In this document: piece by piece, positions 1 through 64,000 of the stretch | Position numbering within the stretch: the stretch's first letter is position 1 | How the letters are laid out: each line of letters starts with the position of its first letter | DNA from: an uncultured Actinomycetota bacterium | Lineage (GTDB): Bacteria > Actinomycetota > Actinomycetes > JACCUZ01 | Direction: 5' to 3' | DNA length: 64,000 bases | Assembly: GCA_963726615.1 (NCBI GenBank) | Contig: CAVSCX010000006.1 | Coordinates: 67,343 to 131,342, forward strand | Notes under the pieces: model-generated | Told to the model about the DNA's origin: nothing | Database searches by the model: none | The model's input: the letters and a program-made list of their open reading frames with translations, nothing else | Program-made: the position numbers and the translations under genes

Positions 1-515
1 GCGACGGCGTGCTCACCAGCGCCGGGACGGCCGCGGGCATGGATGCCGCGCTCTACCTGGTGCGCCAGGAGTTCGGCGAGCGGGTGGCCAACCGCCTTGC
101 CCGGCGGATGGTGATGCCGCCGCACCGCGAGGGCGGACAGCGGCAGTACGTCGACCGCCCGGTCCCGGTCGAGGTCGACACGCTCGGCGCCGTGCTCGAC
201 TGGATGCTCGACCACCTCGACCACGAGGTCTCGGTCGACGACCTGGCCCGGCGGGCGCGACTGTCGCCGCGCACCTTCGCCCGCCGGTTCCGGGCCGAGA
301 CGGGCACCACGCCGCACCACTGGCTGACCGGACAGCGGGTGCTCGCCGCCCAGCACCTGCTGGAGGAGACCGACCGCCCGGTCGAGACCGTCGCGGACCA
401 GGTGGGCTTCGGCAGCGCCGCAGTCCTCCGGCACCACTTCAGCCGGCGGGTCGGCACCACGCCCCAGAGCTACCGGCGCACGTTCCGGGGGAACCGGGTG
501 GCCCGGACGGCGTAG
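1..515 (+). CDS. AraC/XylS-family transcriptional regulator, C-terminal HTH portion (GlxA-like). The 5' end lies outside the window.
   Basis: The ORF runs to a stop at 515. The translation carries the double helix-turn-helix AraC signature (LARRARLSPRTFARRF...VADQVGFGSAAVLRHHFSRRVGTTPQSYRR). Confidence 0.7.
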   Translation, partial: DGVLTSAGTAAGMDAALYLVRQEFGERVANRLARRMVMPPHREGGQRQYVDRPVPVEVDTLGAVLDWMLDHLDHEVSVDDLARRARLSPRTFARRFRAETGTTPHHWLTGQRVLAAQHLLEETDRPVETVADQVGFGSAAVLRHHFSRRVGTTPQSYRRTFRGNRVARTA

Positions 516-524
516 CAGCGGCCG

Positions 525-2162
525 CTAGTGCACCACCTCGGGCAGGTCGCGCAGGCGGGGGTCGCCCTGGTCGGCGAAGTACTCGTCCGGCTTGGTGGCG
601 TCCACGCCGTCGGCCGCGCCGGCCGCGCGGAATGCCACGGTGGCCAGCACGGCCACCACGATGTTCGCGAGCAGCGCGAGGAAGCCGGCGTAGATCGACC
701 AGGTGGTGTCCAGCCCGAGCTCCGAGAGCGGGAAACCGGAGCCGCCGAAGTGCTCCTTGGCGATGGTGACGGTGCCGTCGGCGTTGAACACCTTCTGCTG
801 GATCTGGAAGGTGGTCCAGAACCCGACCGCCATGCCCGCCGCCCAGCCGGCGACCAGGCCCCAGCGGTGGAACCAGCTGGTGTACAGGCCCAACGCCACG
901 GCGGGGAGGGTCTGCAGGATGATGACGCCGCCCAGCAGCTGCAGGTCGATCGAGAACTGTGGGTCGAGCGCGATGATCGCGACCAGCGCACCCACCTTGA
1001 CGACGAGGGAGGCGAGCTTGCTGCTGCGCGCCTCCTCCTTCGGGGTCGCGTCCTTGTTGATGTACTCGACGTAGATGTTGCGCGTCCACAGGTTCGCTGC
1101 AGCGATGGACATGATCGCGGCGGGGACCAGGGCACCGATGCCGATCGCGGCGAAGGCGACGCCGGCGAACCAGCTGGGGAACATGTTGTCGAACAGCAGC
1201 GGCACGATGGTGTTGGCGTCGGCCTTGCCGGCGTCGTTCGTGACGGGGGTGATGCCGGCCGCGATCGCCATGTAGCCGAGCAGCGCGAGCAGGCCGAGGA
1301 TGAAGCTGTAGGCCGGCAGTGCCGCCATGTTGCGCTTGATGACGTTGCGATCGCGCGACGCCAGGACGGCGGTCACCGAGTGCGGGTAGAGGAACAGCGC
1401 CAGCGCGGACCCGAAGGCGAGCGTGGCGTACTGCAGCTGCGCGGGTCCGGCGAGGACCACGCCGTCGCCCGGGTTCGGCGACTCGGCGAACTTCTTCTCG
1501 GCCGCACCGAAGATGACGTCCCAGCCGCCGAGCTTGTAGGGGATCACGATGACGGCGACGATGATCACGACGTAGATCAGCGTGTCCTTGACGAACGCGA
1601 TGAGCGCCGGGGCGCGCAGGCCCGAGCTGTAGGTGTACGCCGCGAGGATGCCGAACGCCACGATGATCGGCAGATGGCCGGTGACGCCCATGGCCTTGAG
1701 CACCGCCTCGATGCCCACCAGCTGGAGCGCGATGTAGGGCATCGTCGCGACGATCCCGGTGACGGCGACGAGCAGGGCCAGCGTCGAGGACCCGTGCCGG
1801 GCCCGGACGAAGTCCGCCGGTGTGACGAAGCCGTGGACGTGCGACACCGACCAGAGCCGGATAAGGACGAGGAACACGATCGGGTAGACCACGATCGTGT
1901 AGGGCACCGCGAAGAAGCCGATCGCGCCCGCGCCGAACACGAGGGCCGGCACAGCGACGAAGGTGTACGCCGTGTAGAGGTCGCCGCCGAGCAGGAACCA
2001 GGTGATCCAGGCGCCGAAGTTGCGGCCGCCGAGCCCCCACTCGTCGAGGTGCTCGAGGTCGTCGGCGCGACGCCACCGGGCTGCCACGAACCCGAGGGCG
2101 CTGACGGCGACGAACAGGATCACGAAGACCGTCAGCTCGACGGCGTTGACGTCCTTGAACAT
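525..2162 (-). CDS. Sodium:solute symporter family (SSS) transporter, likely an ActP/monocarboxylate type
   Basis: 545 aa with many hydrophobic helices and an SSS-like architecture. A small membrane protein is translationally coupled upstream (stop/start at 2162/2164). Confidence 0.75.
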   Translation of the reverse strand: MFKDVNAVELTVFVILFVAVSALGFVAARWRRADDLEHLDEWGLGGRNFGAWITWFLLGGDLYTAYTFVAVPALVFGAGAIGFFAVPYTIVVYPIVFLVLIRLWSVSHVHGFVTPADFVRARHGSSTLALLVAVTGIVATMPYIALQLVGIEAVLKAMGVTGHLPIIVAFGILAAYTYSSGLRAPALIAFVKDTLIYVVIIVAVIVIPYKLGGWDVIFGAAEKKFAESPNPGDGVVLAGPAQLQYATLAFGSALALFLYPHSVTAVLASRDRNVIKRNMAALPAYSFILGLLALLGYMAIAAGITPVTNDAGKADANTIVPLLFDNMFPSWFAGVAFAAIGIGALVPAAIMSIAAANLWTRNIYVEYINKDATPKEEARSSKLASLVVKVGALVAIIALDPQFSIDLQLLGGVIILQTLPAVALGLYTSWFHRWGLVAGWAAGMAVGFWTTFQIQQKVFNADGTVTIAKEHFGGSGFPLSELGLDTTWSIYAGFLALLANIVVAVLATVAFRAAGAADGVDATKPDEYFADQGDPRLRDLPEVVH

Positions 2163-2163
2163 G

Positions 2164-2424
2164 TCAGACCCTCGTCTTCCGGTAGACGACGAGGGTGACG
2201 GCGACGCTCACCAGGATCGCGGTCATCTGGTACCAGTAGAAGAACGGGATGTCGAGCAGGGTGGGGTCGATGCTGTTGTAGACCGGGGGGAACAGCGTGA
2301 TGACGAGAGGCAGGAGCAGCAGCCAGTTGACCGGGTGGTGGTCGGAGCGCTCAGCCTTCGCCGTCCCCCCACCTCCGGGGCCACGCGGTCTGTCGTCGGG
2401 ACGGTCGGGCTCGTGGACGCTCAC
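2164..2424 (-). CDS. Small membrane protein (DUF485/DUF3311-like) that accompanies SSS symporters
   Basis: 86 aa with two predicted TM helices (LLLLPLVITLF..., YQMTAILVSVAVTLVVY). It sits immediately upstream of the symporter and its stop is 1 bp from the symporter start. Confidence 0.55.
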   Translation of the reverse strand: MSVHEPDRPDDRPRGPGGGGTAKAERSDHHPVNWLLLLPLVITLFPPVYNSIDPTLLDIPFFYWYQMTAILVSVAVTLVVYRKTRV

Positions 2425-2522
2425 GCCGGGACCTCCTGGCCAGGGGATGGGTCGGCGGGAGGTTATCCCTTTTCAGCGGGATAGCAAACGTTTGGGATCC
2501 CCGGCGCCGCGGGAGCGGTGCG

Positions 2523-3510
2523 TCAGAGGGTCTGCGACAGGGCCTTGACCGGCATGCCCAGGTCGCCCAGCAGGGCGAGGTCGTCCTCGGGGCTGCGACC
2601 CAGCGTGGTCAGGTAGTTGCCCACGATCACCGCGTTGATGCCGCCGAGCATGCCGTCGCGGGTGCCGAGGTCGCCGAGGGTGATCTCGCGGCCGCCGGCG
2701 TACCGCAGGATCGTGCGTGGCAGTGCCAGCCGGAAGGCGGCGATGGTGCGCAGCGCGTCCGGGCCGGACATCACCGGCAGGTCGCCGAACGGGGTGCCGG
2801 GGCGGGGGTTGAGGAAGTTCAGTGGGACCTCGTCCGGCTCCAGCTCGGCGAGCTGCCCCGCGAGCTCGGCCCGCTGCTCCAGCGACTCGCCCATGCCGAC
2901 GATGCCGCCGCAGCACACCTCCATGCCGGCGTCACGGACCATCGTCAGCGTCTGCCAGCGCTCCTCCCAGGTGTGCGTCGTGACGACGTGGGGGAAGTAG
3001 GAGCGGGCCGTCTCCAGGTTGTGGTTGTACCGGTGGATGCCCATGTCGGCGAGGTCGTCGACCTGCTCCTGCGTGAGCATCCCGAGCGACGCGGCGACGT
3101 GGATGTCGACCGCGGCGCGGATGGCCGCAACCCCCTCGCGCATCTGCGCCATCAGCCGGTCGTCCGGGCCGCGGACGGCCGCGACGATGCAGAACTCGGT
3201 CGCGCCGGTGGCGGCCGTCTCCACGGCCGCGCGCACCAGGGACGGGACGTCAAGCCACGCGGCCCGCACCGGCGAGGGGAACAGGCCCGACTGGGAGCAG
3301 AAGTGGCAGTCCTCCGGGCAGCCGCCGGTCTTGACCGAGACGATGCCCTCGACCTCGACCTCCGGGCCGCACCAGCGCAGCCGCACCTCGTGCGCGAGCT
3401 GCAGCAGGTCCGCGAGCACCTCGTCGGGCAGCCGGAGCACGGCGAGGACCTGTGATTCGTCGAGGCCGCGACCTGCCTCGAGCACCTGGTGTCGGGCGGC
3501 GCTCAGCACG
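2523..3510 (-). CDS. bioB: Biotin synthase
   Basis: Radical-SAM CxxxCxxC motif ([13 protein letters not shown]) and a BioB-like N-terminus ([16 protein letters not shown]...). I chose the GTG at 3510 as the start, because the 418-aa ORF-track call carries a low-complexity N-extension that overlaps bioD. Confidence 0.85.
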
Positions 3511-3540
3511 GCTGACGTCGGGCGCGGTGCGGTGGACCTG

Positions 3541-4257
3541 TCAGTCGGCGGCGGCACGCCGGAAGTCTGCCGCATCGAAGGTGCCGCCCAGGGCGGGGGC
3601 CAGGCCGTCCCGTGCTGCGAGCAGGAACTCGGGCGCGTCCCACGCCCCCACGCCGGCGCGCAGTGCTCCTGCCAGCGGCCGGCCCGCCAGCGTCTCCAGG
3701 TCGCGGACGTTGCTGCGGCAGGCCAGGTCCGGGGAGTCGGGCCAGGCCCCGATGACGAGACCGGCGAAACGCAGCCCACGGTGCGCCATCGCCTCGAGCG
3801 TCAGGGCGGTGTGGTTGAGCGTGCCGAGCGCCGGGCCGACCACGAGCAGCACGTCGGCGGCCAGGTGGCGGGCCAGGTCCGCGACGGTGGCACCCTCCTC
3901 GTCGTAGCGGACCAGCAGACCGCCGGCTCCCTCGACCAGGACGAGGTCGCGGTCTTCCGTCAGCACCCGGATCCTGTCCGCGCTGTCGCGAAGGTCCACG
4001 GCCGGCCGGCCGGCCCGTCGGGCGGCGGCCGCGGGGGAGAGCGGGTCGGGGAAGCGCGCGTGCTCGTGCAGGTCGGTGACCCCGGCCAGCCGACGGACGA
4101 CGGCCAGGTCGCCGGGGCCGTCCGGCTGCTCACCGGTCTGCCCGGGCTTGACGACGGCGACCCGGGCACCGCGGGTCGCGGCGAGCGCTGCGACGGCGGC
4201 CAGTGACCACCGTCTTCCCGACCCCGTGCCGGTGCCGGTGACGACCAGGACGCTCAC
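3541..4257 (-). CDS. bioD: Dethiobiotin synthetase
   Basis: N-terminal [12 protein letters not shown]... P-loop-like start and overall BioD similarity. GTG start at 4257. It lies directly upstream of bioB. Confidence 0.75.
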
Positions 4258-4476
4258 GGGCCCCGACCCTAGGGCCCCGGGCCTGGCAACCGCCGGGCGT
4301 GGTCCGGCTCCTCGGGCCGAGTGGTGGGGACTAGACAGAAGTGACGATGACGGGTGGCTCCGGCGAGAGCATGGTTGTCGCGAGGACGGTGCGCGCCCGG
4401 GCCGAGGGGGGCCTTCGGGGCCGGGCACGCACCGCCCCCGAGCGCGGCGGCGGTGCCGCCCCGCTGCGTCGGCCGG

Positions 4477-4923
4477 TCAGGCCTGCTTGGTTTCCCAGAA
4501 GATCTTGTCGATCTCTGCGATCTTGTCGAGGAGCTCCTGCGCCTTGCCCGCGTCCATCGAGCCCTTGGCGCCGGACGCGCCGGCCAGCTTGGTGGCCTGG
4601 TTGAAGAGCTGGTGCAGCTCGGGGTACTTCTCGAAGTGCGGGGGCTTGAAGTAGTCGGTCCACAGCACCCACAGGTGGTGCTTGACGAGCTCGGCCCGCT
4701 GCTCCTTGATGAGGATCGCGCGGGCTCGGAAGTCCGCGTCGTCGTTCTCGCCGACCTTCTGGATGATCATCTTGACCGACTCGGCCTCGATGCGGGCCTG
4801 CGCCGGGTCGTAGACCCCGCACGGCAGGTCGCAGTGCGCACGGACGACGGTCTTCGGGGTGAACAGACGCGACAGCACTGGTTCGGTCCCTTCGTTTCGT
4901 TCAGCTGGATCTCTGTCGGACAC
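4477..4923 (-). CDS. sodN: Nickel-containing superoxide dismutase precursor
   Basis: The Ni-hook motif HCDLPCGVYDP follows a 31-aa N-terminal leader (MSDRD...TVVRA). It is paired divergently with the SodX peptidase gene. Confidence 0.9.
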   Translation of the reverse strand: MSDRDPAERNEGTEPVLSRLFTPKTVVRAHCDLPCGVYDPAQARIEAESVKMIIQKVGENDDADFRARAILIKEQRAELVKHHLWVLWTDYFKPPHFEKYPELHQLFNQATKLAGASGAKGSMDAGKAQELLDKIAEIDKIFWETKQA

Positions 4924-4990
4924 TACTCCCGGGACGTACCCGTCACCGGGGGCGCTACCCGTTGCTGTCGTCCGGGGTGAGGAGGGTCAC

Positions 4991-5299
4991 GTGCGCAGCT
5001 CCGGGCTGGGGCGGGTCGTCGTCCGTGGCCGGTCCATGCAGCCGACGCTGTTCGACGGCGACCACCTGCTCGTGCACTGGGGCGGACGTGCACGGCCGGG
5101 CCGGCTGGTGGTGGTCCGGTGGCCCGGCCGGCCCGTGTCCGTCAAGCGTGCCGGTGTCCTCGCTGCCGACGGGTGGTGGGTCGAGCGGGACAACCCGGCC
5201 GAGGGTGTCGACTCGTGGCAGGCCGGCCCGGTCCAGCCGGCCGACGTCCTCGGCGTCGTCCTGCTCCGCCTCTGGCCGCCGCGCCCGGGACCGCGGTGA
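4991..5299 (+). CDS. sodX: Ni-SOD maturation peptidase (S26 signal-peptidase-like)
   Basis: Its translation follows the sodX-type start (VRSSGLGRVVVRGRSMQPTLFDGDHLLV...). GTG at 4991 is preceded by GGAGGG. It is divergent from sodN. Confidence 0.7.
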   Translation: MRSSGLGRVVVRGRSMQPTLFDGDHLLVHWGGRARPGRLVVVRWPGRPVSVKRAGVLAADGWWVERDNPAEGVDSWQAGPVQPADVLGVVLLRLWPPRPGPR

Positions 5300-5344
5300 C
5301 CCTGCAGGAGCACCCCCGCAAGCGCGGGGGAGAAACCTTCATGA

Positions 5345-6010
5345 TCACGAGCTGGGACCGGACGCCCGCACCCGCTCGGCGACCGACACGGCCGCGCCGC
5401 GCAGGTGCCGCTCGAGCTCGGTGAGGGCGGCGACCTCGTCGCCGGCGCGCATCAGCGTGAGCAGCCGCCGGTGGTCGGCCACCTGGGTCCGGGCGTTGCG
5501 CCGGGCCCGCTCCACCGACGCCAGGGCGAGCCGCAGGTCGCCGGTCAGGGTGTCGGCCTGGGCCACCAGCCGGGAGTTGCCGAGCAGGGCGACCAGCGTG
5601 GTGTGGAACACCAGATGGGCGTGGGTCTGCTCCACCGGGTCGTCGGCGCCGACCGCCGCGGCGTACCTCGTCAGCGCGGCCGTGACCGGGGCAAGGTCCA
5701 CCCCGGCACAACCGGCCCGGACGCCGGCCGACTCGAGCACGGACCGGGCCTCGAATATCTCGGCGATGTCGCGCTCGGTGAGCTCGGTGACCACGACTCC
5801 ACGGTTGGGGTAGCGCGTCACCAGCCCCTCCCCGGCCAGCACCTGGAGGGCCTCGCGCACGGTCGAGCGCGCCACCGCGAACCCGTCAGCCAGGCCCACC
5901 TCGCGAAGCGGCTCGCCGGGGGAGAGCTCGCCGGAGAACAACATCTCGCGCAGCGCACCGGCCACCCGGTCGGTGGTGCTCGACCGGTCGATGGCAGGCA
6001 GCTCGACCAC
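5345..6010 (-). CDS. GntR-family transcriptional regulator (FadR/FCD subtype)
   Basis: N-terminal winged HTH (ARSTVREALQVLAGEGLVTRYPNRGVVV) with a C-terminal FCD-like all-helical domain. I chose the GTG at 6010 as the start. Tandem palindromes lie just upstream. Confidence 0.75.
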   Translation of the reverse strand: MVELPAIDRSSTTDRVAGALREMLFSGELSPGEPLREVGLADGFAVARSTVREALQVLAGEGLVTRYPNRGVVVTELTERDIAEIFEARSVLESAGVRAGCAGVDLAPVTAALTRYAAAVGADDPVEQTHAHLVFHTTLVALLGNSRLVAQADTLTGDLRLALASVERARRNARTQVADHRRLLTLMRAGDEVAALTELERHLRGAAVSVAERVRASGPSS

Positions 6011-6047
6011 TGCTTGACAGTAACGCAGGATCGGCCTCACACTCCGG

Positions 6048-6072
6048 TTGTCGGACAAAAGTTGTCAGACAA
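6048..6072. promoter_or_regulatory. Two tandem GntR-type palindromic operators (TTGTCGGACAA and TTGTCAGACAA) between the GntR gene and the amidinotransferase-family gene
   Basis: Perfect 11-bp palindromes at 6048-6058 and 6062-6072 match the FadR-subfamily half-site pattern T.GT...AC.A. They sit in the divergent intergenic region. Confidence 0.6.
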
Positions 6073-6103
6073 TCCGTCAACCAGACGAGTAGCGGGAGTG
6101 GCC

Positions 6104-7006
6104 ATGACCGAGATCCGTCCGCTGTCCTGGGGCCGCCGCTACCTGATGTGCCGCCCGGAGCACTTCCGGGTCGACTACGCGATCAACCCGTGGATGGACG
6201 TCGACTCCCCGGTCGACCCCGACCGGGCCCTGGCGCAGTGGGACAACCTGGTCGCGACGCTGCGGTCCGCTGGCGCCGAGGTCGAGCAGATCGCCCAGCT
6301 GCCCGAGGCGCCGGACATGGTCTACGCCATGAACTACGGGCTCGTCGACGGCGACCACGTGGCGATCACCAGCTTCCGGCACGACGAGCGGCGCCCCGAG
6401 CAGACGGCCGCCGAGTGGTGGTTCGCCGAGGCCGGCCTGCGGACCACCCGGCTCGCCGACTCGGGCGCCGGCGCGTTCGAGGCGGGCGACGCGTTCCTCT
6501 ACGGCGACTCGCTGCTGGTGGCTGCCGGTCCGCGCACCGACAGGGCGACGCACGCCGTGCTGGCCCGCGAGCTCGGGGTGCGCGTGGCGACGGTCCCAGT
6601 CGTGCACCCGGCTCTGTACCACCTGGACCTCAGCTTCTGCCCGCTGGACGAGACCCGGGCGATCGTGGCCCCGTCCGCGTGGGACGCGGCCGGTCGGCGC
6701 ACGGTCGCCGGCCTCGTGCCGCAGCCGCTGGTGATCGACGAGTCCGAGGCGTTCACCTTCTGCGCGAACTCGGTTGTCGTGGGCGGCGTCGTGGTCATGC
6801 CGGCCGGCGTGCCGGCCCGGGTGGCACGTCAGATAGAGGTCTGGGGCTTCACCGTGACGACAGTCGACGTCTCCGAGCTGCACAAGGGCGGCGGGTCGAT
6901 CCGCTGCATGACGCTCCCGCTCGACACCAGCCTGGACGCCGCCCGTCAGGACCTCGACGTCGCGGTGCAGCGCCTCGCCGGCGAGGAGGAGCCGGCGCTG
7001 GTGTGA
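6104..7006 (+). CDS. Amidinotransferase-superfamily hydrolase (dimethylarginine dimethylaminohydrolase / arginine-deiminase-like)
   Basis: 300 aa. The C-terminal ...HKGGGSIRCMTLPL matches the catalytic Cys region of DDAH/ADI-type enzymes, and a HLD..F motif is present. The ATG is at 6104, so the longer 533-aa ORF in the track is an upstream extension. Confidence 0.65.
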   Translation: MTEIRPLSWGRRYLMCRPEHFRVDYAINPWMDVDSPVDPDRALAQWDNLVATLRSAGAEVEQIAQLPEAPDMVYAMNYGLVDGDHVAITSFRHDERRPEQTAAEWWFAEAGLRTTRLADSGAGAFEAGDAFLYGDSLLVAAGPRTDRATHAVLARELGVRVATVPVVHPALYHLDLSFCPLDETRAIVAPSAWDAAGRRTVAGLVPQPLVIDESEAFTFCANSVVVGGVVVMPAGVPARVARQIEVWGFTVTTVDVSELHKGGGSIRCMTLPLDTSLDAARQDLDVAVQRLAGEEEPALV

Positions 7007-7172
7007 CCGCTGCGCGGACCGGTGGGCGACCGGCCGGCTGCACGGCCCCGGTGGTCGCCCCGAGGCGGGTGTGCGAGACTGCCCGCCTCGGGCAACCCCC
7101 GCACCGCGAGCACCGCTGGGACGCACACCCGCTCCCTGCGACGCCTCCTCGTCGATGTGAGAGGGATGCCCG

Positions 7173-8378
7173 ATGGGGCTGCAGGAGACCGGAGTGCCCA
7201 TGTCCGCGCCGAGCCGTCCGTACGACGAGTCCGACCCGGTCTTCGCTCTGCACCGGGGCGGCAAGCTGGAGACCGTGTCGACGGTCCCGCTGCGCGACCG
7301 CGACGACCTGTCGCTGGCCTACACGCCGGGGGTCGCCCGGGTGTGCTCCGCGATCGCGGAGGATCCCGACCTCGTGTACGACCTCACCTGGAAGTCGAAC
7401 GTGGTGGCTGTCGTGACCGATGGCAGCGCGGTGCTGGGGCTGGGTGACATCGGCCCGCGGGCAGCGCTGCCGGTCATGGAGGGCAAGGCCGTGCTGTTCA
7501 AGCAGTTCGGCGGCGTCGACGCCGTGCCCATCTGCCTGGACGCCTCCTCGGTCGAGGACATCGTCGACGCGGTGGTCCGGATCGCCCCTGGGTTCGGAGG
7601 CATCAACCTCGAGGACATCAGCGCCCCGCGCTGCTTCGAGATCGAGGAGCGGCTCAAGGGCCTGCTGGACATCCCCGTCTTCCACGACGACCAGCACGGC
7701 ACCGCGGTCGTCGTGCTCGCCGCACTGCGCAACGCCGCGCGGCTGACCGGCCGGACGCTGGGCGACCTGCGTGCCGTCGTGTCCGGCGCCGGAGCGGCGG
7801 GGGTGGCGGTGACGACGATCCTGCGCGAGGCGGGGATCGGGGAGATCGCCGTCACCGACAGGGGCGGGGTCCTGCACGGCGGGCGGGAGGACCTCACGTC
7901 GGTGAAGCGGCACCTTGCCGCGGTGACCAACGGCGCCGGCCGGACCGGCAGCCTCGTCGAGGCACTCTCCGGTGCCGACGTCTTCATCGGGGTGTCCGGC
8001 GGGACGGTGCCGGAGGAGGCGATCTCTGCCCTCGCCGACGACGCGATCGTCTTCGCGCTGGCCAACCCGGAGCCGGAGGTGCACCCCGACATCGCCGCCC
8101 GGCACGCCCGGATCGTGGCCACCGGACGCAGCGACTACCCCAACCAGATCAACAACGTGCTCGCCTTCCCCGGCATCTTCCGCGGTGCGCTCGACGTGCG
8201 AGCGAGTGCGGTGACCGAGGGCATGAAGCTGGCGGCGTCGGAGGCACTGGCAGATGTCGTGTCCGACGAGCTCGCCGAGGACCGGGTCGTGCCGAGCCCC
8301 TTCGACGAGCGGGTCGCCCCGGCGGTGGCGGCGGCAGTGTCCGCGGCCGCCCGGCGGGAAGGCGTCGCCCGGATCTGA
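7173..8378 (+). CDS. NAD(P)-dependent malic enzyme (short form)
   Basis: Strong malic-enzyme motifs (LSLAYTPGVARVC, VVTDGSAVLGLGDIGP, NPEPEV, NNVLAFPGIFRGALD). Confidence 0.85.
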   Translation: MGLQETGVPMSAPSRPYDESDPVFALHRGGKLETVSTVPLRDRDDLSLAYTPGVARVCSAIAEDPDLVYDLTWKSNVVAVVTDGSAVLGLGDIGPRAALPVMEGKAVLFKQFGGVDAVPICLDASSVEDIVDAVVRIAPGFGGINLEDISAPRCFEIEERLKGLLDIPVFHDDQHGTAVVVLAALRNAARLTGRTLGDLRAVVSGAGAAGVAVTTILREAGIGEIAVTDRGGVLHGGREDLTSVKRHLAAVTNGAGRTGSLVEALSGADVFIGVSGGTVPEEAISALADDAIVFALANPEPEVHPDIAARHARIVATGRSDYPNQINNVLAFPGIFRGALDVRASAVTEGMKLAASEALADVVSDELAEDRVVPSPFDERVAPAVAAAVSAAARREGVARI

Positions 8379-8412
8379 TCCCCCGGAGGGACAGGTGACC
8401 CGAGGTCGCCGG

Positions 8413-8541
8413 TCATCCCAGCGGGTGCGGCTGGGTGCGGAGGGTCAGGTGGGCCGGCTCGGGGCGCCGGCTGCGGCCGCGCAGGTCCTCGTGCACGGCG
8501 TCGTCCTGGCGGGTCCCGCGGCCTCGGCGTGGGGTGCGCAT
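8413..8541 (-). CDS. Hypothetical 42-aa arginine-rich small protein
   Basis: ATG at 8541 is preceded by GGAGAC. 38 of 41 codons have G/C in the third position. The conserved PadR-type inverted-repeat element lies about 30 bp upstream. I have no homology assignment for it. Confidence 0.35.
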   Translation of the reverse strand: MRTPRRGRGTRQDDAVHEDLRGRSRRPEPAHLTLRTQPHPLG

Positions 8542-8569
8542 CTCGGTCTCCCTGGTGGTAGTGCAAGGA

Positions 8570-8632
8570 CGCGATGTATCGCGACTGAGAACACGATACA
8601 TCGCGTGTGGCCCATGTCAAGATGTATCGCGA
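8570..8632. promoter_or_regulatory. Candidate PadR-type operator: CGCGATGTATCG-N12-CGATACATCGCG, plus a third partial half-site at 8621-8632
   Basis: 12-bp inverted-repeat arms with a 12-bp spacer. The same architecture, nearly the same sequence, recurs at 15854-15889 next to the DUF4097-PadR operon. Confidence 0.55.
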
Positions 8633-8746
8633 GTCTTTCGCGCCCGGCTGCGCCGGCGTCCCGACAGTGCGTCGTGGTCGCGCACCGGCAGCGACTCGCT
8701 GCCGGTGCCGTTCCCTCCGGCCGAGCCACCGGAAGGCGGCCGCGCG

Positions 8747-10237
8747 TCAGTGCGGCGAGAGCTGGCCGGTCAGGCGCCGGTGCATCTGGCCGCTGACCTC
8801 GGTGAGCCCCAGGATCCGCACGGTCTTGCCGCGCCGGGCGTACTTCGTGGTCACCGCGTCGAGTGCCGCGACGGCCGAGGCGTCCCACACGTGTGAGGCG
8901 GACAGGTCGATGACGACCTGGTCCGGGTCGCCGGCGTAGTCGAACTGCCCGACCAGGTCGTTGCTGGAGGCGAAGAACAGCGCGCCGTGCACCGAGTAGA
9001 TGACCTCACCGCCGTCGGGGTCCAGGACCGAGGTGACCTCGACGAGGTGAGCGACCCGGCGGGCAAAGAGCATCATCGCGGCGAGGGTGCCGGCGAGGAC
9101 GCCGTACGCCAGGTTGTGCGTCGCGACGACGACGCCGACGGTCACGAGCATCACCGAGGTCTCGCTCTTCGGCATCCGCCGCAGGGTCGACGGGGCGACC
9201 GAGTGCCAGTCGAACGTGAGCCCGGCGACCACGATCATGACCGCGACCAGCGCGGCCATCGGGATGGCCGCCACGAGCGGGCCCAGGGCCACGACGAGCA
9301 CGAGGAGGAACACCCCGGCGAGGAAGGTCGACAGCCGGGTCCGGGCGCCGGAGGTCTTCACGTTGATCATCGTCTGGCCGATCATCGCGCAGCCGCCCAT
9401 GCCACCGAAGAAGCCGGTGACGATGTTGGCCACACCCTGGCCCCAGGACTCCCGGGTCTTGGAGGAGTGCGTGTCGGTGATGTCGTCGACGAGCTTCGCG
9501 GTCATCAGCGACTCCATCAGCCCGACCAGGGCAAGCGCCAGCGCGTAGGGGGCGATGATCCGCAGCGTCGCCAGGTCGTACGGCACGTCGGGCAGCCCGA
9601 ACCCGGGCAGCGAGTCGGGCAGCCGCCCCTCGTCCCCGACCGTGGGCACAGCCACGGCGCCCACGCTGGTCAGCAGCGTCAGCAGGACGATGGCGACGAG
9701 CGGCGCCGGAACGACCTTGGTCAGCCGCGGCAGGCCGACGATGAGCCCGAGCGCCACCGCGACGAGCGGGTAGACGACCCACGGCACGTCGACAAGGTGG
9801 GGCACCTGGGCGAGGAAGATGAGGATGGCCAGGGCGTTGACGAAGCCGACCATCACGCTTCGGGGAACGAACCGCATCAGCCGCGCCACACCGAGAACTG
9901 CCAGCAGGACCTGGATCACGCCCCCCAGCACGACCGCGGCGATCAGGTAGTCCAGGCCGTACTGCTTCGCGAGCGGTGCGACGACCAGGGCGATCGCACC
10001 GGTCGCAGCGGAGATCATCGCCTTCCGGCCGCCGGTGAAGGAGATGACCACGGCCATCGTGAACGACGCGAACAGCCCGACCCTGGGGTCGACCCCGGCC
10101 AGGATCGAGAACGAGATCGCCTCGGGGATCAGGGCGAGCGCGACGACGAGGCCGGCGAGAGCCTCGGTGCGGAACACCCTGGGGGAGGCCCAGTCGGGCC
10201 GGGACAGACGGACGCGGACGGGCGCAGGGATCGACAT
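8747..10237 (-). CDS. SulP-family sulfate/anion permease with a C-terminal STAS domain
   Basis: SulP signature regions ([41 protein letters not shown]) and a C-terminal STAS fold. ATG at 10237 (MSIPAPVR...). Confidence 0.85.
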
Positions 10238-10671
10238 GCCGCCGTTTCGGGTCGGGGGCACCGTGGCGGTGCCGTGAGGAGGCCGATGGCGCGAGCGCGC
10301 TGCCGGCGGGGGTGGACGAGGGAGACGCGGACTCGTGGGACGCAAGTTGTCCCTGGGGGAGTCGGCACTTCCGGGCGGCGACTTCACTCCGTCACGACGG
10401 TGCCGCCCGTCCGTCGCCCCTCCACGGTACGGGCACGAGCAGGCCGGCCCGACCAGTACGCGGCCCGAACCGGTGTGACAGCCGTCTCACCCGACGGCGG
10501 GTCAGCCGGTCGCGTCGCCTCCGGGGACCTCGAACCAGAACCGCACCAACAGCACCAGTGACACGAGCAGAAGGCTCGCCCCCACGGGGTCGCGGCCCAC
10601 CCGATCACGCGCCCTGACGGCTGGCGAAAGGCGGGCGACCGGGTCGAACGCGCCTGGGTAGGGTCGCTCGC

Positions 10672-11643
10672 ATGCTCGCCGCCGCCGCCGTACGCACCGA
10701 TGCGAACGACCCGCTCAGCTGTCTCGAGGTGGGGGAGCGCCCCGACCCGCGGCCGCCTGAGGGCTGGGCCACGGTGCGGCTGCGCGCGGCCGCGCTCAAC
10801 CGCCACGACCTGTGGAGCCTGCAGGGGGTCGGCCTGCCCGACGACCGGCTGCCGATGGTTCTCGGCTGCGACGGCGCCGGCGTCGACGAGGACGGTAACG
10901 AGGTCGTCGTGCATGCCGTCGTCGGCGACGCCGACTTCCGCGGCGACGAGACGCTGGACCCGCGGCGCACGCTGCTCTCCGAGAAGTACGACGGCACGCT
11001 GGCCGACGTCGTCGTCGTGCCGCGTCGCAACCTGGTCCCGAAGCCGGCCGGCCTCAGCTTCGAGGAGGCCGCTTGCCTGCCGACCGCGTGGCTCACGGCG
11101 TACCGGATGCTGTTCACCCAGGGCGGGCTTCGACCGGGCCAGACGGTGCTGGTGCAGGGCGCCGGTGGCGGTGTCGCGACGGCGCTGGTGGCGATCGGCC
11201 GCGCGGCCGGCCTGCGGATGTGGGTCACCAGCCGCGACAAGGCGAAGGGCGAGCGGGCCGTGGAGCTCGGAGCCGAGCAGGCCTTCGGGCCCGGCGAGCG
11301 GCTCCCGGAGCGGGTCGACGCCGTGATGGAGACGGTCGGCGAGCCCACCTGGGAGCACAGCCTGAAGTCGCTGGCGCCCGGCGGTGTGGTGGTGGTGTCC
11401 GGCGCGACCGGGGGGCATCGCGCGGTGACCGACCTGCGCCGTGTCTTCTTCCTCCAGCAGCGGATCGTCGGCTCGACGATGGGCACCCGCGACGAGCTCG
11501 TCCGGCTGATCCGTCTCCTGGCCGAGACGGGTGTCCGGCCGGTCGTCGACTCGACGGTTCCGCTCGAGCAGGCAGCAGCTGCCTTCGGTCGGCTGGCCGG
11601 CGGCGACGTGTTCGGGAAGATCGTCCTGACCCGGCCTGCATGA
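10672..11643 (+). CDS. Zinc-type alcohol dehydrogenase / quinone oxidoreductase (MDR superfamily)
   Basis: Rossmann GxGxxG (VLVQGAGGGVATALV) and a typical MDR-family domain layout. Confidence 0.8.
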   Translation: MLAAAAVRTDANDPLSCLEVGERPDPRPPEGWATVRLRAAALNRHDLWSLQGVGLPDDRLPMVLGCDGAGVDEDGNEVVVHAVVGDADFRGDETLDPRRTLLSEKYDGTLADVVVVPRRNLVPKPAGLSFEEAACLPTAWLTAYRMLFTQGGLRPGQTVLVQGAGGGVATALVAIGRAAGLRMWVTSRDKAKGERAVELGAEQAFGPGERLPERVDAVMETVGEPTWEHSLKSLAPGGVVVVSGATGGHRAVTDLRRVFFLQQRIVGSTMGTRDELVRLIRLLAETGVRPVVDSTVPLEQAAAAFGRLAGGDVFGKIVLTRPA

Positions 11644-12722
11644 GGGCGGACACGTCGGCGGGGGAGCGGGACGACGACGTCGCGCTGCCCCGCTGGCGCG
11701 ACCCGGCCTGGCGGGCCGAGGTCGACGCCTGGGTGGGCCACCAGCTCGCGCGCCTCGGTCTCCGGCGGACCGGTGCAGGCACGCAGGACCGCTCCTACCC
11801 GTGGTCGACGGTGATCGAGGTCCAGACCTCGGACGGCTCGGTGTGGTTCAAGGCGAACGCTCTCGGCATGCACCAGGAGGCGGCGCTGTACGAGGTGTTG
11901 ACGCGCCGGGCGCCTGAGCACGTCCTGCAACCCCTCGCGCTCGACGTGGAGCGCGGCTGGCTGCTGCTCCCCGACGGCGGCCTGACGCTCCGGGCGAGCG
12001 AGGGTGCGCGCACCGACCTCGCGGTCTGGGAGCGGATGCTCGTCGAGTACGCCGACCTGCAGCGCAGCATGGAGCCGCATGTGGGCGAGCTCCTCGCGGC
12101 CGGCCTCGTCGACGCGACGCCGGCAGCCCTGCCCGCGATGCGCGACGCGCTGCTCGCCGACCCTCGGCTGCTGCTGCTCGACACCGACAAGGGACTGAGC
12201 TCGGCCGAACGCGACGAGCTTGTCGCCTACGCGCCGGCGTACGCCGCGCAGTGCCGCGACCTGGCCGCGTTCGGCATCCCGGTCACGCTGCAGCACGACG
12301 ACCTGCACGACCACAACGTGTTCGCGCCCGCGTCGCCGGGCGGCAGCCTGCGGGTCTTCGACTGGGGCGACGCCGTGGTCGGGCAGCCGTTCGGGACGTT
12401 GCTCATCAGCCTGAGGTTCGTCGCGATGCTGGCGAACCTCGCCCCCGGAGCCGACGAGCTGCTCCGGCTCCGCGATGCGTACCTCGAGGCCTGGACCGGC
12501 GACTACGACCGCGCGGACCTTGTCGATGCGGCGCGGCTCGCGGTGCGGGTCGACGCCGTGGCGCGCGCGGACTGCTTCCGCCGCGCCGTGCTCGAGTGGG
12601 ACCGCGGCTACCGGACGATCTTCGACGAGGGGGTGCCGAGCTGGCTGCGCGAGCAGCGCGGGCCGACCCCGCTCGACCCCGACCCGGCCCATGTGTGGCC
12701 CGAGCCCCGGCCGGTCACGTGA
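11640..12722 (+). CDS. Phosphotransferase-family protein (APH/choline-kinase-like)
   Basis: Catalytic HDDLHDHNV and DWGDA motifs of the aminoglycoside-phosphotransferase fold. Its ATG overlaps the upstream stop (ATGA). Confidence 0.7.
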   Translation: MRADTSAGERDDDVALPRWRDPAWRAEVDAWVGHQLARLGLRRTGAGTQDRSYPWSTVIEVQTSDGSVWFKANALGMHQEAALYEVLTRRAPEHVLQPLALDVERGWLLLPDGGLTLRASEGARTDLAVWERMLVEYADLQRSMEPHVGELLAAGLVDATPAALPAMRDALLADPRLLLLDTDKGLSSAERDELVAYAPAYAAQCRDLAAFGIPVTLQHDDLHDHNVFAPASPGGSLRVFDWGDAVVGQPFGTLLISLRFVAMLANLAPGADELLRLRDAYLEAWTGDYDRADLVDAARLAVRVDAVARADCFRRAVLEWDRGYRTIFDEGVPSWLREQRGPTPLDPDPAHVWPEPRPVT

Positions 12723-14169
12723 CCCTGACCTTGATGCGCGTGGTCGCGTAGCCCGCCTTGCGGACGACCGCCGGGAACCTGCCTGACTTGAGCTTCGCGG
12801 AGACCTTCACGGCGGCGCGGCCGTGGCCGTTCGTCCTCACGGTCGAGCCGCGGAAGCTGACCTTTGCGCGGGCAACCGGCGATCCTGCGTCGCTGACCCG
12901 GATGCGCACCGTGCCGCGGTCCAGCTTCCTCGGCTTGGCCACCACCTGCAGGCCGGGCAGCACCTGGAGGGAGTACAGCGACGGCTCGGCGGCTCCACCG
13001 ACCTGAGCGCTGGAGACGATGTCGAGCGGCCCCCGCGCCGCGTCGGTGGTCGTGGCCCGCAGCTGTGACGTGGGCCCACCTGGCTGGGGGACCGTCCGGA
13101 CGGCCCCCCACCGGCTCACGGCGGGGTTGCTCCGCGTCGCGTGCAGCACTCGGTCGCCCAGGGTGTGCCAGGACAACCAGAGCCGGCCCCCGCCCGACGC
13201 GGACAGCGTGACGAGGTCCGCCGACCCACCTGCGGGCACGTCGAGCCAGCTGCCGCTGCCGGCCTGCCAGAGCCGGATCGTCGAGCTGGTCGGGTATCCG
13301 GGCAGGTACGCCACCCAGATGCCGCCGCCGGCCCGGGCGGCGAGCGCCACGGGTTGTCCCGGTCCGGTGCTGTTGACCGAGCCCGTGACCGAGCCAGGTG
13401 CCGTGAGCGCCGGGCCCGCCGATCGTGGCCACACCCGCTGCACCCTGGTGCCGACCTGGCTCGCCTCGCCGTTCGGCGAGTGCCAGGCTGCCCAGACCTC
13501 GCCGGTGGCGGTGTCGCGTGCGAGCGCCGCGTAGTAGCTCCCGCCCGCGGCGGCGGTGAAGTCGCCGGTGTCGGCCGGCGACCCGGTCCGGAACCCGCGG
13601 TGCAGCACGAGGGCCGGCGTGAAGCCGCTGAAGGCCACGAACGGTTCGCCACCGGCATCGATCGCGTCGATGTTGCCGGAGTTCCCCGCGGCGGCGCTCT
13701 CGGTGAGTGACCCGGGCGCGAGCGCCCAGCTCGACCCGTCACTGCTCCTGGCAGAGACCATCGGCCCGACGTACGGGTCTCCCGGGGCGAAGCTGCGGAT
13801 GCCCGCGAACGCGGCGACCTGGTCGGTGCCGCTGACGAAGAGCTTGGGGTCCTCGACGACGGCGAGCCAGCCTTCGACGACGGTCGCCACCGGGCCGACC
13901 GGCCGGGCCCGCGAGTCGAGCGGGCGTACCCGCACCGAGCTGGTCGAACCGTCGCTCTGGGACCAGATCACCTGCAGCCGGTCGCCCACCCGCAAGGTGT
14001 CCGGCTGGGTGATCGCCGGCACCGGGCCAGTCACCGTCGACCAGGGCGCCACCGAGGTCGCGGTCGCCGCGCGACTCGTTGCCCCGTGGGTCCCGGCGGA
14101 GGCGACGCCGCTCATGGCCAGCCCGACAGCAGCCCCGGTCCCGATCATCACTGCCGACGTCCGCCGCAC
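12715..14169 (-). CDS. Secreted BNR/Asp-box repeat protein with a C-terminal carboxypeptidase-regulatory-like domain
   Basis: The signal peptide (RRTSAVMIGTGAAVGLAMSGVASA) follows a GTG at 14169 with a GGAGG RBS. An Asp-box motif (SSDGSSWA) and Ser/Gly-rich beta-repeats are present. Confidence 0.55.
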   Translation of the reverse strand: MRRTSAVMIGTGAAVGLAMSGVASAGTHGATSRAATATSVAPWSTVTGPVPAITQPDTLRVGDRLQVIWSQSDGSTSSVRVRPLDSRARPVGPVATVVEGWLAVVEDPKLFVSGTDQVAAFAGIRSFAPGDPYVGPMVSARSSDGSSWALAPGSLTESAAAGNSGNIDAIDAGGEPFVAFSGFTPALVLHRGFRTGSPADTGDFTAAAGGSYYAALARDTATGEVWAAWHSPNGEASQVGTRVQRVWPRSAGPALTAPGSVTGSVNSTGPGQPVALAARAGGGIWVAYLPGYPTSSTIRLWQAGSGSWLDVPAGGSADLVTLSASGGGRLWLSWHTLGDRVLHATRSNPAVSRWGAVRTVPQPGGPTSQLRATTTDAARGPLDIVSSAQVGGAAEPSLYSLQVLPGLQVVAKPRKLDRGTVRIRVSDAGSPVARAKVSFRGSTVRTNGHGRAAVKVSAKLKSGRFPAVVRKAGYATTRIKVRVT

Positions 14170-14373
14170 GGGGACCTCCCCTGGCCGTCCCCGTGTGTCG
14201 CGACGGTAGCCGGGAGCAGGGCTGCCGTGAAGGCCCAGCCACCGGCTGTGTCCGTGGGACTTCCGAGGGTGTGGGACATCCGTGCGATGTCGCGACAAGC
14301 GCCTCGTCCCTGAGTCGTGGGTCGTCCGGTCCCCGGTGCCCGCCGTGCTCCGCGGGGTGATCCGCGGAGGGGG

Positions 14374-14973
14374 CTAGCGCTCGAACAGCCGCCGGCCCTC
14401 GTCGAGGGTGCGCTGCAGCAGCTCGCGCAGCGCCGCGACATCGGCCTTGGTGTGCACGCCGTGCCTGGTGACGGTGCGCAGCTCGGAGCGGAACCAGTCG
14501 ATGGTGCGCTCCAGGTCGGCCCCGAACGGGTCGGTGCTCGGCTTGCCGGCCTGCCGCTCCTCGCGGGCCATGGCGCGACCCTGCCGTCGGACGTCCTTCG
14601 CTGCGGCCTTGAGCTCGGAACGCAGGTCCCGCACCGACCCCTTCACCTCGCTGCGGATCTCGGTCGCGAGGTCGCGCACGGAGCCGGCGATCTCCTGCTC
14701 GAGGTCCTCCAGGTCACCCTGCCGCTCCTGCAGCTCGGCCCGACCGGCGTCGGTGATCCGGTAGACCTTCCGGCCCTCCTCGACGTGGTGGGTCACCAGC
14801 CCCTCGGACTCCAGCCGGGCCAGCCGCGGGTAGACGGTCCCCGCGCTGGGGGAGTAGAGGCCCATGAACCGGTCCTCGAGCTCGCGGATCACGTCGTAGC
14901 CGTGGCGCGGGCTCTCGTCCAGCAGCTTGAGCAGGTACAGCCGCAGCCGGCCGTGCCCGAAGACCGGGCTCAT
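14374..14973 (-). CDS. PadR-family transcriptional regulator
   Basis: N-terminal PadR winged HTH (LYLLKLLDESPRHGYDVIRELEDRF...GTVYPRLARLESEGLV) with a coiled-coil C-terminal extension. It lies downstream of DUF4097 in the same operon. Confidence 0.85.
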   Translation of the reverse strand: MSPVFGHGRLRLYLLKLLDESPRHGYDVIRELEDRFMGLYSPSAGTVYPRLARLESEGLVTHHVEEGRKVYRITDAGRAELQERQGDLEDLEQEIAGSVRDLATEIRSEVKGSVRDLRSELKAAAKDVRRQGRAMAREERQAGKPSTDPFGADLERTIDWFRSELRTVTRHGVHTKADVAALRELLQRTLDEGRRLFER

Positions 14974-15022
14974 CCCCGGCCCCGGAGGCCGTGTCTGGCC
15001 GGCGCCCGGACGCCGAGAGCGT

Positions 15023-15838
15023 TCATGCCGGCTCCGTCGGCCGGCGGAGCAGGGTGACGTCGCCGGAGACCGTCTTCGCGCTGAGCCGTCCGTCGCCGCT
15101 CCCTACGGCGCCGGACATGGTGGCCTTGCCGGGCTTGCGGTCGTGCCGGACGCCGTCGAAGGCGCTGTCCAGCGAGCCGCTCATCGTCTTCACGTCGACG
15201 CTCAGCCCGACGCTCTCGGGCATCCGCAGGGTGAGGTCTCCCGAGACGCTGGACACGTCGATGCGTCCGCCGGCCAGCAGGTCGAGGTCGAGGGTCAGGT
15301 CGCCGGACACCGTCTCGGCCTTCACGTGGTCGCTGCGTCCGTCGACCACGGTGAGCTCGCCGGAGACCGTGGTGAACTTCAGGGTGCCGGCGAGCTGCCG
15401 GGTCTCCAGGTCACCGGACACGGTCTGCGCGGTGATGTCGGACCGGACCCCGTCGAGGATCACGTCGCCCGACACCGACTTCACGGCCGTACGCGCCGCC
15501 TCGATGCCCGAGACGACGGCGTCGGCGGAGACCACGCCGAGCTCGACCGGGCAGGTGTGCGGGACCGAGACGGAGACCGTCGCCTCGGCCCGCCGGTTGC
15601 CGACCCAGTCGAACAGCCCGCCCCAGGTGAGCCGCTCGTGCCGGATCGTGAGGGTGCCGTCCTCCAGGGTCACGGTGAGCGGACCGTCGAGGTCGCTGAC
15701 CTCGACCTGGGCGGCGCCGGACTCGGCGTCCTCGGTGCGCCCGACCACGTCGATGCTGCCGGACACCATCCGGACCTCCAGGCGCCGGACGCCCTCGAGG
15801 TCGAGGGACTGGGGCTGCTCTATCCGCCACTGCGGCAT
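15023..15838 (-). CDS. DUF4097 (LiaG/putative-adhesin-like beta-repeat) protein
   Basis: Repeated VSGDL/TVSGEL beta-strand motifs. ATG at 15838 is preceded by GGAGAG, with the PadR-type operator immediately upstream. Confidence 0.7.
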   Translation of the reverse strand: MPQWRIEQPQSLDLEGVRRLEVRMVSGSIDVVGRTEDAESGAAQVEVSDLDGPLTVTLEDGTLTIRHERLTWGGLFDWVGNRRAEATVSVSVPHTCPVELGVVSADAVVSGIEAARTAVKSVSGDVILDGVRSDITAQTVSGDLETRQLAGTLKFTTVSGELTVVDGRSDHVKAETVSGDLTLDLDLLAGGRIDVSSVSGDLTLRMPESVGLSVDVKTMSGSLDSAFDGVRHDRKPGKATMSGAVGSGDGRLSAKTVSGDVTLLRRPTEPA

Positions 15839-15853
15839 GATGTGCTCTCCATT

Positions 15854-15889
15854 CACGATGTATCGCGTCTACAAACACGATACATCGTG
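15854..15889. promoter_or_regulatory. Candidate PadR-type operator: CACGATGTATCG-N12-CGATACATCGTG (perfect inverted repeat)
   Basis: A perfect 12-bp inverted repeat with a 12-bp spacer, ending 15 nt upstream of the DUF4097 ATG. It is near-identical to the element at 8570-8605. Confidence 0.6.
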
Positions 15890-16036
15890 AGTGGTCGCTG
15901 TCAACCCGCCGTCCGCCTCGACCCGGTGATCCACAGCGGATCCGTCGATGATCCACAGCGGATCGGTAGGGACTTTTCCAGCGGATCCACTGTGGATCAC
16001 CGAAACCCCGGGGTGGGGGATTCTGCGCGACGGGCG

Positions 16037-16216
16037 TCAGTCGTCCTCGGTGTCGTCGAGGCGCGCCAGCCACGTGGCCAGCCGCTCGACCGGCACCTCG
16101 AAGTCCGGGTTGTCGTCGACGAACTGCTGGAACCGGGCGGCCAGCCAGGCCAGCGACACGCTCTCCTCGCCCCGCCGGGCCTCGAGCTCCTCGATCCCGC
16201 GGTCGGTGAAGTACAC
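16037..16216 (-). CDS. Small acidic conserved hypothetical protein (59 aa) immediately downstream of kgd
   Basis: GTG at 16216 with a stop at 16037. The translation (VYFTDRGIEELEARRGEESVSLAWLAARFQQFVDDNPDFEVPVERLATWLARLDDTEDD) is protein-like. It is not in the ORF track because it lacks an ATG. Confidence 0.4.
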   Translation of the reverse strand: MYFTDRGIEELEARRGEESVSLAWLAARFQQFVDDNPDFEVPVERLATWLARLDDTEDD

Positions 16217-16223
16217 GCCGGGC

Positions 16224-19200
16224 CTAGAGGGTGAAGGCCTGCTCGACCAGCCCGCGCTGCTCGAGGTCGTGGACCCGGTGCGACCCGGCCGCGGGAGACG
16301 CCGACGGCGGCCGGGCCACGCAGGACAGGCCGCGGCCGCCCAGGGCGGCCGGCAGGTTGAGCGCCATGAACGGCCAGCTGCCCATGTTGGCCGGCTCCTC
16401 CTGCACCCAGACGAGCTGTGCGTCGGGGTACGGCGACACGGCCTCGGCGATCTCGGGACCCGCCAGTGGCGCGAGCCGCTCGACCCGGACGATCGCGACC
16501 TGCTCCCCGCCCGAGCCCGCCCGCTTGGCCCGCTCGGCGAGCAGGTCGTAGTAGACCTTGCCCGCGCACAGGAGGACCCGCCGCACGCCGCCGGGATCGA
16601 TGCCCCCCTCGGTCTCGGGGATGACCGGCCGGAACGTGCCCGAGGTGAAGTCCTCCACCGCGGACGCGGCGGCCTTCAGCCGCAGCATCGACTTCGGGGT
16701 GAAGACGATCAGCGGGCGGCGCGGCTCGTGGTAGGCGTGCCAGCGCAGCAGGTGGAAGTAGGACGCCGGGGTCGAGGGGTACGCCACGGTCATGTTGTCC
16801 TCGGCGCACATCGTGAGGAAGCGCTCGATCCGCCCCGACGAGTGGTCCGGGCCCTGGCCCTCGTAGCCGTGCGGCAGCAGGAGGACCACCGACGAGCGCT
16901 GGTTCCACTTCTGCTCGGACGCCGCGATGAACTCGTCGATGATCGTCTGGGCGCCGTTGAGGAAGTCGCCGAACTGCGCCTCCCACAGCACCAGCGCGTC
17001 CGGCCGGGCGACGGAGTAGCCGTACTCGAAGCCCATGGCGGCGAACTCCGACAGCAGCGAGTCGTAGATCCAGAAGCGGGCCTGCCCCTCGTCCAGGTGC
17101 GCCAGTGGCACCCACTCGCGGCCGGTGACCTTGTCGGTGAGCACGGCATGCCGCTGCACGAAGGTGCCGCGCCGGGAGTCCTGGCCCGCCAGCCTGATCG
17201 GCTTGCCCTCGAGCAGCAGCGAGCCGAAGGCGAACAGCTCGCCCATGGCCCAGTCGATCGCACCCTCGGAGGCCATCGCCGCGCGCTTCTGCAGCAGGGG
17301 CATCAGCTTGGGGTGAACGGTGAAGCCGTCGGGCAGCGCCACGAACGCGTCGGCGATCCGCTTGATCACCTCGAGCTCGACGGCCGTCTGGCGCGTGCCC
17401 GCGGCGACAGTCGCGGACTGCTCGGCCGGCGGCTCGATGCCCTCGCCCGTTCCCTCGTCCTGCGACGACGAGACGGCGTCGCGGGTCTCGGTGAACACGC
17501 GCTCGAGCTGGCCCTGGTAGTCGCGCAGCGCCTGCTCCGCCTCCTCGACGGAGATGTCTCCACGACCGATGAGGGACTCGGTGTAGATCTTGCGGACCGA
17601 CCGCTTCCCCTCGATCAGGTTGTACATCAACGGCTGCGTCATCGACGGGTCGTCACCCTCGTTGTGGCCGCGGCGGCGGTAGCAGACCATGTCGATGACG
17701 ACGTCCTTCTTGAACTCCTGGCGGTACTCGAAGGCCAGCTTGGCGACCCGGACGCACGCCTCCGGGTCGTCGCCGTTGACGTGGAAGATGGGTGCTTGGA
17801 TCATCCGGGCGACATCGGTGCAGTAGAACGACGACCGTGACGCGGCCGGCGACGTGGTGAAGCCGACTTGGTTGTTGACGATCACGTGGATCGTGCCGCC
17901 GGTGCGGTAGCCGCGCAGCTGGGAGAGGTTCAGGGTCTCGGCGACCACGCCCTGGCCCGCGAAAGCGGCATCGCCGTGCAGCAGCACCGGGAGGACCGTG
18001 AAGCCCTGCTCGCCCTTGTTGATCCGGTCCTGCTTCGCCCGGGTGATGCCCTCGAGCACCGGGTTGACCGCCTCGAGGTGCGACGGGTTCGCAGCCAGGT
18101 AGACCTTGCACTCGCTGCCGTCCGGTGCCTTGAACGATCCCTCGGTGCCGAGGTGGTACTTCACGTCGCCCGAGCCCTGCACCGACCGCGGGTCCTGGTT
18201 GCCCTCGAACTCGCGGAAGATCTGGCCGTAGGACTTGCCGGCCAGGTTGGTCAGCACGTTGAGGCGGCCGCGGTGCGGCATGCCGATGGTGACCTCGTCG
18301 AGGCCGCTCTCGGCCGCCGAGGTCATGACCTCGTCGAGCAGCGGGATGACCGCCTCGCCGCCCTCGAGCGAGAACCGCTTCTGCCCGACGTACTTGGTCT
18401 GCAGGAAGGTCTCGAACGCCTCGGCGGCGTTGAGCCGGCGCAGGATGGTCAGCTGGTCCTCGCGCGAGGGCTTGGCGTAGCCGACCTCGACCCGCTCCTG
18501 GATCCAGTGGCGTTCCTCCGGGTCCTGGATGTGCATGTACTCGATGCCGATGCGGCGGCAGTACGACTCCCGCAGAACGCCCAGGATCTTGCGTAGCGAC
18601 GCCATCGTCTTGCCGCCGAAGCCACCGGTGGCGAACTCGCGGTCGAGGTCCCAGAGGGTCAAGCCGTGCGTGACGACGTCGAGGTCGGGGTGGCTGCGCT
18701 GGCGGAACTCGAGCGGATCGGTGTCAGCCATCAGGTGGCCGCGCACCCGGTAGGCGTGGATGAGCTCCTGCACTCGGGCCTGCTTGGCGACATCGTCCTC
18801 GTGCGAGGCGGAGATGTCGCTCACCCAGCGGATCGGCTCGTACGGGATCCGCAGCGAGCGGAACACCTCGTCGTAGAAGCCCTGCTCACCCAGCAGCAGG
18901 CCGTGCACGCGCCTGAGGAAGTCGCCGGACTGGGCGCCCTGGATGATGCGGTGGTCGTACGTGGAGGTCAGCGTCATGGTCTTGCTGACCGCCAGCCGGG
19001 CCAGGGTCTCCGGCGCCGCGCCCTGGTACTCGGCGGGGTACTCCATCGCGCCGACACCGATGATGGTGCCCTGGCCCGCCATCAGGCGGGGCACCGAGTG
19101 GACGGTGCCGATGGTGCCGGGGTTCGTGAGGGTGATCGTCGTGCCGGCGAAGTCGTCGGCTGTGAGCTTGTTGGCGCGTGCTCGCCGCACGATGTCCTCG

Positions 19201-20036
19201 TACGCCGACCAGAAGCCGGCGAAGTCCATCGCCTCTGCGCCCTTCACCGAGGGGACCAGGAGCGTCCGGCTGCCGTCCGGCTTCTGGATGTCGATGGCAA
19301 GGCCGAAGTTCACGTGCTGGTGCGAGACGATCGCGGGCTTCCCGTCGACCTCGGTGAAGCCGCTGTTCATCTCCGGCATCTCGGCCAGTGCCTTGACGAC
19401 AGCGAAGCCGATCAGGTGGGTGAAGGAGACCTTCCCACCGCGGTTGCGCTGCAGAGCGTTGTTGATGACGGTGCGGTTGTCGATCAGCAGCTTGGCCGGC
19501 ACCGCACGGACGCTTGTCGCCGTCGGCACCGCCAGGCTGGCGTTCATGTTGGACACGACCCGGGCGGCCGGCCCCTTGAGGGTGCGCACGTCGTCGCCGT
19601 CGTCGGCCGGTGCCGGCGCCGCGGTGCCGGCCGTGCCGGCCGTGGCGGTGCCCGCGGGCTTCGCCTCGACGGGCGGGCGCACCGGTGCGGCGGCCGGCTT
19701 CTGCGCGACCTGGTCGGCGGTGGCCGTGCCGTCGGCAACCGGGGCCGTAGTCGGCCGGGCGGGTGTCGCGCGCTCCGGTGCAGGGGCGGGGGCGGCCGCC
19801 TCGGCGGCGGGCGCCGCAACTGAGCTGCTGCCGTTGCCGGTGGCGGCACCGGTGTCGGCGGGCTTGTAGTCCTTGAAGAAGTCCCACCAGGCGGCGTCGA
19901 CGCTGTTCTTGTCGGCGAGGTACTGCTGGTAGAGCTCGTCGACAAGCCACTCGTTCGGGCCGAAGCCTCCGGGGGTCTTGCTGACGGTGCTGCCGGAGCT
20001 GCGGGTCTGCTCCTGCCCGGAGGCTGACTGCGACAC
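16224..20036 (-). CDS. kgd: Multifunctional 2-oxoglutarate dehydrogenase E1 component with an N-terminal E2-like succinyltransferase domain (Kgd/OdhA type)
   Basis: 1270 aa. It has an N-terminal Ala/Pro-rich linker and acyltransferase domain, and TPP-dependent E1 motifs (GTEGS..., [12 protein letters not shown], transketolase-like C-terminus). The start is a GTG. Confidence 0.9.
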
Positions 20037-20147
20037 GGCGTTGTTCGCCCTCTTCCCTGCACTGCTCGACGAGTCCGGCGGTTCGGCCCAGCCTAGCCGC
20101 AGGGCCTCGAGGCCGGGCAGGCGCCGGTGAGCCTTGCGGGAGGCCTG

Positions 20148-21326
20148 TCAGAGCCCCATCGCACGCGCGATCACGAGCTTCTGGACCTCGGTCGCTCCCT
20201 CGACGACCCGCAGGACCCGCAGGTGCCGCAGGACGCGCTCGACCGGGCCCTCGCGCAGCAGGCCCATGCCGCCGAACACCTGGACGCAGCGGTCGGCGAC
20301 GGCGTAGGCGCGCTCGGTGCAGTAGTACTTCGCTATCGACGAGTCGAGCATCGGGTTGCCGCCCGTCGTGCTGCCGGTGTCGACCGCCCAGGCGAGGTGG
20401 TAGGCGATCCACCGCATCGACTCGATGTCGGCCTTGCACTCGGCAAGCGGGAACGAGACCCCCTGGTTCACGGAAAGGGGTCGGCCGAACGCGGTCCGGC
20501 TGCGGGCGTGCTTCACCGCCTCCGCGAGGCAGTACTCCGCCAGGCCGAGCGACTGGGCGGCGAAGCCGGCCCGTCCCGCGTTGAGGAAGCCCATCGCCGC
20601 CTGGAAGCCGCGGCCCACCTCGCCGATCACGTGGTCGGCCGGGACGCGGGCGCCCTCGAACCACAGCTCCGCCGGGTGCGCGTCGGCGATGGTGGCCTGG
20701 ATCTTGCCGACGCGGTACTGGTCCGCGGGCACGACGAAGGCGGTGATCCCGCCGTCGGCCCGCTTCTCCTTGTCGGTGACGGCGAAGACGACCGCGAAGT
20801 CGGCCCGGTCACCGTTGGTGATGTAGTGCTTCATCCCGTCGATGACCCAGTCGTCGCCGTCGCGCCGGGCGCTGGTGCGGATCGCCTGCGCGTCGCTGCC
20901 CGCCTCGGGCTCGGTCAGGGCGAAGCACATCGTCTGCTCGCCGCGTACGACCGGCGCGAGGTAGGTGGCGTGCAGGTGCTCGGGCAGCTGGAGCAGCAGC
21001 GGGCTCGGGCCGGACGGGCTGGGGACGCCCACGGTGAGCGGCGCGAGCCGCAGCCCGGACCGGGCGGCGTCCTCGACCAGGAGGGTGGTGCCCAGGGTCG
21101 ACAGGCCCCACCCGCCAGCCTCCTCGGGGAGGTAGCAGGCGTAGAAGCCCTCGGCGGCCGAGCGCCGTCGCAGCCCGTCGACGGCACCGTGCAGCGCCTC
21201 GCGGTCGGGGTCGAGGCCGGTGAGGTCCGCGTGCAGCGCCTCCTCGACCGGCCGGACCTCGCGGTCCAGGAACGTCCCGAAGGACGTCCGCAGCGCCGTC
21301 AGCTCGGCCGGGATCGTGAAGTCCAT
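20148..21326 (-). CDS. Acyl-CoA dehydrogenase
   Basis: ACAD motifs (GWGLSTLG, CFALTEPEAGSDA, YITNG). ATG at 21326 (MDFTIPAEL...). Confidence 0.85.
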   Translation of the reverse strand: MDFTIPAELTALRTSFGTFLDREVRPVEEALHADLTGLDPDREALHGAVDGLRRRSAAEGFYACYLPEEAGGWGLSTLGTTLLVEDAARSGLRLAPLTVGVPSPSGPSPLLLQLPEHLHATYLAPVVRGEQTMCFALTEPEAGSDAQAIRTSARRDGDDWVIDGMKHYITNGDRADFAVVFAVTDKEKRADGGITAFVVPADQYRVGKIQATIADAHPAELWFEGARVPADHVIGEVGRGFQAAMGFLNAGRAGFAAQSLGLAEYCLAEAVKHARSRTAFGRPLSVNQGVSFPLAECKADIESMRWIAYHLAWAVDTGSTTGGNPMLDSSIAKYYCTERAYAVADRCVQVFGGMGLLREGPVERVLRHLRVLRVVEGATEVQKLVIARAMGL

Positions 21327-21473
21327 GCCCCCGATCCAACACCCGGCCGCTGCCGGCCTCCCCGCCACGGAGACCTCGCATCGGCACGGCGGTCGCGATG
21401 TGCCGGTCGGGTCAAGGACGGCCTCGGAGGACGGACGCCCGGGGGCCTCGCGCGCGCACGCGGCCGCGTCCGG

Positions 21474-22079
21474 TCACGGACGGCGCGGGGGCTCGGGGGC
21501 CATCCGGATCGACAGGTGGACCTGGCGGGCGCCGTCCGGTGCGGCCCCGAGCGGCCGGGTGTTCCGGAAGTACGGCCGCAGCACGCCCATCAGCGCCGCC
21601 GAGATCTCCCGCAGCTCGTCGACCGTGACGACGACGGTGCTGCTGGACATCAGCGCGGCCTCGCGCCACGCCGGCTCCGCGGCCGCGCGGTCGACGAAGT
21701 CGAGCACCTTGGCGTCCGAGCTGGCGAGCATCACCCGGGCGAGCGTCGAGTCCATCGCCTGCGCGTGCCGGGGATCGGCGCCCGGGTCGGGGTCGCTCAC
21801 CCAGCTGGTGATCACGGCCCGCCACACCCGCTCGCGGCCGTCGCGGTCGCGGGAGTCGTCGGGCTCGACGAAGCCGTGCCGGGCCAGCAGCCGCAGGTGG
21901 TAGCTGCAGGCGCTGGGCGACAGGCCCGCCACCTCGGCCACCTCGGTGGCCGTCGCCGGCCCGTCGTCCTGCAGCTTCTCGAGGATCGCGTAGCGACCGG
22001 CGTGGGCGAGGGCGCGCAGCGCCCCGGGGTCGGAGATCCGCCGGCCGTACGGCGTCTCGCGCGGGTCGCTGTCGCTCAT
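21474..22079 (-). CDS. ArsR-family (HTH) transcriptional regulator with a C-terminal extension
   Basis: ArsR-type wHTH (LRALAHAGRYAILEKLQDDGPATATEVAEVAGLSPSACSYHLRLLARHGFV). It is divergent from an MFS gene. Confidence 0.75.
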   Translation of the reverse strand: MSDSDPRETPYGRRISDPGALRALAHAGRYAILEKLQDDGPATATEVAEVAGLSPSACSYHLRLLARHGFVEPDDSRDRDGRERVWRAVITSWVSDPDPGADPRHAQAMDSTLARVMLASSDAKVLDFVDRAAAEPAWREAALMSSSTVVVTVDELREISAALMGVLRPYFRNTRPLGAAPDGARQVHLSIRMAPEPPRRP

Positions 22080-22102
22080 GCCGGTCAGATTATCTGAAAC
22101 AA

Positions 22103-22129
22103 CCCCTTCACAACATAGATATGAAGGGG
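22103..22129. promoter_or_regulatory. Inverted repeat CCCCTTCA-N11-TGAAGGGG in the ArsR/MFS divergent intergenic region (candidate operator)
   Basis: Perfect 8-bp arms, 23 bp from the ArsR start codon. Confidence 0.45.
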
Positions 22130-22143
22130 TACTTTCACATTTC

Positions 22144-23427
22144 GTGGACACCGACACGACGACAACCACACCCACCACACCCACCGACCCGCGCCCCGGG
22201 GCGGACGTCCGGGCAGCGCTGCGGACCCGGGACGCCCGCCTCGTCCTCAGCGCCTACGCCGTCTCGGCAGTGGGCAGCGAGGTCACCGTCCTCGCCATCC
22301 CGCTGGTCGCCGCCGTGCTGCTGGGCGCCAGCCCGCTGCAGATGGGGCTGCTGACCGCCGCCGGCACCGCGCCCTACGTCGGCTTCGCCCTCCTGGTGGG
22401 AGCCTGGGTGGACCGGCTCCGCCGGCGGCGCCCCCTGATGGTCGCCGCCGACCTTGTCGCCGCCGCCGCCCTGCTGACGGTGCCGCTCGCCTGGGCGCTC
22501 GGCGTGCTGTCGGTGAGCCAGCTGATCGCGGTGGAGCTCGTGGTCGGGGTGGCCAGGGTGACGTTCCGGCCGACGTTCAGCACCCATCTGCCCGACGTCG
22601 TCCCGGCGCACGCGATCACGACGGCGAGCTCGCGGCTGCGCGCGTCCGAGGCGACAGCGATGCTGGCGGGGCCGACGCTGGGCGGCTCGCTCGTGCAGAT
22701 CCTCACCGCGCCGGTCGCGGTGCTGGCCGACGCCGTGTCCTTCGTCGTCTCGGCCCTGCTCGTCGGCCGGATCCGCGCGCCGGAGCGCGTCGGCTACGAG
22801 GCCCCTCCCCGCCGCCGGCTGGCGCAGGAGATCGGCGAGGGGATGACCTACCTGGTCCGGGACCGGCGGCTGCGTGCGATCGCCGGTGCTGCCGCCAACG
22901 TCAACTTCTTCGGCATGATGATCTTCGCCCTCCTCGTCGTGTACCTGACCCGCGACCACGACTTCACGCCGCTGATGATCGCGGCGGTCACGGTCTCCGG
23001 CGGCCTGGGCGCGCTGGCAGGAGCCGTGCTGGCGCCGAGGGTCTCGGCCCGGATCGGCCGTGGCCGCACGATCATGGCCGGCTCGGCCGTGTTCACCTTC
23101 GGCATGATCGCGTTCCCGGCTGCGCAGGGTCCGCGCTGGCTGGTCCTGGCGATCCTGTGTGCCAACGAGGTCGTCGTCGGCATCGGCATCATGCTCTTCG
23201 ACGTCACGACCGGTGCCTTCTTCCTCACCGACGTGCCGGACGGCCTGCGCGGCCGGGTCAACAGCTCCATGTCGACGGTGACGCAGGGAGTCAAGGCGCT
23301 GGGAGCGTTGACCGGCGGCGCGCTCGGGTCGGCGTACGGCGTCCGGCCGACCCTGTGGGTCGCCGCGGTGGGCGCGACGACCACGGTGCTGTGGACGGTC
23401 TTCTCGCCCCTCCGGTCGACGCAATGA
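22144..23427 (+). CDS. MFS transporter (EntS/enterobactin-exporter-like 12-TMS)
   Basis: Twelve predicted TM helices with MFS loop motifs. I chose the GTG at 22144, downstream of the operator, as the start. Confidence 0.75.
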   Translation: MDTDTTTTTPTTPTDPRPGADVRAALRTRDARLVLSAYAVSAVGSEVTVLAIPLVAAVLLGASPLQMGLLTAAGTAPYVGFALLVGAWVDRLRRRRPLMVAADLVAAAALLTVPLAWALGVLSVSQLIAVELVVGVARVTFRPTFSTHLPDVVPAHAITTASSRLRASEATAMLAGPTLGGSLVQILTAPVAVLADAVSFVVSALLVGRIRAPERVGYEAPPRRRLAQEIGEGMTYLVRDRRLRAIAGAAANVNFFGMMIFALLVVYLTRDHDFTPLMIAAVTVSGGLGALAGAVLAPRVSARIGRGRTIMAGSAVFTFGMIAFPAAQGPRWLVLAILCANEVVVGIGIMLFDVTTGAFFLTDVPDGLRGRVNSSMSTVTQGVKALGALTGGALGSAYGVRPTLWVAAVGATTTVLWTVFSPLRSTQ

Positions 23428-23501
23428 CCCCGACGCAATGACCCCGACGCGATGACCCCGACGCAATGCCCCCGACGCAATGCCCCCGACGCAATGCCCC
23501 C
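23418..23501. repeat. Tandem repeat: 6 copies of a 14-bp unit (GACGCAATGACCCC, with a variant GACGCAATGCCCCC)
   Basis: Six perfect or near-perfect head-to-tail copies. They span the MFS stop codon and the ORF-track ATG of the next gene. Confidence 0.9.
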
Positions 23502-23533
23502 GAGTCCCTCCGCCGCCGGGTAGCGTTCTGCCG

Positions 23534-25063
23534 GTGCAGGGGGACACCAGGGTCGCTCGCCGGGCGTCGGCGGTGCTCGCGCTCGCGGCGCTGATCGCGA
23601 CACTCGTCGCGAGCCCGCCTGCAGTCGCGTCCGGGCCGGGGTGGGGGCACCGCGAGCCGCGCCTGCAGGTGGCGCTGCGCGAGGCGAGCGGCTATGCCCT
23701 GCTCCAGCTGCGACGCACCGACCGGCGGCTCCGGCCGGGTCGGTACCCGACGGTCGCCGTCGGCGACAGGCCCTGGCGCACCAGCGGGACCAACGGCTGG
23801 CTGGCCGGGTTCTGGCCGGGCCGGTTGTGGCTCGCCTACGAGCTCACCGGCGACCGCGAGTGGGCGCGCCGCGCCGTCGCCCGGCAGGTGCCGCTGGCGG
23901 TGCGGCAGGACGACGGGTCGACGCACGACCTCGGCTTCCTGCTGCAGACCTCGTTCGGCCGCGGCGCCGACCTGCGCGGTCGCGCGACCGACGCCGCGGT
24001 GGTGCAGCGGGCCGCGGCGGCACTGGCGGCGCGCTACGTGCCGTCGGTCGGGGCGATCCGCAGCTGGGACGGGCCGCCGGGCGGCACCACGGTCATCGTC
24101 GACAGCCTGATGAACCTCGAGCTGCTGTTCTGGGCGGCGGACCACCGTGGGCCGGCGACCTGGCGCGACCTGGCGGTGCGGCACGCGCTGACCGTCGCGC
24201 GCTGGCAGGTGCGGCCGGACGGCAGCACCTTCCACGTGGCGCACCTCGACGAGTCGACCGGCCGACCGACCTGGCGGGGGACAGTCCAGGGCCTCGCCGA
24301 CACGTCGACCTGGGCGCGCGGCCAGTCCTGGGCGGTGCACGGCTTCACCACGGCGTACGACGAGTCGCGCGATCCGCGACTGCTGGACGCCGCCCGCCGG
24401 GTCGCGGGCTTCGCGGTCAGTCACCTACCGGCCGACGGCGTTCCCTGGTGGGACTACGACGCCCCCGGCACCCGCCGCGACACCACCGCCGCCGCCGTCC
24501 TCTCGGCCGGGCTGCTCGACCTCGCCCGGGTCGACCCGGACCCCGCCCGGCGGGCGACGTGGCGGGCGGCAGGGCTGCGGACGCTTCGCTCGCTGGTCGG
24601 GCCGCGCTACCTCGGCAAGGGGACCGGCTCCTGGTCAGTGCTCCTGCACGGTCGCCACGACCCGACCTACGAGGACGCCGGCGTGACCTACGGCGACCAC
24701 TACCTGCTCGAAGCGCTGCTCCGGGTGCAGCTGCTGCCCTCCACCCGCGCCGCGCAGCCGGTGCACGCGCTGCGGCGCCTCTCCGGCGGCGGCCTGCGCG
24801 CCGACCTGGGCGGTGCACGCCGGGTCGGCGAGGTCTCGGTCCGGTGGCAGCACGGCGCCGATGCGGCCACCAGGTTCGCTGTGCAGGTGTCGACCGACGG
24901 CCACCACTGGGCCACGGTCCGAGGCGGGGTGAGCAGCGGTCGCAGCACGGTGGCGGAGACCTACGACGTGCGGGACCGGCGAGCCCGGTTCGTCCGGGTC
25001 CGGCCGCTGGGCGCGACCGACGGCAGCACGGGCCAGGTGCTACGACTCGTCGTGCGGCGCTGA
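23534..25063 (+). CDS. Glycoside hydrolase family 88 (unsaturated glucuronyl hydrolase) with a C-terminal F5/8-type-C/discoidin-like domain, secreted
   Basis: GH88 regions (DLGFLLQTSFG, GQSWAVHGF, WWDYDAPG) and a signal peptide (RVARRASAVLALAALIATLVASPPAVASG). I prefer the GTG at 23534 to the ATG at 23480, which lies inside the tandem repeat. Confidence 0.7.
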   Translation: MQGDTRVARRASAVLALAALIATLVASPPAVASGPGWGHREPRLQVALREASGYALLQLRRTDRRLRPGRYPTVAVGDRPWRTSGTNGWLAGFWPGRLWLAYELTGDREWARRAVARQVPLAVRQDDGSTHDLGFLLQTSFGRGADLRGRATDAAVVQRAAAALAARYVPSVGAIRSWDGPPGGTTVIVDSLMNLELLFWAADHRGPATWRDLAVRHALTVARWQVRPDGSTFHVAHLDESTGRPTWRGTVQGLADTSTWARGQSWAVHGFTTAYDESRDPRLLDAARRVAGFAVSHLPADGVPWWDYDAPGTRRDTTAAAVLSAGLLDLARVDPDPARRATWRAAGLRTLRSLVGPRYLGKGTGSWSVLLHGRHDPTYEDAGVTYGDHYLLEALLRVQLLPSTRAAQPVHALRRLSGGGLRADLGGARRVGEVSVRWQHGADAATRFAVQVSTDGHHWATVRGGVSSGRSTVAETYDVRDRRARFVRVRPLGATDGSTGQVLRLVVRR

Positions 25064-25073
25064 CCGCAGCCGG

Positions 25074-25484
25074 TCAGCGGTCTCGCAGCCGGACGACGAA
25101 GCGCAGCGCCGACCAGGTCGCGTCGACCGCGCAGACCTTGTTGTCCACCAGGCCCGCTGCCAGGCCGTGCGTCCGGACCACGTTCTCGTCCAGGTCGAGC
25201 GCCAGCCCGCTGCTGCGTTTGGGCCAGAGCACCCACAGACCGCCGGCCGGGGTGAGCCGGGCCGCGGCCGGTGCGAAGCGACGCACGAGGGAGCGCCGGT
25301 CCGGGGCGAAGGCGAGCACCACGTCGTAGCCGGCTGGTCCGGCCCTGCGGTGCACGTCGACGCCCGGCAACGGGCCGAGGGTCGACTCCTCGAAGCCGCC
25401 CGGTGCACCGGAGAGCAGCACCCGGCTCCCCGGTGCGATGCCGAGCTTGCGGGGGAGCGGAGTACCGGAGTAGCCGGCTGTCAC
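25074..25484 (-). CDS. DUF3052-family protein
   Basis: The conserved N-terminus VTAGYSGTPLPRKLGI... is typical of DUF3052. GTG at 25484. Confidence 0.6.
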   Translation of the reverse strand: MTAGYSGTPLPRKLGIAPGSRVLLSGAPGGFEESTLGPLPGVDVHRRAGPAGYDVVLAFAPDRRSLVRRFAPAAARLTPAGGLWVLWPKRSSGLALDLDENVVRTHGLAAGLVDNKVCAVDATWSALRFVVRLRDR

Positions 25485-25564
25485 ACGTCGAACGCTACCC
25501 GTGCCGTGGGTGCACAGCTCGCGACAGTTCGCCCGAGTCTGCGCATGTGGACGCGATGACCGAC

Positions 25565-25584
25565 CCATGACAGTCCTGTCATGG
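25565..25584. promoter_or_regulatory. Perfect 20-bp palindrome CCATGACAGTCCTGTCATGG, about 77 bp upstream of the giant secreted-protein gene
   Basis: 9-bp arms with a 2-bp centre, in the divergent intergenic region between DUF3052 and the 25661 gene. Confidence 0.5.
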
Positions 25585-25660
25585 AGCACCCTGCGGCCCG
25601 TCCACGCAGGCACCTTGTGCCCAGCGAGCGTCTCTCGTCTCGCGGGGAGGGTGACACAGC

Positions 25661-28600
25661 ATGCGCGGACTTCGGGCGGCCCCAGCGACAGTGACCTCGG
25701 GCCGGAGGGGCGGGGTACTTGCCCGCCGTCTGGCCAGCCAAGCGTCCCGACGGGCCGGCACCTTCTCCGTCGTCGCCGCGATGGTCTGTGGCTTCGTGAC
25801 GGCGCTCCCGGCGCTGCCGGCCCAGGCTGCGACGACGGACAGCCTCAGCGTGACCGTCGTCAGCGCCCGCACCGAGCCCCGCGCGTTCGGCGGTGCCGGC
25901 GTGCAGCTGAACGACCCGATCGACACGTTCTCGTGGATGGTCAACGTGGACGCGACCGGCACCACCGACCAGCGCAGCCCTGCGGTCGGATCCGGCTGCT
26001 CGGCCCTCGACGCCGACTACCCGGACAGCTGCCGGTGGCCGTCGATCGACGAGCCGTCCGGGTGGGCGCCCATCTACGCGCAGGGCACTCAGGACGACCT
26101 CCCGCTCACGAACATCCCCGACGGCCGCTACCTGATCTCTGTGGTCGCAGACGGCTACTCGATCGACGGCGCGCACTTCTGTGTCGACAACGCACCGCCG
26201 GCCGAGCCCGGCTGCGACTCGCCGCTGTCCGGCCCGGTCACCGTGGGGATGCAGCCCAACCCGCTGCCGGACTCGACCCTGCGGGGCCAGGTCTTCGAGG
26301 ACAACGCGCCCACCAACGGTGGACCGGACGCCAACGAGGCCGGCCTGGCCAACTTCGTGGCCCAGGTCAACGACACGCTGGGCGAGGTCAGCACCGACGT
26401 CTACGGCAACCCGCTGTGCACGACATACGTCGGCGAGGACCCGGACACGCACCTCATCCCGCTGGCGGACCTGGACGGGGACATGCTCCCCGTGGTGGAG
26501 CAGCTCGGCGGCAAGTGCAAGAGCGACGACACCGGCATGCTGACGGTGCCGCACCTCGGGCCCAACCGGTACACGCTCTCGGCCGTCGCGCCCGACGGGC
26601 AGACCTGGATCCAGACAACGACCCTCGAGGGCAACCACGACTACGACGCCTGGATGATGGAGGGCGACACCGGCTTCGACACGACCTTCGCCCGGGGCGG
26701 CGAGCCGACCCCGCTGCCGATCTTCGGCTACGTGCGCCCGACCAACGACCTCGCGGCGGGCGGCACTGCGCACGTCAAGGGTGTGGTCGTCGGTGTCAAG
26801 ACCTACACCCCGCCGACTGGCGGTTCCTTCGACTTCTGGGGCGGTAACACCGGGACCAAGGTCGGCGGACCCATCGACCGGCCGTGGCTGTCCCTGCAGG
26901 ACCTCGACAACGGCGACGTGGCCGTCTGGGTGGGTCGTGGCAACGCCGACGGCTCCTTCGACATCAGCGGTGTGCCGGCCGGCAACTACACGCTGACCTG
27001 GTGGGACGAGCCGCAGGACTACAACGTCAACTTCATCAACGTCACGGTGACCGCCGGCGAGACGGTGCAGATGGGTCAGCTGCCGCTGAACGGTTGGTGG
27101 ACCACGTACGACGGCTACGTCTTCAACGACACGAACCGCAACGGTGTCAAGGACGCGGGGGAGTCCGGCATCTCGGGCTTCGCCCTCACCATGCGTCACC
27201 GCGAGAACAACCTGATGGACCGTGGCACGCCGACGGCGGTGACCGACGCAAACGGCTACTACAAGTTCGAGAACGGGTATCCCCTCGGAGAGTGGCTGGT
27301 GATGGAGGCCTACAACGACGCCTTCTACACCACCGGAGTCACCTACCAGGCCGACAACCAGCCGACCCCCACCACGGTCAAGGGCGCTGGTGTCGACGTC
27401 AGCGTGATGCCGATCATCGGCCTCGGCGGGCGGTTGGACTGGGGCGTGCACGCCTACTCGCCCGGCGGAAACGGCATCGATCCTCGCAACGGTGGCATCG
27501 TCGGCACGGTCAGCTACGACACGACCCGCAACGAGCTCGACCCGCAGTACGCCGCCACCGAGGACTGGCAGCCGGGCATCTCCGGGGTCCCGGTCGAGCT
27601 CCACGCGCCGATCGACTGCGGCACCAACGCGGACACCCCGTGCGACGCCAACGAGCTCTACGAGCTGGCGCCGGACGGTTCCTACGCCCAGGGCAACCTG
27701 CTGAACACCTACACCACCGAGTCCTGGGAGCGGCCGACCGGTTGCACCGCTCGCGACGTGGACGGCAACGCACTCGTGCACGGCGTCGACGAGAACGTTC
27801 TCGTGCGCAACCAGGAGACCGACGGCGAGTGCATCTCCAGCTTCATGCAGGAGATCCAGTACGCCCCTTACCCGACCGACCAGGGGACCCCGGACGCCAA
27901 CTTCGGCGCGGCGGTGAACGGCAACTACGGCTTCGGCGACGGCTGCTTCCTACCGGACGGCTCGCCCGGCGAGTTCGACCCGGACAGCGAGAGCTGCTCG
28001 ACGGGGTCGCTCGGGCCGCTCCCCGGCGCTCGCGACTACCTCGTGCACGTCGCCATCCCGGACGACGCCACCGGCAAGCCGATGTACAAGGTCACCGGCG
28101 AGGAGGACATCAACATCGGCAACGGGGACCAGATCATCCCGCAGGTCCCGCCGCCGTCCTGCGCCGGACCGCTGCACACTGTCGACCTCGCCGGCGACGC
28201 GTCACCGGCCGTTCTCGAGACAGGTCTCGTGAGCTCGAACAACGCCCTGACCTGGACCGCCGTCACCGCCCCGGGCAACAACATCACGGTCGCGCTCGAC
28301 GCCAGCGGTGAGGACACTCCGCTCAGCGTGGACGTCACGGGCTCCGACATCGTGGTGAACCTGGCCACCGACAGCGGCGGCGCGGCGGTCTCCACAGCAG
28401 CCGAGGTCGCTGCTGCGGTCTCGGCTGACTCCGCCGCGGCAGCCCTGGTCAGCGTCGCCGACACCGCAGACTCGGACGGCACCGGAGTGGTGACCACGGC
28501 GCCGCCGCCGAGAACCTGGCCAACGGCACGGCCGACGGCTACCCGGCGGTGGTCGGTGACGGAGGGGTCACCAACGACCTGCCGGTCGGCGTCACGGTGC

Positions 28601-28702
28601 CTGCCTCGGCCCCGGTCGACAACGCCACCTTCCTCGACATCGGCGGCTCGCCGTACGAGGGCGCCCCGAAGCCACGGTGCGACACGAAGCTGGTCCGGGT
28701 GA
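25661..28702 (+). CDS. Large secreted multidomain surface protein, N-terminal segment (signal peptide, Cna-B/SdrD-B-like domains, and junk-looking translation after about 28,500)
   Basis: Signal peptide (VVAAMVCGFVTALPALPAQAA) and Cna-B-like repeats (GQVFEDNAPTNG..., YVFNDTNRNGVKDAGESGI). The protein-like translation ends near 28,500 and continues in the +2 frame. Confidence 0.6.
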   Translation: MRGLRAAPATVTSGRRGGVLARRLASQASRRAGTFSVVAAMVCGFVTALPALPAQAATTDSLSVTVVSARTEPRAFGGAGVQLNDPIDTFSWMVNVDATGTTDQRSPAVGSGCSALDADYPDSCRWPSIDEPSGWAPIYAQGTQDDLPLTNIPDGRYLISVVADGYSIDGAHFCVDNAPPAEPGCDSPLSGPVTVGMQPNPLPDSTLRGQVFEDNAPTNGGPDANEAGLANFVAQVNDTLGEVSTDVYGNPLCTTYVGEDPDTHLIPLADLDGDMLPVVEQLGGKCKSDDTGMLTVPHLGPNRYTLSAVAPDGQTWIQTTTLEGNHDYDAWMMEGDTGFDTTFARGGEPTPLPIFGYVRPTNDLAAGGTAHVKGVVVGVKTYTPPTGGSFDFWGGNTGTKVGGPIDRPWLSLQDLDNGDVAVWVGRGNADGSFDISGVPAGNYTLTWWDEPQDYNVNFINVTVTAGETVQMGQLPLNGWWTTYDGYVFNDTNRNGVKDAGESGISGFALTMRHRENNLMDRGTPTAVTDANGYYKFENGYPLGEWLVMEAYNDAFYTTGVTYQADNQPTPTTVKGAGVDVSVMPIIGLGGRLDWGVHAYSPGGNGIDPRNGGIVGTVSYDTTRNELDPQYAATEDWQPGISGVPVELHAPIDCGTNADTPCDANELYELAPDGSYAQGNLLNTYTTESWERPTGCTARDVDGNALVHGVDENVLVRNQETDGECISSFMQEIQYAPYPTDQGTPDANFGAAVNGNYGFGDGCFLPDGSPGEFDPDSESCSTGSLGPLPGARDYLVHVAIPDDATGKPMYKVTGEEDINIGNGDQIIPQVPPPSCAGPLHTVDLAGDASPAVLETGLVSSNNALTWTAVTAPGNNITVALDASGEDTPLSVDVTGSDIVVNLATDSGGAAVSTAAEVAAAVSADSAAAALVSVADTADSDGTGVVTTAPPPRTWPTARPTATRRWSVTEGSPTTCRSASRCLPRPRSTTPPSSTSAARRTRAPRSHGATRSWSG

Positions 28703-31700
28703 ACAACGGCAAGTCGATCGTGCCGATCTTCAATGTCTTCACCGACGTCCCGGTCCCGGCCCGGATGCGCACGGTCATCATCGACGACCTGAACTTCTCG
28801 ACCGACCCGCGCTCGATCATGTACGGCGAGAAGGCCGGTCTGGCCTTCGCCCCGGTCGGCATCTACGACTTCAACAACCGGCTCGAGTACACGACTGAGA
28901 CAGACTTCAACGGCATCTACGACGTTCTGATGCCGTCCACCGACCACATCAGCTGCCCGACGCCCTCCGGCCTGTGCGCGAACATGTACCGGTTCGTGGC
29001 CAACGACCCGGGTGTCCCGGGGCGGCTGAACCTGAACTACAACCCACGGTTCGCCACCCATGCCGCCGGTGCGGAGGGACTGCCTGGCCTGAGCACGTTC
29101 GCCGACCTCGCGCCCACCCAGGTCGGGCTGACCATCGAGCGACCGGGAAGCGGTGTGCAGCAGGCGGTGACCTGTCCGCTCGGCTCCGGCACGCCGCAGC
29201 TGCTCACCGTCTCCCAGCCTTACGTCAACGGCAGCGGTTCCTTCACCATCAACGGCACCGGGTTCGGTGCCACCAAGGGCGCCGGGAAGGTGACCCTCGA
29301 CGGCAGCATCGTGCTGCCGACGACCGGGTGGAACGACACCACGATCGGCGTCACGGTGCCGGCCGGCACGGCCGTCGGGGCCCACCAGCTCGAGGTCACG
29401 GCCGACAACGGTCAGACCACGGTGAACGGCCTCACCTTCCACGTCCGCGGCACGGGATACAACCCTGCGCTGAGGGAGGTCGGCCCCGGGAAGACGTTCG
29501 CCACCATCCAGGCGGCGCTGGACGCGGCGTTCACCAACAACGGTGATGACCTTGTCGTCGTCTACCCGGGCACGCCGGACCTGGTGAACCCGCGGAACAA
29601 CCCCCTCGGTGCCTACTACGAGAACCTGATCATGGCCTCGCCGGTCAAGCTCCAGGGCGTCGGGCCAGGCGGGTTCCAGGGCAGCACGTACCTGCCCGGT
29701 TCGATCATCGACGCGAGCGCCTTCGGCGGTGACACCCAGGTCGCCACCGACTGGTTCACGAGGGTCGGTGCCCTGACCTGGGACGGCAACCAGACTGTCA
29801 GTGACGCCGAGGCGATCTACGTGCTGGCGTCGGAGAACGCCACCACCGCCCCCGGCCGGGCACGACAGTTCACCGGCGGGTTCAAGGCGAGCATCGACGG
29901 CTTCGACCTGCGTGGCGGCATCCAGAACGGGTTCCCGGGCAACATCAACGACCTCACCGGGTTGCCCACCGGGCTGCCGCCGACGATCGAGACCCAGGGC
30001 GGCGCCATCTTCGCGAACGCTTTCGCCCGGTACCTGCAGATCACCAACAACGTGGTCCAGAACAACGGCAGTGCCTTCGGCACGATCCGGATCGGCACGC
30101 CCGACCTGCCGGCGCCCGGTACCAGTCAGCACAACGAGAACCTCAGGATCGCCGACAACAGGATCATCAACAACGCCGGCACCAACCTGGCCGGCGGCGT
30201 CGGTCTCTTCGCGGGAACGGACAGCTACGAGGTGACCGGCAACGACATCTGCGGCAACTTCTCGGTCGAGTACGGCGGCGGCCTGAGCATCTACGGCCGC
30301 AGCCCGGGCGGGAAGATCCACCACAACCGGATCTTCTACAACATGTCCAACGACGAGGGCGGCGGCATCATGATTGCCGGCCAGCTGCCGGCCAACCCCA
30401 GTGCCCTCTCGCCGGGCTCGGGTCCGGTGGACATCTACAACAACCAGATCCAGGCCAACCTGGCCAACGACGACGGTGGCGGCATCCGCTTCCTCATGGC
30501 CGGCGGCCCCGGTGGCACCGACGCCATGAACGTCTACAACAACATGATCGTGAACAACGTCTCGACGCACGAGGGCGGGGGCATCGGGCTCAACGACGCA
30601 CCCAACGTCCGGGTCGTGAACAACACCATCATGAAGAACCTGACGACGGCGACCGCCGTCACGTCCAACGGGCAGCCCGCCCCGGCCGGGCTCTCGACCT
30701 CGGCAAACAGCGTCCAGCTGCAGGCAACCCTTCCGGGCAGCGCTCCGACGTTCAGCAACCCGACCCTGTTCAACAACATCTTCTGGGACAACCGGGCGGG
30801 GACCCGTGCCGGGACGAAGGTCACCGGCATCGGTGCCGCCGGGGACGCGGCCCCGATCGACCACTGGGACGTGGGCGTGGCTGACGGCACCGGTCTGCTG
30901 GCGCCGACGAGCTCTGTCGTCCAGCTGGACAACGGTGGCCACCCCTACACCGCCAGCGCGTCCAACTCGTCCGCCGACCCGCAGGTCGTCGACGACAGCT
31001 ACGACGTGTCGGCGTCCTTCGTGACGTGGCGGCAGAACCCGGCCTTCGTCGACGCAACCCTCGTGGCGGTGGAGCTGCCGCCGAACCAGCAGGGGAACTA
31101 CCACCTCACGGCGACGTCGCCCGCGGTCGACCTGGGTGTGCCGAACCTGGGCGGGGTCAATGCGCCGGCGACCGACATCGACGACCAGGCCCGGCCGGCC
31201 GGCGCCGCCTTCGACAGCGGTGCGGACGAGTACCTGGCTGCGGCGCCGCCTCCTCCGCCGACGAGCTCCGACCTGTACTTCTCGACGACCGGGAACGCGA
31301 ACCCGCCGGGAGTCACCGGCACGGCCGACGACGCGGACATCTACCGGTGGAACGGCACCGCCTACAACCGGGAGATCGACTTCACTGCCGCGCCCTACAA
31401 TCTGCCTGCCAGCGCGAACGTCGACGGGTTCTCCCGGGTTGACGCGAACCACTTCTACCTGTCCTTCACCGCCAGCGTCAGCCTGCCAGGGTTCGGCACC
31501 GTGGCGGACGAGGACGTCGTGTTCTGGAACAACGGGTCGTGGTTGCTCTGGTTCGACGGCAGCACGCACGGCGTGGCCGGCGACATCGGAGCGGTCAGCG
31601 TGGCCGGGACGACCATGTACTTCTCTACCAAGAACAACGCGGTGCCGCCGGGGGCCGGTGGTCCCGGCGACAACGCCGACATCTACCGGTGGAACGGCGG

Positions 31701-32730
31701 CAGCTCGTACACCCGGATGGTCGACGCCAGCGCGGCGCCGTACAACCTGCCGAACTCCGGTTCCGGCACCGGTCCGACCAACCCCAACGTCGACGGCCTG
31801 ATCTGGGTCGGCCCCAACGACTTCTACCTGTCGTTCAGCAACACGACGACCACCATGCCCGGCGGGCTTGGCGCCGTCCAGGACGAGGACGTCGTGCACT
31901 GGACCGGTTCGTGGTCGGTGTGGTTCGACGGCACCGCCCACGGCCTGACCTCCAACGCCCTGGACCTCGACGCCATCGCGTTCGCCTCAGGCGCACTTGC
32001 GCCGCCTCCGCCGCCACCGGTCCCGCCGGCGCCGCCGCTGGAGTTCTCCACGCTGGGGAACACCAACCCGCCCGGGGTCAGCGGCACGGCCGACGACGCC
32101 GACATCTACCGGTGGGACGGGGCCTACAGCCGGGCGCTGGACCTCTCCGCGGCGCCCTACAACCTGCCGGGCAACGCCAACGTGGACGGCTTCGACCGGG
32201 TGAACGCCACCCAGTTCTACGTCTCCTTCTCCGCGGCCAACACCACCGTGCCGGGACTTGGCGCGGTCCAGGACGAGGACGTGCTGTTCTGGAACGGCAG
32301 CGCCTGGTCGGTGTGGTTCAACGGCACCGCACACGGGCTGACGGCCGCCGACGCAGACCTCGATGCGATCAGCATCGTCGGGTCGACGCTGTACTTCTCG
32401 ACGCTGGGCAGCATCAACCCGCCGGGTGTCACCGGGACGGCCGACAACTCCGACATCTACAGCTGGAACGGCAGCGCCTACGCCCGGGTGTGGGACGCCA
32501 CGGCGAACGGGCTCCCGGCCGCCACGAACGTCGACGGCTACGTGCGGGTGAGCGCCACCCAGTTCTACCTGTCCTTCAGCCCGGCGACCACGGCCGTCTC
32601 GGGTCTGGGCACCGTGGAGGACGAGGACGTCGTCTACCGCAACGGCAGCACCTGGTCGGTGTACTTCGACGGCACCGCTCATGGGCTGACCACCGCCAAC
32701 CTCGACGTGGACGCCTTCGATGTCCCGTAA
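28549..32730 (+). CDS. Large secreted multidomain protein, continuation segment: IPT/TIG domain, right-handed parallel beta-helix (pectate-lyase-like) repeats, poly-Pro linkers, and a C-terminal 4x tandem-repeat domain
   Basis: The frame is open and protein-like from 28,498 onward (GAAAENLANGTADGYPAVVGDGGVTNDLP). Beta-helix repeats (NNVVQNNGSAFGTIRIG, HNRIFYNMSNDEGGGIMIAG, NNMIVNNVSTHEGGGIGLN). The C-terminal repeats end ...LDVDAFDVP. Confidence 0.65.
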   Translation: MVGDGGVTNDLPVGVTVPASAPVDNATFLDIGGSPYEGAPKPRCDTKLVRVNNGKSIVPIFNVFTDVPVPARMRTVIIDDLNFSTDPRSIMYGEKAGLAFAPVGIYDFNNRLEYTTETDFNGIYDVLMPSTDHISCPTPSGLCANMYRFVANDPGVPGRLNLNYNPRFATHAAGAEGLPGLSTFADLAPTQVGLTIERPGSGVQQAVTCPLGSGTPQLLTVSQPYVNGSGSFTINGTGFGATKGAGKVTLDGSIVLPTTGWNDTTIGVTVPAGTAVGAHQLEVTADNGQTTVNGLTFHVRGTGYNPALREVGPGKTFATIQAALDAAFTNNGDDLVVVYPGTPDLVNPRNNPLGAYYENLIMASPVKLQGVGPGGFQGSTYLPGSIIDASAFGGDTQVATDWFTRVGALTWDGNQTVSDAEAIYVLASENATTAPGRARQFTGGFKASIDGFDLRGGIQNGFPGNINDLTGLPTGLPPTIETQGGAIFANAFARYLQITNNVVQNNGSAFGTIRIGTPDLPAPGTSQHNENLRIADNRIINNAGTNLAGGVGLFAGTDSYEVTGNDICGNFSVEYGGGLSIYGRSPGGKIHHNRIFYNMSNDEGGGIMIAGQLPANPSALSPGSGPVDIYNNQIQANLANDDGGGIRFLMAGGPGGTDAMNVYNNMIVNNVSTHEGGGIGLNDAPNVRVVNNTIMKNLTTATAVTSNGQPAPAGLSTSANSVQLQATLPGSAPTFSNPTLFNNIFWDNRAGTRAGTKVTGIGAAGDAAPIDHWDVGVADGTGLLAPTSSVVQLDNGGHPYTASASNSSADPQVVDDSYDVSASFVTWRQNPAFVDATLVAVELPPNQQGNYHLTATSPAVDLGVPNLGGVNAPATDIDDQARPAGAAFDSGADEYLAAAPPPPPTSSDLYFSTTGNANPPGVTGTADDADIYRWNGTAYNREIDFTAAPYNLPASANVDGFSRVDANHFYLSFTASVSLPGFGTVADEDVVFWNNGSWLLWFDGSTHGVAGDIGAVSVAGTTMYFSTKNNAVPPGAGGPGDNADIYRWNGGSSYTRMVDASAAPYNLPNSGSGTGPTNPNVDGLIWVGPNDFYLSFSNTTTTMPGGLGAVQDEDVVHWTGSWSVWFDGTAHGLTSNALDLDAIAFASGALAPPPPPPVPPAPPLEFSTLGNTNPPGVSGTADDADIYRWDGAYSRALDLSAAPYNLPGNANVDGFDRVNATQFYVSFSAANTTVPGLGAVQDEDVLFWNGSAWSVWFNGTAHGLTAADADLDAISIVGSTLYFSTLGSINPPGVTGTADNSDIYSWNGSAYARVWDATANGLPAATNVDGYVRVSATQFYLSFSPATTAVSGLGTVEDEDVVYRNGSTWSVYFDGTAHGLTTANLDVDAFDVP

Positions 32731-32770
32731 CCGCGCCGGCGACGGCATCCCGAAGGGATCAGGTGACCCC

Positions 32771-34135
32771 ATGCGCCACCCAGCGATCGGCTCCGGGCAG
32801 AGCCCCAGGGGAGACGAGGACACGACCCCCACGGCCCGGCTCAACCGGCGACGCTTCCTCCAGGTCACCGGCGGCGCGGTGGCCGCCTCAACCCTGCCGT
32901 GGGCCGGCAAGGTGCTGCTGCCCCAGCCGGCCTTTGCGGCCCCGGGGGTCCCTGACCTCTACCTGGGCGGCACCGACGGGTGGATCTTTCTTCCCAGGAC
33001 GCCTGCCATCCCGCCCTTCCACCCCGACGTGCTCGCGCCGAGCCCGTTCACGACCTACATCTTCGGCTTCCGCAACCTCACCGGTCTGACGCCGGACCTG
33101 CGCCACAACCAGAAGAACAAGGCACAGCACTCGGCGCCACTGTTCTGGGTGAAGCAGTTCGACCCGGCACTCCCGGTCGACTTCCGGGTCACGCTGACGA
33201 ACCTCGGTCTCGCGCTGAGGCCGGACCTCTTCGACGCGCACACGGTGCACTGGCACGGGTTCCGCAACGTGATCCCGTTCTACGACGGGGAGCCGACCGG
33301 ATCGATCTCGGTGCCAAGCGGCCGCGAGTTCACCTACGTCTACCGGCCCCGGGACCCCGGGACCTACATGTACCACTGCCACGTCGAGGACGTGGAGCAC
33401 GTGCACATGGGCATGACGGGCCTGGTCTTCGTCCGGCCGCTGCAGGACGGCAACACCAGCCTCTACCCCAGTGGCAAGTACGTGTACAACGACGGCGACG
33501 GGTCGACCGGTTTCGACCGCGAGTTCGCGATGTTCCTCTCCGAGGTCTGGGCCGAGTCGCACTGGGCGGACGCGCACATCCAGCTGCCCGAGTGGAGCGA
33601 CTACAAGGCCGACTTCAGCCTCCTCAACGGGCGGGTCTACCCCGACACCATCGCCCCCAACGGCTCGATCGACCCGTTCAACCCGGTGCGGGACGCGACC
33701 GGCGACCTGATCGCCCCAGCCGGCCGCCCCGAGCTGAAGTACCAGCCGCACTCGTCCCTCGTGAACTGCAACGCCGGCGAGAAGGTCGCGCTGCGTTTCG
33801 CCAACCTCGGGTTCCGCGAGCAGGCGATGACCATGGCCGGGATCCGGATGCGCGTCGTGGGCCGCGATGCCACCCCGATGCGCGGCCGGGACGGCACCGA
33901 CACCTCCTACGAGACCGAGACGCTGAACATCGGCCCGGGTGAGAGCTACGACGTCGTCTTCACGGCCCCGGGGAAGTCCGGACCGGGCTACGACACCTAC
34001 ATGCTCTACAACCGCAACTACGCCCGGTCGAACAACCGTGCACCCGGCGGCTTCGGCGGGCAGGCGACCGAGGTCCGGGTCTACGCCGCCGGGACGGTGG
34101 CCCCGCAGGCCTATCCGAACGACTGGGGCGTCTGA
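32771..34135 (+). CDS. Multicopper-oxidase-family cupredoxin protein with a Tat signal, carrying the T1 site plus HxxHxHG/HCH motifs
   Basis: Twin-arginine signal (RRRFLQVTGGAVAAS). HTVHWHG and HCHVEDVEHVHMGM motifs, which are of the domain-3/T1 type. Confidence 0.7.
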   Translation: MRHPAIGSGQSPRGDEDTTPTARLNRRRFLQVTGGAVAASTLPWAGKVLLPQPAFAAPGVPDLYLGGTDGWIFLPRTPAIPPFHPDVLAPSPFTTYIFGFRNLTGLTPDLRHNQKNKAQHSAPLFWVKQFDPALPVDFRVTLTNLGLALRPDLFDAHTVHWHGFRNVIPFYDGEPTGSISVPSGREFTYVYRPRDPGTYMYHCHVEDVEHVHMGMTGLVFVRPLQDGNTSLYPSGKYVYNDGDGSTGFDREFAMFLSEVWAESHWADAHIQLPEWSDYKADFSLLNGRVYPDTIAPNGSIDPFNPVRDATGDLIAPAGRPELKYQPHSSLVNCNAGEKVALRFANLGFREQAMTMAGIRMRVVGRDATPMRGRDGTDTSYETETLNIGPGESYDVVFTAPGKSGPGYDTYMLYNRNYARSNNRAPGGFGGQATEVRVYAAGTVAPQAYPNDWGV

Positions 34136-34140
34136 GCGCC

Positions 34141-35481
34141 ATGACGAGAGGTAGTGCAGTCATGCCTGGGAAGACTCGCGCTCGCGCATTGCGCCGTCCT
34201 GCGCTGCTCGCCGTCGTGCTGGCGGTGTTCTCGGCCGCCGGTGCCACGCTCACCAGCGTGTCTCCGGCGACCGCCGATCCGCGGCCGAAGGTCGGCATCG
34301 TCTGCACCTCGGGCAGCGGTGGCTCGGCGGACCACCCGATCTTCAACCTGACCACCAAGACGGGCTACATCAGCCTGCCGGACGGCAACACCGCCTTCAT
34401 GTGGGGCTACTCCAGCGGGTTCGACGGGTTCCAGCACCCCGGGCCGGTTCTCTGCGTCAACAAGGGCGACACCGTCACCGTCATCCTGCACAACACGCTG
34501 CCCGAGGCGACGTCGATCGCCTTCCCCGGCCAGCAAGGCGTGCTCGCCGACGGCGCACCCGCGCAACCACAGGTCAACGGCGGCGGGACGGTGACCTCGC
34601 TCACCGACACCGCGCCGGCGGTCAACGGCACTGTCACCTACAGCTTCGTCGCCGACCACCCTGGAACGTTCCTGTACGAGTCCGGGACGAACCCCGAGAA
34701 GCAGGTTCGGATGGGTCTGTTCGGTGCGCTGATCGTCCGGCCGGCGCTGGGCGCGAACTACGCCTACGACCGCTCGGACAGCCGGTTCACGCCGTCGGAG
34801 GAGTTCATGGTGCTCCTCTCCGAGATCGACCCGTACCAGCACCAGGCGGTGGAGCAGGGCAAGAACTTCAACATCAACAACTACCACCCGCGGTACTGGC
34901 TCATCAACGGCCGCGGCTTCCCGGACAGCATCGCCGACAACGACGCGTCCTGGCTGCCGACCCAGCCCTACGGCGCGCTGGCGCAGGTGTACCCGTACGA
35001 CAGCGTGGAGCACCCGTACCCGGGGATGGCCCGCTACCTCAGCGTGGGTACCGAGGACTACCCGTTCCACCCGCACGGCAACAACGGACTGGTCATCGGC
35101 CGGGACGGCCGCCCGCTCGAGGGCCCGGCCGGGGAGGACCTGTCGTTCGAGAAGTTCGACATCAACGTCGGCCCGGGGCAGACCTGGGACGTGATCTTCA
35201 AGTGGTACGACGCCGAGGGCTACAACCCCACCACCAAGCCGGTGCCCGACACCGTCCCCGGCCTGCTCAACTCGGTGGTCGGCGTCTTCTACAGCGGCAG
35301 CCCGTACCTCGGGACGAGAGAGGTCCTGCCACCGGGAACGCCGACCCTCAACCAGTGCGGTGAGTACTACATCATCTCGCACAACCACGCGCTGTTCCAG
35401 ATCACCTCGTGGGGCGCGAACATGACCGGCCCGATCACCTACATGCGGATCGACCCGCCCAAGCCCAACGACTGCGGTTGA
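34141..35481 (+). CDS. Multicopper-oxidase-like cupredoxin protein carrying domain-1-type trinuclear-cluster ligands (HPHG, HNH), with a Sec signal
   Basis: Signal peptide (LLAVVLAVFSAAGATLTSVSPATA). The N-terminal cupredoxin domain lacks Cu ligands. C-terminal FHPHGNNG and ISHNHALFQI motifs. Confidence 0.65.
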   Translation: MTRGSAVMPGKTRARALRRPALLAVVLAVFSAAGATLTSVSPATADPRPKVGIVCTSGSGGSADHPIFNLTTKTGYISLPDGNTAFMWGYSSGFDGFQHPGPVLCVNKGDTVTVILHNTLPEATSIAFPGQQGVLADGAPAQPQVNGGGTVTSLTDTAPAVNGTVTYSFVADHPGTFLYESGTNPEKQVRMGLFGALIVRPALGANYAYDRSDSRFTPSEEFMVLLSEIDPYQHQAVEQGKNFNINNYHPRYWLINGRGFPDSIADNDASWLPTQPYGALAQVYPYDSVEHPYPGMARYLSVGTEDYPFHPHGNNGLVIGRDGRPLEGPAGEDLSFEKFDINVGPGQTWDVIFKWYDAEGYNPTTKPVPDTVPGLLNSVVGVFYSGSPYLGTREVLPPGTPTLNQCGEYYIISHNHALFQITSWGANMTGPITYMRIDPPKPNDCG

Positions 35482-35500
35482 CGAGAGAGGGCGGGACGAC

Positions 35501-38482
35501 ATGACGCGAGGGACGACGATGAAGAAGGCAGCTCTGTCTCTGCTCGGCGCCGGTGCGCTGGCGGCCCTGGGCATCCTGGCGGGACCGGCTGGTCCGGCGT
35601 CCGCCGCCGCCGTGACGATCGACCTCTACACCGCAACGGGCACTACCAGCCTGCCCGGGGCGGCGTCGCTCCCGGTGTGGGGGTACCGCACCAGCGCGGG
35701 CGCGGTGACCCAGCCCGGTGGCCCGGTGCTCACTGTCGACGAGGGCGACACGGTCACCATCACGCTGCACAACGGCCTCTCCGAGTCCACGGGCCTGCTT
35801 CTGCAGGGCCAGCGAATGGTCCCGGACCGCAGCGGTGTGTCCGCCGGCGGCACCAAGACCTACAGCTTCACCGCGAGCGACCCGGGTACGTACCTGTACG
35901 AGGCAGCGCTGCTCCCGAACGCCCAGCACCAGGTGGCGATGGGGCTCTACGGCGCTCTCGTGGTCCGGCCCGCCGGCGCGCCCGGCCAGGCCTACGGTGC
36001 TGCGAGCACGGCGTTCGACGACCAGGCTGTGCTGCTCCTCAGTGAGATCGACCCGGCGTTGAACAACGCGGGCAACAAGGCGACCTTCGACATGCGCAAG
36101 TTCGCGCCGCGCTACTTCCTGGTCAACGGCAGGGCGCACCCGGCGACCACCACGATCCCGACCACAGGTGGGCGCACGGTGCTCCTGCGCTACGTCAACG
36201 CGGGCATCCAGTACCACTCGATGTCCGTCCTGGGCGCGCACCAACGGGTCATCGCCCTCGACGGCAGCCGGTTGGACTACGCCCGCAGGTACGTCGCGGA
36301 GACCTTCGGCCCCGGCCAGACCGCCGACGCCCTCGTCACGGCCCCGGCCGCGGCGACCGATACCAAGCTGAGCGTCTACGACGGCAGCCTGCAGCTGCAC
36401 AACAGCAACACCGGCGGGATCGGCGGCATGCTCACCTCGATCGACGTGGCGCCCAGCCTCTCGGGAGGCGACACGACCGGCCCGATCACCACGGCCGCGA
36501 CCTTGACGGGTACCACCCTGACCGCGCATGTCGACGACTCCACCCGGGGTGGTGCGGACGTCCAGGCGGCTGAGTACTTCCTCGACACTGTCGTCGCACC
36601 GGGCGACGGGACAGGCATGGCCGGTGCCTTCAGCTCGGCGGCAGTCGACGTCACCGCGACGTCGGTGTCGGTCCCGAGCGGGCATCACGTGCTTTACCTG
36701 CGAGGGCAGGACTCGACGGGCAACTGGGGGCCGCTCACCTCGGTGCTGGTCTCCGGCGGCGACGCCAACGGCCCGGTCACCAGGAGCGCGCTCCTCGCGC
36801 CCCGGCTCACGAACCACGCCAACACCGGCGGGGTGGCCGTCTCCGCGACCGGCGACGACAGCGGCACCGGAGGATCAGACATCACCGCCGGCGAGTACTG
36901 GATCGACGGCGGCTCGCACGTCGCCATGACTGTGAACACGGCAGCACCGGTGGCCAGCCTGGACGCCACCATCCCGGCCGGCGTCATCAACGGAGTCGGC
37001 GCTACCCCCGGGCTCGCCGAAGGCACCCGGGTCGTGTCCATCCGCAGCCAGGACGCCGGGGGCACCTGGGGCGCACCCGTCACGGTCAACCTGGTGGTGG
37101 ACGTCACACCACCGACGACTGGTGGCGTCTCGGTGAGCCCGACGCCGAACAACGGCACCCTGCCCGTCAACACCAGCACGCCGGCGGTGCGGGTCACTGC
37201 GACGAGCCTGTCGGACCCGATCTCCAGCGACGTCAACAGCCCGATCGGTGCCGCCGAGGTGTTCATCGACACGGTCGGTGCCAACGGCTCGGGCATCCCG
37301 CTGGGCGCCAGCGACGGGGTCTACAACGATCCGTCCGAGGGCGGGTACGCCGACATCCCGCTGTCGACCGTCAAGGCACTGGGCAACGGCCCGCACACGC
37401 TGTCCGTGCACGCCAAGGACGCTGCCGGCAACTGGGGCGCCTTCGCCACCACGACGCTGCTCGTCGACAAGGTCGGCCCCGCCGTCTCTGGCGCCTCGGC
37501 GACCCCGAACCCGACCCAGGCGGCCACGTCGGTGACGCTGACGGCGTCGGCGACGGACACCGCCACCGCCATCACGCAGGCCGAGTGGTTCACCGGGACC
37601 GACCCCGGCTTCGGGAACGGCACGCCGATGGCCATGTCCGGCTCCGGGCTCGGTCCGATCGGGCTCTCGGCCACCATCGACGTGAGCAGCTGGAACGAGG
37701 GCTCGTACGCCCTGCGGGTGCGGGCGAAGGACACGGCGGGCAACTGGGGGACGACCACGAGCACGACGCTCGCGGTGACCGCGCCGCTCGAGTTCTCCAC
37801 GTTCGGCAACACGAACCCGCCAGGTGTGACCGGCACGGCTGACGACGCGGACATCTACGGCTGGAGCGGGTCGGCGTTCAGCAGGGTGCTCGACATGTCG
37901 GCCGCGCCGTACAACCTGCCGGGCAACGCCAACGTGGACGGGTTCGACCGGGTCAGCCCGTCGACGTTCTACCTGTCCTTCAGCGGCGCGACCACCACCG
38001 TGCCCGGGCTCGGAGCGGTCCAGGACGAGGACGTGCTGTTCTGGAACGGCACCACCTGGTCGGTGTGGTTCGACGGGACGGCGCACGGCCTGACCGCCGC
38101 GAACCAGGACATCGACGCGATCAGCGTCGTCGGCTCCACGCTGTACTTCTCCACGGTCGGCAACACCAACCCGCCGGGAGTCGGCGGTGCGGCAGACGAT
38201 GCCGACATCTACAGCTGGAACGGCAGCTCCTACGCCCGGGTCTGGGACGCCACCGCCAACGGCCTCGCCGGCGCCGCCAACGTCGACGGCCTGGTGTTCC
38301 TGGACAGCAGCCACTTCTACCTGTCCTTCAGCCCCACCACCACGACCGTGCCCGGCCTGGGAGCCGTCGAGGACGAGGACGTGGTCTACAACAACGGCGG
38401 CACGTGGAAGGTCTACTTCGACGGCACCGCCCACGGACTGACGGCGGCCAACCTCGACGTGGACGCCTTCGATGTGCCGTGA
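35501..38482 (+). CDS. Secreted cupredoxin-like (ligand-less MCO-like) / Ig-like-domain protein with the shared C-terminal tandem-repeat domain
   Basis: Signal peptide (MKKAALSLLGAGALAALGILAGPAGPASA). Its N-terminal 280 aa are homologous to the N-terminus of the 34141 protein. GNWG-containing Ig-like repeats are present. The C-terminal repeats are identical in type to those of 28549-32730 and 40917-43412. Confidence 0.7.
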   Translation: MTRGTTMKKAALSLLGAGALAALGILAGPAGPASAAAVTIDLYTATGTTSLPGAASLPVWGYRTSAGAVTQPGGPVLTVDEGDTVTITLHNGLSESTGLLLQGQRMVPDRSGVSAGGTKTYSFTASDPGTYLYEAALLPNAQHQVAMGLYGALVVRPAGAPGQAYGAASTAFDDQAVLLLSEIDPALNNAGNKATFDMRKFAPRYFLVNGRAHPATTTIPTTGGRTVLLRYVNAGIQYHSMSVLGAHQRVIALDGSRLDYARRYVAETFGPGQTADALVTAPAAATDTKLSVYDGSLQLHNSNTGGIGGMLTSIDVAPSLSGGDTTGPITTAATLTGTTLTAHVDDSTRGGADVQAAEYFLDTVVAPGDGTGMAGAFSSAAVDVTATSVSVPSGHHVLYLRGQDSTGNWGPLTSVLVSGGDANGPVTRSALLAPRLTNHANTGGVAVSATGDDSGTGGSDITAGEYWIDGGSHVAMTVNTAAPVASLDATIPAGVINGVGATPGLAEGTRVVSIRSQDAGGTWGAPVTVNLVVDVTPPTTGGVSVSPTPNNGTLPVNTSTPAVRVTATSLSDPISSDVNSPIGAAEVFIDTVGANGSGIPLGASDGVYNDPSEGGYADIPLSTVKALGNGPHTLSVHAKDAAGNWGAFATTTLLVDKVGPAVSGASATPNPTQAATSVTLTASATDTATAITQAEWFTGTDPGFGNGTPMAMSGSGLGPIGLSATIDVSSWNEGSYALRVRAKDTAGNWGTTTSTTLAVTAPLEFSTFGNTNPPGVTGTADDADIYGWSGSAFSRVLDMSAAPYNLPGNANVDGFDRVSPSTFYLSFSGATTTVPGLGAVQDEDVLFWNGTTWSVWFDGTAHGLTAANQDIDAISVVGSTLYFSTVGNTNPPGVGGAADDADIYSWNGSSYARVWDATANGLAGAANVDGLVFLDSSHFYLSFSPTTTTVPGLGAVEDEDVVYNNGGTWKVYFDGTAHGLTAANLDVDAFDVP

Positions 38483-38551
38483 CGACTGGGCCGGCCGGCC
38501 TCCCACCCCTCACGGAGGCCGGCCGGCCCTAACCGAGGGGGAACGATCCGG

Positions 38552-39058
38552 ATGAGCACTGCGACCCTGCCCGACGCCGATGTCCAGCCGGAAGACCCGG
38601 CCCCGCCTCGCCGGTGGCGCTGGGCGGTGCTCGTCCTCGTGCTCGCCCTGCTCGCTGGTGGCTTCGCGGCCCGCGGCCTGTGGGCCGAGCAGAAGGCGGA
38701 CATCCGCTCGGGAACGACGCTGGTGGACGCCGACGGGCTGGCGGCCCGCTACGGCGTGAAGGTCACACTGCTGGCCGTGACCGCAGCGGGGGGCCTCGTC
38801 GAGCTCCGCTACCAGGTCGTCGACCCGGACAAGGCCGACGCCCTGCGGCACGACCTCGAGCTCGTCCCGGCCATCGTGGTCGAGGACACCGGGGCCACCT
38901 TGGTGCTGTCCTCGCTCCCGCACAACCATGGTGAGACCCGGCTGGGCGGCACCTACTTCTTCCTGTTCCCCAACGCACAGAACGCGCTCCACGCCGGCAC
39001 GCTGGTGACCCTTGTGGTGGGCGACGTGCGACTCGAGCACGTGAAGGCGCAGGGATGA
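38552..39058 (+). CDS. Membrane-anchored hypothetical protein, a possible periplasmic accessory of CopCD
   Basis: 168 aa with one N-terminal TM helix (WRWAVLVLVLALLAGGFAA). It is translationally coupled to the downstream CopC-CopD gene (stop overlaps start at 39055). Confidence 0.5.
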   Translation: MSTATLPDADVQPEDPAPPRRWRWAVLVLVLALLAGGFAARGLWAEQKADIRSGTTLVDADGLAARYGVKVTLLAVTAAGGLVELRYQVVDPDKADALRHDLELVPAIVVEDTGATLVLSSLPHNHGETRLGGTYFFLFPNAQNALHAGTLVTLVVGDVRLEHVKAQG

Positions 39059-40920
39059 CCGGAGGACGCTCGTGCGTGGTGCGCCGGCTCGCGTGGAGCC
39101 TGCTCGCTGCCGTGACCGTGCTCGTCCTGTCGGCAGTACCGGCGTCGGCTCACAGCGAGATCGAACGGTCCGACCCGCCGAACGGCGGCATGGTCGCCGT
39201 GGGCAGGACCACTCTGTCGCTCTCGTTCGGGGAGCGCGTCAACACCGGGGCGAGCACGTTCGAGCTGCACAGCCGGGACGGGACGCGCGCCGAGGCAACG
39301 GTCGAGCCGGCCGGCCGTGACGGCGGCCGGGTCGTGCAGCTGAGCACCGCGCCGCTGGCCTTCGGCATCTATAGCTTGGACTGGCGGGTCCTCTCGCTCG
39401 AGGACGGGCACCCGTCAAGCGGCTCGATCGTGTTCGGCGTCGGGCTGCGACCCGTCCTGGTGCCCTCGGGCGGCGCCGTCCGCCCGGAAGGCCCGAGCCT
39501 CGTCCTGCGGTGGGTGGACCTGTCGGCGATGCTGCTCGCGATCGGCGCGCTGGCGGTCTCCGGCCGGGTGCTCGGCTCGATGGGTGAAGCGGGGGCAGGT
39601 CCCCGACGACGGGCCCGCCGGATCGCCGCGGCGGCGGCCGGGCTGGCGATCGTGTCGGGGGCGCTCACACCAGTCGTGCGGACCCAGCGCGGGGGCAGCT
39701 CCCTCGGCGAGTGGGCAGGGCAGATCTGGGCGACCCTGACCGGCACCCCGTGGGGCCACCTGTGGCTGGCCCGGGAGCTCGCCGTCCTGCTGGCCGCGGG
39801 CGCGTTGTTGTCCTGGGCGACCAGGCGGCCGGACTCGGCCGGCCGGGTCCGGATCGCGCTGGTCGCCCTGGTGGCGTCCGCGTGGCTGGAGGGCTGGGCC
39901 GGGCACGCCTCGGCCCTGCCGACCCGGTCCGCGCTCGCTGGTCTTGCCGCGTCCGCCCACCTCGTCGCGGCGGGCGTCTGGGCCGGCGGCCTCGTCGTCC
40001 TGGCCCTGTGCGTGCTCCCGGTGATGCGGCGCGCCCCGGACCTTCGAGGTCCCGTCCTGGCGTCGGTGTGGCGAACGTTCAGCCCACGCGCTGCCGTCGC
40101 GTCGGTCGTCCTGCTGGCGACCGGTCTCTACGAGGCCGGGCGGCACGTGCCGACGCTGGGCTCGGTCACCGCGACGCTGTACGGCGGTGCCGTGGCCGCG
40201 AAGACGCTGCTGGTACTGCTGGCGCTGGCCCTGGCCGCGGTGAACACGCTTGTCGTCAACCCACGGCTGGCGGCGCGGGTGGGCCGGGCGATCGGGCGAC
40301 CTGAAGGGTGGGCGCCGGTGTCATTGCGACGGTTCACCACCGTGGTGATGGCCGAGGTGCTCGTCCTGGTCGTGGCGGCGGGGACCGCGGCTGTGCTCAC
40401 CTCCGTCCCGACCGCCCGCGAGATCGCTGCCGCCGCCCCGGTGACGGCTCCGGCATTCGACACCGTCGACGGCCTCTTCCTCACGGTCGAGGACGTTCCC
40501 GCGGGGCCGCACCGGAGCCGGCTGATCGTGCGGGTGCGGGCCACCGTCCTGCCCGAGCCGGCGCCCGTGACCGGAGTGGTGGTCCGTCTCGTCGGCCCCC
40601 GTGGCAGGCCGTCGCGCGTCACCCCGGAGCCGGTGGAGCCGGGCCGGTACGAAGCCGAGAAGCGCGCACCGTCCCCCGGGCGCTGGACCGCCCGGGTCGC
40701 CGTGCACCGGGCGGGGCTGCCGGACTCCGTGGCGCGGGTCCGGTGGACGGTGGCAGCGCCGACCTCGAACACGGTCCGCCCGCTCGAGGTTGTCACCACC
40801 GGCGTCGCCGGGCTGCTGCTGGCTGCCCTGCTGACTGTCGTCTGGCACGCCCGCGTGCGCCGACCGCCCGCGGCTCCCGGGCCGGTCGCACCCGTGCTGA
40901 CCGACGCGAGCCGGCGATGA
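39055..40920 (+). CDS. CopC-CopD fusion copper-resistance/uptake membrane protein
   Basis: N-terminal CopC domain (signal peptide then AHSEIERSDPPNG) followed by eight predicted TM helices of CopD type. Confidence 0.8.
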   Translation: MTGGRSCVVRRLAWSLLAAVTVLVLSAVPASAHSEIERSDPPNGGMVAVGRTTLSLSFGERVNTGASTFELHSRDGTRAEATVEPAGRDGGRVVQLSTAPLAFGIYSLDWRVLSLEDGHPSSGSIVFGVGLRPVLVPSGGAVRPEGPSLVLRWVDLSAMLLAIGALAVSGRVLGSMGEAGAGPRRRARRIAAAAAGLAIVSGALTPVVRTQRGGSSLGEWAGQIWATLTGTPWGHLWLARELAVLLAAGALLSWATRRPDSAGRVRIALVALVASAWLEGWAGHASALPTRSALAGLAASAHLVAAGVWAGGLVVLALCVLPVMRRAPDLRGPVLASVWRTFSPRAAVASVVLLATGLYEAGRHVPTLGSVTATLYGGAVAAKTLLVLLALALAAVNTLVVNPRLAARVGRAIGRPEGWAPVSLRRFTTVVMAEVLVLVVAAGTAAVLTSVPTAREIAAAAPVTAPAFDTVDGLFLTVEDVPAGPHRSRLIVRVRATVLPEPAPVTGVVVRLVGPRGRPSRVTPEPVEPGRYEAEKRAPSPGRWTARVAVHRAGLPDSVARVRWTVAAPTSNTVRPLEVVTTGVAGLLLAALLTVVWHARVRRPPAAPGPVAPVLTDASRR

Positions 40921-43412
40921 GGCGGCTCTGTGTCGGCGCCGTGGCCGTGGCCGTCGCCGTCCTGCTCGCGGCGCCGACCCAGGTGTCGGCACGAACGATC
41001 CCCGAGCCCGCCCCGGGAACGCTCCGGCCGGACGTCGTGGCCCTGCTCGACAGCGCCGCTCCCGGTGACGAGGTCACCGTGATCGTCACGCTGCGGGACC
41101 GGGCAGACCTCCGTGGCCTGCGGCATCGGCCGCGCAAGGCCCGGCTGAGGGGCGTCATCACCGAGCTCCGGTCGACCGCAGAGTCCGCGCAGGTGCCGTT
41201 GCGCGGCCGCCTGCGCACCCTCGCGCGCCAGGGCACGGTGGCCGCCGCCACGCCGCTGTGGATCGTCAACGGGATCGCGGTGACCGCCACACCCGCCGTC
41301 GTCCGCGAGCTGGCGACACGTCCGGACGTCGCGAGCATCACCCCGGACGAGGTCCCCGTCGTCACCACTGCGGGCAGCCCCGAGCCGAACCAGGTCGCCA
41401 TCGGCGCACCCTCGCTCTGGGGCCTCGGGCAGTCCGGTCAGGGCGTGGTGGTGGCCAACCTGGACACCGGCGTGGACCTGTCCCATCCCGACCTCGCCGC
41501 ACGGTGGCGTGGCGGGAGCAACAGCTGGTACGACCCGTACGGGCAGCACCCCTCGACACCCACGGACCTGTCCGGCCACGGCACCGCGACCATGGGGGTG
41601 ATGGTCGGGGGCGACTCGGGCGGGACCTCGATCGGGACGGCCCCCGGCGCGAGCTGGATCGCAGCCAGGATCTTCAACGACTCCGGCGTCGCGACGGCGA
41701 CCGCGATCCACCAGGCGTTCCAGTGGGTGCTCGACCCCGATCACGACCCGGCCACCGATGACGCCCCGCGCGTCGTGAACGGTTCGTGGTCGATCGGCTC
41801 CGGCCCGGGTTGCGACCTGTCCTTCCAGCCCGACGTCCAGTCCTTGCGGGCGGCAGGCATCCTGCCCGTGTTCGCCGCCGGCAACTTCGGCTCGGGGGCA
41901 TCGAGCAGCGTCAGCCCGGCCAACTACCCGGAGTCGCTGTCGGTCGGTGCCGTGCTGGCCAGCAACAAGGTCTACTCGGCGAGCAGCCGCGGTCCCTCCG
42001 GCTGCGGCGGCCGGGCCCGGGTCTTCCCAGACGTCGTCGCTCCGGGTGTGAACGTGTACTCCGCGGACCGCTACGGCCTCTACCAGTACGCCTCGGGCAC
42101 CTCGATGGCCGCGCCGCACGCATCGGGTGCGCTGGCCCTGCTCCTGGCTGCCCACCCCGGGCTCACACCGGACCAGCAGCAGGCGGCGGTCACCACCACG
42201 GCGAGGGACCTGGGCGTGGCCGGACCGGACGACAGCTACGGCAACGGGCTGCTCGACCTTCCGGCCGCGAACCAGTCACTCGGAGGAACGCCGCAGCCGT
42301 CGCCCGACTTCGGCGTGTCCGTCGACCCGCCCGAAGCCGCTGTGACGCCCGGCGGCGGTTCGACCTGGACGGTCGCGGTCACGCCGGCGAACGGCTTCAC
42401 CGCAGATGTCGCGCTCTCGCTGTCCGGACTGGGCGCCGGCCAGGCGACCTGGTCGTTCAACCCTGCCACGGTCCCCGCGGGGACGGGCGCGTCCCAGCTG
42501 ACGGTGACCACCTCGTCGTCCCTCGGGGCGGGCAGCTATCCGCTGACGGTCACCGCCACGAGCGGCGCGCTCACCAGGACCACCACGGCGTCCCTCACGG
42601 TCGCGGCGCTTCCGCCGCCGCCTCCGCCGCCGCCGCCTCCGCCGCCACCGCCTCCGCCGCCACCGCCTCCGCCGCCTCCGCCGCCTCCGCCGCCGCCTCT
42701 CCCGACACCGGTGGGACTGGAGTTCTCGACTCTCGGCCTCACCCGGCCGCCCGGCGTCGCCGGAAGCGCTGACGACGCGGACATCTACGGCTGGAACGGG
42801 TCGGTGTTCAGCCGAGTGCTCGACCTGTCGGCGGCGCCGTACAGGCTGCCGGCCAAGGCCAAGGTGGACGGCTTCGACCGGGTCAGCCCGACCTCGTTCT
42901 ACCTGTCCTTCAGCGCCGCGAACACCACCGTCCCGGGTCTCGGGGCGGTCCAGGACGAGGACGTGGTGCTCTGGACGGGCACGAGGTGGACGCTGTACTT
43001 CGACGGCACCTCACGCGGGCTGACCGCCGACAACGAGGACCTCGACGCGATCAGCGTCGTCGGCTCGACGCTGTACTTCTCCACCGTCGGCAACACCAAC
43101 CCGCCGGGAGTTGCCGGGGCGGCGGACGATGCCGACATCTACAGCTGGAACGGCAGGTCCTTCGCCCGCGTCTGGGACGCGACCGCCCACGGGCTCGCCG
43201 GCGCGGCGAAGGTCGACGGCCTGGTGTTCCGTGACGCCACCCACTTCCACCTGTCCTTCAGCGCCGCGAACACCACCGTGCCGGGTCTCGGCGCGGTCCA
43301 GGACGAGGACGTGGTCTACGACAACGGCGGCACCTGGTCGGTCTACTTCGACGGCACGGCACACGGGTTGACCGGCAACACCCTCGACCTGGACGCCTTC
43401 GACCTGAGGTAG
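40917..43412 (+). CDS. Secreted subtilisin-like serine protease (peptidase S8) with a poly-Pro linker and the shared C-terminal tandem-repeat domain
   Basis: Catalytic triad regions (VVANLDTGV, HGTATMG, GTSMAAPHASG). A run of 28 prolines. The C-terminal repeats end ...LDLDAFDLR. Its ATG overlaps the CopCD stop (ATGA). Confidence 0.85.
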   Translation: MRRLCVGAVAVAVAVLLAAPTQVSARTIPEPAPGTLRPDVVALLDSAAPGDEVTVIVTLRDRADLRGLRHRPRKARLRGVITELRSTAESAQVPLRGRLRTLARQGTVAAATPLWIVNGIAVTATPAVVRELATRPDVASITPDEVPVVTTAGSPEPNQVAIGAPSLWGLGQSGQGVVVANLDTGVDLSHPDLAARWRGGSNSWYDPYGQHPSTPTDLSGHGTATMGVMVGGDSGGTSIGTAPGASWIAARIFNDSGVATATAIHQAFQWVLDPDHDPATDDAPRVVNGSWSIGSGPGCDLSFQPDVQSLRAAGILPVFAAGNFGSGASSSVSPANYPESLSVGAVLASNKVYSASSRGPSGCGGRARVFPDVVAPGVNVYSADRYGLYQYASGTSMAAPHASGALALLLAAHPGLTPDQQQAAVTTTARDLGVAGPDDSYGNGLLDLPAANQSLGGTPQPSPDFGVSVDPPEAAVTPGGGSTWTVAVTPANGFTADVALSLSGLGAGQATWSFNPATVPAGTGASQLTVTTSSSLGAGSYPLTVTATSGALTRTTTASLTVAALPPPPPPPPPPPPPPPPPPPPPPPPPPPPPLPTPVGLEFSTLGLTRPPGVAGSADDADIYGWNGSVFSRVLDLSAAPYRLPAKAKVDGFDRVSPTSFYLSFSAANTTVPGLGAVQDEDVVLWTGTRWTLYFDGTSRGLTADNEDLDAISVVGSTLYFSTVGNTNPPGVAGAADDADIYSWNGRSFARVWDATAHGLAGAAKVDGLVFRDATHFHLSFSAANTTVPGLGAVQDEDVVYDNGGTWSVYFDGTAHGLTGNTLDLDAFDLR
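42610..42698 (+). repeat. Simple-sequence (CCGCCGCCT)n-like repeat encoding a roughly 28-residue poly-proline linker
   Basis: Near-perfect 9-bp (3-codon) units within the S8 protease gene. Confidence 0.8.
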
Positions 43413-43458
43413 CGGACGCGGGGTGAACCGGCCTGAAGGTCCGGGCAGCGACCGACCG

Positions 43459-44577
43459 TCAGGCGGACAGGGCTGGAGCCGCGGCCGGAACCACCGGCGC
43501 GGTCGCCCGCGCCGGGTCGCGGAGCGGGATCCGTATGCCGACCAGAGCACCGCCGAGCTGGGACCGGGCCACGAGCACGTCGCCGCCGTGCGCCTCCGCT
43601 GCGGCCCGCACGTAGGCGAGCCCCAGACCCGTGCCGCCGCGCTCGGCGCTCTTGCGCCAGAACCGCTGGAACACCGCCTTGGCGTCCTCGGCCGCGATGC
43701 CGGGCCCGCTGTCGGCCACGCCCAGGAGCGCCGAGTTCTCGACCCGGCGACAGACGATCCGGACCTCGTCGCCCGGACCGGTCACGGCGACGGCGTTCTC
43801 GACCAGGGCATCAAGGGCGATCCGCGCGACGTCGTCGTCGGCCAGCGTCCCCATCGCGTCGGGGGCCTCCAACGACCACCGCCGCTCCACCGAGACCGAC
43901 CACCTGTCGTGCACGTCGGTCGCGAGCTGCCGCAGGTCGACCGCCCTCGGTGACAGCACGTCAGGGCGCTCCAGCTCGGCGATGGCGAGCAGGCGGCTGG
44001 CCATCCGGCCGATGCGGTCCAGCTCCGCGAGCGCGACGTCCGCATCGTGGCGGACCAGGTCGTCGTCGTCGGCGGCGGAGTCCCGGAGCAGCTCGATGTG
44101 ACCGCGGGCGATCGTGAGGGGTGTGCGCAGCGCGTGGGAGGTGTCCCGCGCGAGCTCGTGCTCGTGCAGCCGCCGCTCACGCTCCAGCTGCGCCATGTGC
44201 TCGACCTGCCGCTGCATCGCGAACCGGCGCCGGGCGTGCCACACCATCGCGCCGAGGATCGCCGGCATGAGGACGATCTCGAACATCTCGTCGCCCGGGA
44301 TCTGCCCGTCGACCCAGTGGAGGTAGAAGATGACGCCGGTCGTCGCCACGATCCCGCCGAGGACTGCGATGGTCACCGCCAGGGACCACACCCGGAAGCC
44401 GTAGACGGCAGCGAAGCTCACGAACAGGATGTGGTAAGGCACGGTCTCGAACCCGTGCATGACAAGCGTCGCGTACAGGAGCAGACCTGTCCACGCCGCG
44501 AACGCGAGGTCCACGCCGAGGCGCCAAGGACGACCTCCGGACGCGGCCGCCTCAGACGGCGAGCGCGTAGCCGACAT
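43459..44577 (-). CDS. Sensor histidine kinase (intramembrane-sensing type, four TM helices with no large periplasmic domain)
   Basis: HisKA region (HELARDTSHALRTPLT) and HATPase_c (GTGLGLAYV). Its start overlaps the upstream RR gene by 26 nt. Confidence 0.85.
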   Translation of the reverse strand: MSATRSPSEAAASGGRPWRLGVDLAFAAWTGLLLYATLVMHGFETVPYHILFVSFAAVYGFRVWSLAVTIAVLGGIVATTGVIFYLHWVDGQIPGDEMFEIVLMPAILGAMVWHARRRFAMQRQVEHMAQLERERRLHEHELARDTSHALRTPLTIARGHIELLRDSAADDDDLVRHDADVALAELDRIGRMASRLLAIAELERPDVLSPRAVDLRQLATDVHDRWSVSVERRWSLEAPDAMGTLADDDVARIALDALVENAVAVTGPGDEVRIVCRRVENSALLGVADSGPGIAAEDAKAVFQRFWRKSAERGGTGLGLAYVRAAAEAHGGDVLVARSQLGGALVGIRIPLRDPARATAPVVPAAAPALSA

Positions 44578-45214
44578 TGCGGATGGTCTCGATGAGGCCG
44601 TCCCCGAGCTTGCTGCGCAGCCGGCCCACGGTCACGTCCACCACGTTGCTGCCAGGGTCGAAGGCGTAGCCCCAGACCTCCCGGAGCAGCTCGTCGCGCG
44701 AGCACACCGACCCCTCGCGGCGCATCAGGTGCTGGACGAGGAGGAACTCTCGCGGGCTGAGATCGGCGGTGTGCCCGGACCAGGTGATCCGGTGTCGCGA
44801 CATGTCCAGCTGCACTCCGGCCGCCGAGACCATGGCGGCTCCTGAGATCGGTGCCGGCTCGGTGAGGCGCGAGCGCACCCTCGCCTTGAACTCGCGGACC
44901 ACGAACGGCTTGCCCACGTAGTCGACGGCGCCGCGCTCGAGGCAGGTGACGCGAGAGTCGGTGTCGCCGATGGCGGACAGCACGAACACCCGCTGCTGGG
45001 GCTTCGTCTCGAGCAGGGCCGACAGGACGGCCGTCCCCGGCATGTCCGGCAGCAGCAGGTCGAGGATCACCAGATCCCAGTCCTCGGTGCAGGCGCGGTG
45101 CAGACCGCTGAGACCGTCCGCAGCCGTGGCAACGGCGTACCCCTCGGGCTCCAGGATCCGACGCAGGAGCCGTCTCAGCCCTACCTCGTCGTCGATGCAC
45201 AAAATCCGGCTCAT
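44552..45214 (-). CDS. OmpR/PhoB-family response regulator
   Basis: Receiver domain (ILCIDDE...LVILDLLLPDMPG) with a winged-helix C-terminus (VDVTVGRLRSKL...IETIRNVGYAL). ATG at 45214, so the 526-aa ORF in the track is an upstream extension. Confidence 0.85.
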   Translation of the reverse strand: MSRILCIDDEVGLRRLLRRILEPEGYAVATAADGLSGLHRACTEDWDLVILDLLLPDMPGTAVLSALLETKPQQRVFVLSAIGDTDSRVTCLERGAVDYVGKPFVVREFKARVRSRLTEPAPISGAAMVSAAGVQLDMSRHRITWSGHTADLSPREFLLVQHLMRREGSVCSRDELLREVWGYAFDPGSNVVDVTVGRLRSKLGDGLIETIRNVGYALAV

Positions 45215-45535
45215 GCTGAACCCCCCTCCTCGGACGTCCCTCCGACGTCCCGGAGCCCCCCCCGGTCCTCCGGTTCCCTTTCTCCGGCATCCGGGGCCCC
45301 CCCGCCATCGGCTCAACGGCTCCCTCGAATAGTCACTCCGTGCTACGACTAGGCCGATCAGGGCAACCGAGGGCGGGGTCTGTGACACCGCGTCACGACA
45401 GGCTGCGATCCGTAGCCTGCCTGACTCGGTCGTGGCGCGGTGGGTACGTCGAAGCGACGTGTGAGCACGGCTCCCGGCCGCGCGGCAGCGGTCGAGCCGG
45501 GCACAATTCGCGCCGACGTGGTGTTGGATCCGGAC

Positions 45536-47056
45536 ATGCCTGCGGACGCGCCAGCTGTTCCTTCGGGCGATGCGTCCGGCCTGGCATGGGGTGAGCCGCG
45601 GGCGCGATGGGTGCTCGCCGCGACGGTGCTCGGCTCGGGGCTCGCCTTCATCGACGGCACCGTCGTCAACGTGGCCCTGCCCCGGATCGGGGACTCGCTC
45701 GGTGCCGGCGTCTCGGGGCTGCAGTGGACGATCAACGCCTACACGCTGACCCTCGCGTCGCTCATCCTGCTCGGCGGATCGCTCGGTGACCGGTTCGGCC
45801 GGAGACGGGTGTTCGTCATCGGCGTCGTGTGGTTCGCCGTCGCCTCGCTCGGCTGCGGGATCGCGCCGAACATCGAGACGCTCGTGGCCGCGCGGGCCGT
45901 GCAGGGGGTCGGCGGGGCGCTGCTGACGCCGGGAAGCCTGGCCATCCTGCAGTCGACGTTCCGGCCCCAGGACCGGATGCGCGCGATCGGCGCCTGGTCC
46001 GGGCTCGGCGGCATCGCCGGCGCCGCCGGACCCTTCCTCGGGGGCTACCTGGTGGAGAGCGTCGGCTGGCGCTGGGTCTTCCTGATCAACCTGCCGTTCG
46101 CGGTCGCCGTGGTGCTGATCGCCACCCGGCACGTGCCCGAGAGCCGCGACCCGCAGGCCTCGCAGTCCCTCGACGTCGTCGGCGCCGCCGTCGGCGCGGT
46201 CGGCCTCGGCGGCGTGACGTACGGCCTGATCTCGTGGCAGGAGCGTGGACCTGGGTCAACGGTGGTGCTGGTGACCCTCGTGGGGGGACTGCTGGCGCTG
46301 GCCGGCTTCGTGTGGCGCGAGCGCGCTGCGCGGGAGCCGATGCTGCCGCTGGGCATCTTCTCCTCGGTCGCTTTCAGCGCCACCAACATCGTCACCTTCG
46401 CGGTGTACGGCGCGCTGAGCGGGTTGTTCCTGTTCCTGGTACTCACCCTCCAGATCGTGTCCGGCTTCTCGCCGATCGCTGCCGGCGCCGCCCTGCTGCC
46501 GGTGACGGTGCTGATGCTGCTGCTCTCCTCGCGGATGGGTGCGCTGTCTACCCGGATCGGCCCGCGGATCCCCATGACCGTCGGCCCGCTGGTGGCCGCG
46601 GCCGCCACCTGGTGGCTGTCCGGCCTGGACGAGACAGCGACCTACGTCGGCGACGTCCTGCCGCGGGTCGCGCTGTTCGGTCTCGGGCTGTCCATCACCG
46701 TCGCGCCGCTCACGGCGACGGTCCTCGCGGCGGTTCCGGACCGGCACGCGGGCATCGCGAGCGGGGTGAACAACGCGGTGGCGCGCGTGGCCGGACTCAT
46801 CGCGGTCGCTGCGCTCCCGCTGCTGGTGGGGCTGAACGGCTCGGCGTACGCCGACCCGGACCTGCTCCAGCCGGCCTATCGCACCGCGATGTACCTGTGC
46901 GCCGGCATGCTGGCCGCCGGCGGCGTCCTGGCAGCCCTGCTGGTCCGGGTGGAGGCGCCGGCCGGTGACGAGGGGCGCGCGGTGGAGCCGGAGCACCCGC
47001 ACTACTCGTGCCCCGTGACAGCACCCGAGCAGGCACCGTCAGCCGAGCGCGGCTGA
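45536..47056 (+). CDS. MFS transporter, DHA2 (14-TMS drug:H+ antiporter) family
   Basis: DHA2 motifs (FIDGTVVNVALPRI, GGSLGDRFGRRRVF) and 14 predicted TMs. I chose the ATG at 45536. Confidence 0.75.
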   Translation: MPADAPAVPSGDASGLAWGEPRARWVLAATVLGSGLAFIDGTVVNVALPRIGDSLGAGVSGLQWTINAYTLTLASLILLGGSLGDRFGRRRVFVIGVVWFAVASLGCGIAPNIETLVAARAVQGVGGALLTPGSLAILQSTFRPQDRMRAIGAWSGLGGIAGAAGPFLGGYLVESVGWRWVFLINLPFAVAVVLIATRHVPESRDPQASQSLDVVGAAVGAVGLGGVTYGLISWQERGPGSTVVLVTLVGGLLALAGFVWRERAAREPMLPLGIFSSVAFSATNIVTFAVYGALSGLFLFLVLTLQIVSGFSPIAAGAALLPVTVLMLLLSSRMGALSTRIGPRIPMTVGPLVAAAATWWLSGLDETATYVGDVLPRVALFGLGLSITVAPLTATVLAAVPDRHAGIASGVNNAVARVAGLIAVAALPLLVGLNGSAYADPDLLQPAYRTAMYLCAGMLAAGGVLAALLVRVEAPAGDEGRAVEPEHPHYSCPVTAPEQAPSAERG

Positions 47057-47057
47057 C

Positions 47058-47078
47058 GCGCTCGGGACGCCCGAGGTC
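47058..47078. terminator. Candidate bidirectional hairpin terminator (CTCGGG-acg-CCCGAG) between the convergent MFS and sigma-factor genes
   Basis: A perfect 6-bp GC-rich stem with a 3-nt loop, placed between two convergent stop codons. It has no clear U-tract, which is typical for high-GC genomes. Confidence 0.35.
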
Positions 47079-47085
47079 GAGGCGC

Positions 47086-48174
47086 TCAGCCGGCGTCGGC
47101 CACCCAGAGCCGCAGCCGCTCGAGCGCCTCGCGCTCGATCTGCCGGACGCGCTCGCGCGAGACGCCGAGCCTGCCGGCGATCTCCTCGTAGGTCTGCTTC
47201 GGCCCGGGCACCAGCTGGTAGCGACAGCGGATGACCTCCGACTCGCGGTCGGTGAGCTTGTCGACGAGACCGATCAGCTCCCCGCGGGAGTCGGCCTCCA
47301 CCACCAGGTCCTCGGGCGTGGCCTCGGACGCGTCGACCAGGTCACCGAGGGTCGTGCCGCCGTCGTCGCCGACCAGGGCGTCGAGGCTCGCCGGCGTCCG
47401 GGAGATCCGGTCCAGGTCGGCCACGACCTCGACGTCGACGCCCATCTCGGCGGCGACCTCGGCGTCGGACGCGTCCCGGCCGAGTGACGCCGACAGGTCC
47501 CGGCGGGTGCGGCTGAGCCGACTGAGCTTCTCGACCTGGTGCACGGGGAGGCGCACGGTGCGGCTCTGCTCGGCGATGGCACGGCCGATCGACTGCCGGA
47601 TCCACCACGTCGCGTACGTCGAGAACTTGTACCCCCGGGCGTAGTCGAACTTCTCGACCGCGCGCACCAGGCCGACGTTGCCCTCCTGGATGAGGTCCAG
47701 CAGGGGCATCGAAGCGCGGGTGTAGCGGCGGGCCAGGGAGACGACGAGGCGAAGGTTGGCCCGGATGAAGGCGCGCTTGGCCGTCTCACCCTGGTCGACC
47801 AACCGGGACAGCTCGACCGAGCTGGCCACCTTGCGAGCCTCGCGGAGCTTCACCGCGCGACGGTGGCCGAGCCCGTCCAGGAGGTGGCGGGCGTAGAGGC
47901 CGGCCTCGATCCGCTGGGCGAGCTCCACCTCGGTCGCGGCGTCCAGCAAGGGGGCCTTGCCGATCTCGTCCAGGTAGAGCCGGACCAGGTCGGGGGTGGC
48001 CACCTCCTGGTCGAACGCGTCGAAGCTGTCGCTGGCAGTCGGCGGGGCCGCGCTGTCGTCGGGTCCTGGCACGCCGGTGCGACGGGGCGCGTCGGGGAGC
48101 AGGTACAGGTCGGGATGGGACTGGGTCGTGCGCTCGGGCAGGGGCGCGGTTCGGGACAAGGGCTGCTGTGTCAT
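47086..48174 (-). CDS. RNA polymerase sigma-70 family sigma factor (group 2-like, with an N-terminal extension)
   Basis: Regions 1.2, 2, 3 and 4 are recognisable (LYLDEIGKAPLL, DLIQEGNVGLVRAVEKFDYARGYKFSTYATWWIRQSI, VIRCRYQL...YEEIAGRLGVSRERVRQIE). Confidence 0.85.
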   Translation of the reverse strand: MTQQPLSRTAPLPERTTQSHPDLYLLPDAPRRTGVPGPDDSAAPPTASDSFDAFDQEVATPDLVRLYLDEIGKAPLLDAATEVELAQRIEAGLYARHLLDGLGHRRAVKLREARKVASSVELSRLVDQGETAKRAFIRANLRLVVSLARRYTRASMPLLDLIQEGNVGLVRAVEKFDYARGYKFSTYATWWIRQSIGRAIAEQSRTVRLPVHQVEKLSRLSRTRRDLSASLGRDASDAEVAAEMGVDVEVVADLDRISRTPASLDALVGDDGGTTLGDLVDASEATPEDLVVEADSRGELIGLVDKLTDRESEVIRCRYQLVPGPKQTYEEIAGRLGVSRERVRQIEREALERLRLWVADAG

Positions 48175-48252
48175 CGGTCCCTTCTTCGTGCCTGCGACGG
48201 GATGCCGGGCACGTAGCAGTCAACGCGCGAGACCCTTCGAGGATTCCGGCGC

Positions 48253-49335
48253 GTGAGAGACGTGCCCAGCGGGGTAGACGCGGGCGTGACCATCTCCACG
48301 AGCCCGGAGCGCACCCGCGACATCGCAGCGCTGCGACCCGACCTGAGCGGCGCGCGGGAACGCACCGACCGCTGGGTCCACGACCTGGTGGCCGCCGGTG
48401 TCCTGGCCGCCGGCCGGCCCGGTGGCGGCCGGACGGCAGAGCGGTTCGCCCTGCTCGCCGACCTGGGGACCCTCGACCTCGACCTGGCCAGGCTGGGCGA
48501 GGCCCACCTGGACGCCCAGGCGATCCTGGCCGACCTCGGCGAGGCCGACCTCGTCGGGCCTGCGGAGGTCTGGGGGGTGTGGGCCGCCAACCCGCCCGGA
48601 GACCCGCTCCGCGCGGTCCGGCGGGGCGACGGCTGGCGGCTCTCCGGCACGAAGCCCTGGTGCAGCGGAGCCGGCTGCTGCGACCGGGCGCTCGTGACCG
48701 CCGTGGCCGACGACGGGTACCGGTTGTTCGCTGCCGACCTGGCCGACCCGTCCCTGGGACCCGTCGACGGCACCTGGCCGCCCACAGCGATGTCCGGCAG
48801 CGACAGCAGGTCGGTGCGCTTCGACGACACCCCCGCGCGCCCGGTCGGGGGACCGTCGGCGTACCTGGAACGGCCCGGCTTCTGGCACGGAGGGGCCGGG
48901 GTCGCAGCCGTGTGGTGGGGAGGCGCCCGCGGCGTCGCCCGGGCCCTGCACCGGGCGTCCGTCCGACGTCGCCTCCATCCGCACGCACTGGCACATGCCG
49001 GTGCCCTGGACGCTGGCCTGGCGGCCGCCTGGGCGCTGCTTGCCGCCGCCGCCCGCGCCTTCGACGCCGACCCGGACGACGAGTCCCGCACTGCGGCGCT
49101 GACCGCGGGCCGGGTCAGGGCGACGGTGGAGCAGGTCGCGACCGATGCCGTGGTCCGCACCGGGCGGGCCCTCGGCGCGGCCCCGCTCGCGCTCGACGTC
49201 GAGCACGCCCGCCGCGTCGCCGACCTCGAGCTGTACCTGCGCCAGAGCCACGCCGAGCGTGACCTCGAGCAGCTCGGCCGCTCGGCGCTGGAGGCCGGCG
49301 CGGCGCCGTGGACGGACGGTGACCTGCCGTGGTGA
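48253..49335 (+). CDS. Acyl-CoA-dehydrogenase-like protein (no clear flavin motif), first gene of a four-gene operon
   Basis: ACAD-like GTKPWCSGAG motif and a C-terminal helical domain. Confidence 0.5.
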   Translation: MRDVPSGVDAGVTISTSPERTRDIAALRPDLSGARERTDRWVHDLVAAGVLAAGRPGGGRTAERFALLADLGTLDLDLARLGEAHLDAQAILADLGEADLVGPAEVWGVWAANPPGDPLRAVRRGDGWRLSGTKPWCSGAGCCDRALVTAVADDGYRLFAADLADPSLGPVDGTWPPTAMSGSDSRSVRFDDTPARPVGGPSAYLERPGFWHGGAGVAAVWWGGARGVARALHRASVRRRLHPHALAHAGALDAGLAAAWALLAAAARAFDADPDDESRTAALTAGRVRATVEQVATDAVVRTGRALGAAPLALDVEHARRVADLELYLRQSHAERDLEQLGRSALEAGAAPWTDGDLPW

Positions 49336-50066
49336 CGGCGATCGACGCGGACGCCGGCACCGGCGAGGACGCCTGGGCCCGGTGGCTTCCCGCGACGTCC
49401 TGGCCCCCGCTCGACGTCGCCGCCCTGGCGGGGAAGCAGCTGCTCGTGCTGGCGGCGCACCCGGACGACGAGGTGCTGGGCCTCGGCGGACTGCTGTCCC
49501 TGCTGGCGTCGGTCGGTGCCGACGTCCGGTTCGTGTGGGCGACCGACGGCGAGGCGTCGCACCCCGGGTCGACCTCGCCACTGGTCCCGCGACTGGCGCA
49601 GGTGCGTCGGGAGGAGTCCGCCGCGGCGCTGTCGGAGCTGCGCCAGTCCTCTGCGCCGCGTGTGCACCTCGCCTTCCCGGACGGGCGCCTCGCCGACCAC
49701 GAGCACGAGCTCGCGAGGGCTCTGGACCGGCTCGTGGGCCCGGACGGCGTGCTGCTCGCGCCGTGGTCCGGGGACGGGCACCCGGACCACGAGGCGGCCG
49801 GCCGGGCCGCCCGGCGCGTCGGTCGCTGCGTCCTCGAGTACCCGGTCTGGACCTGGGTCTGGGCCCGTCCCGGTGACCTGCGGGTGCCCTGGCACCGGGC
49901 CCGCCGGATCGACCTCGACGCGCCGGCCCGGGCAGCGAAGGCGGCGGCGACAGGCTGCTTCCGCAGCCAGGTGGCGGCAATCGGGGCCGGGTCACTCGAC
50001 GGCCCGGTACTGCCGGACCGGGTGCTGGCGCACTTCCGCCGGGACGTCGAGGTGGTCCTGGCATGA
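49329..50066 (+). CDS. PIG-L/LmbE-family N-acetylglucosaminyl deacetylase
   Basis: AHPDDEVLGLGG zinc-binding signature. Its start overlaps the upstream stop. Confidence 0.8.
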   Translation: MVTAIDADAGTGEDAWARWLPATSWPPLDVAALAGKQLLVLAAHPDDEVLGLGGLLSLLASVGADVRFVWATDGEASHPGSTSPLVPRLAQVRREESAAALSELRQSSAPRVHLAFPDGRLADHEHELARALDRLVGPDGVLLAPWSGDGHPDHEAAGRAARRVGRCVLEYPVWTWVWARPGDLRVPWHRARRIDLDAPARAAKAAATGCFRSQVAAIGAGSLDGPVLPDRVLAHFRRDVEVVLA

Positions 50067-50677
50067 CGGGCACGAGTCTCGGGGCCGAGTACTTCGCCCG
50101 GATGTATGCGGCGGCCGAGGACCCGTGGGGGTTCCGCACCCGGTGGTACGAGCAGCGCAAGCGGGCGGTCACGCTCGCGGCCCTGGACCGGCCACGCTAT
50201 GCCCGGGCCTTCGAGCCCGGCTGCTCGGTCGGGGTGCTGTCGGCCGCGCTTGCCGACCGGTGCGACACCCTGCTCGCCGCCGACGTCGACGTCACCGCGG
50301 TCGCGGCGGCGAGGTCCGCGCTGGCCGAGCGGCCCCACGTCACCGTCGAGCGGCGAGCGGTGCCGGCTGACTGGCCGTCCGGGTCGTTCGACCTCGTCGT
50401 GGTCTCCGAGCTCGGGTACTACCTCGACGCCGGTGCGCTCGCCGAGCTGGCGCGCCGGGCCGCCGCCGCGCTGGTGCCCGGCGGGGCCCTCGTGGTCTGC
50501 CACTGGCGGCACCCGGTCGGGGACTACCCGCAGAGCGGCGACGCGGTGCACGAGCGGTTCCGGGCCGAGGCCGGCCTGGTGTCGGCGGTCCGGCACGAGG
50601 AGGAGGACTTCGTCCTCGATCTGCTCACCGCCGGCGCCGTGCCCTCACCGGCCCGACGCGAGGGGTTGACCTCGTGA
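50063..50677 (+). CDS. Class I SAM-dependent methyltransferase
   Basis: Motif I-like (FEPGCSVGVLSAALA) with acidic motif II. Translationally coupled to both neighbours. Confidence 0.7.
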   Translation: MTGTSLGAEYFARMYAAAEDPWGFRTRWYEQRKRAVTLAALDRPRYARAFEPGCSVGVLSAALADRCDTLLAADVDVTAVAAARSALAERPHVTVERRAVPADWPSGSFDLVVVSELGYYLDAGALAELARRAAAALVPGGALVVCHWRHPVGDYPQSGDAVHERFRAEAGLVSAVRHEEEDFVLDLLTAGAVPSPARREGLTS

Positions 50678-51429
50678 GCCGTCCCGTCGAGGCCGCCGCG
50701 GTCGTGGTGCCGGCGCACGACGAGCAGGAGCTGCTCCCGGCCGCGCTGCGAGCGATAGCCGACGCGGTGGCTCTCGTGACGTCGCGGGGCGGGCCACCGG
50801 TGGACGTGCTCGTCGTCGCCGACTGCTGCCGCGACCGCACTGTCGAGGTCGCGCTCGCGGCGGGTGTCCGGGTGCTGCCGGTTCGGGCGTGCTCGGTGGG
50901 GAGGGCTCGGGCCGCAGGGGTCGCCGACGTGCTGTCCCGGGTCCGGCACGTCCCGGCGGACCGGGTCTGGGTGGCCACCACGGATGCCGACTCGGTGGTG
51001 CCGCCAGGGTGGCTCGCCCACCAGCTCGTCCTGGCCGACGCCGGAGCCGACCTCGTGCTCGGCACCGTGGACGTGCGGGACTGGAGCCAGCACCCGCCGC
51101 ACGTCGAGCGGCGGTGGCGCGCGTCGTACGAGGCCAGGGACGGCCACCGGCACGTCCATGGTGCCAACGCCGGAGCGCGGGCCGACGCCTACCTCCAGGT
51201 CGGCGGGTTCGCCGCGGTGGACCGGGACGAGGACGTCGCCCTCGCCACCGCGCTCACCCACCGACGGGTGGTGCGCACCGGACGCGAGCCGGTCGTCACC
51301 AGCGCCCGGACGCGCGGGCGAGCTCCCGAAGGCTTCGCCGGGCACCTCAGCAGGCTCGGCGGACTCCTCGACGCGGCTCAGTGCGCGGGCAGCCAGGGCT
51401 CGGGGTCGACGAGCGTCGAGTTGACGTAG
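50674..51429 (+). CDS. Family 2 glycosyltransferase
   Basis: GT-A N-terminus (AAVVVPAHDEQELLPAALRAI...VVADCCRDRT) with DxD-like acidic residues. Confidence 0.7.
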   Translation: MSRPVEAAAVVVPAHDEQELLPAALRAIADAVALVTSRGGPPVDVLVVADCCRDRTVEVALAAGVRVLPVRACSVGRARAAGVADVLSRVRHVPADRVWVATTDADSVVPPGWLAHQLVLADAGADLVLGTVDVRDWSQHPPHVERRWRASYEARDGHRHVHGANAGARADAYLQVGGFAAVDRDEDVALATALTHRRVVRTGREPVVTSARTRGRAPEGFAGHLSRLGGLLDAAQCAGSQGSGSTSVELT

Positions 51430-52667
51430 AGCTCGAAGTGCAGGTGGCAGCCGGTGGAGAACCCGGTGGTCCCGGAGCTGCCGATCACCTGGCCGGCGCC
51501 GACCTGGTCGCCCACACCGACATCGAGGTGCGACTGGTGGTTGTACGTGGTGGTGAGCAGGACCCCGCCGACGGCGCCGTGGCTGACCACGGTCCGCCAG
51601 CCGTACGCGCTGTTCCAGCCGGCCTCGATGACTGTCCCGGCCAGGGACGCGTGCACCGGGGTTCCGCACGGGATCCCGAGGTCGGTCCCGGTGTGCAGCT
51701 TGTAGACCCCGGTCACCGGGTGCACCCGCATCCCGAAGGGGGAGGTCACCGGCCCGCGGGCGGGCCAGCCGAGGGTTCCCTGCCGGGGCGGAACTGTCGA
51801 GCCGTCCCGGCCTCCGGTGGCCCCCAGGTCCTGCCGGGCGATCGCCGCGAGGCGGCCCTGGAGCTGCGACGAGGTCCCGGTCTGCTGCGCGTGCGCCGCA
51901 TCCTCGCCGACCTGCGCCGAAGCGGCGGCTGCAAGGGCAGCCCGGCGGGCGTCGACGAGGGCCCCGACCCGCGACTCGGCGGCGGCCGCCTCCTCCGCCA
52001 GCCGGGTCACCGCAGCGAGGTCCCGCTGGGCCTGCTCGTCGGCGGCGGCGAGCGTGTCGCGGACCTGGGCCAGGTCGTCGGCGCGGGCACCGGCCCGGTC
52101 CTGCACCTGCTGCAGGTCCGAGAGCGCCGTGCGCTGTGAGGACGCGACGGCTCGCAACGCGACAAGGCGCTCGGCGAAGTCGGTGGGCGAGCTGGCCTCG
52201 AGGAGGACGGAGACGTTCCCGAACGCGCCACCGCCCTGGTACACCGCCCGCGCGAGGCGGCCGATCCGTGCCTGCTGGGCGGAGACCTCGGCGTCCTGTG
52301 CCTCGGCCTCCTGGGTCCCGAGGATGTACCGGACCTGCGCTGCGCCGCGGGCCTGCGCGGTCTGTCGCTGCCGCAGCCTGGCCTCGGCCAGCAGGGTGCG
52401 GGTGTGCGCGGCTGTCGCACGGGCACCCGGCAGCGCGCGGTCGGCCAGCCGCAGGTCGGCGTAGGCCCGGACCATGGTCTCGGACGACTCGGCCAGCTCT
52501 GCCCGCACCTCCGCCAGGACGGCGTCGAGCTCCTGCTGGTCCACTGTCGTTGCCGCCTTCGCCGTCGCGGCCGGTGCCGGTTCGTCGGCGTGGCCCGCGG
52601 CTGCCGGGCCGAACGCCAGCAACGTCACCCCAGCGGCCAGCACGGCGCGGCCGAGCAGGCGTCGCAT
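51378..52667 (-). CDS. Secreted M23-family (LytM-like) peptidoglycan endopeptidase with an N-terminal coiled coil
   Basis: Signal peptide, long Ala/Gln-rich coiled coil, and a C-terminal M23 domain (HTGTDLG...GSSGTTGFSTGCHLHFELY). Confidence 0.85.
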   Translation of the reverse strand: MRRLLGRAVLAAGVTLLAFGPAAAGHADEPAPAATAKAATTVDQQELDAVLAEVRAELAESSETMVRAYADLRLADRALPGARATAAHTRTLLAEARLRQRQTAQARGAAQVRYILGTQEAEAQDAEVSAQQARIGRLARAVYQGGGAFGNVSVLLEASSPTDFAERLVALRAVASSQRTALSDLQQVQDRAGARADDLAQVRDTLAAADEQAQRDLAAVTRLAEEAAAAESRVGALVDARRAALAAAASAQVGEDAAHAQQTGTSSQLQGRLAAIARQDLGATGGRDGSTVPPRQGTLGWPARGPVTSPFGMRVHPVTGVYKLHTGTDLGIPCGTPVHASLAGTVIEAGWNSAYGWRTVVSHGAVGGVLLTTTYNHQSHLDVGVGDQVGAGQVIGSSGTTGFSTGCHLHFELYVNSTLVDPEPWLPAH

Positions 52668-52776
52668 GGGCGTCCCTCACGGTGGTCCGGGCGGGCCCGG
52701 TCCGGGCCTCCCCAGAGTCGTCGGCGCCCGGCGGCCCCGGCTTGACCCTGGGGGCTGACGCTCTCTGGCGTTGCCG

Positions 52777-53565
52777 TCAGGCCGCTGCCTGCGCCTCGGG
52801 GACCATCTCGTCGAGCAGCCGGCCGAGAGCCCGGACGACCACAGCGGTGTCGAAGCAGGCAACCACCCGGTCGGCCGCCGCCATGCCCATCGCCGCACGC
52901 CGGACACCGTCCCCGGACAGGGCGCGCACGGCCCGGTCGAGGTCGGCGGTGGAGGGGACGACAAGGCCGCAGACGGCGTCGGCAACCAGGTCGGGGAGGC
53001 CACCCTCGGCTACGACCACGGCGGGTCGCCCGGCGGCCATGCCGTGCAGCACCCGGTGGACCGACTCGGGCGTGTCGTCGGCCGCGGCCACCGGCTCCGG
53101 GTCGTCCCCTCCTGCGCTGACCTCGTCGGGACGCAACGACGCGACGTCGACGGCCTCGGGAACCAGGTGCAGTGCCGAGCGCGGGACCCCGAGGCGCACC
53201 AGGTCGGCGAGCTCGTTCGGGGAGGCACAGAGCACGGCAGTGGCCCCGCGGGCCAGGGCTGCCTCGACCCGCGTGGTCGCCGGGTTGCCTGATCGACCGG
53301 GTCGGTCCATCCGCGCCAGCATCGGGACGGCGGTGCCGCGGGTGGCCACCATGCCGGCGAGCCCGGCCTCGACGCCCAGCGCGACAACGACGTCCGGTGC
53401 CGTTCCCCACCCGTCCCGGACCCGGTGGCCGAGCGGCCCGGCGTCGGTGAGCGGGAGTCCTGGCCGCTGGGTGGTCTCGACGTCGTGGCCCAGACGGTGG
53501 AGGCCGTCGGCGACCCACCGGAGCGTGAGGTCGTGGGGCTGGGAACACAGGAGGGTGATGCGCAT
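52777..53565 (-). CDS. Compact GT-B-fold (GT4-like) glycosyltransferase
   Basis: The C-terminal EGGLPDLVADAVCGLVVP motif resembles the GT4 nucleotide-sugar-binding region. 262 aa, which is short for this family. ATG at 53565. Confidence 0.5.
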   Translation of the reverse strand: MRITLLCSQPHDLTLRWVADGLHRLGHDVETTQRPGLPLTDAGPLGHRVRDGWGTAPDVVVALGVEAGLAGMVATRGTAVPMLARMDRPGRSGNPATTRVEAALARGATAVLCASPNELADLVRLGVPRSALHLVPEAVDVASLRPDEVSAGGDDPEPVAAADDTPESVHRVLHGMAAGRPAVVVAEGGLPDLVADAVCGLVVPSTADLDRAVRALSGDGVRRAAMGMAAADRVVACFDTAVVVRALGRLLDEMVPEAQAAA

Positions 53566-53728
53566 CGTGGCTCCCACGGTCGGGTCCGAGCCGGCCGGAG
53601 GGCCGGCGCAGCGCACCGGACTGCTGCAGCGCGCGCGATCGTGCTGTTCATGCCTCGACGGGCTCGCCGGCAAACACCCCGCCCTCAGCCCGGCGTCGCG
53701 TCCCTGCGCCCGCCGGGCGGGCCGGTGG

Positions 53729-54331
53729 TCAGCGTGGCTCGCCCTGCTGCACCTGCTGGAGCCGGGCGATCAGCTCTCGGCGGCTCATCGCCGAGCGGCC
53801 CTCGATGCCGGCTCTGCGGGCCAGCTCGTACAGCTCGGCGCGCGGCAGGTCCAGCCGGCGGGGCGTCGGCCCGTCGGCACCCTGCTCGCGCAGGGCGGCG
53901 TCCCGCGCCCGGGTGTAGTCGGCGCCGAGCGCGCGCACGCGGGTGCGGGTGACTGCCTGTTCCAGCGGCACGAGGACCTCGTCGACCAGGCCCTCGTGCT
54001 GGGCCAGCAGGGCGAGCAACCGGTCGCCGTGCTCGGCCAGCCCGGGGGAGTCGAGGTCGTCCGCCTCGAGTGCGGCGGCGGCGTCGTGGAGTGCCCGGTC
54101 CTGCCCCGCGAGACGGGCGGCGGCCTCCTGGACGGCGTCGCCGGCGGGCGCGATGACGGACGGGGTGAGCGTGGCGCGCTCTGCCGCGAGGTGCGCTCGC
54201 AGCAGACGGAGCAGCTCGTGGCGCCAGCGTTGCCGGCTCGGACCCGGCGCGACCACACGTCGCACCAGCCGCGGGATGCGCTCGTGGTCGTCCCGGACCG
54301 CCCGGACGATGCTGCTCGCCATGCGGCGCAC
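53729..54331 (-). CDS. Hemerythrin-like (HHE) domain protein with a C-terminal Rho-N-like domain
   Basis: N-terminal DHERI/helical pairs with H and E residues. C-terminal LYELARRAGIEGRSAMSRRELIARL resembles Rho_N. Confidence 0.45.
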   Translation of the reverse strand: MRRMASSIVRAVRDDHERIPRLVRRVVAPGPSRQRWRHELLRLLRAHLAAERATLTPSVIAPAGDAVQEAAARLAGQDRALHDAAAALEADDLDSPGLAEHGDRLLALLAQHEGLVDEVLVPLEQAVTRTRVRALGADYTRARDAALREQGADGPTPRRLDLPRAELYELARRAGIEGRSAMSRRELIARLQQVQQGEPR

Positions 54332-54403
54332 GTACCCCGCGACATGCCGGTCATTCCGGGCGGCGTGCCGCCCGCGCTTCGACGGACGGCACGCCGTGGC
54401 CGG

Positions 54404-54859
54404 TCAGGGTCGCTGCACCTCGCCGCGCCACTCGCCCGTCTCGTCCCCGCGGTCCTCGATGTACTCCTTGAACCGCGTCAGGTCGCCCTTGACCTGACGG
54501 CTGACGAAACCCAGGTGGTCGCCGGCCTTCTCCACCAGACCCTCGGGTTCGACGTCCATCTGGACCATGACCTTCGTGCGGTCGTCGGCCAGGCGGTGGA
54601 AGGTCACCACTCCGGCCTGCTTGGGGCCGTCGACGGAGGTCCAGGCCACCCGCTCGTCCGGAGACTGCTCGGTGATCTTGGCGTCGAACTCGCGGGTGAC
54701 GCCGTTCACCTTCGTCACCCAGTGCGTCATGGTGTCGCTGGTCTGCTGGATCCGCTCGACGCCGGACATGAAGGCGGGGAACGACTCGAACTGGGTCCAC
54801 TGGTTGTAGGCGGTGGTCACCGGGACGGCGACCTCGATCGACTGTTCGACTGTGCTCAT
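54404..54859 (-). CDS. SRPBCC-superfamily (polyketide cyclase / COQ10-like START) protein
   Basis: 151 aa with a typical SRPBCC beta-grip pattern (VPVTTAYNQWTQFESFPAFM...). Confidence 0.65.
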   Translation of the reverse strand: MSTVEQSIEVAVPVTTAYNQWTQFESFPAFMSGVERIQQTSDTMTHWVTKVNGVTREFDAKITEQSPDERVAWTSVDGPKQAGVVTFHRLADDRTKVMVQMDVEPEGLVEKAGDHLGFVSRQVKGDLTRFKEYIEDRGDETGEWRGEVQRP

Positions 54860-54920
54860 GTCGGTCGGCTGCCCGCAGCCGCGCGGGGGAAACCTGCCGG
54901 GAAGGCCCGATCGTCGGGCG

Positions 54921-55310
54921 TCAGCTGGTGGTCTCGTCGTGCGGGCGGCAGGAGTGGGTGGTCTCCGGGTGCTGCAGGCACGCGTCGGCCTCCTCGACCG
55001 AGCTCACCAGGCCCAGCCGCTCGGCCAGCCCGGTGATCTCCAGCACCCTGCGGACAGCGGCGCCGCGGCTCACGACGTGCACCGAACCGCCGAGGGTGAT
55101 TGCCCGCTCCCGGGCGCGGACCAACGCGTTGACCCCGCTGGAGTCCATGAAGGTGACGTCCTGGGCGTCCACGACGAGGTGGATGCCGTCCCGGTTGAGC
55201 GCGGCGAGCATCTCGTCGCGCAGCGCGGGGGCGTTGGCGAGGTCGACCTCGCTCGGGAGGCGGACGATGGTCGAGCCCGACGACGAGGGCAGCGAAGCAT
55301 CGACGGCCAT
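54921..55310 (-). CDS. STAS-domain anti-sigma-factor antagonist (SpoIIAA-like)
   Basis: STAS signature (LVVDAQDVTFMDSSGVNALVRARER) with the conserved phosphorylatable Ser. ATG at 55310. Confidence 0.75.
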   Translation of the reverse strand: MAVDASLPSSSGSTIVRLPSEVDLANAPALRDEMLAALNRDGIHLVVDAQDVTFMDSSGVNALVRARERAITLGGSVHVVSRGAAVRRVLEITGLAERLGLVSSVEEADACLQHPETTHSCRPHDETTS

Positions 55311-55443
55311 GAGAACTCCTGAGGGTGGTGGTGCGGGCACACCGGTCTGCCTCAGTGCACCCCGAGGATAGGTCGCGACCGAACGACCTGCAACACGTGC
55401 GGGGCGGGTGGGGCGGGTGGGGCGGTGGGAGTCGCGCGCCGGG

Positions 55444-57135
55444 TCAGTGCTCGGCGGGCAGGTGGCGCCGGGACTGGACCATGCGGAACCGGCTCGCGAC
55501 GAACGCCGCGTCGGTCAGTGCGCTGTTCGCCGCCGGGTTGGCGCCGGTCGCGTGGAAGTCGCTGAACGCCGCCGACTGGTTGACGTAGACGGTCTCGGTG
55601 AGGTTCTCCGACAGCGCGACGCCGGCGTCGAGCGCCGCGTCCTCCGTGGCCTCCAGCACCTTCTCGTCGGTCGAGTAGACGGCGGCGGTGATCGCCCCCT
55701 GCTCGCGGACGGAGCTGCGCAGCAGCTCGACCGAGTCGGCCGTGCTCCCCGTGGTGACCAGGAAGGCGACCGGGCCGAAGCACTCCTGCAGGTACGTGCC
55801 GGTGTCCGCGGCGTCCACCTTGACGATGGTGGGTGTCCGCACTGTCGCGTCCGGGAAGTCCGGGTGGGTCACCGATCGGCTCGCGAGCAGCACCTCGCCG
55901 TACGACGGCGCCTTGTCCAGCCGCTCGAGGACGCCGCCGTTGACGATGGCCCCGAGCAGCGCCGTGGCACGGGTGTCGTCGCCGAGCAGGCCGTCGACGG
56001 CAGCGGCCAGGTCCGCCGCGAACTCCTCGACCGACCTGTGCTCGCCGTCGGCGGTGATGCCGTCGTGCGGGACCAGCAGGTTCTGCGGCGTGGTGCACAT
56101 CTGGCCGCTGTAGAGCGACAGCGAGAAGGCGATGTTCGCCAGCATCCCGCGGTAGTCGTCGGTGGAGTCGACCACGACGGTGTTGACGCCGGCCTTCTCG
56201 GTGAAGACTGCCGCCTGGTGGGCGTTCTGCTCGAGCCAGGTTCCGAACCCGGTCGAGCCGGTGTAGTCGACGACCTTCACCTCGGGCCGCAGCGCGAGCA
56301 CCTTGGCAAGGCCCTCGCCGGGCTGCTCGGCGGCGAGCTGGACGAGCTCGGGGGAGAAGCCGTTCTCGGCGAGGACGTCGCGGGCGACCTGGACAGAGAT
56401 GGCGAGCGGCAGGACCGCCCCCGGGTGCGGCTTGACGACGACCGCGTTGCCGGTGACCAGGCTCGCGAACAGGCCCGGGTAGGAGTTCCAGGTCGGGAAC
56501 GTGTTGCAGCCGATGACCAGCGCGACCCCACGGGGCACGACGGTGAAGGTCTTCGACATCCGCTGCGGCGGCCGCTTGCCCTGCGGCTTCTCCCACGTCG
56601 CGCTCGGCGCATGCCGCGTCATCTCGGCGTAGGCGTAGGCGATCGCCTCCAGCGCCCGATCCTGCGCGTGCGGTCCGCCCGCCTGGAACGCCATCGCGTA
56701 CGCCTGGCCGGACGTGTGCATCACGGCCTGCGCCATCTCGTGGCTGCGCGCGTTGATGCGGGTCAGGATCTCGATGCCGAGCTCGGCGCGGGTGTCCGGG
56801 CCTGCCGCGCGCCAGGCCGGGATCGCGGCGGTCGCGTCGGCCATCAGCGCGTCGACCGGCTTGTGCGGGTAGCTCGTGCCGAGGTCCAGGCCGTACGGCG
56901 ACCGCTCGCCCGCCACGCCTCCGTCGGAGCCGCCCTGGTCGAGCGGGAAGGGCGTGCCCAGGTAGGTCTCGAAGGCCGCCTTGCCCTCGGCGGCGGACTG
57001 CGTCCCGGGGGTCGCCTCCTCGCCGTAGGCCTTGAGGTTCTCGGGGTAGGCGGACCAGTAGCTGCGCTCCCGGATTGCGGTGAGCGCTCTTTCGAGGGTC
57101 TCGCGGTGGGCGGTCTGCGCGATGCTCGTCGTCAT
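55444..57135 (-). CDS. paaN: Aldehyde dehydrogenase family protein (PaaN-like ring-opening/phenylacetate-pathway type)
   Basis: 563 aa ALDH fold (GSTGFGTW, catalytic C in YSGQMCTTPQN) with an N-terminus resembling PaaN (MTTSIAQTAHRETLERALTAIRERSYWSAYPE). The 1080-aa ORF in the track is an upstream extension. Confidence 0.7.
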   Translation of the reverse strand: MTTSIAQTAHRETLERALTAIRERSYWSAYPENLKAYGEEATPGTQSAAEGKAAFETYLGTPFPLDQGGSDGGVAGERSPYGLDLGTSYPHKPVDALMADATAAIPAWRAAGPDTRAELGIEILTRINARSHEMAQAVMHTSGQAYAMAFQAGGPHAQDRALEAIAYAYAEMTRHAPSATWEKPQGKRPPQRMSKTFTVVPRGVALVIGCNTFPTWNSYPGLFASLVTGNAVVVKPHPGAVLPLAISVQVARDVLAENGFSPELVQLAAEQPGEGLAKVLALRPEVKVVDYTGSTGFGTWLEQNAHQAAVFTEKAGVNTVVVDSTDDYRGMLANIAFSLSLYSGQMCTTPQNLLVPHDGITADGEHRSVEEFAADLAAAVDGLLGDDTRATALLGAIVNGGVLERLDKAPSYGEVLLASRSVTHPDFPDATVRTPTIVKVDAADTGTYLQECFGPVAFLVTTGSTADSVELLRSSVREQGAITAAVYSTDEKVLEATEDAALDAGVALSENLTETVYVNQSAAFSDFHATGANPAANSALTDAAFVASRFRMVQSRRHLPAEH

Positions 57136-57153
57136 GCTCCGTAACCTAACGGG

Positions 57154-58065
57154 GTGGACAGGGAGCAGCCCGACGGCGCCGGCGTCGTGCTGCTCGACGG
57201 CGGCTTCGCGACCGAGCTCGAGCGGCGCGGCCACGACCTGTCCGACGACCTCTGGTCGGCCCGGCTGCTGGTCGACGACCCGGCCGAGGTCAGGGCGACA
57301 CATCTGGCGTTCTTCCGGTCCGGCGCCCGGGTCGCCACGACAGCGAGCTACCAGGCGTCCTTCGCCGGCTTCGCGGCTCGCGGCATGTCGCGGCAGGGCT
57401 CGGCGGCACTGATGCGGCTGTCGGTGACGCTTGCGCGCGAGGCCGCGTCGCAGGCAGAGGCCGAGGACGGCGTCCCGCGGCTGGTCGCCGCCTCGATCGG
57501 GCCGTACGGCGCGGTTCTGGCCGACGGCTCGGAGTACCACGGCTCGTACGGAGTGTCCGACGGCTACCTGCGGTCGTTCCACGCCGAGCGGCTCGAGGTG
57601 CTGGCGGCCGCCGGCGCCGACCTGCTCGCGGTCGAGACCGTGCCGTCGGAGCAGGAGGTGACGGTGCTGCTCGACGTCCTGTCGACGCTCGGCCCGGCTG
57701 TGCCCGCCTGGCTGTCGTTGACCTGTGCCGACGACGAGACGACCCGCGCGGGGGAGCCGGTGGGGCGGGTGTTCGGGCTGACGCGTGGACACGACGCCGT
57801 CCTCGCGGTCGGGGTCAACTGCACCGCACCGCCGTACGTCGAGGCGCTGGTGTCGGCCGCTGTCGCCGCGTCCGGCAAGCCGGCTGTCGCGTACCCGAAC
57901 AGCGGCGAGTCCTGGGACGGCGAGACGCGGACCTGGGGCGGCGACGGTGCCGTCGTCGACCTCGAGCTCGCCAGGCGCTGGGTCTCGGCCGGCGCCCGCT
58001 ACGTCGGTGGCTGCTGCCGGGTCGGCTCCGCCGACATCGCTCGGCTGGCGGCCGGTCTGTCGTGA
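57154..58065 (+). CDS. mmuM: Homocysteine S-methyltransferase
   Basis: Pfam HCY-domain features (LLDGGFATELERRG, GVNCTAPPY, C-terminal zinc-binding GGCC). Confidence 0.85.
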   Translation: MDREQPDGAGVVLLDGGFATELERRGHDLSDDLWSARLLVDDPAEVRATHLAFFRSGARVATTASYQASFAGFAARGMSRQGSAALMRLSVTLAREAASQAEAEDGVPRLVAASIGPYGAVLADGSEYHGSYGVSDGYLRSFHAERLEVLAAAGADLLAVETVPSEQEVTVLLDVLSTLGPAVPAWLSLTCADDETTRAGEPVGRVFGLTRGHDAVLAVGVNCTAPPYVEALVSAAVAASGKPAVAYPNSGESWDGETRTWGGDGAVVDLELARRWVSAGARYVGGCCRVGSADIARLAAGLS

Positions 58066-58252
58066 CCGTCGTCCACGGCTGACGGTCGCAGATCGCTCAC
58101 GGATCCGTTGCTCCGCCGTTCGCGTCGACCGGGCGGTCCCGGCCCGACCACGGCGACGTGCCCGGGCACGACCAGGGAGCCGGCGGTTCTGCCGGCTCCC
58201 TGGTGTCGACCACACGAGCCGTGGTCGACGGGGCGGGAGGGGGTGGGGCGAC

Positions 58253-59056
58253 CTACTTGATCTCGGACCGCAGCACGAGGCGCAGCCCGACGACCAGCGG
58301 GAGCACCAGCCAGACCGCCTCCGTGACGGCCAGCTGGGCCCACTCCTGCCCGGTGACCGGGCTGCCGATGGTGAACAGCGCGGACTGGGCGGCGTTGACG
58401 TCGACCCAGGGCTGCAGGTCCTGGAACCCTGCCTGGCGGGTGGCCAGGAGCATGAGCAGGGTGGGCTGGACGAAGGAGATGACGAAGTACGCCACCAGCG
58501 CTGCGGCGGAGCTGCGGAGCAGCACACCGATCGCGAAGCCGCCCATAAGCCCCAGCACGTTGCCGAGCACGATGTGCGCGGCGTCGGCCAGCGACACGTC
58601 CCACACGGTCGGGGTGCCGGTGATCGCCGTCCCCACGACGTTGCCGACCGCGCCGATCGCCATCGCCAGCAGCATCGAGGCGACACCGATGCCGATCGCC
58701 GCGACCGCCTTGGCCAGGACGACCCGGCCTCGGTGCGGGACCAGCGTGAAGGTCGTCAGCCCGCTGCGCTGACTCCACTCGCTGGTGACGGCCAGGATGG
58801 CGACCATCGGCAGGATCACCGCCGTGGGGAAGCCGACCGCCGACCCGAAGCTGGCGTAGGTCAGCTCCTCGTCGGGCGCGTAGAGGATCACCGCCCCGGT
58901 CGCGATGACAGCGGTCGCGGCGATGCTGGCCATCAGCCAGAACCCGGACCTGGTGTCGAACATCTTGCGGACCTCGACCGAGGTCAGCCGCGAGAGCGGC
59001 ACGGGGCGGACGGCGACTGACTCTCGCCTGGTGCTCTCGACTGCGATGGCGGTCAT
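58253..59056 (-). CDS. ABC-2-type transporter permease
   Basis: Six predicted TM helices. Translationally coupled to the upstream ATPase (overlap at 59053-59056). Confidence 0.7.
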   Translation of the reverse strand: MTAIAVESTRRESVAVRPVPLSRLTSVEVRKMFDTRSGFWLMASIAATAVIATGAVILYAPDEELTYASFGSAVGFPTAVILPMVAILAVTSEWSQRSGLTTFTLVPHRGRVVLAKAVAAIGIGVASMLLAMAIGAVGNVVGTAITGTPTVWDVSLADAAHIVLGNVLGLMGGFAIGVLLRSSAAALVAYFVISFVQPTLLMLLATRQAGFQDLQPWVDVNAAQSALFTIGSPVTGQEWAQLAVTEAVWLVLPLVVGLRLVLRSEIK

Positions 59057-59952
59057 GCCGCTGCTCCGTCTCTCTGGGTCTCTGCGGTGAGCTCGAGGAA
59101 CATCTCCTCCAGGCCCGCGCCACCGGCGGCGCGCAGCTCGGTGACGGCCACTCCGGCCGCCAGTGCGATCTTTCCGACCAGCTCCGGGCTGGCCTCGACG
59201 CGCAGCGTGCCGTCGTCGTGCGAGGTCGGCGCGAGGCCGGCCGCCTCGAGGGCTCGCGAGAGCTCGGTCGTGCGCACGGCCCCGACGAGCGTGCCGGCGG
59301 CTCGGAGGAGCTCGTCCTTCGTGCCGTGCGCGACGATCCGGCCGTTGCCGATCACGACGATGTCGTCGGCGACGATCTCGATCTCGTGCAGCAGGTGCGA
59401 GGACAGGAGCACGGTGCCGCCCCGGTCCGCGTAGCCGCGAAGGAGGTCTCGCATCCAGCGGATGCCGGCCGGGTCCAACCCGTTGGCCGGCTCGTCGAGG
59501 ATGAGGACCCGGGGGTCGCCGATCAGTGCGGTGGCGATGCCGAGCCGCTGCCGCATCCCCAGCGAGTAGTCGCGGACCCGGCGTTCCGCCTCGCGCCCGG
59601 TCAGGCTGACCAGGTCCAGCATCTCGTCCACGCGACGGCCGGGCAGGCCCATCGTCCGCTGGGCGATGGTGAGGATCTCGCGCCCGGTCCGACCGGCGTG
59701 CTGCGCCGACGCCTCCAGCAGCACGCCAACCTCCAGTCCGGGGTTGGGGAGGTCCCGGAAGGCGCGGCGGGCGATGGTGACGCTTCCGGATGTGGGCGGG
59801 GTCAGGCCGACGAGGATCCGCATGGTGGTCGACTTGCCGGCGCCGTTAGGCCCCAGGAACCCGGTGACGCGACCCGGCCGGGCTGTGAAGGAGATGTCGT
59901 CCACGGCTCTGAACCCGCCGTAGGTCTTGGTGAGTGACTCGACTGTGATCAT
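59053..59952 (-). CDS. ABC transporter ATP-binding protein
   Basis: Walker A (GPNGAGKST), ABC signature (LSLGMRQRL) and Walker B (LILDEP). ATG at 59952. Confidence 0.85.
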   Translation of the reverse strand: MITVESLTKTYGGFRAVDDISFTARPGRVTGFLGPNGAGKSTTMRILVGLTPPTSGSVTIARRAFRDLPNPGLEVGVLLEASAQHAGRTGREILTIAQRTMGLPGRRVDEMLDLVSLTGREAERRVRDYSLGMRQRLGIATALIGDPRVLILDEPANGLDPAGIRWMRDLLRGYADRGGTVLLSSHLLHEIEIVADDIVVIGNGRIVAHGTKDELLRAAGTLVGAVRTTELSRALEAAGLAPTSHDDGTLRVEASPELVGKIALAAGVAVTELRAAGGAGLEEMFLELTAETQRDGAAA

Positions 59953-60059
59953 GGTGACAAGCGTCGTGCGGACGCGGGTGGGGCGCATCGGTGACGTCCC
60001 CTGAGCCCTCCCGGGTCGTACCCCGGCTCCGGCTCAGGGTCCACCCCGGGAGCCGAGCG

Positions 60060-60704
60060 TCAGGCGAGCCGGCGGCGGCCGCGGAGGCGTTCGTCGAGCA
60101 GGTGTGCCGCGGCGGCCAGACCGAGGAAGAAGACTGCGACCGCGGCGGCGTTCAGCAGTACACGTGGCCATCCGTTGTCGGCGACGTCGAGGAACGGGTA
60201 GAGCGAGAAGCCGCCGGAGGCCCGCTGCAGGCTGAGCGCGAACACCAGCCAGGCCAGTGGGAACAGGGCGGCCAGCTGCACGACCCGCCACGACGTCTTC
60301 CCGCGCGGCCCGAAGACCAGCCACCCGAGCACGCACAGGATCGGGGCGAGGGTGTGCAGCAGGAAGTCGGCCGTCCTCGCTGCCCCGTCGAGGTCCTGGA
60401 GGTCCTTGAGTGCCAGTCGGAAGACGACGAAGGTCACCGTGATGCAGAGGACCCCGTCGAGCCGCAGCACCCAGAGCCACTCTGGCTGACGTCGCACCCG
60501 ACCGGCGAGCACCAGGCTCGTGACCATCACGAGGATGTTGGACTGCACGGTGAAGTACGCGAACACGCTGAGGACCCGGCCCCGGTCGGAGTCGAAGAAC
60601 CCGGAGTCGAGCGAGGCGGTGGCGACGAGCTGCACGACGATCCCGACGGCCACGACGACCGCCGTCGCCGCGAACCAGAGTCGGGCGACGACCGGCTTGA
60701 GCAC
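60060..60704 (-). CDS. Integral membrane protein (Pr6Pr/DUF-type, six predicted TM helices)
   Basis: Hydrophobic 214-aa reading frame (VLKPVVARLWFAATAVVVAVGIVV...). GTG at 60704. It occupies the 3' portion of a long ORF that is otherwise antisense to argS. Confidence 0.5.
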   Translation of the reverse strand: MLKPVVARLWFAATAVVVAVGIVVQLVATASLDSGFFDSDRGRVLSVFAYFTVQSNILVMVTSLVLAGRVRRQPEWLWVLRLDGVLCITVTFVVFRLALKDLQDLDGAARTADFLLHTLAPILCVLGWLVFGPRGKTSWRVVQLAALFPLAWLVFALSLQRASGGFSLYPFLDVADNGWPRVLLNAAAVAVFFLGLAAAAHLLDERLRGRRRLA

Positions 60705-60803
60705 GGGGGGAGCGTACGGTGCCCGGCCGCCGCGGGCCGCCGAACGACCCCGTCGACACCCGAGGGTCGACCGGTCGGCCCTCGGCCGGCGGTCATCGCG
60801 GTG

Positions 60804-60877
60804 GGTGCCCCCGGCAGGATTCGAACCTGCGCCACCGCCTCCGGAGGGCGGTGCTCTATCCCCTGAGCTACGGGGGC
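60804..60877 (-). tRNA. tRNA-Arg (anticodon CCG)
   Basis: Cloverleaf: acceptor GCCCCCG/CGGGGGC, D-arm GCTCAGGGGATAGAGC, anticodon stem CCGCC/GGCGG with loop CTCCGGA, T-arm GCAGGTTCGAATCCTGC, discriminator A. Confidence 0.85.
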
Positions 60878-60959
60878 AGCGTCGGGGTATGGCGAGGATC
60901 GAGGTTATCAGTCTGCCAAGTCCACCTCGGCCCGCGTCCGGCGCGGCTAGCCTCCGCCC

Positions 60960-61403
60960 GTGACCGAGGACACCACTGTCAGCGCCGCCGGCGCCTCGGA
61001 AGTCGCGGACGGCTCCATCCCCGGTGGCCGCCGACGGGTTCTCGTCGTGGATGACAGCGCCGTGATCCGGACCCTGATCACGGTGAACCTCGAGCTCGAG
61101 GGCTTCGAGGTGGTGCAAGCGATCGACGGGCAGGACGCGCTGGCGAAGGCCCTCGAGGTTCAGCCCGACGTCATGACAATCGATGTGGTCATGCCGCGGC
61201 TGGACGGCTTCGACGCCGTCGAGCGGATCCGGGCCCACCCACGAACCCAGGACCTCAAGATCGTGATGGTCACCGCTTGTGCGCAGGAGGCAGACCTGCG
61301 CCGCGGTGACGAGGTCGGGGTGGACGCCTACGTCACCAAGCCTTTCGACCCGAGCGCGCTGGTGCGCACCGTCCGCGACCTGGTGGAGCAGCCGACCACC
61401 TGA
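60960..61403 (+). CDS. Stand-alone response-regulator receiver (CheY-like) protein
   Basis: Receiver fold (RVLVVDDSAVIRTLI...VMTIDVVMPRLDG...VYVTKPF) with no output domain. GTG start. Confidence 0.8.
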   Translation: MTEDTTVSAAGASEVADGSIPGGRRRVLVVDDSAVIRTLITVNLELEGFEVVQAIDGQDALAKALEVQPDVMTIDVVMPRLDGFDAVERIRAHPRTQDLKIVMVTACAQEADLRRGDEVGVDAYVTKPFDPSALVRTVRDLVEQPTT

Positions 61404-61448
61404 GAGATACGGCGGGGCGGGGTGCCGACCGGTCGATAGCCTGCACGC

Positions 61449-63101
61449 GTGACTCCCGCCGAGCTCGCCTCCGCCGTCCGGGCTGCCGTGCAGGCCGCTG
61501 TCGACGAGGGCGCGCTCGCTGTCCCCGTCCCGGCCGAGGTCAAGGTCGAGCGTCCCAAGGTCAGGGAGCACGGCGACTACGCCACCTCGGTGGCGTTGCA
61601 GCTGGCGAAGCCGGCCGGCCGGGCGCCCCGGGAGGTCGCCGAGCTCGTGGCCACCCGGCTGCGGGAGGCAGCCGGCGTCGCGCAGGTGGACGTCGCCGGA
61701 CCGGGCTTTCTCAACATCACCCTCGACTCCGCCGCCCAGGGCGAGCTGGCTCGCACTGTCGTGAGCGCGGGGGCGGCGTACGGAAGGACCACGACGGTTG
61801 CCGGCCACCGGTTCAACCTGGAGTTCGTGTCGGCGAACCCCACCGGCCCGCTCCACCTCGGTCATGTCCGCTGGGCCGCTGTGGGCGACGCCCTCGCACG
61901 GGTGCTCGAGGCTGCTGGTGCCGACGTCACCCGCGAGTACTACTTCAACGACGCCGGCGTCCAGATCGACCGGTACGCCCAGTCGTTGATGGCGGCGGCG
62001 AAGGGAGAGCCGACGCCGGAGGACGGGTACGGCGGCGACTACATCGGTGAGATCGCCGCCCAGGTCGTGGCCCGGCACCCCGACGTCCTCGGGCTGGACG
62101 GCGCGGCCGCCCTCGCAACGTTCCGTAGTGACGGCCTGGACCTGATGTTCGAGGAGATCCGCCAGTCCCTGGCGGACTTCGGCGTGCGCTTCGACGTCTA
62201 CTTCAACGAGAAGGACCTGCACGACAAGGGTGAGCTGACGGCTGCGCTGGATCGGCTCACCTCGGCGGGGCACGTGTTCGAGAAGGACGGCGCGACCTGG
62301 CTGCGGACCACCACCTTCGGTGACGACCGCGACCGGGTGCTGGTGCGTACCAACGGCGAGCCGACGTACTTCCTGGCCGACTGCGCCTACTACCTCGACA
62401 AGCGAGAGCGGGGCTTCGACCGCGTCGTCATCATGTTGGGTGCCGACCACCACGGGTACGTGGGCCGGTACAAGGCGCTGGCCGCGGCGTACGGCGACGA
62501 CCCCGACGTCAACCTCGAGATCCTCATCGGCCAGCTGGTCAACCTCTTCAAGGACGGCAAGCCGCTGCGGATGAGCAAGCGCGCAGGCACCACAGTGACG
62601 TTGGAGGAGCTGGTCGAGGCGATCGGTGCCGACGCCGGTCGCTACGCGTTGGGCCGGTTCTCCACCGACAGCCCGATCGACCTCGACCTGGACGCCTGGG
62701 CACGGCGGACGAACGACAACCCCGTGTACTACGTGCAGTACGCGCACGCCCGGGTGGCCAGCCTGCTGCGCAACGCGGCCGACCTCGGTGTGGACAAGGG
62801 CGAGCTGCACCCCGAGCTGCTCGACCACGACCGTGAGGGCGACCTGCTCGGCGCGCTGGGGGAGTACCCGAGGGTGGTGGCCACCGCGGCCGAGCTGCGT
62901 GAGCCGCACCGGGTCGCCCGCTACCTCGAGCAGCTCGCGGGCACCTACCACCGGTTCTACGACGACTGCCGGGTGCTGCCCCGCGGCGACGAGGAGACCA
63001 CCGACGTGCACCGGGCCCGGCTCTGGCTGGTCGAGGCGACCCGCACCGTGCTGGCCAACGGTCTGGGCCTGCTCGGGGTCACCGCGCCGGACCGGATGTA
63101 G
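61449..63101 (+). CDS. argS: Arginine--tRNA ligase
   Basis: Class I HIGH-type motif ([13 protein letters not shown]), KMSK-type region (LRMSKRAG) and a DALR anticodon-binding C-terminus. Confidence 0.9.
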
Positions 63102-63122
63102 CACCAGGACCGGGCCGCCACC

Positions 63123-63878
63123 GTGGACCTCAACGCCGACCTCGGCGAGGAGCTCGACGGCGCACGCACCGACGACGACGGGCTGGTCGGGGTGGTCACC
63201 AGTGCCAACATCGCGTGCGGCTTCCACTCGGGCGACCCGCCCACCATGCGCCGTGTCAGCGCGCTCTGTGTCGAGCGCGGCGTCGCGATCGGCGCCCAGG
63301 TGTCCTACCGCGACCGCGAGGGGTTCGGGCGCCGGTTCGTCGACGTCGACCCCGGCGTGCTCGCCGACGACGTCCTCGAGCAGGTCGCGACCCTCGACGC
63401 CCTTGCCCGCTCCGTCGGCGGTCGGGTGACCTACGTCAAGCCGCACGGGGCGCTCTACCACGCGGTCGGCCACCACGAGGAGCAGGCGGCCGCTCTGGTC
63501 GCAGGGGTGCGCGCCTTCGGCGACGACCTGTGCGCGCTCGGGCTTCCGTCGTCGCGCTGGCTGTCCCTGGCCGAGCGAGCCGGGCTGCGGCCGGTGCACG
63601 AGGCGTTCGCCGACCGGGCCTACGCCGCCGACGGCACCCTGGTCCCGCGCTACCGGCCGGGTTCGGTCCTCGACGACGCGGCCGAGGTGGTGGCACGCAG
63701 TGTTCGTCTGGCTACAGACGCCGAGGTCGTCGCGACCGACGGCACCGTGCTGCGGGTGGTGGCCGAGTCGCTCTGCATCCACGGCGACACTCCCGGTGCC
63801 GTCGCTCTCGGGCGGGCGGTGCGCGACGCGCTGCGCGCCGTCGGTGTGGTTCCGGCGCCGTTCGCGCCGCCCGGGTGA
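63123..63878 (+). CDS. pxpA: 5-oxoprolinase subunit A (LamB/YcsF family)
   Basis: N-terminal DLNADLGE..., NIACGFHSGDP and HGALYH motifs of LamB/YcsF. Confidence 0.8.
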   Translation: MDLNADLGEELDGARTDDDGLVGVVTSANIACGFHSGDPPTMRRVSALCVERGVAIGAQVSYRDREGFGRRFVDVDPGVLADDVLEQVATLDALARSVGGRVTYVKPHGALYHAVGHHEEQAAALVAGVRAFGDDLCALGLPSSRWLSLAERAGLRPVHEAFADRAYAADGTLVPRYRPGSVLDDAAEVVARSVRLATDAEVVATDGTVLRVVAESLCIHGDTPGAVALGRAVRDALRAVGVVPAPFAPPG

Positions 63879-64000
63879 GCCCGGTGCGCCTCCTTCCCTG
63901 CGGCGACGCGGCCGTCCTCGTCGAGGTGGCCGACCTGGACGCCGCGCTCGCCCTGCACGCGGACCTCCGGGCGCGCCCGCCGTCGGGGATGGTCGACGTC
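63875..64000 (+). CDS. pxpB: 5-oxoprolinase subunit B (KipI/allophanate-hydrolase-subunit-1 family). The 3' end lies outside the window.
   Basis: GTG overlaps the pxpA stop (GTGA). The N-terminus VSPVRLLPCGDAAVLVEV... is typical of KipI/PxpB. Confidence 0.6.
   Translation, partial: MSPVRLLPCGDAAVLVEVADLDAALALHADLRARPPSGMVDV

Follow-up and report, generated by a model that had tools for sequence, protein, structure and literature searches.

Short palindromic boxes in two promoters of an uncultured actinobacterium as putative operators of a co-encoded PadR regulator

The DNA analysed here, a stretch of 64 kb from an uncultured Actinomycetota bacterium (hereafter the window), contains two promoters 7 kb apart that both carry matching short palindromic boxes. 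One of them (site B) drives an operon encoding a Toastrack (DUF4097) protein and a PadR-family regulator, and the other (site A) precedes a gene for a 42-aa basic protein. Boxes of the same type occupy fixed promoter positions and accompany padR operons across lineages, and the small open reading frame (ORF) is coding sequence. We consider it probable (about 0.78) that the boxes are bound by the co-encoded PadR, which would repress its own operon and a small regulon through promoter occlusion. The genes and sites are listed below.

7173-8378, plus strand: malic-enzyme gene
8413-8541, minus strand: gene for the 42-aa basic protein MRTPRRGRGTRQDDAVHEDLRGRSRRPEPAHLTLRTQPHPLG; RBS GGGAGA at 8552->8547
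8570-8583, minus strand: site A box 1, minus strand CGCGATACATCGCG; spans about +4 to +17, assuming a transcription start some 7 nt past the -10 hexamer
8592-8605, minus strand: site A box 2, minus strand CGCGATGTATCGTG; holds the -10 hexamer TATCGT (8598->8593)
8615-8620, minus strand: -35 hexamer TTGACA of the small-ORF promoter, from the promoter scan
8618-8631, minus strand: site A box 3, minus strand CGCGATACATCTTG; joined to the -35 hexamer, which it overlaps
8747-10387, minus strand: SulP permease gene
10672-11643, plus strand: zinc alcohol dehydrogenase (ADH) gene, from GC3 and Pfam
about 11700-12722, plus strand: APH-like kinase gene, from GC3 and Pfam
12715-14298, minus strand: 527-aa ORF directly downstream of padR, coding frame by GC3, signal-peptide-like N-terminus
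14374-14973, minus strand: PadR-family regulator (Pfam PF03551), 199 aa, encoded second in the operon; candidate binder of the boxes
15023-15838, minus strand: Toastrack (DUF4097) protein (Pfam PF13349), 271 aa, first gene of the operon; RBS GGAGAG at 15850->15845
15854-15867, minus strand: site B box 1, minus strand CGCGATACATCGTG; predicted at about +4 to +17; ends 15 nt before the ATG
15876-15889, minus strand: site B box 2, minus strand CACGATGTATCGTG; holds the -10 hexamer TATCGT (15882->15877)
15899-15904, minus strand: -35 hexamer TTGACA of the Toastrack-padR operon promoter, from the promoter scan
16037-16216, minus strand: DUF6104 gene
16224-20036, minus strand: kgd/odhA-type 2-oxoglutarate dehydrogenase gene

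In the mechanism that we propose, each box of about 14 bp would be the operator for one dimer of PadR (the product of 14973-14374). At site B, PadR bound to the -10 box and to the box at about +4 to +17 would cover the Toastrack-padR promoter, and at site A an additional PadR would sit on the box fused to the -35 hexamer of the small-protein gene. Since the boxes are built into the two promoters, bound PadR would block RNA polymerase. PadR is thereby predicted to exert negative autoregulation on its operon and tighter repression on the gene for the 42-aa basic protein; in close relatives, it may also repress a DrrAB-like ABC-2 exporter operon. On a signal, PadR would leave the DNA and all of these genes would be switched on; either the cytoplasmic Toastrack protein of the same operon or the long C-terminal helical region of PadR may transmit that signal. 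Occlusion of a promoter by an autoregulated repressor is a classical and ordinary mechanism, and would represent a familiar type of regulation in an uncultured soil actinobacterium.

The sequence was read directly at both sites. Site A consists of CGCGATGTATCG-N12-CGATACATCGCG at 8570-8605 and site B of CACGATGTATCG-N12-CGATACATCGTG at 15854-15889, with equal arm and spacer lengths and 11 of 12 arm bases identical. The duplicated element described in the initial annotation is thus present in the form claimed, and its 32-bp core, CGATGTATCG-N12-CGATACATCG, occurs exactly twice in the window (8572-8603 and 15856-15887) when up to 3 mismatches are allowed, with 0.00 occurrences expected from shuffles. 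The 9-mer GATGTATCG was found five times (0.12 expected), exclusively at sites A and B. One of these occurrences is an extra copy at site A (8621-8629). It had been described as a third half-site at 8621-8632; the extra copy is real, but it belongs to a full third box fused to the -35 hexamer. Counting 14-bp boxes that match at least 10 of 12 specified positions gave six in the window (0.86 expected), of which five are in the two promoters; the remaining one, a 10/12 match, lies inside a gene. Pairs of boxes 20-30 bp apart occur within the 64 kb only at the two promoters.

A promoter scan detected TTGACA-16-TATCGT on the minus strand at both sites, a 10/12 match to the sigma-70 consensus. It was the sole such match in the region of each site, with 0.0 in shuffles. 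Judged from these hexamers, each promoter is a strong one of the sigma-70 type with the boxes built in. At both sites the -10 hexamer is inside the promoter-proximal arm, while the downstream arm, about 4-17 nt past the expected start of transcription, leaves 15-28 nt to the start codon. At site A, the third box abuts and overlaps the -35 hexamer (CGCGATACATC-TTGACA). As the initial annotation stated, both elements are 5' of an RBS and start codon on the minus strand (GGGAGA and the ATG at 8541; GGAGAG and the ATG at 15838). In five aligned close relatives, the stretch from TTGAC to ATG is almost invariant and the DNA just upstream of it is variable. The promoter of padR's own operon has boxes overlapping both its -10 hexamer and its predicted +4 to +17 region, in silico the arrangement expected of an autoregulated operon.

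This layout also bears on whether the repeat could act in RNA. It might form a hairpin of the 5' leader that attenuates transcription or masks the RBS, or it might terminate the upstream gene. The arms could pair as a 12-bp stem, 15-30 nt before the RBS. However, given the conserved -35 and -10 hexamers, the upstream arm falls within the -10 and transcription is expected to begin between the two arms; the third box on the -35 hexamer would be left without a role at the RNA level. Moreover, neither site has a T-run, a terminator call or a match in Rfam 15. Because the boxes are self-complementary, the complementarity of the arms is not evidence that they pair. We therefore regard action in RNA as highly improbable, and we retain the reading of the boxes as DNA operators.

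The occurrence of the boxes in other organisms was assayed by scanning one genome per prokaryotic species (596 Gb) with the pattern GATGTATCG-N12-CGATACATC. The scan returned 27 loci, for about 9 chance matches expected by our own arithmetic (18 specified bases in 596 Gb). Fifteen of these loci (numbered with an L below) belong to Actinomycetota, and 14 of the 15 showed the context of the boxes; the exception, in Arthrobacter (L015), looks like a chance match. The 14 loci have a common extended consensus, cGCGATGTATCG...CGATACATCGcG, and the nearest genomes carrying the element are uncultured Actinomycetota MAGs. Three Desulfobulbaceae MAGs also matched the pattern (L001 7675-7704, L009 919-948 and L023 3714-3743); their matches are part of a longer perfect hairpin, GATGTATCGGGGA-N4-TCCCCGATACATC, an unrelated element common to that family.

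The loci were sorted by context using tblastn with the proteins of the window, and Pfam. In seven of them the Toastrack-PadR operon is directly downstream of the boxes (L002, L006, L012, L019, L010, L020 and L003). The PadR of L002 is 91% identical to that of the window, and L006 ends inside the Toastrack gene; in the other five, PadR is only 48% identical and Toastrack 31-37%. Three further loci (L004, L007 and L024) have the small ORF beside malic enzyme downstream of the boxes. In L016 (1304-1339) and L008 (6587-6622), a DrrA-like ABC ATPase and an ABC-2 permease are encoded about 100 nt downstream of two boxes, which are associated with a TTGACG/TATCGT promoter just after a threonine-dehydratase-like gene. 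These two loci come from the same MAGs as L024 and L002. The DrrAB-like ABC-2 exporter, encoded outside this window, is thus a likely third member of the regulon in close relatives.

Scanning metagenomes with the PadR alignment added 80 loci with a PadR 53-98% identical to that of the window. When the window, genome and metagenome loci were combined and those with the Toastrack start and upstream DNA present were kept, 52 Toastrack(DUF4097)-PadR promoters from Actinomycetota were obtained (PadR identity 48-98%). All have two or three boxes at fixed promoter positions. In most of them, a box begins 15 nt after the first base of TTGAC and its right half supplies the -10 hexamer, TATC[G/T]T, and the second box is close upstream of the RBS. 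Eight Toastrack promoters have a third box, joined to the -35 hexamer and 26-27 bp upstream of the -10 box (L037, L039, L042, L066, L081, L090, L098 and L107). The same third box is found 26 bp upstream of the -10 box in the promoters at the small-ORF position (L004, L007, L024, L109, L110, L111 and L040). In three other metagenome loci (L091 343-382, L102 3764-3803 and L094 764-777), the boxes precede padR by 50-240 nt and no Toastrack gene was detected in the interval, pointing to variant layouts of the operon.

Boxes were also counted in 583 kb of fetched DNA together with the window, requiring at least 10 of 12 positions with AT..AT fixed. Nearly all of the 123 boxes found are in the three types of promoter. 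This count addresses the idea that the element is a dispersed REP- or MITE-like repeat with no regulatory role, which its palindromic sequence and its presence in more than one copy might recall. The initial annotation had itself pointed to many copies at unrelated non-promoter positions as the sign of such a repeat. Instead, the copies lie in promoters of three types of gene, at positions fixed with respect to the -35, -10 and RBS, and they show neither flanking duplications nor shared flanks. Only one isolated 10/12 match lies inside a gene in the 64-kb window, where box pairs are confined to the two promoters, and the 583 kb of related DNA agrees. The probability of a REP-like repeat is therefore close to negligible.

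The collected promoters also indicate what the operator unit is. It is clearly a quasi-palindrome of about 14 bp, CGCGAT[A/G][T/C]ATCG[C/T]G, judging by its sequence, with each 12-bp "arm" constituting a complete box; CGCGATATATCGCG, a perfect palindrome, occurs in other lineages. Across the 52 orthologous promoters, the start-to-start distance from the -10 box to the downstream box is 22, 23, 24, 25, 26, 27 or 28 bp, with modes at 22 and 26. Because this distance varies, the element is not one 36-bp inverted repeat. In the clade of the window, one box has GT as its central dinucleotide and the other has AC, and for that reason the pair resembles one long inverted repeat. The conserved bases of the spacer are those that complete the -10 hexamer, namely a T after ATCG in the window clade (TATCGT) and TACGAT in Micromonosporaceae-like MAGs.

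The initial annotation had described a single 36-bp inverted repeat, in which the 12-bp arms would be the half-sites of one PadR oligomer and 8621-8632 an extra half-site. In the window and its nearest relatives, the arms are indeed perfectly reverse-complementary and the 12-bp spacer is fixed. Yet each arm is itself palindromic, and the spacer bases that are conserved only complete the -10 hexamer. Furthermore, the recognition helices of a PadR dimer are about 34 A apart (PMC5050560), so that one wHTH dimer reading both arms as half-sites is hard to reconcile with a variable separation of 22-28 bp. This description is therefore very unlikely to be correct. Independent boxes, with half-sites about 10 bp apart, fit PadR dimers with that helix spacing, and the element would be better described as two or three tandem 14-bp boxes over the promoter.

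The candidate binder belongs to the PadR family (Pfam PF03551, 82.4 bits for a cut-off of 27, residues 14-83). The gene pair of DUF4097 followed by PadR that had been proposed was confirmed by Pfam (15838-15023 and 14973-14374). Even orthologues with 48% overall identity have a nearly unchanged wHTH, and the recognition-helix region, PS[AP]GT[IV]YPRL, is conserved across lineages in parallel with the box. Y26 (HGY), Y48 (GTVYPRL) and K69 (GRKVY) are invariant in the alignment of orthologues. We take them to correspond to the DNA-binding triad of Bacillus subtilis PadR, Tyr20/Tyr42/Lys67 (PMC5728393), as judged from the motifs and not from a direct alignment to 5x11.

The structural model of PadR (mean pLDDT 87) consists of the wHTH, a 58-residue helix (85-142) and two more helices. 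The top Foldseek matches were Rv3488, BCE3449 and LmrR, aligned over the wHTH only, and the best of them are subfamily-2 proteins. Subfamily-1 members have 19-22 kDa and a separate C-terminal domain of two long helices, and subfamily-2 members have 11-13 kDa and one appended helix. With its long helix, the C-terminal region of the present PadR is unlike the solved structures of either subfamily. No Pfam domain was found in residues 81-199, and reading the sequence by eye revealed no obvious hydrophobic, membrane-spanning stretch.

Is PadR the protein that binds the boxes? Its assignment as the binder, which is based on co-occurrence, is the most likely one. As the initial annotation noted, PadR is the sole regulator nearby: it is the only DNA-binding protein encoded in the conserved neighbourhood (kgd, DUF6104, Toastrack, PadR, APH-like, ADH and malic enzyme). 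The boxes could instead be operators of a different regulator encoded elsewhere, padR being merely one target. The tie between PadR and the DNA by co-occurrence leaves room for this, as does the dissimilarity of the box to published PadR motifs. The consensus PadR operator is ATGT-N8(-10)-ACAT (PMC5050560), and ATGT-N6..12-ACAT is absent from both strands of 8540-8660 and 15830-15925. On the other hand, the boxes track the padR operon even into lineages where PadR identity drops to 48%, the neighbourhood conserves no other DNA-binding gene, and PadR repressors commonly autoregulate, as the norm of the family (PMC6624303, PMC5050560). A regulator encoded elsewhere is thus quite unlikely in our opinion.

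Binding by PadR remains the preferred reading, with two points to be considered. Box variants (CGCGAT or CGAGAT) did not covary with the residues of the wHTH, since lineages with the same wHTH use both, and hence they provide no evidence of a specificity swap. In addition, the boxes incorporate the -10 and -35 hexamers, and promoter constraint could account for some of the conservation of the boxes; the downstream box, however, is no promoter element. The proposal of an operator shared within one autoregulated PadR regulon has strong support from comparative genomics (the 52 promoters, all small-ORF homologues examined and the near absence of boxes elsewhere), but not in its 36-bp anatomy.

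The first protein of the operon is a member of the Toastrack family (PF13349, 70.3 bits for a cut-off of 22.9, residues 27-263 of 271). No hydrophobic segment was apparent when its sequence was read by eye, and no solved structure was found for it by sequence. A resemblance to LiaF/PspC-type envelope-stress modules had been suggested. Against NCBIfam, the protein scored 64 bits for LiaG (cut-off 285) and 30 for LiaX (cut-off 350), far below both thresholds. Neither the Toastrack protein, nor the C-terminal region of PadR (up to an E-value of 10), nor the neighbouring ORFs matched the HAAS families of Pfam (DUF1700/DUF1129/DUF1048). Likewise, none of the Lia/Psp families (LiaI, PspC, LiaRS etc.) and no two-component genes were detected among the ORFs tested between 7.1 and 20 kb. 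Given these absences and the low LiaG and LiaX scores, the analogy does not extend beyond the shared Toastrack domain: the module has no such partners nearby and no apparent membrane stretch.

The small ORF downstream of site A is convergent with the malic-enzyme gene (7173-8378, plus strand), with 34 nt between the stop codons. Homologues are present in L004, L007 and L024. A word-indexed search retrieved 14 clusters of the family, and an exhaustive HMMER search of 1.84 billion representatives (50% identity) retrieved 18. All members have 37-53 aa, with a middle part that varies in length in frame between an N-terminal motif, MRxALRGRGTRHDD, and a C-terminal one, EPxHLTLRTQPHPFG. Differences between homologues are mostly at third codon positions, and GC3 (0.88) is highest in the frame of the small ORF. 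No Pfam or NCBIfam family or name is attached to the protein. From these sequence comparisons, the 42-aa ORF is a credible gene of a narrow family of small proteins.

In every small-ORF locus examined, the three-box promoter is upstream and the ORF converges on a malic-enzyme gene, their stop codons being separated by 19-55 nt; the gene on the other side of the ORF varies. The gap between the small ORF and malic enzyme contains no terminator-like structure and folds no better than shuffled sequences (z -0.2 to -1.2). At 8378-8413 of the window and at the equivalent places in L109, L110 and L111, the convergent transcripts may overlap in antisense. In L040 (PadR 66% identical), a three-box promoter at the equivalent spot beside malic enzyme (2651-2902) drives an ORF of 54 aa. 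This ORF was considered as a homologue of the small protein and rejected, the hhalign probability being 0.3% and MAFFT giving only scattered identities. L036 and L037 lack a small-ORF insert, their ADH and malic-enzyme genes being direct neighbours.

Since L040 keeps the promoter with an unrelated ORF, transcription towards malic enzyme may be no less important than the peptide. The three-box promoter and the small protein might then form a dedicated output arm of the Toastrack-PadR module aimed at the malic-enzyme gene, acting by antisense or convergent transcription and/or through a new small effector (e.g. a ligand of Toastrack or PadR that closes a feedback loop). We consider this extension doubtful.

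Several characterized or predicted systems resemble the present one. In Listeria monocytogenes, LltR (Lmo0599), from the lltR-lmo0600-lmo0601 operon, is likewise a PadR-type repressor of its own DUF4097/Toastrack operon, and its loss also raises the expression of an ABC transporter, which is reminiscent of the exporter target in the relatives studied here (PMC6624303). LltR is, however, a short PadR from a Firmicute, with padR first in the operon, a DUF1700/HAAS membrane protein encoded with it and an undefined operator (PMC6624303). Here, Toastrack comes first, there is no HAAS gene, PadR has a helical tail of about 115 residues and neither protein has an obvious membrane segment. Toastrack and a PadR-like wHTH also share one neighbourhood in the HAAS-PadR-like wHTH/Toastrack systems of Ravi et al. 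2024 (PMC11237479), where comparative genomics led to the proposal that Toastrack is an intracellular platform coupled to a transcription factor; neither operators nor target genes were defined in that work. The HAAS domain that defines this dyad was not found here, nor was a PspC or LiaI-LiaF-TM partner nearby.

Regarding the operator, the closest parallel is cdPadR1 of Clostridioides difficile, whose own promoter also contains two distinct palindromes. The first covers the -35/-10 region, the second precedes the ORF by about 25 bp, and the motif is also present at other promoters (PMC5050560). Its motif, TACT-N11/12-AGTA, has an AT-rich core and about 200 genomic matches (PMC5050560), in contrast to the GC-flanked 14-bp palindrome and apparently very small target set described here. 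LmrR/lmrCD and B. subtilis PadR/padC similarly involve a dimeric wHTH repressor that binds promoter palindromes, is released by an inducer and controls a detoxification or ABC-exporter target (PMC5050560, PMC5728393). The present system differs from both in having no ATGT-N8/10-ACAT, in offering no inferable ligand pocket and in the long C-terminal helix, which is unlike the solved subfamilies. In the literature on PadR with Toastrack, DUF4097, Actinobacteria or Streptomyces, no description of the present operator was found, and a literature search with the box sequence returned only primer coincidences.

Toastrack-PadR gene pairs are widespread and have been proposed, from genome context only, as an alternative to two-component signalling; more than 7,000 homologues of the present PadR were found at E below 1e-20. 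What is new here is a predicted operator, a candidate target set and a small-protein family for this widespread, unstudied actinobacterial module. The predicted operator is a 14-bp box in two or three copies over the -35, -10 and +1 region, a layout well suited to reporter and EMSA work. The minimal candidate regulon would comprise the operon itself, the basic protein of 37-53 aa and, in relatives, the ABC-2 exporter. In addition, an unannotated ORF of 42 codons becomes a credible gene with a candidate regulator.

Other features of the region were also analyzed. A 695-aa ORF on the minus strand (10605-12692) was rejected as an operon member: it is spurious, a wrong-frame product of the high G+C content, since GC3 and Pfam place the real genes (ADH and APH-like) on the plus strand. 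The 527-aa ORF directly downstream of padR (12715-14298) has no Pfam or NCBIfam match. As L002 and L108 lack it at this position, it was discarded as a conserved member of the operon and regarded as a lineage-specific insertion, which might be co-transcribed with the Toastrack-padR operon.

Between the stop codon of DUF6104 and the -35 hexamer of the Toastrack promoter (15924-16003), the window contains three copies of a unit of about 21 bp, CGGTGATCCACAGCGGATCCG, two of them direct and 22 bp apart and one inverted. TGATCCACA occurs three times in the window, against 0.22 expected. L002 and L006 also have the unit, which is absent from L108 (identical PadR) and L073. The unit resembles, at 8 of 9 positions, what we take to be the DnaA box, TTATCCACA. 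The unit could be the site of another regulator or a small insertion. Finally, the sole Rfam match in the window is a tRNA gene on the minus strand at 60806-60877.

Follow-up and report, generated by a model that had tools for sequence, protein, structure and literature searches.

The locus at positions 25661–45214 of the window (the whole 64-kb stretch of DNA analyzed here) is one real conserved gene cassette, with a colinear arrangement that recurs far beyond chance, and among its products are three paralogous cupredoxin proteins, G3, G4 and G5, with complementary sets of copper ligands. By a modest margin we favor the view that this is one functional cassette, most likely building a copper oxidase that is held outside the cell; the oxidase would then be an assembly of the three paralogous two-domain proteins, not a single multicopper oxidase (MCO). 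An earlier note, made from the sequence alone, had described a contiguous gene order on the + strand, with a response regulator (RR) and histidine kinase (HK) pair on the – strand converging on its end. This held, and all the genes it listed are present at the positions it gave:

25661–28702, + strand: G1, with SdrD_B / SpaA-like domains (Pfam, NCBIfam)
28429–32730 (open frame), + strand: G2, with TIG, weak Beta_helix/NosD and choice-of-anchor Q matches (Pfam, NCBIfam)
32720–34135, + strand: G3, with MCO domains and a Tat signal
34141–35481, + strand: G4, with Cu-oxidase_3
35501–38482, + strand: G5, with Cu-oxidase_3 and Cu-oxidase, then Ig-like domains
38488–38529, + strand: perfect 16-bp GC hairpin directly 3' of the G5 stop (-45.2 kcal/mol, z -3.3)
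38552–39058, + strand: G6, with a single transmembrane helix and without a family match
39055–40920, + strand: G7, a CopC-CopD fusion
40917–43412, + strand: G8, with Peptidase_S8 (175.6 bits)
43459–44577, – strand: HK, a histidine kinase with HisKA/HATPase_c domains
44552–45214, – strand: RR, an OmpR/PhoB-type response regulator with Response_reg/Trans_reg_C

A relative of G3 is encoded in 295 species-level genomes of Actinomycetota and Chloroflexota, from soil, glacier and freshwater bacteria. Of the related loci from these genomes, 58 were fully covered, and 51 of them show all eight + strand genes colinear, in the recurrent order giant protein, three cupredoxin proteins, small membrane protein, CopC-CopD and S8 protease, and gene conservation in the flanks is limited to the nearest relative. 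Because the order is conserved while the flanking genes are not, we regard the cassette as a unit; the comparison of synteny across relatives, which the earlier note had proposed as a check, was passed decisively over two phyla. Median identities in the 58 loci are 60% (G1), 68% (G2), 75% (G3), 75% (G4), 61% (G5N, the cupredoxin part of G5), 59% (G6), 49% (G7) and 63% (G8), and the putative catalytic pair G3/G4 retains at least 70% identity across phyla. G3, G4 and G5N are always found together, side by side, G6 is found in 58/58 full loci, and the giant beta-helix protein, the Ig/propeller-tethered G5 and the subtilase are invariant parts of the cassette. No publication describing the cassette was found in the literature searched, consistent with the earlier suggestion that the arrangement is undescribed.

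The reading frames of the cassette have a GC3 of 0.85–0.93. Several ATGA overlaps had been claimed for the locus, which holds only in part: true ones occur only at G6/G7 and G7/G8, and the apparent "GTGA" overlap between G1 and G2 is a by-product of a frameshift (see below). The intergenic gaps measure 5 nt (G3/G4), 19 nt (G4/G5) and 69 nt (G5/G6), and the last of these spacers holds the strong hairpin listed above. An uninterrupted stem of at least 10 bp is present at this post-G5 position in 41 of 60 loci, formed by hairpin sequences that are unrelated. Co-transcription of the genes remains an inference, as does a role in extracellular oxidation or attachment.

Two cupredoxin domains are present per chain, identified as Pfam Cu-oxidase_3/_2 and Cu-oxidase in G3 and G5 and as Cu-oxidase_3 in G4. 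The three proteins are colinear paralogues over both domains (29–38% identity, hhalign probability 99.6–100), with a probability of 99.6 for G4 and G3 and of 100 for G5N to G4 and to G3. The split MCO pair recognized in the earlier note was therefore confirmed and is extended here to three paralogous subunits with complementary ligand sets. G3 (the alpha subunit) is a Tat-exported protein that carries the type-1 Cu ligands H174, C220, H227 and M232 and the trinuclear-cluster histidines H177, H179, H219 and H221 in domain 1, and no ligands in domain 2. Residues H174, H177, H179, H219, C220, H221 and H227 are invariant in 81/81 sequences; the invariance of M232 comes from a 15-sequence alignment only and was not counted over the 81. 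Further invariant histidines of G3 are H101, H137, H281 and H286. G4 (the beta subunit) is a Sec-exported paralogue of G3, with a domain 1 stripped of all ligands and a domain 2 that contains two HxH pairs, H310/H312 (79/79 sequences) and H414/H416 (76–77 of 79). The N-terminus of G5 (the gamma subunit; approximately residues 37–320) is a ligand-free two-domain cupredoxin paralogue without any invariant histidine in the alignment of relatives, and is followed by approximately four Ig-like domains and a C-terminal domain (CTD) predicted to form a propeller. The Tat motif, present in 79 of 81 G3 sequences, is not conserved in G4 or G5. In the paralogue alignments, the HWH and HCH motifs of G3 lie opposite ligand-free residues of G4, and the HPH motif of G4 lies opposite TMA in G3. 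The type-1 Cu site (His, Cys, His, Met) is kept in G3 only, being replaced in G4 and G5N, and none of the three meets the criterion of all eight cluster histidines in one polypeptide. The paralogy, the complementary ligand pattern, the types of signal peptide and the domain folds are thus direct observations, as are the gene content and the synteny.

The solved structures nearest to G3 are those of type-C two-domain MCOs, mgLAC (2ZWN; E 4e-11) and the blue copper oxidase of Nitrosomonas europaea (3G5W; E 1e-10), which, like G3, have two cupredoxin domains with the type-1 Cu and the HxH/HCH motifs in domain 1. Both domains of 2zwn are covered by the alignment with G3, which is weak over the second (14 bits). 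The HPH motif of G4 was aligned by BLASTP with the HTH motif in domain 2 of 3g5w, again weakly (28.9 bits, single-comparison E 1e-6), and the G4 profile matched solved structures in domain 1 only. Both G3 and G4 contain long insertions relative to the type-C enzymes, and G5 differs from them by its added Ig-like domains and propeller. In type-C MCOs the cluster forms between domain 1 and domain 2 of the neighboring chain, in a ring of three chains. The known members are homotrimers with all eight cluster histidines in each chain and three active sites, whereas in the cassette the ligands are divided over two gene products and a third paralogue is ligand-free, so that each set of three different chains would have a single active site. 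As the cluster histidines are divided between G3 and G4, a catalytic cluster could form only at the interface of these two proteins. We infer that the ligand pattern argues for a hetero-oligomer over a homotrimer and fits a heterotrimer with one active site; the only grounds for this are the complementary ligands and the adjacent genes, without experimental data or a multimer model.

An alternative is that only G3 is functional, either as a blue-copper carrier or as a homotrimer with an unusual cluster, and that G4 and G5 are non-catalytic binding modules, with no cluster formed between proteins. In its favor, there is no direct evidence of a complex, the role of the extra invariant histidines of G3 is unknown, and solved MCOs align only weakly over the second domain. 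Against it, H177, H179, H219 and H221 are invariant and are not known to have a role besides trinuclear-cluster binding; G4 lacks domain-1 ligands, yet retains exactly two HxH pairs in domain 2 in 76–79 of 79 sequences; and the three genes are never found apart. We therefore consider this alternative unlikely.

In the split-oxidase model that we prefer, G3 would be exported in a folded state via Tat and would contribute the blue type-1 copper together with four of the histidines that hold the trinuclear cluster at which O2 is reduced, the remaining four coming from the second domain of the Sec-exported G4. G5 would most likely close a six-domain ring, like the third subunit in homotrimeric two-domain oxidases. 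Both the physical heterotrimer and its oxidase activity are inferred. Ceruloplasmin and MnxG of Bacillus are rings of six cupredoxin domains in which the only trinuclear cluster lies at one domain interface and domains elsewhere lack ligands, and MnxG works with accessory subunits. These enzymes are single polypeptides, whereas the six domains of the cassette would come from three genes, with one type-1 site kept; the inferred arrangement would resemble a ceruloplasmin divided into three genes. Matches of ceruloplasmin to G3 are weak, and no sequence-level membership of the cassette proteins in the six-domain MCOs was found. A split-cluster arrangement was not found described for the MCO class in the literature searched.

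G3 and G4 have no anchor of their own; the CTD is borne by G2, G5 and G8, confirming the earlier claim that three genes share a C-terminal repeat domain, which in G2 occurs twice. The domain comprises 231 residues, is common to G5, the S8 protease and the giant protein, and is without a Pfam model. Its copies are located as follows:

31273–31977, + strand: CTD copy 1 of G2, in tandem with copy 2 (tblastn)
32038–32724, + strand: CTD copy 2 of G2, at the C-terminus of the giant protein (tblastn)
37787–38479, + strand: CTD of G5
42717–43406, + strand: CTD of G8

The two copies in the giant protein show 59% and 79% identity to the CTD of G5 (tblastn), and no further copy beyond these four was detected by tblastn in the 64-kb window. 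The AF2 model of the G5 CTD (pLDDT 97, pTM 0.93) predicts a four-bladed beta-propeller. Structural matches are modest (Foldseek TM <0.5): hemopexin-like four-bladed propellers (MMP hemopexin domains and the chickpea lectin 3S18) show 9–15% identity to the CTD, which has no Pfam hemopexin match, and the resemblance appears to be one of fold only, not of family. The CTD family counts 3,221 cluster representatives, in which the domain is almost always C-terminal, and its carriers in a sample of 45 are MCO-like, S8 and cadherin/Ig-type surface proteins; a family of this size without a Pfam model would merit definition. The CTD is likely to be a surface anchor, a role that is inferred. The giant protein of Chloroflexia is without the CTD and has a DUF11 domain in its C-terminal part, a swap suggesting that the CTD is an interchangeable anchor. 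G5 would tether the enzyme via its Ig-like stalk and propeller, and because the same propeller ends all three, the giant protein, G5 and the protease are probably found at the same surface site.

The giant beta-helix protein of the earlier note needs a correction: in the window its gene is split into two ORFs by a deletion of 1 nt.

25661–32730, + strand: gene of the giant secreted protein, one 2,356-aa ORF in relatives and G1 plus G2 here
28205–28512, + strand: optional insertion of approximately 100 residues in the giant protein, absent from locus L040 and present in locus L041
28499–28512, + strand: 1-nt deletion, with a G missing at approximately 28505 in GCGCCG[G]CCGCCGAG, which moves the reading from the frame of G1 into that of G2

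Across this site an intact relative reads ...VVTTAPAAENLANG..., and the window reads ...VVTTAPPPRTW... in frame 1 and ...AAAENLANG... in frame 3. In a relative with 99.7% identity the gene is unbroken and forms a single ORF of the full 2,356 aa. G2 is annotated from the GTG at 28699, with the true reading frame starting at approximately 28505. The frameshift may indicate that the system is defective in this window, or it may be an assembly error.

The giant protein consists of a signal peptide, prealbumin-like / SdrD_B sandwiches, TIG, a right-handed beta-helix of approximately 480 residues and two CTD propellers, and meets the criterion for the right-handed parallel beta-helix fold (pectin-lyase-fold / CASH proteins). 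It is 58–78% identical across the two phyla, and the rungs of the helix are rich in invariant polar residues (EYGGG, DEGGG, NDDGGG and HEGGG). For an adhesin with a purely structural role, such identity and such rungs are unusual; they look more like a surface for ligand binding or catalysis, and the protein would probably be a substrate-binding or templating partner of the oxidase. These same features count against, but do not rule out, a reading in which the giant protein is the building block of a structural surface fiber, sheath or matrix, cross-linked by the oxidase (e.g., through tyrosines or attached phenolics) and matured by the protease. This alternative, which we consider rather unlikely, is compatible with the split-oxidase model and differs from it in the substrate only. 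Extracellular breakdown of polymers from plants or microbes, with the pectin-lyase-fold protein cleaving or binding polysaccharide and the oxidase attacking associated phenolics (lignin, humic material), appears unlikely: no CAZy-type family model in Pfam or NCBIfam was matched, the similarity of the beta-helix fold is generic (NosD and adhesins score alike), the cassette has no linked sugar transporter or glycosidase, and oligotrophic Cryobacterium, Nanopelagicales-like and Chloroflexota genomes are among the hosts. For the tethered split oxidase nothing identifies the substrate; our guess, and no more than that, is that it is a polymer or a metal ion to which the beta-helix protein binds.

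G6, a small protein, spans the membrane once and has a conserved domain outside the cytoplasm (motif YG.xVxLxAVTAAGG...RYQV.DPDKA); it matched no known family in Pfam or NCBIfam, and Chloroflexia have a second copy fused to a 4-TM domain. G7 meets the Pfam cut-offs for both CopC (53.9 bits, cut-off 23.3) and CopD (43.2 bits, cut-off 32.1) and falls under the NCBIfam equivalog cut-offs (50 vs 95 and 87 vs 195). Its sequence shows "ASA/HSEIE...", where a His would become N-terminal once the signal peptide is cleaved, and "...LEDGHPSSG" (DGH); judged by eye against known motifs, these may correspond to the Cu(II) site residues of CopC (N-terminal His and D-x-H). A CopC-CopD fusion is found in importer-type YcnJ. 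By inference, G6 and G7 would probably serve in copper supply. A precedent for an actinobacterial link between copper handling and maturation of a secreted cuproenzyme is provided by the sco-ecuc-SLI_4212-dtpA operon and the cslA-glxA pair of Streptomyces lividans: the operon combines copper-handling proteins with a putative Cu transporter and an enzyme exported by Tat, and serves to mature a secreted cuproenzyme, which acts at the cell surface together with a partner active on glycans (PMC4736821). That system differs in having a radical copper oxidase, Sco, ECuC and a DyP peroxidase, and no MCO, giant protein or protease. The role in copper supply is uncertain, because CopC-CopD is undetectable in 6 of the 58 loci and in S. 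lividans the maturation of GlxA was unaffected by deletion of SLI_4212, the putative Cu transporter (PMC4736821). G8 is an S8 subtilase with a propeptide, a poly-proline linker and the CTD propeller; its Peptidase_S8 match far exceeds the cut-off (21.8), the DTG, HGT and GTSMA motifs are present, and it scores below the T7SS mycosin equivalog cut-off (115 vs 279). It would probably be a processing enzyme.

The HK converges on G8 and has a multi-pass membrane N-terminus without a large extracellular domain. A full-length related HK or RR abuts the cassette in at least 34 of 58 loci (at least 59%), in varying positions, a lower bound given that downstream flanks were cut short; HK relatives directly beside G1 or G8 can be aligned almost from end to end, membrane sensor region included. 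This supports the claim that the locus has its own two-component system, and control of expression by this adjacent membrane-sensing system is probable, though inferred, with the limited recurrence among loci counting as a point against the model.

The cassette shares MCO-type genes, CopC/CopD domains and an OmpR-type two-component system with cop/pco operons (CopA-CopB-CopC-CopD plus CopRS). It could accordingly be read as a copper resistance or homeostasis locus, in which the MCOs detoxify Cu(I), CopC-CopD handle periplasmic copper and a CopRS-like pair senses it; this combination of genes speaks for such a reading, as does the best NCBIfam match of the RR, the heavy-metal RR family TIGR01387. 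However, the family-specific HMM cut-offs are all missed by a wide margin: G3/G4/G5 score 30–42 bits against CopA (TIGR01480, cut-off 479) and 26–30 bits against CueO (NF008205, cut-off 525), the RR scores 163 bits against TIGR01387 (cut-off 279) and the HK 83 bits against the heavy-metal family TIGR01386 (cut-off 293). No CopB, P-type ATPase, CsoR/CopZ, metallochaperone gene or Met-rich segment is present in the cassette, and the HK has no periplasmic sensor domain. In contrast to cop/pco operons, the cassette includes G6 and the invariant beta-helix giant, subtilase and pseudo-oxidase with its Ig/propeller tether. Copper resistance is thus very unlikely, in support of the earlier claim that the locus does not serve simple copper resistance.

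A bolder reading, on which we find the case no stronger than the doubt, is that G3/G4/G5 form an obligate alpha-beta-gamma MCO with a single trinuclear center shared by two gene products, as the core of an unrecognized surface oxidase machine spread between Actinomycetota and Chloroflexota. If true, this machine would include a giant beta-helix partner, a dedicated protease, a copper supply, a sensor system and a new propeller anchor. To our knowledge, there is no natural heteromeric MCO with a cluster shared between different gene products, and this would be the first. For MCOs, a textbook class of enzymes, evolution from two-domain trimers to three- and six-domain single chains has been argued from sequence, and no heteromeric intermediate is known on that route. 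If the bolder reading is correct, the oxidase would be a living intermediate between the homotrimeric two-domain oxidases and enzymes with six domains, ceruloplasmin among them, and a natural three-gene MCO with one active site would make this route experimentally accessible. It would also provide a minimal system for the assembly of a copper cluster between separately exported (Tat, Sec) proteins. The cassette is an uncharacterized and very strongly conserved module in approximately 300 species-level genomes of common bacteria, and whatever its substrate (a metal, a phenolic or a polymer), the oxidation could be relevant to the cycling of carbon or metals.

At a G+C content of about 72% the raw lists of open reading frames for the window are noisy; third-position GC nevertheless gave a single clear coding frame for each gene of the cassette. 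Comparison with Pfam and NCBIfam upheld all the gene labels of the earlier note, which had named a giant beta-helix protein, multicopper oxidases (MCOs), a CopC-CopD fusion, an S8 protease and a two-component system, and the eight + strand genes are here called G1 to G8 in order.

Genes of the cassette and copies of the shared C-terminal domain (CTD); domains from Pfam and NCBIfam
25661-28702, + strand: G1, SdrD_B and prealbumin-like domains
28429 (frame open from here) to 32730 (end), + strand: G2, TIG, weak beta-helix/NosD and choice-of-anchor Q
31273-32724, + strand: two CTD copies in G2
32720-34135, + strand: G3, MCO domains
34141-35481, + strand: G4, MCO domains
35501-38482, + strand: G5, N-terminal MCO domains and Ig-like domains
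37787-38479, + strand: CTD copy in G5
38552-39058, + strand: G6, no known family
39055-40920, + strand: G7, CopC and CopD
40917-43412, + strand: G8, Peptidase_S8
42717-43406, + strand: CTD copy in G8
43459-44577, minus strand: histidine kinase, HisKA/HATPase_c, converging on G8
44552-45214, minus strand: response regulator, OmpR-type, converging on G8

A relative of G3 is encoded in 295 species (scan of one genome per species), and G3 stands out for its exceptional conservation, with 73–87% identity among the top 120 database hits. We retrieved 80 loci with 10-kb flanks and, by tblastn with every window protein, counted gene order in the 58 with full flanks. The order G1-G2-G3-G4-G5-G6-G7-G8 was found in 51/58; six of the other seven lack only a detectable CopC-CopD, and one, from Chloroflexota, is rearranged. 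The hosts include Cellulomonas, Xylanimonas, Actinotalea, Humibacillus, Intrasporangium, Cryobacterium, Lacisediminihabitans, Nocardioides, Marmoricola, Nanopelagicales and Ilumatobacteraceae among the Actinomycetota, and Ardenticatenaceae and Chloroflexia among the Chloroflexota. Scattering of the genes in relatives, which would have refuted the functional unit proposed in the earlier note, was thus not found, and the cassette is therefore real. In many loci G1 or G8 has a kinase as its direct neighbor, and the alignment of this kinase is almost full-length and takes in the membrane sensor region. A kinase or regulator was detectable in at least 34 of the 58 loci (22 upstream, 12 downstream), a lower bound as the retrieved DNA stops approximately 0.5 kb past G8. 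One Chloroflexia variant (L077; 3751-9897, 16301-17140, 17701-19641 and 491-3011) has a giant protein with DUF11 in its C-terminal part and without the CTD, a protein with four transmembrane segments fused to a second G6-like domain with His/Met-rich loops in place of CopC-CopD, a protease without the CTD, and a neighboring two-component system of the NarL/HisKA_3 type.

The boundaries proposed for the locus (25661-45214) held as well, since the flanking genes are kept in the nearest relative only. These are housekeeping or transport genes unrelated to the cassette: upstream a 2-oxoglutarate dehydrogenase, an acyl-CoA dehydrogenase, an ArsR regulator with an MFS transporter and an F5/8-type-C protein, and downstream an MFS transporter and a sigma-70 factor. 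The F5/8-type-C (discoidin) protein, secreted, 527 aa long and encoded directly upstream (23480-25063), was considered as a member and set aside as an unlikely one, being kept only in the closest related locus, L040 (81%). The 2-oxoglutarate dehydrogenase (16224-20147, minus strand) is a fused protein of 1,307 aa with E1 and an E2-like acyltransferase domain, which fits an actinobacterial host.

The several ATGA overlaps reported in the earlier note were only partly confirmed, being present at G6/G7 and G7/G8 only; the spacing is 5 nt between G3 and G4 and 19 nt between G4 and G5. A consensus scan of 25301-45300 came back without promoter-like sites or + strand terminators, which is uninformative at 70% GC. 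Immediately 3' of the G5 stop codon lies a perfect 16-bp GC hairpin (38488-38529; -45 kcal/mol, z -3.3), and a long stem, unrelated in sequence, occupies this position in 41 of 60 related loci, Chloroflexota included. The hairpin could be an intra-operon attenuator or 3' stabilizer that parts G1-G5 from G6-G8, a suggestion made without a random-intergenic control. The G1-G5 part (26001-38000) has a G+C content of 0.68–0.71 versus 0.73–0.75 in the flanks, with positive AT skew and negative GC skew, and G3 and G4 each share approximately 70% identity across Actinomycetota and Chloroflexota. In combination, these features hint at spread by horizontal transfer, but the base composition could also follow from that of the amino acids.

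The giant protein, read in the window as two frames (G1 and G2), proved to be the product of one gene split by a 1-nt deletion, and here the earlier note is corrected. It is a single open reading frame in L040 (2,266 aa) and in Humibacillus (2,237 aa), and a 2,356-aa relative that is 99.7% identical to the window (P0504) is continuous across the G1/G2 junction. One G is missing near 28505 (28499-28512), in a GCC/CCG-rich run, and the deposited annotation divides the gene into products of 1,013 aa and 1,343 aa. The frameshift may reflect recent pseudogenization or an assembly error, and either is possible. An Ala/Ser/Thr-rich insertion of approximately 100 residues without family match (28205-28512) is also present in a further related locus, L041 (5466-5756, 68% identity), and absent from L040.

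A PDB sequence search with the giant protein returned the SdrD B domain only, and the top fold match, "Rhombotarget A," is itself uncharacterized. Judged from the fold, the beta-helix would be of a generic polysaccharide-binding or -modifying type, with adhesins among the fold matches. Invariant acidic motifs lie on successive helix rungs (EYGGG, DEGGG, NDDGGG and HEGGG), and identity across phyla is 58–78%. This points to a specific surface for binding or catalysis and away from a simple adhesin, an inference from sequence for which there are no binding or activity data.

The split oxidase, described in the earlier note as a pair, extends to three paralogs with complementary ligands. HMM-HMM comparison related G4 to G3 (probability 99.6, 30% identity), the cupredoxin N-terminus of G5 (G5N) to G4 (probability 100, 38% identity) and G5N to G3 (probability 100, 29% identity). 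G3, G4 and the first ~320 residues of G5 are thus colinear paralogs across two cupredoxin domains. The solved proteins nearest to G3 are the type-C two-domain MCOs 2zwn and 3g5w. Enzymes of this type are homotrimers, in which neighboring chains build each trinuclear cluster between them, one contributing its domain 1 and the other its domain 2.

In a ligand census of ~80 orthologue sets, G3 retained H174, C220 and H227 of the type-1 site in 81/81 sequences, and likewise the domain-1 cluster histidines H177, H179, H219 and H221 (81/81). M232 of the type-1 site is invariant in a 15-sequence alignment only and was not counted over the 81. At the domain-2 ligand positions G3 has T-M-A and N-R-N. 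None of the domain-1 ligands survives in G4 (...ATSIAFPG... and ...YESGT...), which keeps the domain-2 HxH pairs (H310 and H312 in 79/79, H414 and H416 in 76–77/79), and no invariant histidine was found in G5N in this census. The G4 profile aligned with PDB entries in domain 1 only and left the domain-2 histidines without independent placement; these were therefore placed by hhalign to G3 and by BLASTP to a fragment of 3g5w, in which the HPH motif of G4 aligns with the domain-2 HTH motif. The HPH motif also matches, weakly, HLH in ascorbate oxidase. G3 has four more invariant histidines (H101, H137, H281 and H286) and invariant acidic residues (E223, D224 and E226) between the type-1 Cys and His, possibly a metal-substrate or extra copper site.

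A three-chain ring with one active site would need a subunit with the domain-1 ligands, a neighbor with the domain-2 ligands and a third with none, and the pattern of G3, G4 and G5N matches these three kinds exactly. We consider a G3/G4 hetero-oligomer with one common cluster likely, and favor by a narrower margin the G3-G4-G5 heterotrimer, which is the most parsimonious complete model; physical evidence for either is lacking. A twin-arginine signal is conserved in G3 (79/81), and G4 and G5 have Sec-type signals, which argues for completion of the cluster outside the membrane. G3 and G4 themselves have no anchor, and G5 carries an Ig-like stalk and the CTD. The invariant, complementary ligands thus make a split three-subunit oxidase well motivated, in the absence of any physical test.

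The C-terminal domain that the earlier note had assigned to three genes was confirmed in G2, G5 and G8 as a 231-residue unit, and the 64 kb contain just four copies of it, two in G2 and one each in G5 and G8. It has no match in Pfam or NCBIfam. An AlphaFold2 model from 48 sequences is all-beta and of very high confidence (pLDDT 97, pTM 0.93), and Foldseek against the PDB returned generic propeller matches only (TM <0.5), so that the CTD is predicted to be a propeller, four-bladed in the model, without a close solved relative. An exhaustive profile search gave 3,221 cluster representatives at E 1e-3 or better, in which the domain is nearly always C-terminal; passengers in a sample of 45 were MCO-like (13), cadherin or Big_9 type (~10), S8 (6), He_PIG (6) and Calx-beta (2). 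The CTD also occurs on cadherin/Ig-type surface proteins outside the cassette. In Chloroflexia, DUF11 stands in the C-terminal part of the giant protein, and neither this protein nor the protease has a CTD. Such behavior would fit an interchangeable surface-retention or binding module; its invariant aspartates may point to Ca2+ binding, and a cell-wall glycopolymer or a partner protein could be its ligand, possibilities for which there are no binding data and no identified ligand.

G7 is a CopC-CopD fusion with the apparent sequence hallmarks of a Cu(II)-binding CopC, and G8 is an intact subtilase. G6 is conserved and crosses the membrane once, and its extracytoplasmic domain is novel; in Chloroflexia a second G6 copy, fused to a four-helix membrane domain, takes the position expected for CopC-CopD. 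An obvious copper chaperone was considered for G6 and rejected for now, because none of its His, Cys or Met residues is invariant. A variable His-rich loop in its extracytoplasmic domain (PHNHG, PHQH, PHTHH or MGHHGH in different genomes) could conceivably be a weak or adaptable metal site. A precedent exists in Streptomyces lividans, where one operon connects copper-handling proteins with maturation of a secreted cuproenzyme, and the putative transporter is dispensable there (PMC4736821).

Simple copper resistance is an unlikely role: the cassette falls far short of the cut-offs that define the CopA, CueO and heavy-metal two-component families, and it contains no other resistance genes. This supports the doubt already voiced in the earlier note, whose observation is confirmed overall with three corrections and whose interpretation is supported. 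G3 works like a type-C two-domain MCO, but the eight cluster histidines are not all in one chain, and one defining feature of that family is thus failed. The full-text literature searched held no account of a heteromeric or split MCO or of this gene combination, its sole "heterotrimer" match being a proteolytic variant of a homotrimer, and what was searched on choice-of-anchor proteins and on MCOs in the host genera does not describe the cassette. The proposed oxidase belongs to an uncharacterized conserved system. As a working guess, its substrate would be a ligand that the beta-helix protein holds or templates at the cell surface: a polymer, a phenolic or a metal ion. The CTD, a large family without a Pfam model, could be proposed as a new domain family.

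What the first reader, a model, noticed from the sequence alone, without database searches (positions are those of the whole stretch)
32771..35481. Adjacent cupredoxin genes with complementary copper-ligand sets: a candidate split (heteromeric) multicopper oxidase
Gene 32771-34135 has a Tat signal and carries the T1-site/domain-3-type ligands (HTVHWHG = HxxHxHG, and HCHVEDVEHVHMGM = HCH...H...M), but I find no HxHG/HxH pair elsewhere in it. Gene 34141-35481 has a Sec signal and an N-terminal cupredoxin domain in which the usual ligands are replaced (ILHNTLPEATSIAFPGQ, HPGTFLYESG). Its C-terminal domain carries exactly the missing domain-1-type trinuclear-cluster histidines (FHPHGNNG = HxHG, and ISHNHALFQI = HxH). 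Together the two polypeptides supply the full set of one T1 ligand group plus eight trinuclear-cluster His residues. This suggests a trinuclear centre assembled at a heteromeric interface, unlike homotrimeric two-domain laccases.
Basis: partly seen in the sequence, partly recalled or inferred. Interest (0 to 1): 0.8.

Follow-up and report, generated by a model that had tools for sequence, protein, structure and literature searches.

The report
Split three-subunit multicopper oxidase operon
Three adjacent, related genes each encode a two-domain copper-oxidase-like protein, but the residues for one complete active site are split between the first two and missing from the third; the pattern holds in hundreds of bacterial genomes and points to an oxidase that can only work as a mixed complex, which I could not find described for this enzyme class.

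Summary

- **gA (32771-34135):** carries a type-1 copper site plus four trinuclear-cluster (TNC) histidines in its N-terminal cupredoxin domain. Its second domain has lost the ligands.
- **gB (34141-35481):** the mirror image. Domain 1 is dead; domain 2 carries the other four histidines (HPH, HNH) and no Cys.
- **gC (35501-38482):** It has the same two-domain module with no ligand set, followed by Ig-like domains and a C-terminal tail.
- **Linkage and ligand conservation:** in 80 genome loci (Actinomycetota, Chloroflexota) B follows A in 77/77 and C follows B in 76/76; A's ligands are invariant and B's four His nearly so (76-79 of 79). In a distant metagenomic clade (about 35-40% identity) A sits upstream of B in 55/55 and C downstream in 53/54, with the same ligand split.
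- **Fusions:** two divergent operons carry genuine B-C fusions.
- **Family background:** two-domain multicopper oxidases are trimers whose TNC is built by two protomers.

Best reading: an obligate heteromer with a single T1/TNC centre at the A.d1/B.d2 interface. C most likely acts as an inert ring and anchor subunit, giving an unfused ceruloplasmin-like enzyme.

No multimer model could be run, so the quaternary structure is inferred. I found no description of such an enzyme in the searchable literature.

The parts
32771..34135 (+). gA: electron-entry subunit. Two cupredoxin domains with a twin-arginine signal. Domain 1 has the T1 site plus 4 TNC His; domain 2 has no ligands.
   Evidence: ORF. 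Pfam Cu-oxidase_2/_3/Cu-oxidase. Best PDB sequence hits are 2zwn and 3g5w, both type-C 2dMCOs. Ligands invariant in 81/81 sequences.
32846..32866 (+). RRRFLQV twin-arginine motif of gA
   Evidence: The ortholog consensus is RRxFLxLAGGA.
33239..33259 (+). gA domain-1 motif HTVHWHG (H157 T1; H160 and H162 TNC, assigned by analogy)
33374..33415 (+). gA domain-1 motif HCHVEDVEHVHMGM (H202/H204 TNC, C203/H210/M215 T1)
33815..33841 (+). gA domain-2 degenerate motif REQAMTMAG. It aligns to the HxH motif of 2zwn domain 2 and to gB's FHPHG.
33998..34021 (+). gA domain-2 C-terminal degenerate motif YMLYNRNY (N-R-N where gB has H-N-H; aligned by eye)
   Evidence: N414/R415 (full-length numbering; N358/R359 in the trimmed row of alignment A1) are invariant.
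34141..35481 (+). gB: ligand-donor subunit. Two cupredoxin domains; domain 1 has no ligands; domain 2 has 4 TNC His and no Cys.
   Evidence: ORF. Pfam Cu-oxidase_3. hhalign to gA (27% identity) and to gC (40% identity). His invariant or nearly so.
34483..34533 (+). gB domain-1 degenerate motif ILHNTLPEATSIAFPGQ (T/A/P at gA's HxxHxH positions)
34657..34686 (+). gB domain-1 degenerate motif HPGTFLYESG (E-S-G at gA's H-C-H)
35065..35088 (+). gB domain-2 motif FHPHGNNG (H310, H312)
35374..35403 (+). gB domain-2 motif ISHNHALFQI (H414, H416). Asn replaces the T1 Cys, and Gln sits at the T1-His position (that Gln is invariant among close orthologues).
35501..38482 (+). gC: third paralogue. N-terminal two-cupredoxin module without any ligand set, then Ig-like domains and a C-terminal tail.
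   Evidence: ORF. Pfam Cu-oxidase_3/Cu-oxidase plus Ig-like hits. hhalign to gB, 40% identity, E 1e-52. No invariant His.
35606..36457 (+). gC two-domain MCO-like module. Degenerate motifs at nt 35765-35812, 35879-35908, 36212-36235 and 36395-36409.
37787..38479 (+). gC C-terminal 231-aa tail module, 79% identical to the C-termini of gH and the S8 protease
38552..39058 (+). gD: small membrane-anchored protein matching no curated family; conserved after gC
   Evidence: Counterparts in L081, L082, L085, L087 and L092.
39055..40920 (+). CopC-CopD fusion (copper handling)
   Evidence: Pfam CopC and CopD; NCBIfam matches to copper_CopC/copper_CopD models, both below their curated cut-offs. Conserved in synteny. 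Replaced by SCO1/SenC in distant operons.
40917..43412 (+). S8 subtilase carrying the same C-terminal tail module (nt 42717-43406)
   Evidence: Pfam Peptidase_S8. ATGA overlap with the copCD stop. Present downstream in 56 of the 58 fetched loci longer than 16.5 kb. Tail identity.
28549..32730 (+). gH: giant secreted TIG / beta-helix protein with the tail module repeated (nt 31273-32724)
   Evidence: Upstream of gA in 66/69 loci.
25661..28702 (+). g0: SdrD-B/SpaA-like secreted protein; first gene of the conserved cluster
   Evidence: An SdrD-like giant protein also heads the distant operons L085 and L092.

Best explanation
gA, gB and gC are paralogues of a type-C two-domain multicopper oxidase that have divided the parts of one catalytic centre between them. 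They work only as a hetero-oligomer, most likely a 1:1:1 pseudo-threefold ring of six cupredoxin domains.

**Proposed mechanism.**
- gA domain 1 holds the blue T1 copper (H157, C203, H210, M215). That is where the so far unknown substrate is oxidised.
- The H202-C203-H204 triad passes electrons to a trinuclear copper cluster.
- The eight His of that cluster come half from gA domain 1 (H160, H162, H202, H204) and half from domain 2 of the neighbouring gB (H310, H312, H414, H416). O2 is reduced to water there.
- The other two inter-subunit interfaces (B.d1/C.d2 and C.d1/A.d2) are permanently copper-free.
- gC closes the ring. Through its Ig-like domains and C-terminal tail it ties the oxidase to the same surface structure as gH and the S8 protease.
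- gD with CopCD (SCO1/SenC in other lineages) supplies copper outside the cytoplasm.

**Shown here:** paralogy, the ligand split, its conservation, the gene linkage, and the B-C fusions.

**Inferred:** physical assembly, ring order, stoichiometry, the roles assigned to individual ligands, and the copper-delivery role of the accessory genes. The substrate is unknown.
For: 1. **Ligand complementarity, strictly conserved.** The gA T1 plus 4-His set is invariant in 81/81 sequences. The gB 4-His set is 76-79 of 79. gC has no invariant His.
2. **Same split in deeply diverged versions.**
   - All 65 hand-picked full-length B-type sequences (30-70% identity) keep all four His. This sample is not unbiased; a few representatives listed lack one or both HxH.
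   - In 80 metagenomic loci, A modules have HCH plus HxxHxH in 52/52, all 80 B modules have at least 2 HxH and 79 of them no HCH, and C modules have no HxH in 50/53.
3. **Linkage.** Genomes: A-B 77/77, B-C 76/76. Distant clade: 55/55 and 53/54. Intergenic gaps in the window are 5 nt and 19 nt. 492 species genomes encode a gA relative.
4. **Rosetta-stone fusions.** P0366 (884 aa) and P0364 (1156 aa) are complete B-C fusions with domain-bearing linkers. Both sit in operons reading A / B-C / small protein / CopCD / an ORF whose translation looks like an S8 subtilase (not Pfam-scanned).
5. **Family architecture.** The nearest solved relatives are type-C 2dMCOs.
   - By sequence: 2zwn E 3e-11, 3g5w E 9e-11.
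   - By fold: the AF2 model of the B module has TM 0.75-0.76 and rmsd 3.0-3.1 A to 3g5w/2zwn.
   - 2dMCOs are trimers in which two protomers coordinate the TNC (PMC13151041).
6. **Neither A nor B alone, nor as a homotrimer, can supply more than half of a TNC**.
7. **Copper-handling genes sit in every version of the operon**.
Against: - There is no direct evidence of physical interaction.
- The AF2 model of the natural B-C fusion did not place the two modules in a ceruloplasmin-like arrangement. Six-domain proteins were the top hits by E-value, but with rmsd about 20 A and TM about 0.3. That model has pTM 0.57, and the alignment covering its C part was very shallow.
- One operon (L087) has a tandem C-C protein after A and B, that is four modules. 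This does not fit a simple 1:1:1 ring.
- An inter-protein covariation test gave no signal for the predicted domain pairs. It was dominated by clade effects (Neff 62).
- The substrate and physiological role are unknown.
Confidence: 0.62

Rival explanations
1. A and B do form the heteromeric catalytic centre, but C is not a ring subunit. Either the assembly has another stoichiometry (for example an open A-B heterodimer, an A/B-only trimer, or a larger array), or C is merely a scaffold or anchor that holds the enzyme on the cell surface.
For: - The L087 operon has a tandem C-C protein, which a strict 1:1:1 ring does not predict.
- The B-C fusion linkers are long and contain whole extra domains. 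The fusion may therefore serve co-localisation rather than ring contact.
- The AF2 fusion model did not show a ring-like packing.
- C carries varied adhesion or anchor modules: Ig-like domains, cadherin/Big_9, a dockerin-like end.
Against: - C keeps the complete two-cupredoxin module at about 35-60% identity across clades and is always the next gene.
- Known two-domain MCOs and NirK-type proteins close into three-module rings (established knowledge; PMC13151041).
- An A/B-only closed trimer would leave the conserved C module unexplained.
Confidence: 0.22
2. A and B act separately. gA would be a T1-only blue-copper electron carrier, or a NirK-like enzyme, with leftover histidines. gB would be a copper-binding or structural protein. 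The complementarity would be a relic of descent from a common two-domain MCO.
For: - No interaction data exist.
- NCBIfam's nitrite-reductase model gives weak hits to all three proteins.
- Copper-free MCO-like proteins are known (FtsP/SufI, factor V; factor V in PMC3600357).
Against: - Relic ligands would decay. Here all eight His and the T1 set are invariant or nearly so across two phyla and a clade at 35-40% identity. The non-ligand paralogous positions in the same proteins have been replaced.
- gA has the MCO patterns HxxHxH and HCH rather than the NirK pattern. gB supplies four His, not one.
- NirK model scores are 28-35 bits against a cut-off of 296.
- Four His on one domain face cannot make a stable TNC on their own (inference from known MCO sites).
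Confidence: 0.12
3. The genes are decaying duplicates (pseudo-enzymes on the way out), or artefacts of assembly or annotation.
For: Several database 'fusions' and one locus (L052) are clearly frameshift artefacts.
Against: - The ORFs are intact in the window and in more than 130 loci with conserved order.
- Mean column identity among orthologues is 59% (A), 66% (B) and 53% (C).
- Signal peptides and conserved disulfide cysteines are present.
Confidence: 0.02

Closest known systems
Type-C two-domain multicopper oxidases (metagenomic mgLAC, PDB 2zwn; Nitrosomonas europaea blue copper oxidase, PDB 3g5w)
   Same: - Two cupredoxin domains with T1 in the N-terminal domain, carrying the same HxxHxHG and HCH..H..M motifs as gA.
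- Best sequence matches for gA and best compact fold matches for the B-type module (TM 0.75-0.76).
- The TNC is built between domain 1 of one chain and domain 2 of the next (PMC13151041).
   Different: - Those enzymes are homotrimers. Every chain carries both half-sets of TNC ligands, giving three T1 and three TNC per trimer.
- Here no chain has both half-sets, at most one TNC per A-B pair is possible, and a third paralogue has none.
Six-domain multicopper proteins: ceruloplasmin/hephaestin, coagulation factors VIII and V, MnxG
   Same: - The predicted assembly would be a ring of three two-domain modules with a single TNC at one module junction and the other junctions copper-free.
- Six-domain proteins are thought to derive from triplication of a two-domain ancestor (PMC3600357).
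- Factor VIIIa is a non-covalent A1/A2/A3-C1-C2 trimer in which one module carries extra C-terminal domains (established knowledge). gC likewise carries extra C-terminal domains.
- These proteins were the top Foldseek hits by E-value for the B-C fusion model.
   Different: - They are encoded as a single polypeptide. Here there are three genes with separate signal peptides.
- Ceruloplasmin keeps three T1 sites; here there is one.
- The rigid-body match of the model was poor (rmsd about 20 A), so the ring remains an inference.
Bacillus Mnx complex (MnxG with MnxE3F3)
   Same: A bacterial multicopper oxidase that functions as a multi-protein complex encoded by adjacent genes. PDB 9bxa was among the top fold hits.
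   Different: MnxG is by itself a complete six-domain MCO. MnxE and MnxF are small non-MCO subunits and do not contribute TNC ligands (established knowledge).
Fungal heterodimeric laccases (POXA3-type, NLAC plus small subunit)
   Same: They are described in the literature as 'heterodimeric laccases'.
   Different: The large subunit is a complete three-domain laccase. The small subunit is not described as a cupredoxin protein in the abstract I saw (PMC10443355) and, from my own knowledge, supplies no copper ligands.
Copper nitrite reductase NirK
   Same: A trimer of two-cupredoxin-domain chains with T1 in domain 1 and a catalytic copper at the inter-subunit interface. It gives weak sequence hits to A, B and C.
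   Different: - It is a homotrimer with a mononuclear T2 site (3 His).
- gA plus gB carry the eight-His MCO pattern.
- NCBIfam NirK model scores are about a tenth of the cut-off.
Copper-free MCO-like proteins (FtsP/SufI; factor V)
   Same: gC, like these, keeps cupredoxin MCO domains without copper ligands (factor V in PMC3600357).
   Different: gC is a two-domain module encoded next to, and sometimes fused with, ligand-bearing paralogues.

Membership tests
Multicopper oxidase superfamily | Cupredoxin-type MCO domains | tested here: met
   Pfam Cu-oxidase/_2/_3 above gathering score in gA, gB and gC. PDB sequence hits to MCOs. Fold match for the B-type module.
Multicopper oxidase superfamily | T1 site ligands (His, Cys, His, plus axial Met) | tested here: met
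   Present only in gA domain 1 (H157, C203, H210, M215), invariant in 81/81. Absent from gB and gC.
Multicopper oxidase superfamily | Eight-His trinuclear-cluster set within the enzyme (four HxH motifs) | tested here: not met
   Not met by any single polypeptide: gA has 4, gB has 4, gC has 0. It is met only by gA and gB taken together, which is the basis of the heteromer proposal.
Type-C two-domain MCO (homotrimeric) | Two cupredoxin domains with the T1 copper in the N-terminal domain | tested here: met
   gA: T1 motifs at aa 157-215, second domain at aa 329-420. Definition of the type from PMC13151041.
Type-C two-domain MCO (homotrimeric) | Each protomer carries both half-sets of TNC ligands (domain 1 and domain 2), so that identical chains complete the cluster | tested here: not met
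   gA domain 2 has T-M-A where 2zwn has H-S-H. gB domain 1 has T/A/P and E-S-G at the ligand positions. gC lacks both sets.
Type-C two-domain MCO (homotrimeric) | Trimeric quaternary structure | not testable with these tools
Only monomer or fusion models were possible.
Six-domain MCO (ceruloplasmin / FVIII / MnxG type) | Six cupredoxin domains in one polypeptide | tested here: not met
   Three separate ORFs with stops and their own signal peptides. Only B and C are fused, and only in two divergent operons.
Six-domain MCO (ceruloplasmin / FVIII / MnxG type) | Six-domain ring with a single TNC at one module junction | tested here: inconclusive
   The ligand distribution predicts exactly this. 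However, the B-C fusion model did not superpose as a ring on 1kcw, 7kwo or 9bxa (rmsd about 20 A), and the model's inter-domain confidence is modest (pTM 0.57).
Copper nitrite reductase (NirK) | Match to the curated NirK model and a mononuclear T2 site pattern | tested here: not met
   TIGR02376 scores are 27.9-35.2 bits against a cut-off of 296.3. gA carries HxxHxH and HCH (MCO pattern), and gB supplies four His.
Copper-resistance MCOs CopA/PcoA and CueO | Match to the curated NCBIfam models | tested here: not met
   TIGR01480 scores 30-42 bits vs a cut-off of 479. NF008205 scores 26-30 bits vs 525.

The most novel reading that the evidence does not exclude
A natural 'unfused ceruloplasmin': a heterotrimer of three paralogous two-domain subunits forming a six-cupredoxin ring. 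It would have one T1 site, one trinuclear cluster built from two different polypeptides, and one fully inert subunit that anchors it. This would be the catalytic core of a widespread, uncharacterised cell-surface copper-oxidase machine (giant adhesin-like proteins, an S8 protease sharing the anchor tail, a dedicated copper supply) in Actinomycetota, Chloroflexota and other, still unassigned, lineages.
Probability: 0.45. Interest if true: 0.85.

Novelty: new variant of a known kind. Interest (0 to 1): 0.74.

Why it matters
- **A new quaternary logic for a well-studied enzyme class.** Every multicopper oxidase I know of has a complete copper-ligand set in a single gene product, either one chain or identical chains. 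A family whose O2-reducing cluster needs two different gene products, plus a dead third paralogue, would be new.
- **A living counterpart of a proposed evolutionary step.** The proposed route runs from two-domain trimer, through triplication and loss of two of three clusters, to the six-domain ceruloplasmin type. This family would correspond to the stage in between.
- **A natural pseudo-symmetric heterotrimer with a single active site.** That makes it a clean system for spectroscopy and protein engineering.
- **Annotation.** Many thousands of database entries are labelled 'multicopper oxidase domain-containing protein'. The B and C types are very unlikely to be autonomous oxidases.
- **An untouched target.** The conserved 8-gene cluster is present in at least 492 species genomes, and its substrate and physiological role are unknown.

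Tried and rejected
- **AF2 of gB with 40 close orthologues.** The model was poor (mean pLDDT 53.6; most of domain 2, including its whole C-terminal part, below 50). I did not use it.
- **AF2 of the natural B-C fusion P0366.**
  - MAFFT aligned the gC homologues onto the B part, so the C part had only about 1-15 sequences.
  - The B module folded well. The B/C arrangement did not match six-domain proteins. I treat this as inconclusive, not as evidence against.
- **Inter-protein mutual information (APC-corrected)** on 112 paired A/B/C triplets.
  - The second gave no enrichment for the predicted domain pairs and was dominated by a few clade-specific columns. It is uninformative at Neff 62.
- **Apparent A-B fusions (P0468, P0472, P0423), further B-C 'fusions' (P0398, P0389) and locus L052.** All are frameshift read-throughs with out-of-frame Arg/Pro-rich stretches and internal signal peptides.
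- **Long gC homologues of about 1390 aa.** These are not B-C fusions. They carry extra N-terminal copies of the tail repeat.
- **Profile search of the B family against PDB sequences.** It aligned only domain 1, so domain 2 could not be mapped by sequence to a solved structure.
- **Literature searches for heteromeric, heterotrimeric or split MCOs**.
  - They found only fungal laccases with non-cupredoxin small subunits.
  - They also found the N. maritimus 2dMCO, whose 'heterotrimer' consists of full-length and fragmented copies of one protein, the third lacking the extra cupredoxin domain.


Full report
**What is in the window**

The region is part of a 70% G+C actinobacterial-type sequence. 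On the + strand, tightly packed, lie the following genes:

| Gene | Coordinates | Description |
|---|---|---|
| g0 | 25661-28702 | SdrD-B/SpaA-like secreted protein |
| gH | 28549-32730 | TIG + beta-helix giant protein |
| gA | 32771-34135 | two-domain MCO-like |
| gB | 34141-35481 | two-domain MCO-like |
| gC | 35501-38482 | two-domain MCO-like module + Ig-like domains + tail |
| gD | 38552-39058 | 168-aa membrane-anchored protein, no family |
| copCD | 39055-40920 | CopC-CopD fusion |
| S8 | 40917-43412 | subtilase |

The gaps are 5 nt between gA and gB and 19 nt between gB and gC. The gD/copCD and copCD/S8 junctions overlap by 4 nt.

**Checking the observation**

- gA's only HxH triplets are in domain 1: H160-W-H162, H202-C-H204 and H210-V-H212.
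- gB's only two are in domain 2: H310-P-H312 and H414-N-H416.
- gA's best matches among solved structures are the type-C two-domain MCOs 2zwn and 3g5w. Its HTVHWHG and HCH..H..M align residue for residue with theirs. Its domain 2 aligns with 2zwn domain 2, but with T-M-A where 2zwn has H-S-H.
- Profile-profile alignment shows that A, B and C are paralogues over both domains: A-B 27% identity (E 4e-25), B-C 40% identity (E 1e-52).
- The ligand positions map as follows:

| Position | gA | gB | gC |
|---|---|---|---|
| d1, first motif | H..H.H | T..A.P | T..L.Q |
| d1, second motif | H-C-H | E-S-G | E-A-A |
| d2, first motif | T.A | H-P-H | S.L |

- For the last domain-2 motif (aligned by eye) gB has H-N-H, gA has N-R-N and gC has N-S-N.

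So gA domain 1 is 'live' (T1 plus half a TNC) and gA domain 2 is dead. gB domain 1 is dead and gB domain 2 carries the other half-TNC without a T1 Cys. Both gC domains are dead.

**Conservation**

A scan of one genome per species found relatives of gA in 492 genomes. The 80 best loci come from Actinomycetota (Nocardioides, Cellulomonas, Cryobacterium, Humibacillus, Xylanimonas and others) and Chloroflexota.

- Where the contig allows, gB directly follows gA in 77/77 loci, gC follows gB in 76/76, and gH precedes gA in 66/69.
- The S8 protease follows copCD in 56 of the 58 fetched loci longer than 16.5 kb.
- Across these orthologues gA's H157, H160, H162, H202, C203, H204, H210 and M215 are invariant.
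- gB's H310 and H312 are invariant. H414 and H416 are lost only in truncated or frameshifted rows.
- gC has no invariant His.

**Deep conservation**

An exhaustive search with gB found 260 representative clusters at E < 1e-30. Nearly all full-length ones have exactly two HxH motifs in domain 2 and no HCH. All 65 of the full-length B-type sequences I picked keep the four His; this sample is not unbiased.

Contexts of distant members (29-43% identity) again read A, B, C.

A metagenome scan seeded from a distant B (P0434) returned 80 loci. One of them, L092, is about 35-41% identical to the window's A, B and C.

- An A-type gene lies immediately upstream of B in 55/55 of these loci, and a C-type gene immediately downstream in 53/54. 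The one exception has it 2 kb further on.
- A modules have HCH plus HxxHxH in 52/52.
- All 80 B modules have at least two HxH, and 79 of them have no HCH.
- C modules have no HxH in 50/53.

The accessory genes change but keep their kinds. In L092 and L085 the operon reads: SdrD-like giant protein, A, B, C (cadherin/Big_9 tail), a small protein, an S8 protease, then SCO1/SenC. In L092 the S8 protease was shown to carry the same cadherin/Big_9 tail as C. L085 adds a cytochrome c protein.

**Fusions**

Two representatives are genuine, complete B-C fusions: P0366 (884 aa) and P0364 (1156 aa). Their linkers contain folded domains and lack an internal signal peptide. Their operons read: large protein, A-type (410-417 aa, with HTVHWHG and HCHFEDSEHV, domain 2 dead), the B-C fusion, a small protein, CopCD, and an ORF whose translation looks like an S8 subtilase (I did not Pfam-scan it). 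This is Rosetta-stone evidence that B and C act in one complex.

All other apparent fusions, including every A-B one, are frameshift artefacts.

**Structure**

Hetero-oligomer prediction was not possible. The results I could get were:

- A gB model from close orthologues was too poor to use.
- The P0366 fusion modelled with mean pLDDT 77.8 and pTM 0.57, with the B module mostly above 90.
- Foldseek matched the two-domain module to 3g5w and 2zwn at TM 0.75-0.76 and rmsd about 3 A.
- Foldseek ranked six-domain proteins (factor VIII, factor V, MnxG, ceruloplasmin) first by E-value, but with rmsd about 20 A and TM about 0.3.

So the fold assignment is solid. The ring arrangement was not reproduced. 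Because the C part of the alignment was very shallow, I regard this as inconclusive.

**Interpretation**

In two-domain MCOs the trinuclear cluster is coordinated by residues of two protomers of a trimer, and type C has T1 in the N-terminal domain (PMC13151041). Given that architecture, gA can only complete a cluster with a partner whose domain 2 carries the two HxH motifs. gB, the adjacent and always co-inherited gene, is exactly that. Neither homotrimer could build a cluster.

A three-module ring in the order A-B-C gives one live junction (A.d1/B.d2) and two dead ones (B.d1/C.d2 and C.d1/A.d2). That matches the ligand losses in all six domains. It parallels ceruloplasmin-type proteins, which are thought to descend from a triplicated two-domain ancestor and keep one cluster (PMC3600357).

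gC's tail (nt 37787-38479) is 79% identical to the C-termini of gH and the S8 protease. In the distant clade, C and the protease again share a tail, of a different domain type. This suggests that C also addresses the oxidase to a common surface structure.

The mixture of export signals implies that copper loading and assembly happen outside the cytoplasm. A has a Tat-type signal here but a Sec-type one in distant operons, and B has a Sec-type signal there. This fits the linked CopCD or SCO1 genes. These last points are inference.

**Caveats**

- There is no physical evidence of interaction.
- One operon has a C-C tandem after A and B, so a strict 1:1:1 ring may not be universal.
- The covariation analysis was uninformative.
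- The substrate is unknown.

**Prior knowledge**

Full-text searches found no report of an MCO whose trinuclear cluster is shared between different gene products. They found only fungal laccases with non-cupredoxin small subunits, and a 2dMCO trimer of full-length and fragmented copies of one protein, the third lacking the extra cupredoxin domain. The library misses most subscription journals, so an existing description cannot be excluded. Curated NCBIfam and Pfam models give only generic domain hits, far below the family cut-offs for CopA, CueO, laccase, ascorbate oxidase and NirK.

**Verdict**

- The heteromer interpretation is supported by strong comparative evidence and extended to a three-gene unit.
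- Quaternary structure and function remain to be shown.
- I rate it a new variant of a known kind (multicopper oxidase), with interest 0.74.

Noticed in passing
window 37787-38479, 32038-32724 (plus 31273-31977), 42717-43406: A module of about 230 aa (two ~115-aa repeats, '..FSTxGNTNPPGVxGTADDADIY..DEDVV..FDGTAHGL..') ends gC, gH and the S8 protease, at 79% identity between proteins. No Pfam family matches it. It is probably a shared anchoring or assembly tag.
   Followed up: partly
L092:7301-9184 and L092:9709-11967: In a distant version of the operon, the C subunit and the S8 protease again share a C-terminal tail. There it is made of cadherin-like/Big_9 domains instead of the window's repeat.
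   Followed up: partly
window 28200-28702 (end of g0, overlap with gH start at 28549): The last ~160 residues of the g0 ORF are not matched by orthologues (matches end near residue 850). The tail turns Arg/Pro/Thr-rich and overlaps gH by about 150 nt. This could be a frameshift, a lineage-specific insertion, or a mis-set gene boundary.
   Followed up: no
L087:4112-6202 (P0442): One operon carries a tandem C-C protein (two ligand-free modules) with a dockerin-like C-terminus after A and B. That makes four modules in all, which a simple three-module ring does not explain.
   Followed up: partly
L085:12731-14850; L092:11981-12592: Distant operons replace CopC-CopD with an SCO1/SenC copper chaperone. 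L085 also adds a 501-aa protein with a weak (precomputed) cytochrome c hit.
   Followed up: no
window 33557-33577 (gA aa 263-269, SHWADAH): Two further His (H264, H269) in the inter-domain segment of gA are invariant in the 80 close orthologues. In the divergent A proteins of L081 and L082 only H264 is kept and H269 is replaced. Their role is unknown.
   Followed up: partly
window 38552-39058 (gD) and counterparts in L081, L082, L085, L087, L092: A small (143-174 aa), single-pass membrane-anchored protein with no curated family always follows gC. The motif 'GDVRLEHV' near its C-terminus is shared by the window, L081 and L082 but not by L085.
   Followed up: partly
window 23480-25063: The upstream ORF has an F5/8 type C (discoidin) domain. 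It was not found in the flanks of the 80 related genome loci.
   Followed up: partly
L052:9419-13747; proteins P0398, P0389, P0468, P0472, P0423: Several database proteins and one MAG locus look like A-B or B-C fusions. They are frameshift read-throughs, with out-of-frame Arg/Pro-rich stretches and internal signal peptides. This is a trap for fusion-based inference in these assemblies.
   Followed up: yes
window 43459-44577 (- strand): A histidine kinase gene (HisKA + HATPase_c) lies just downstream of the cluster on the opposite strand. Whether it regulates the cluster was not examined.
   Followed up: no
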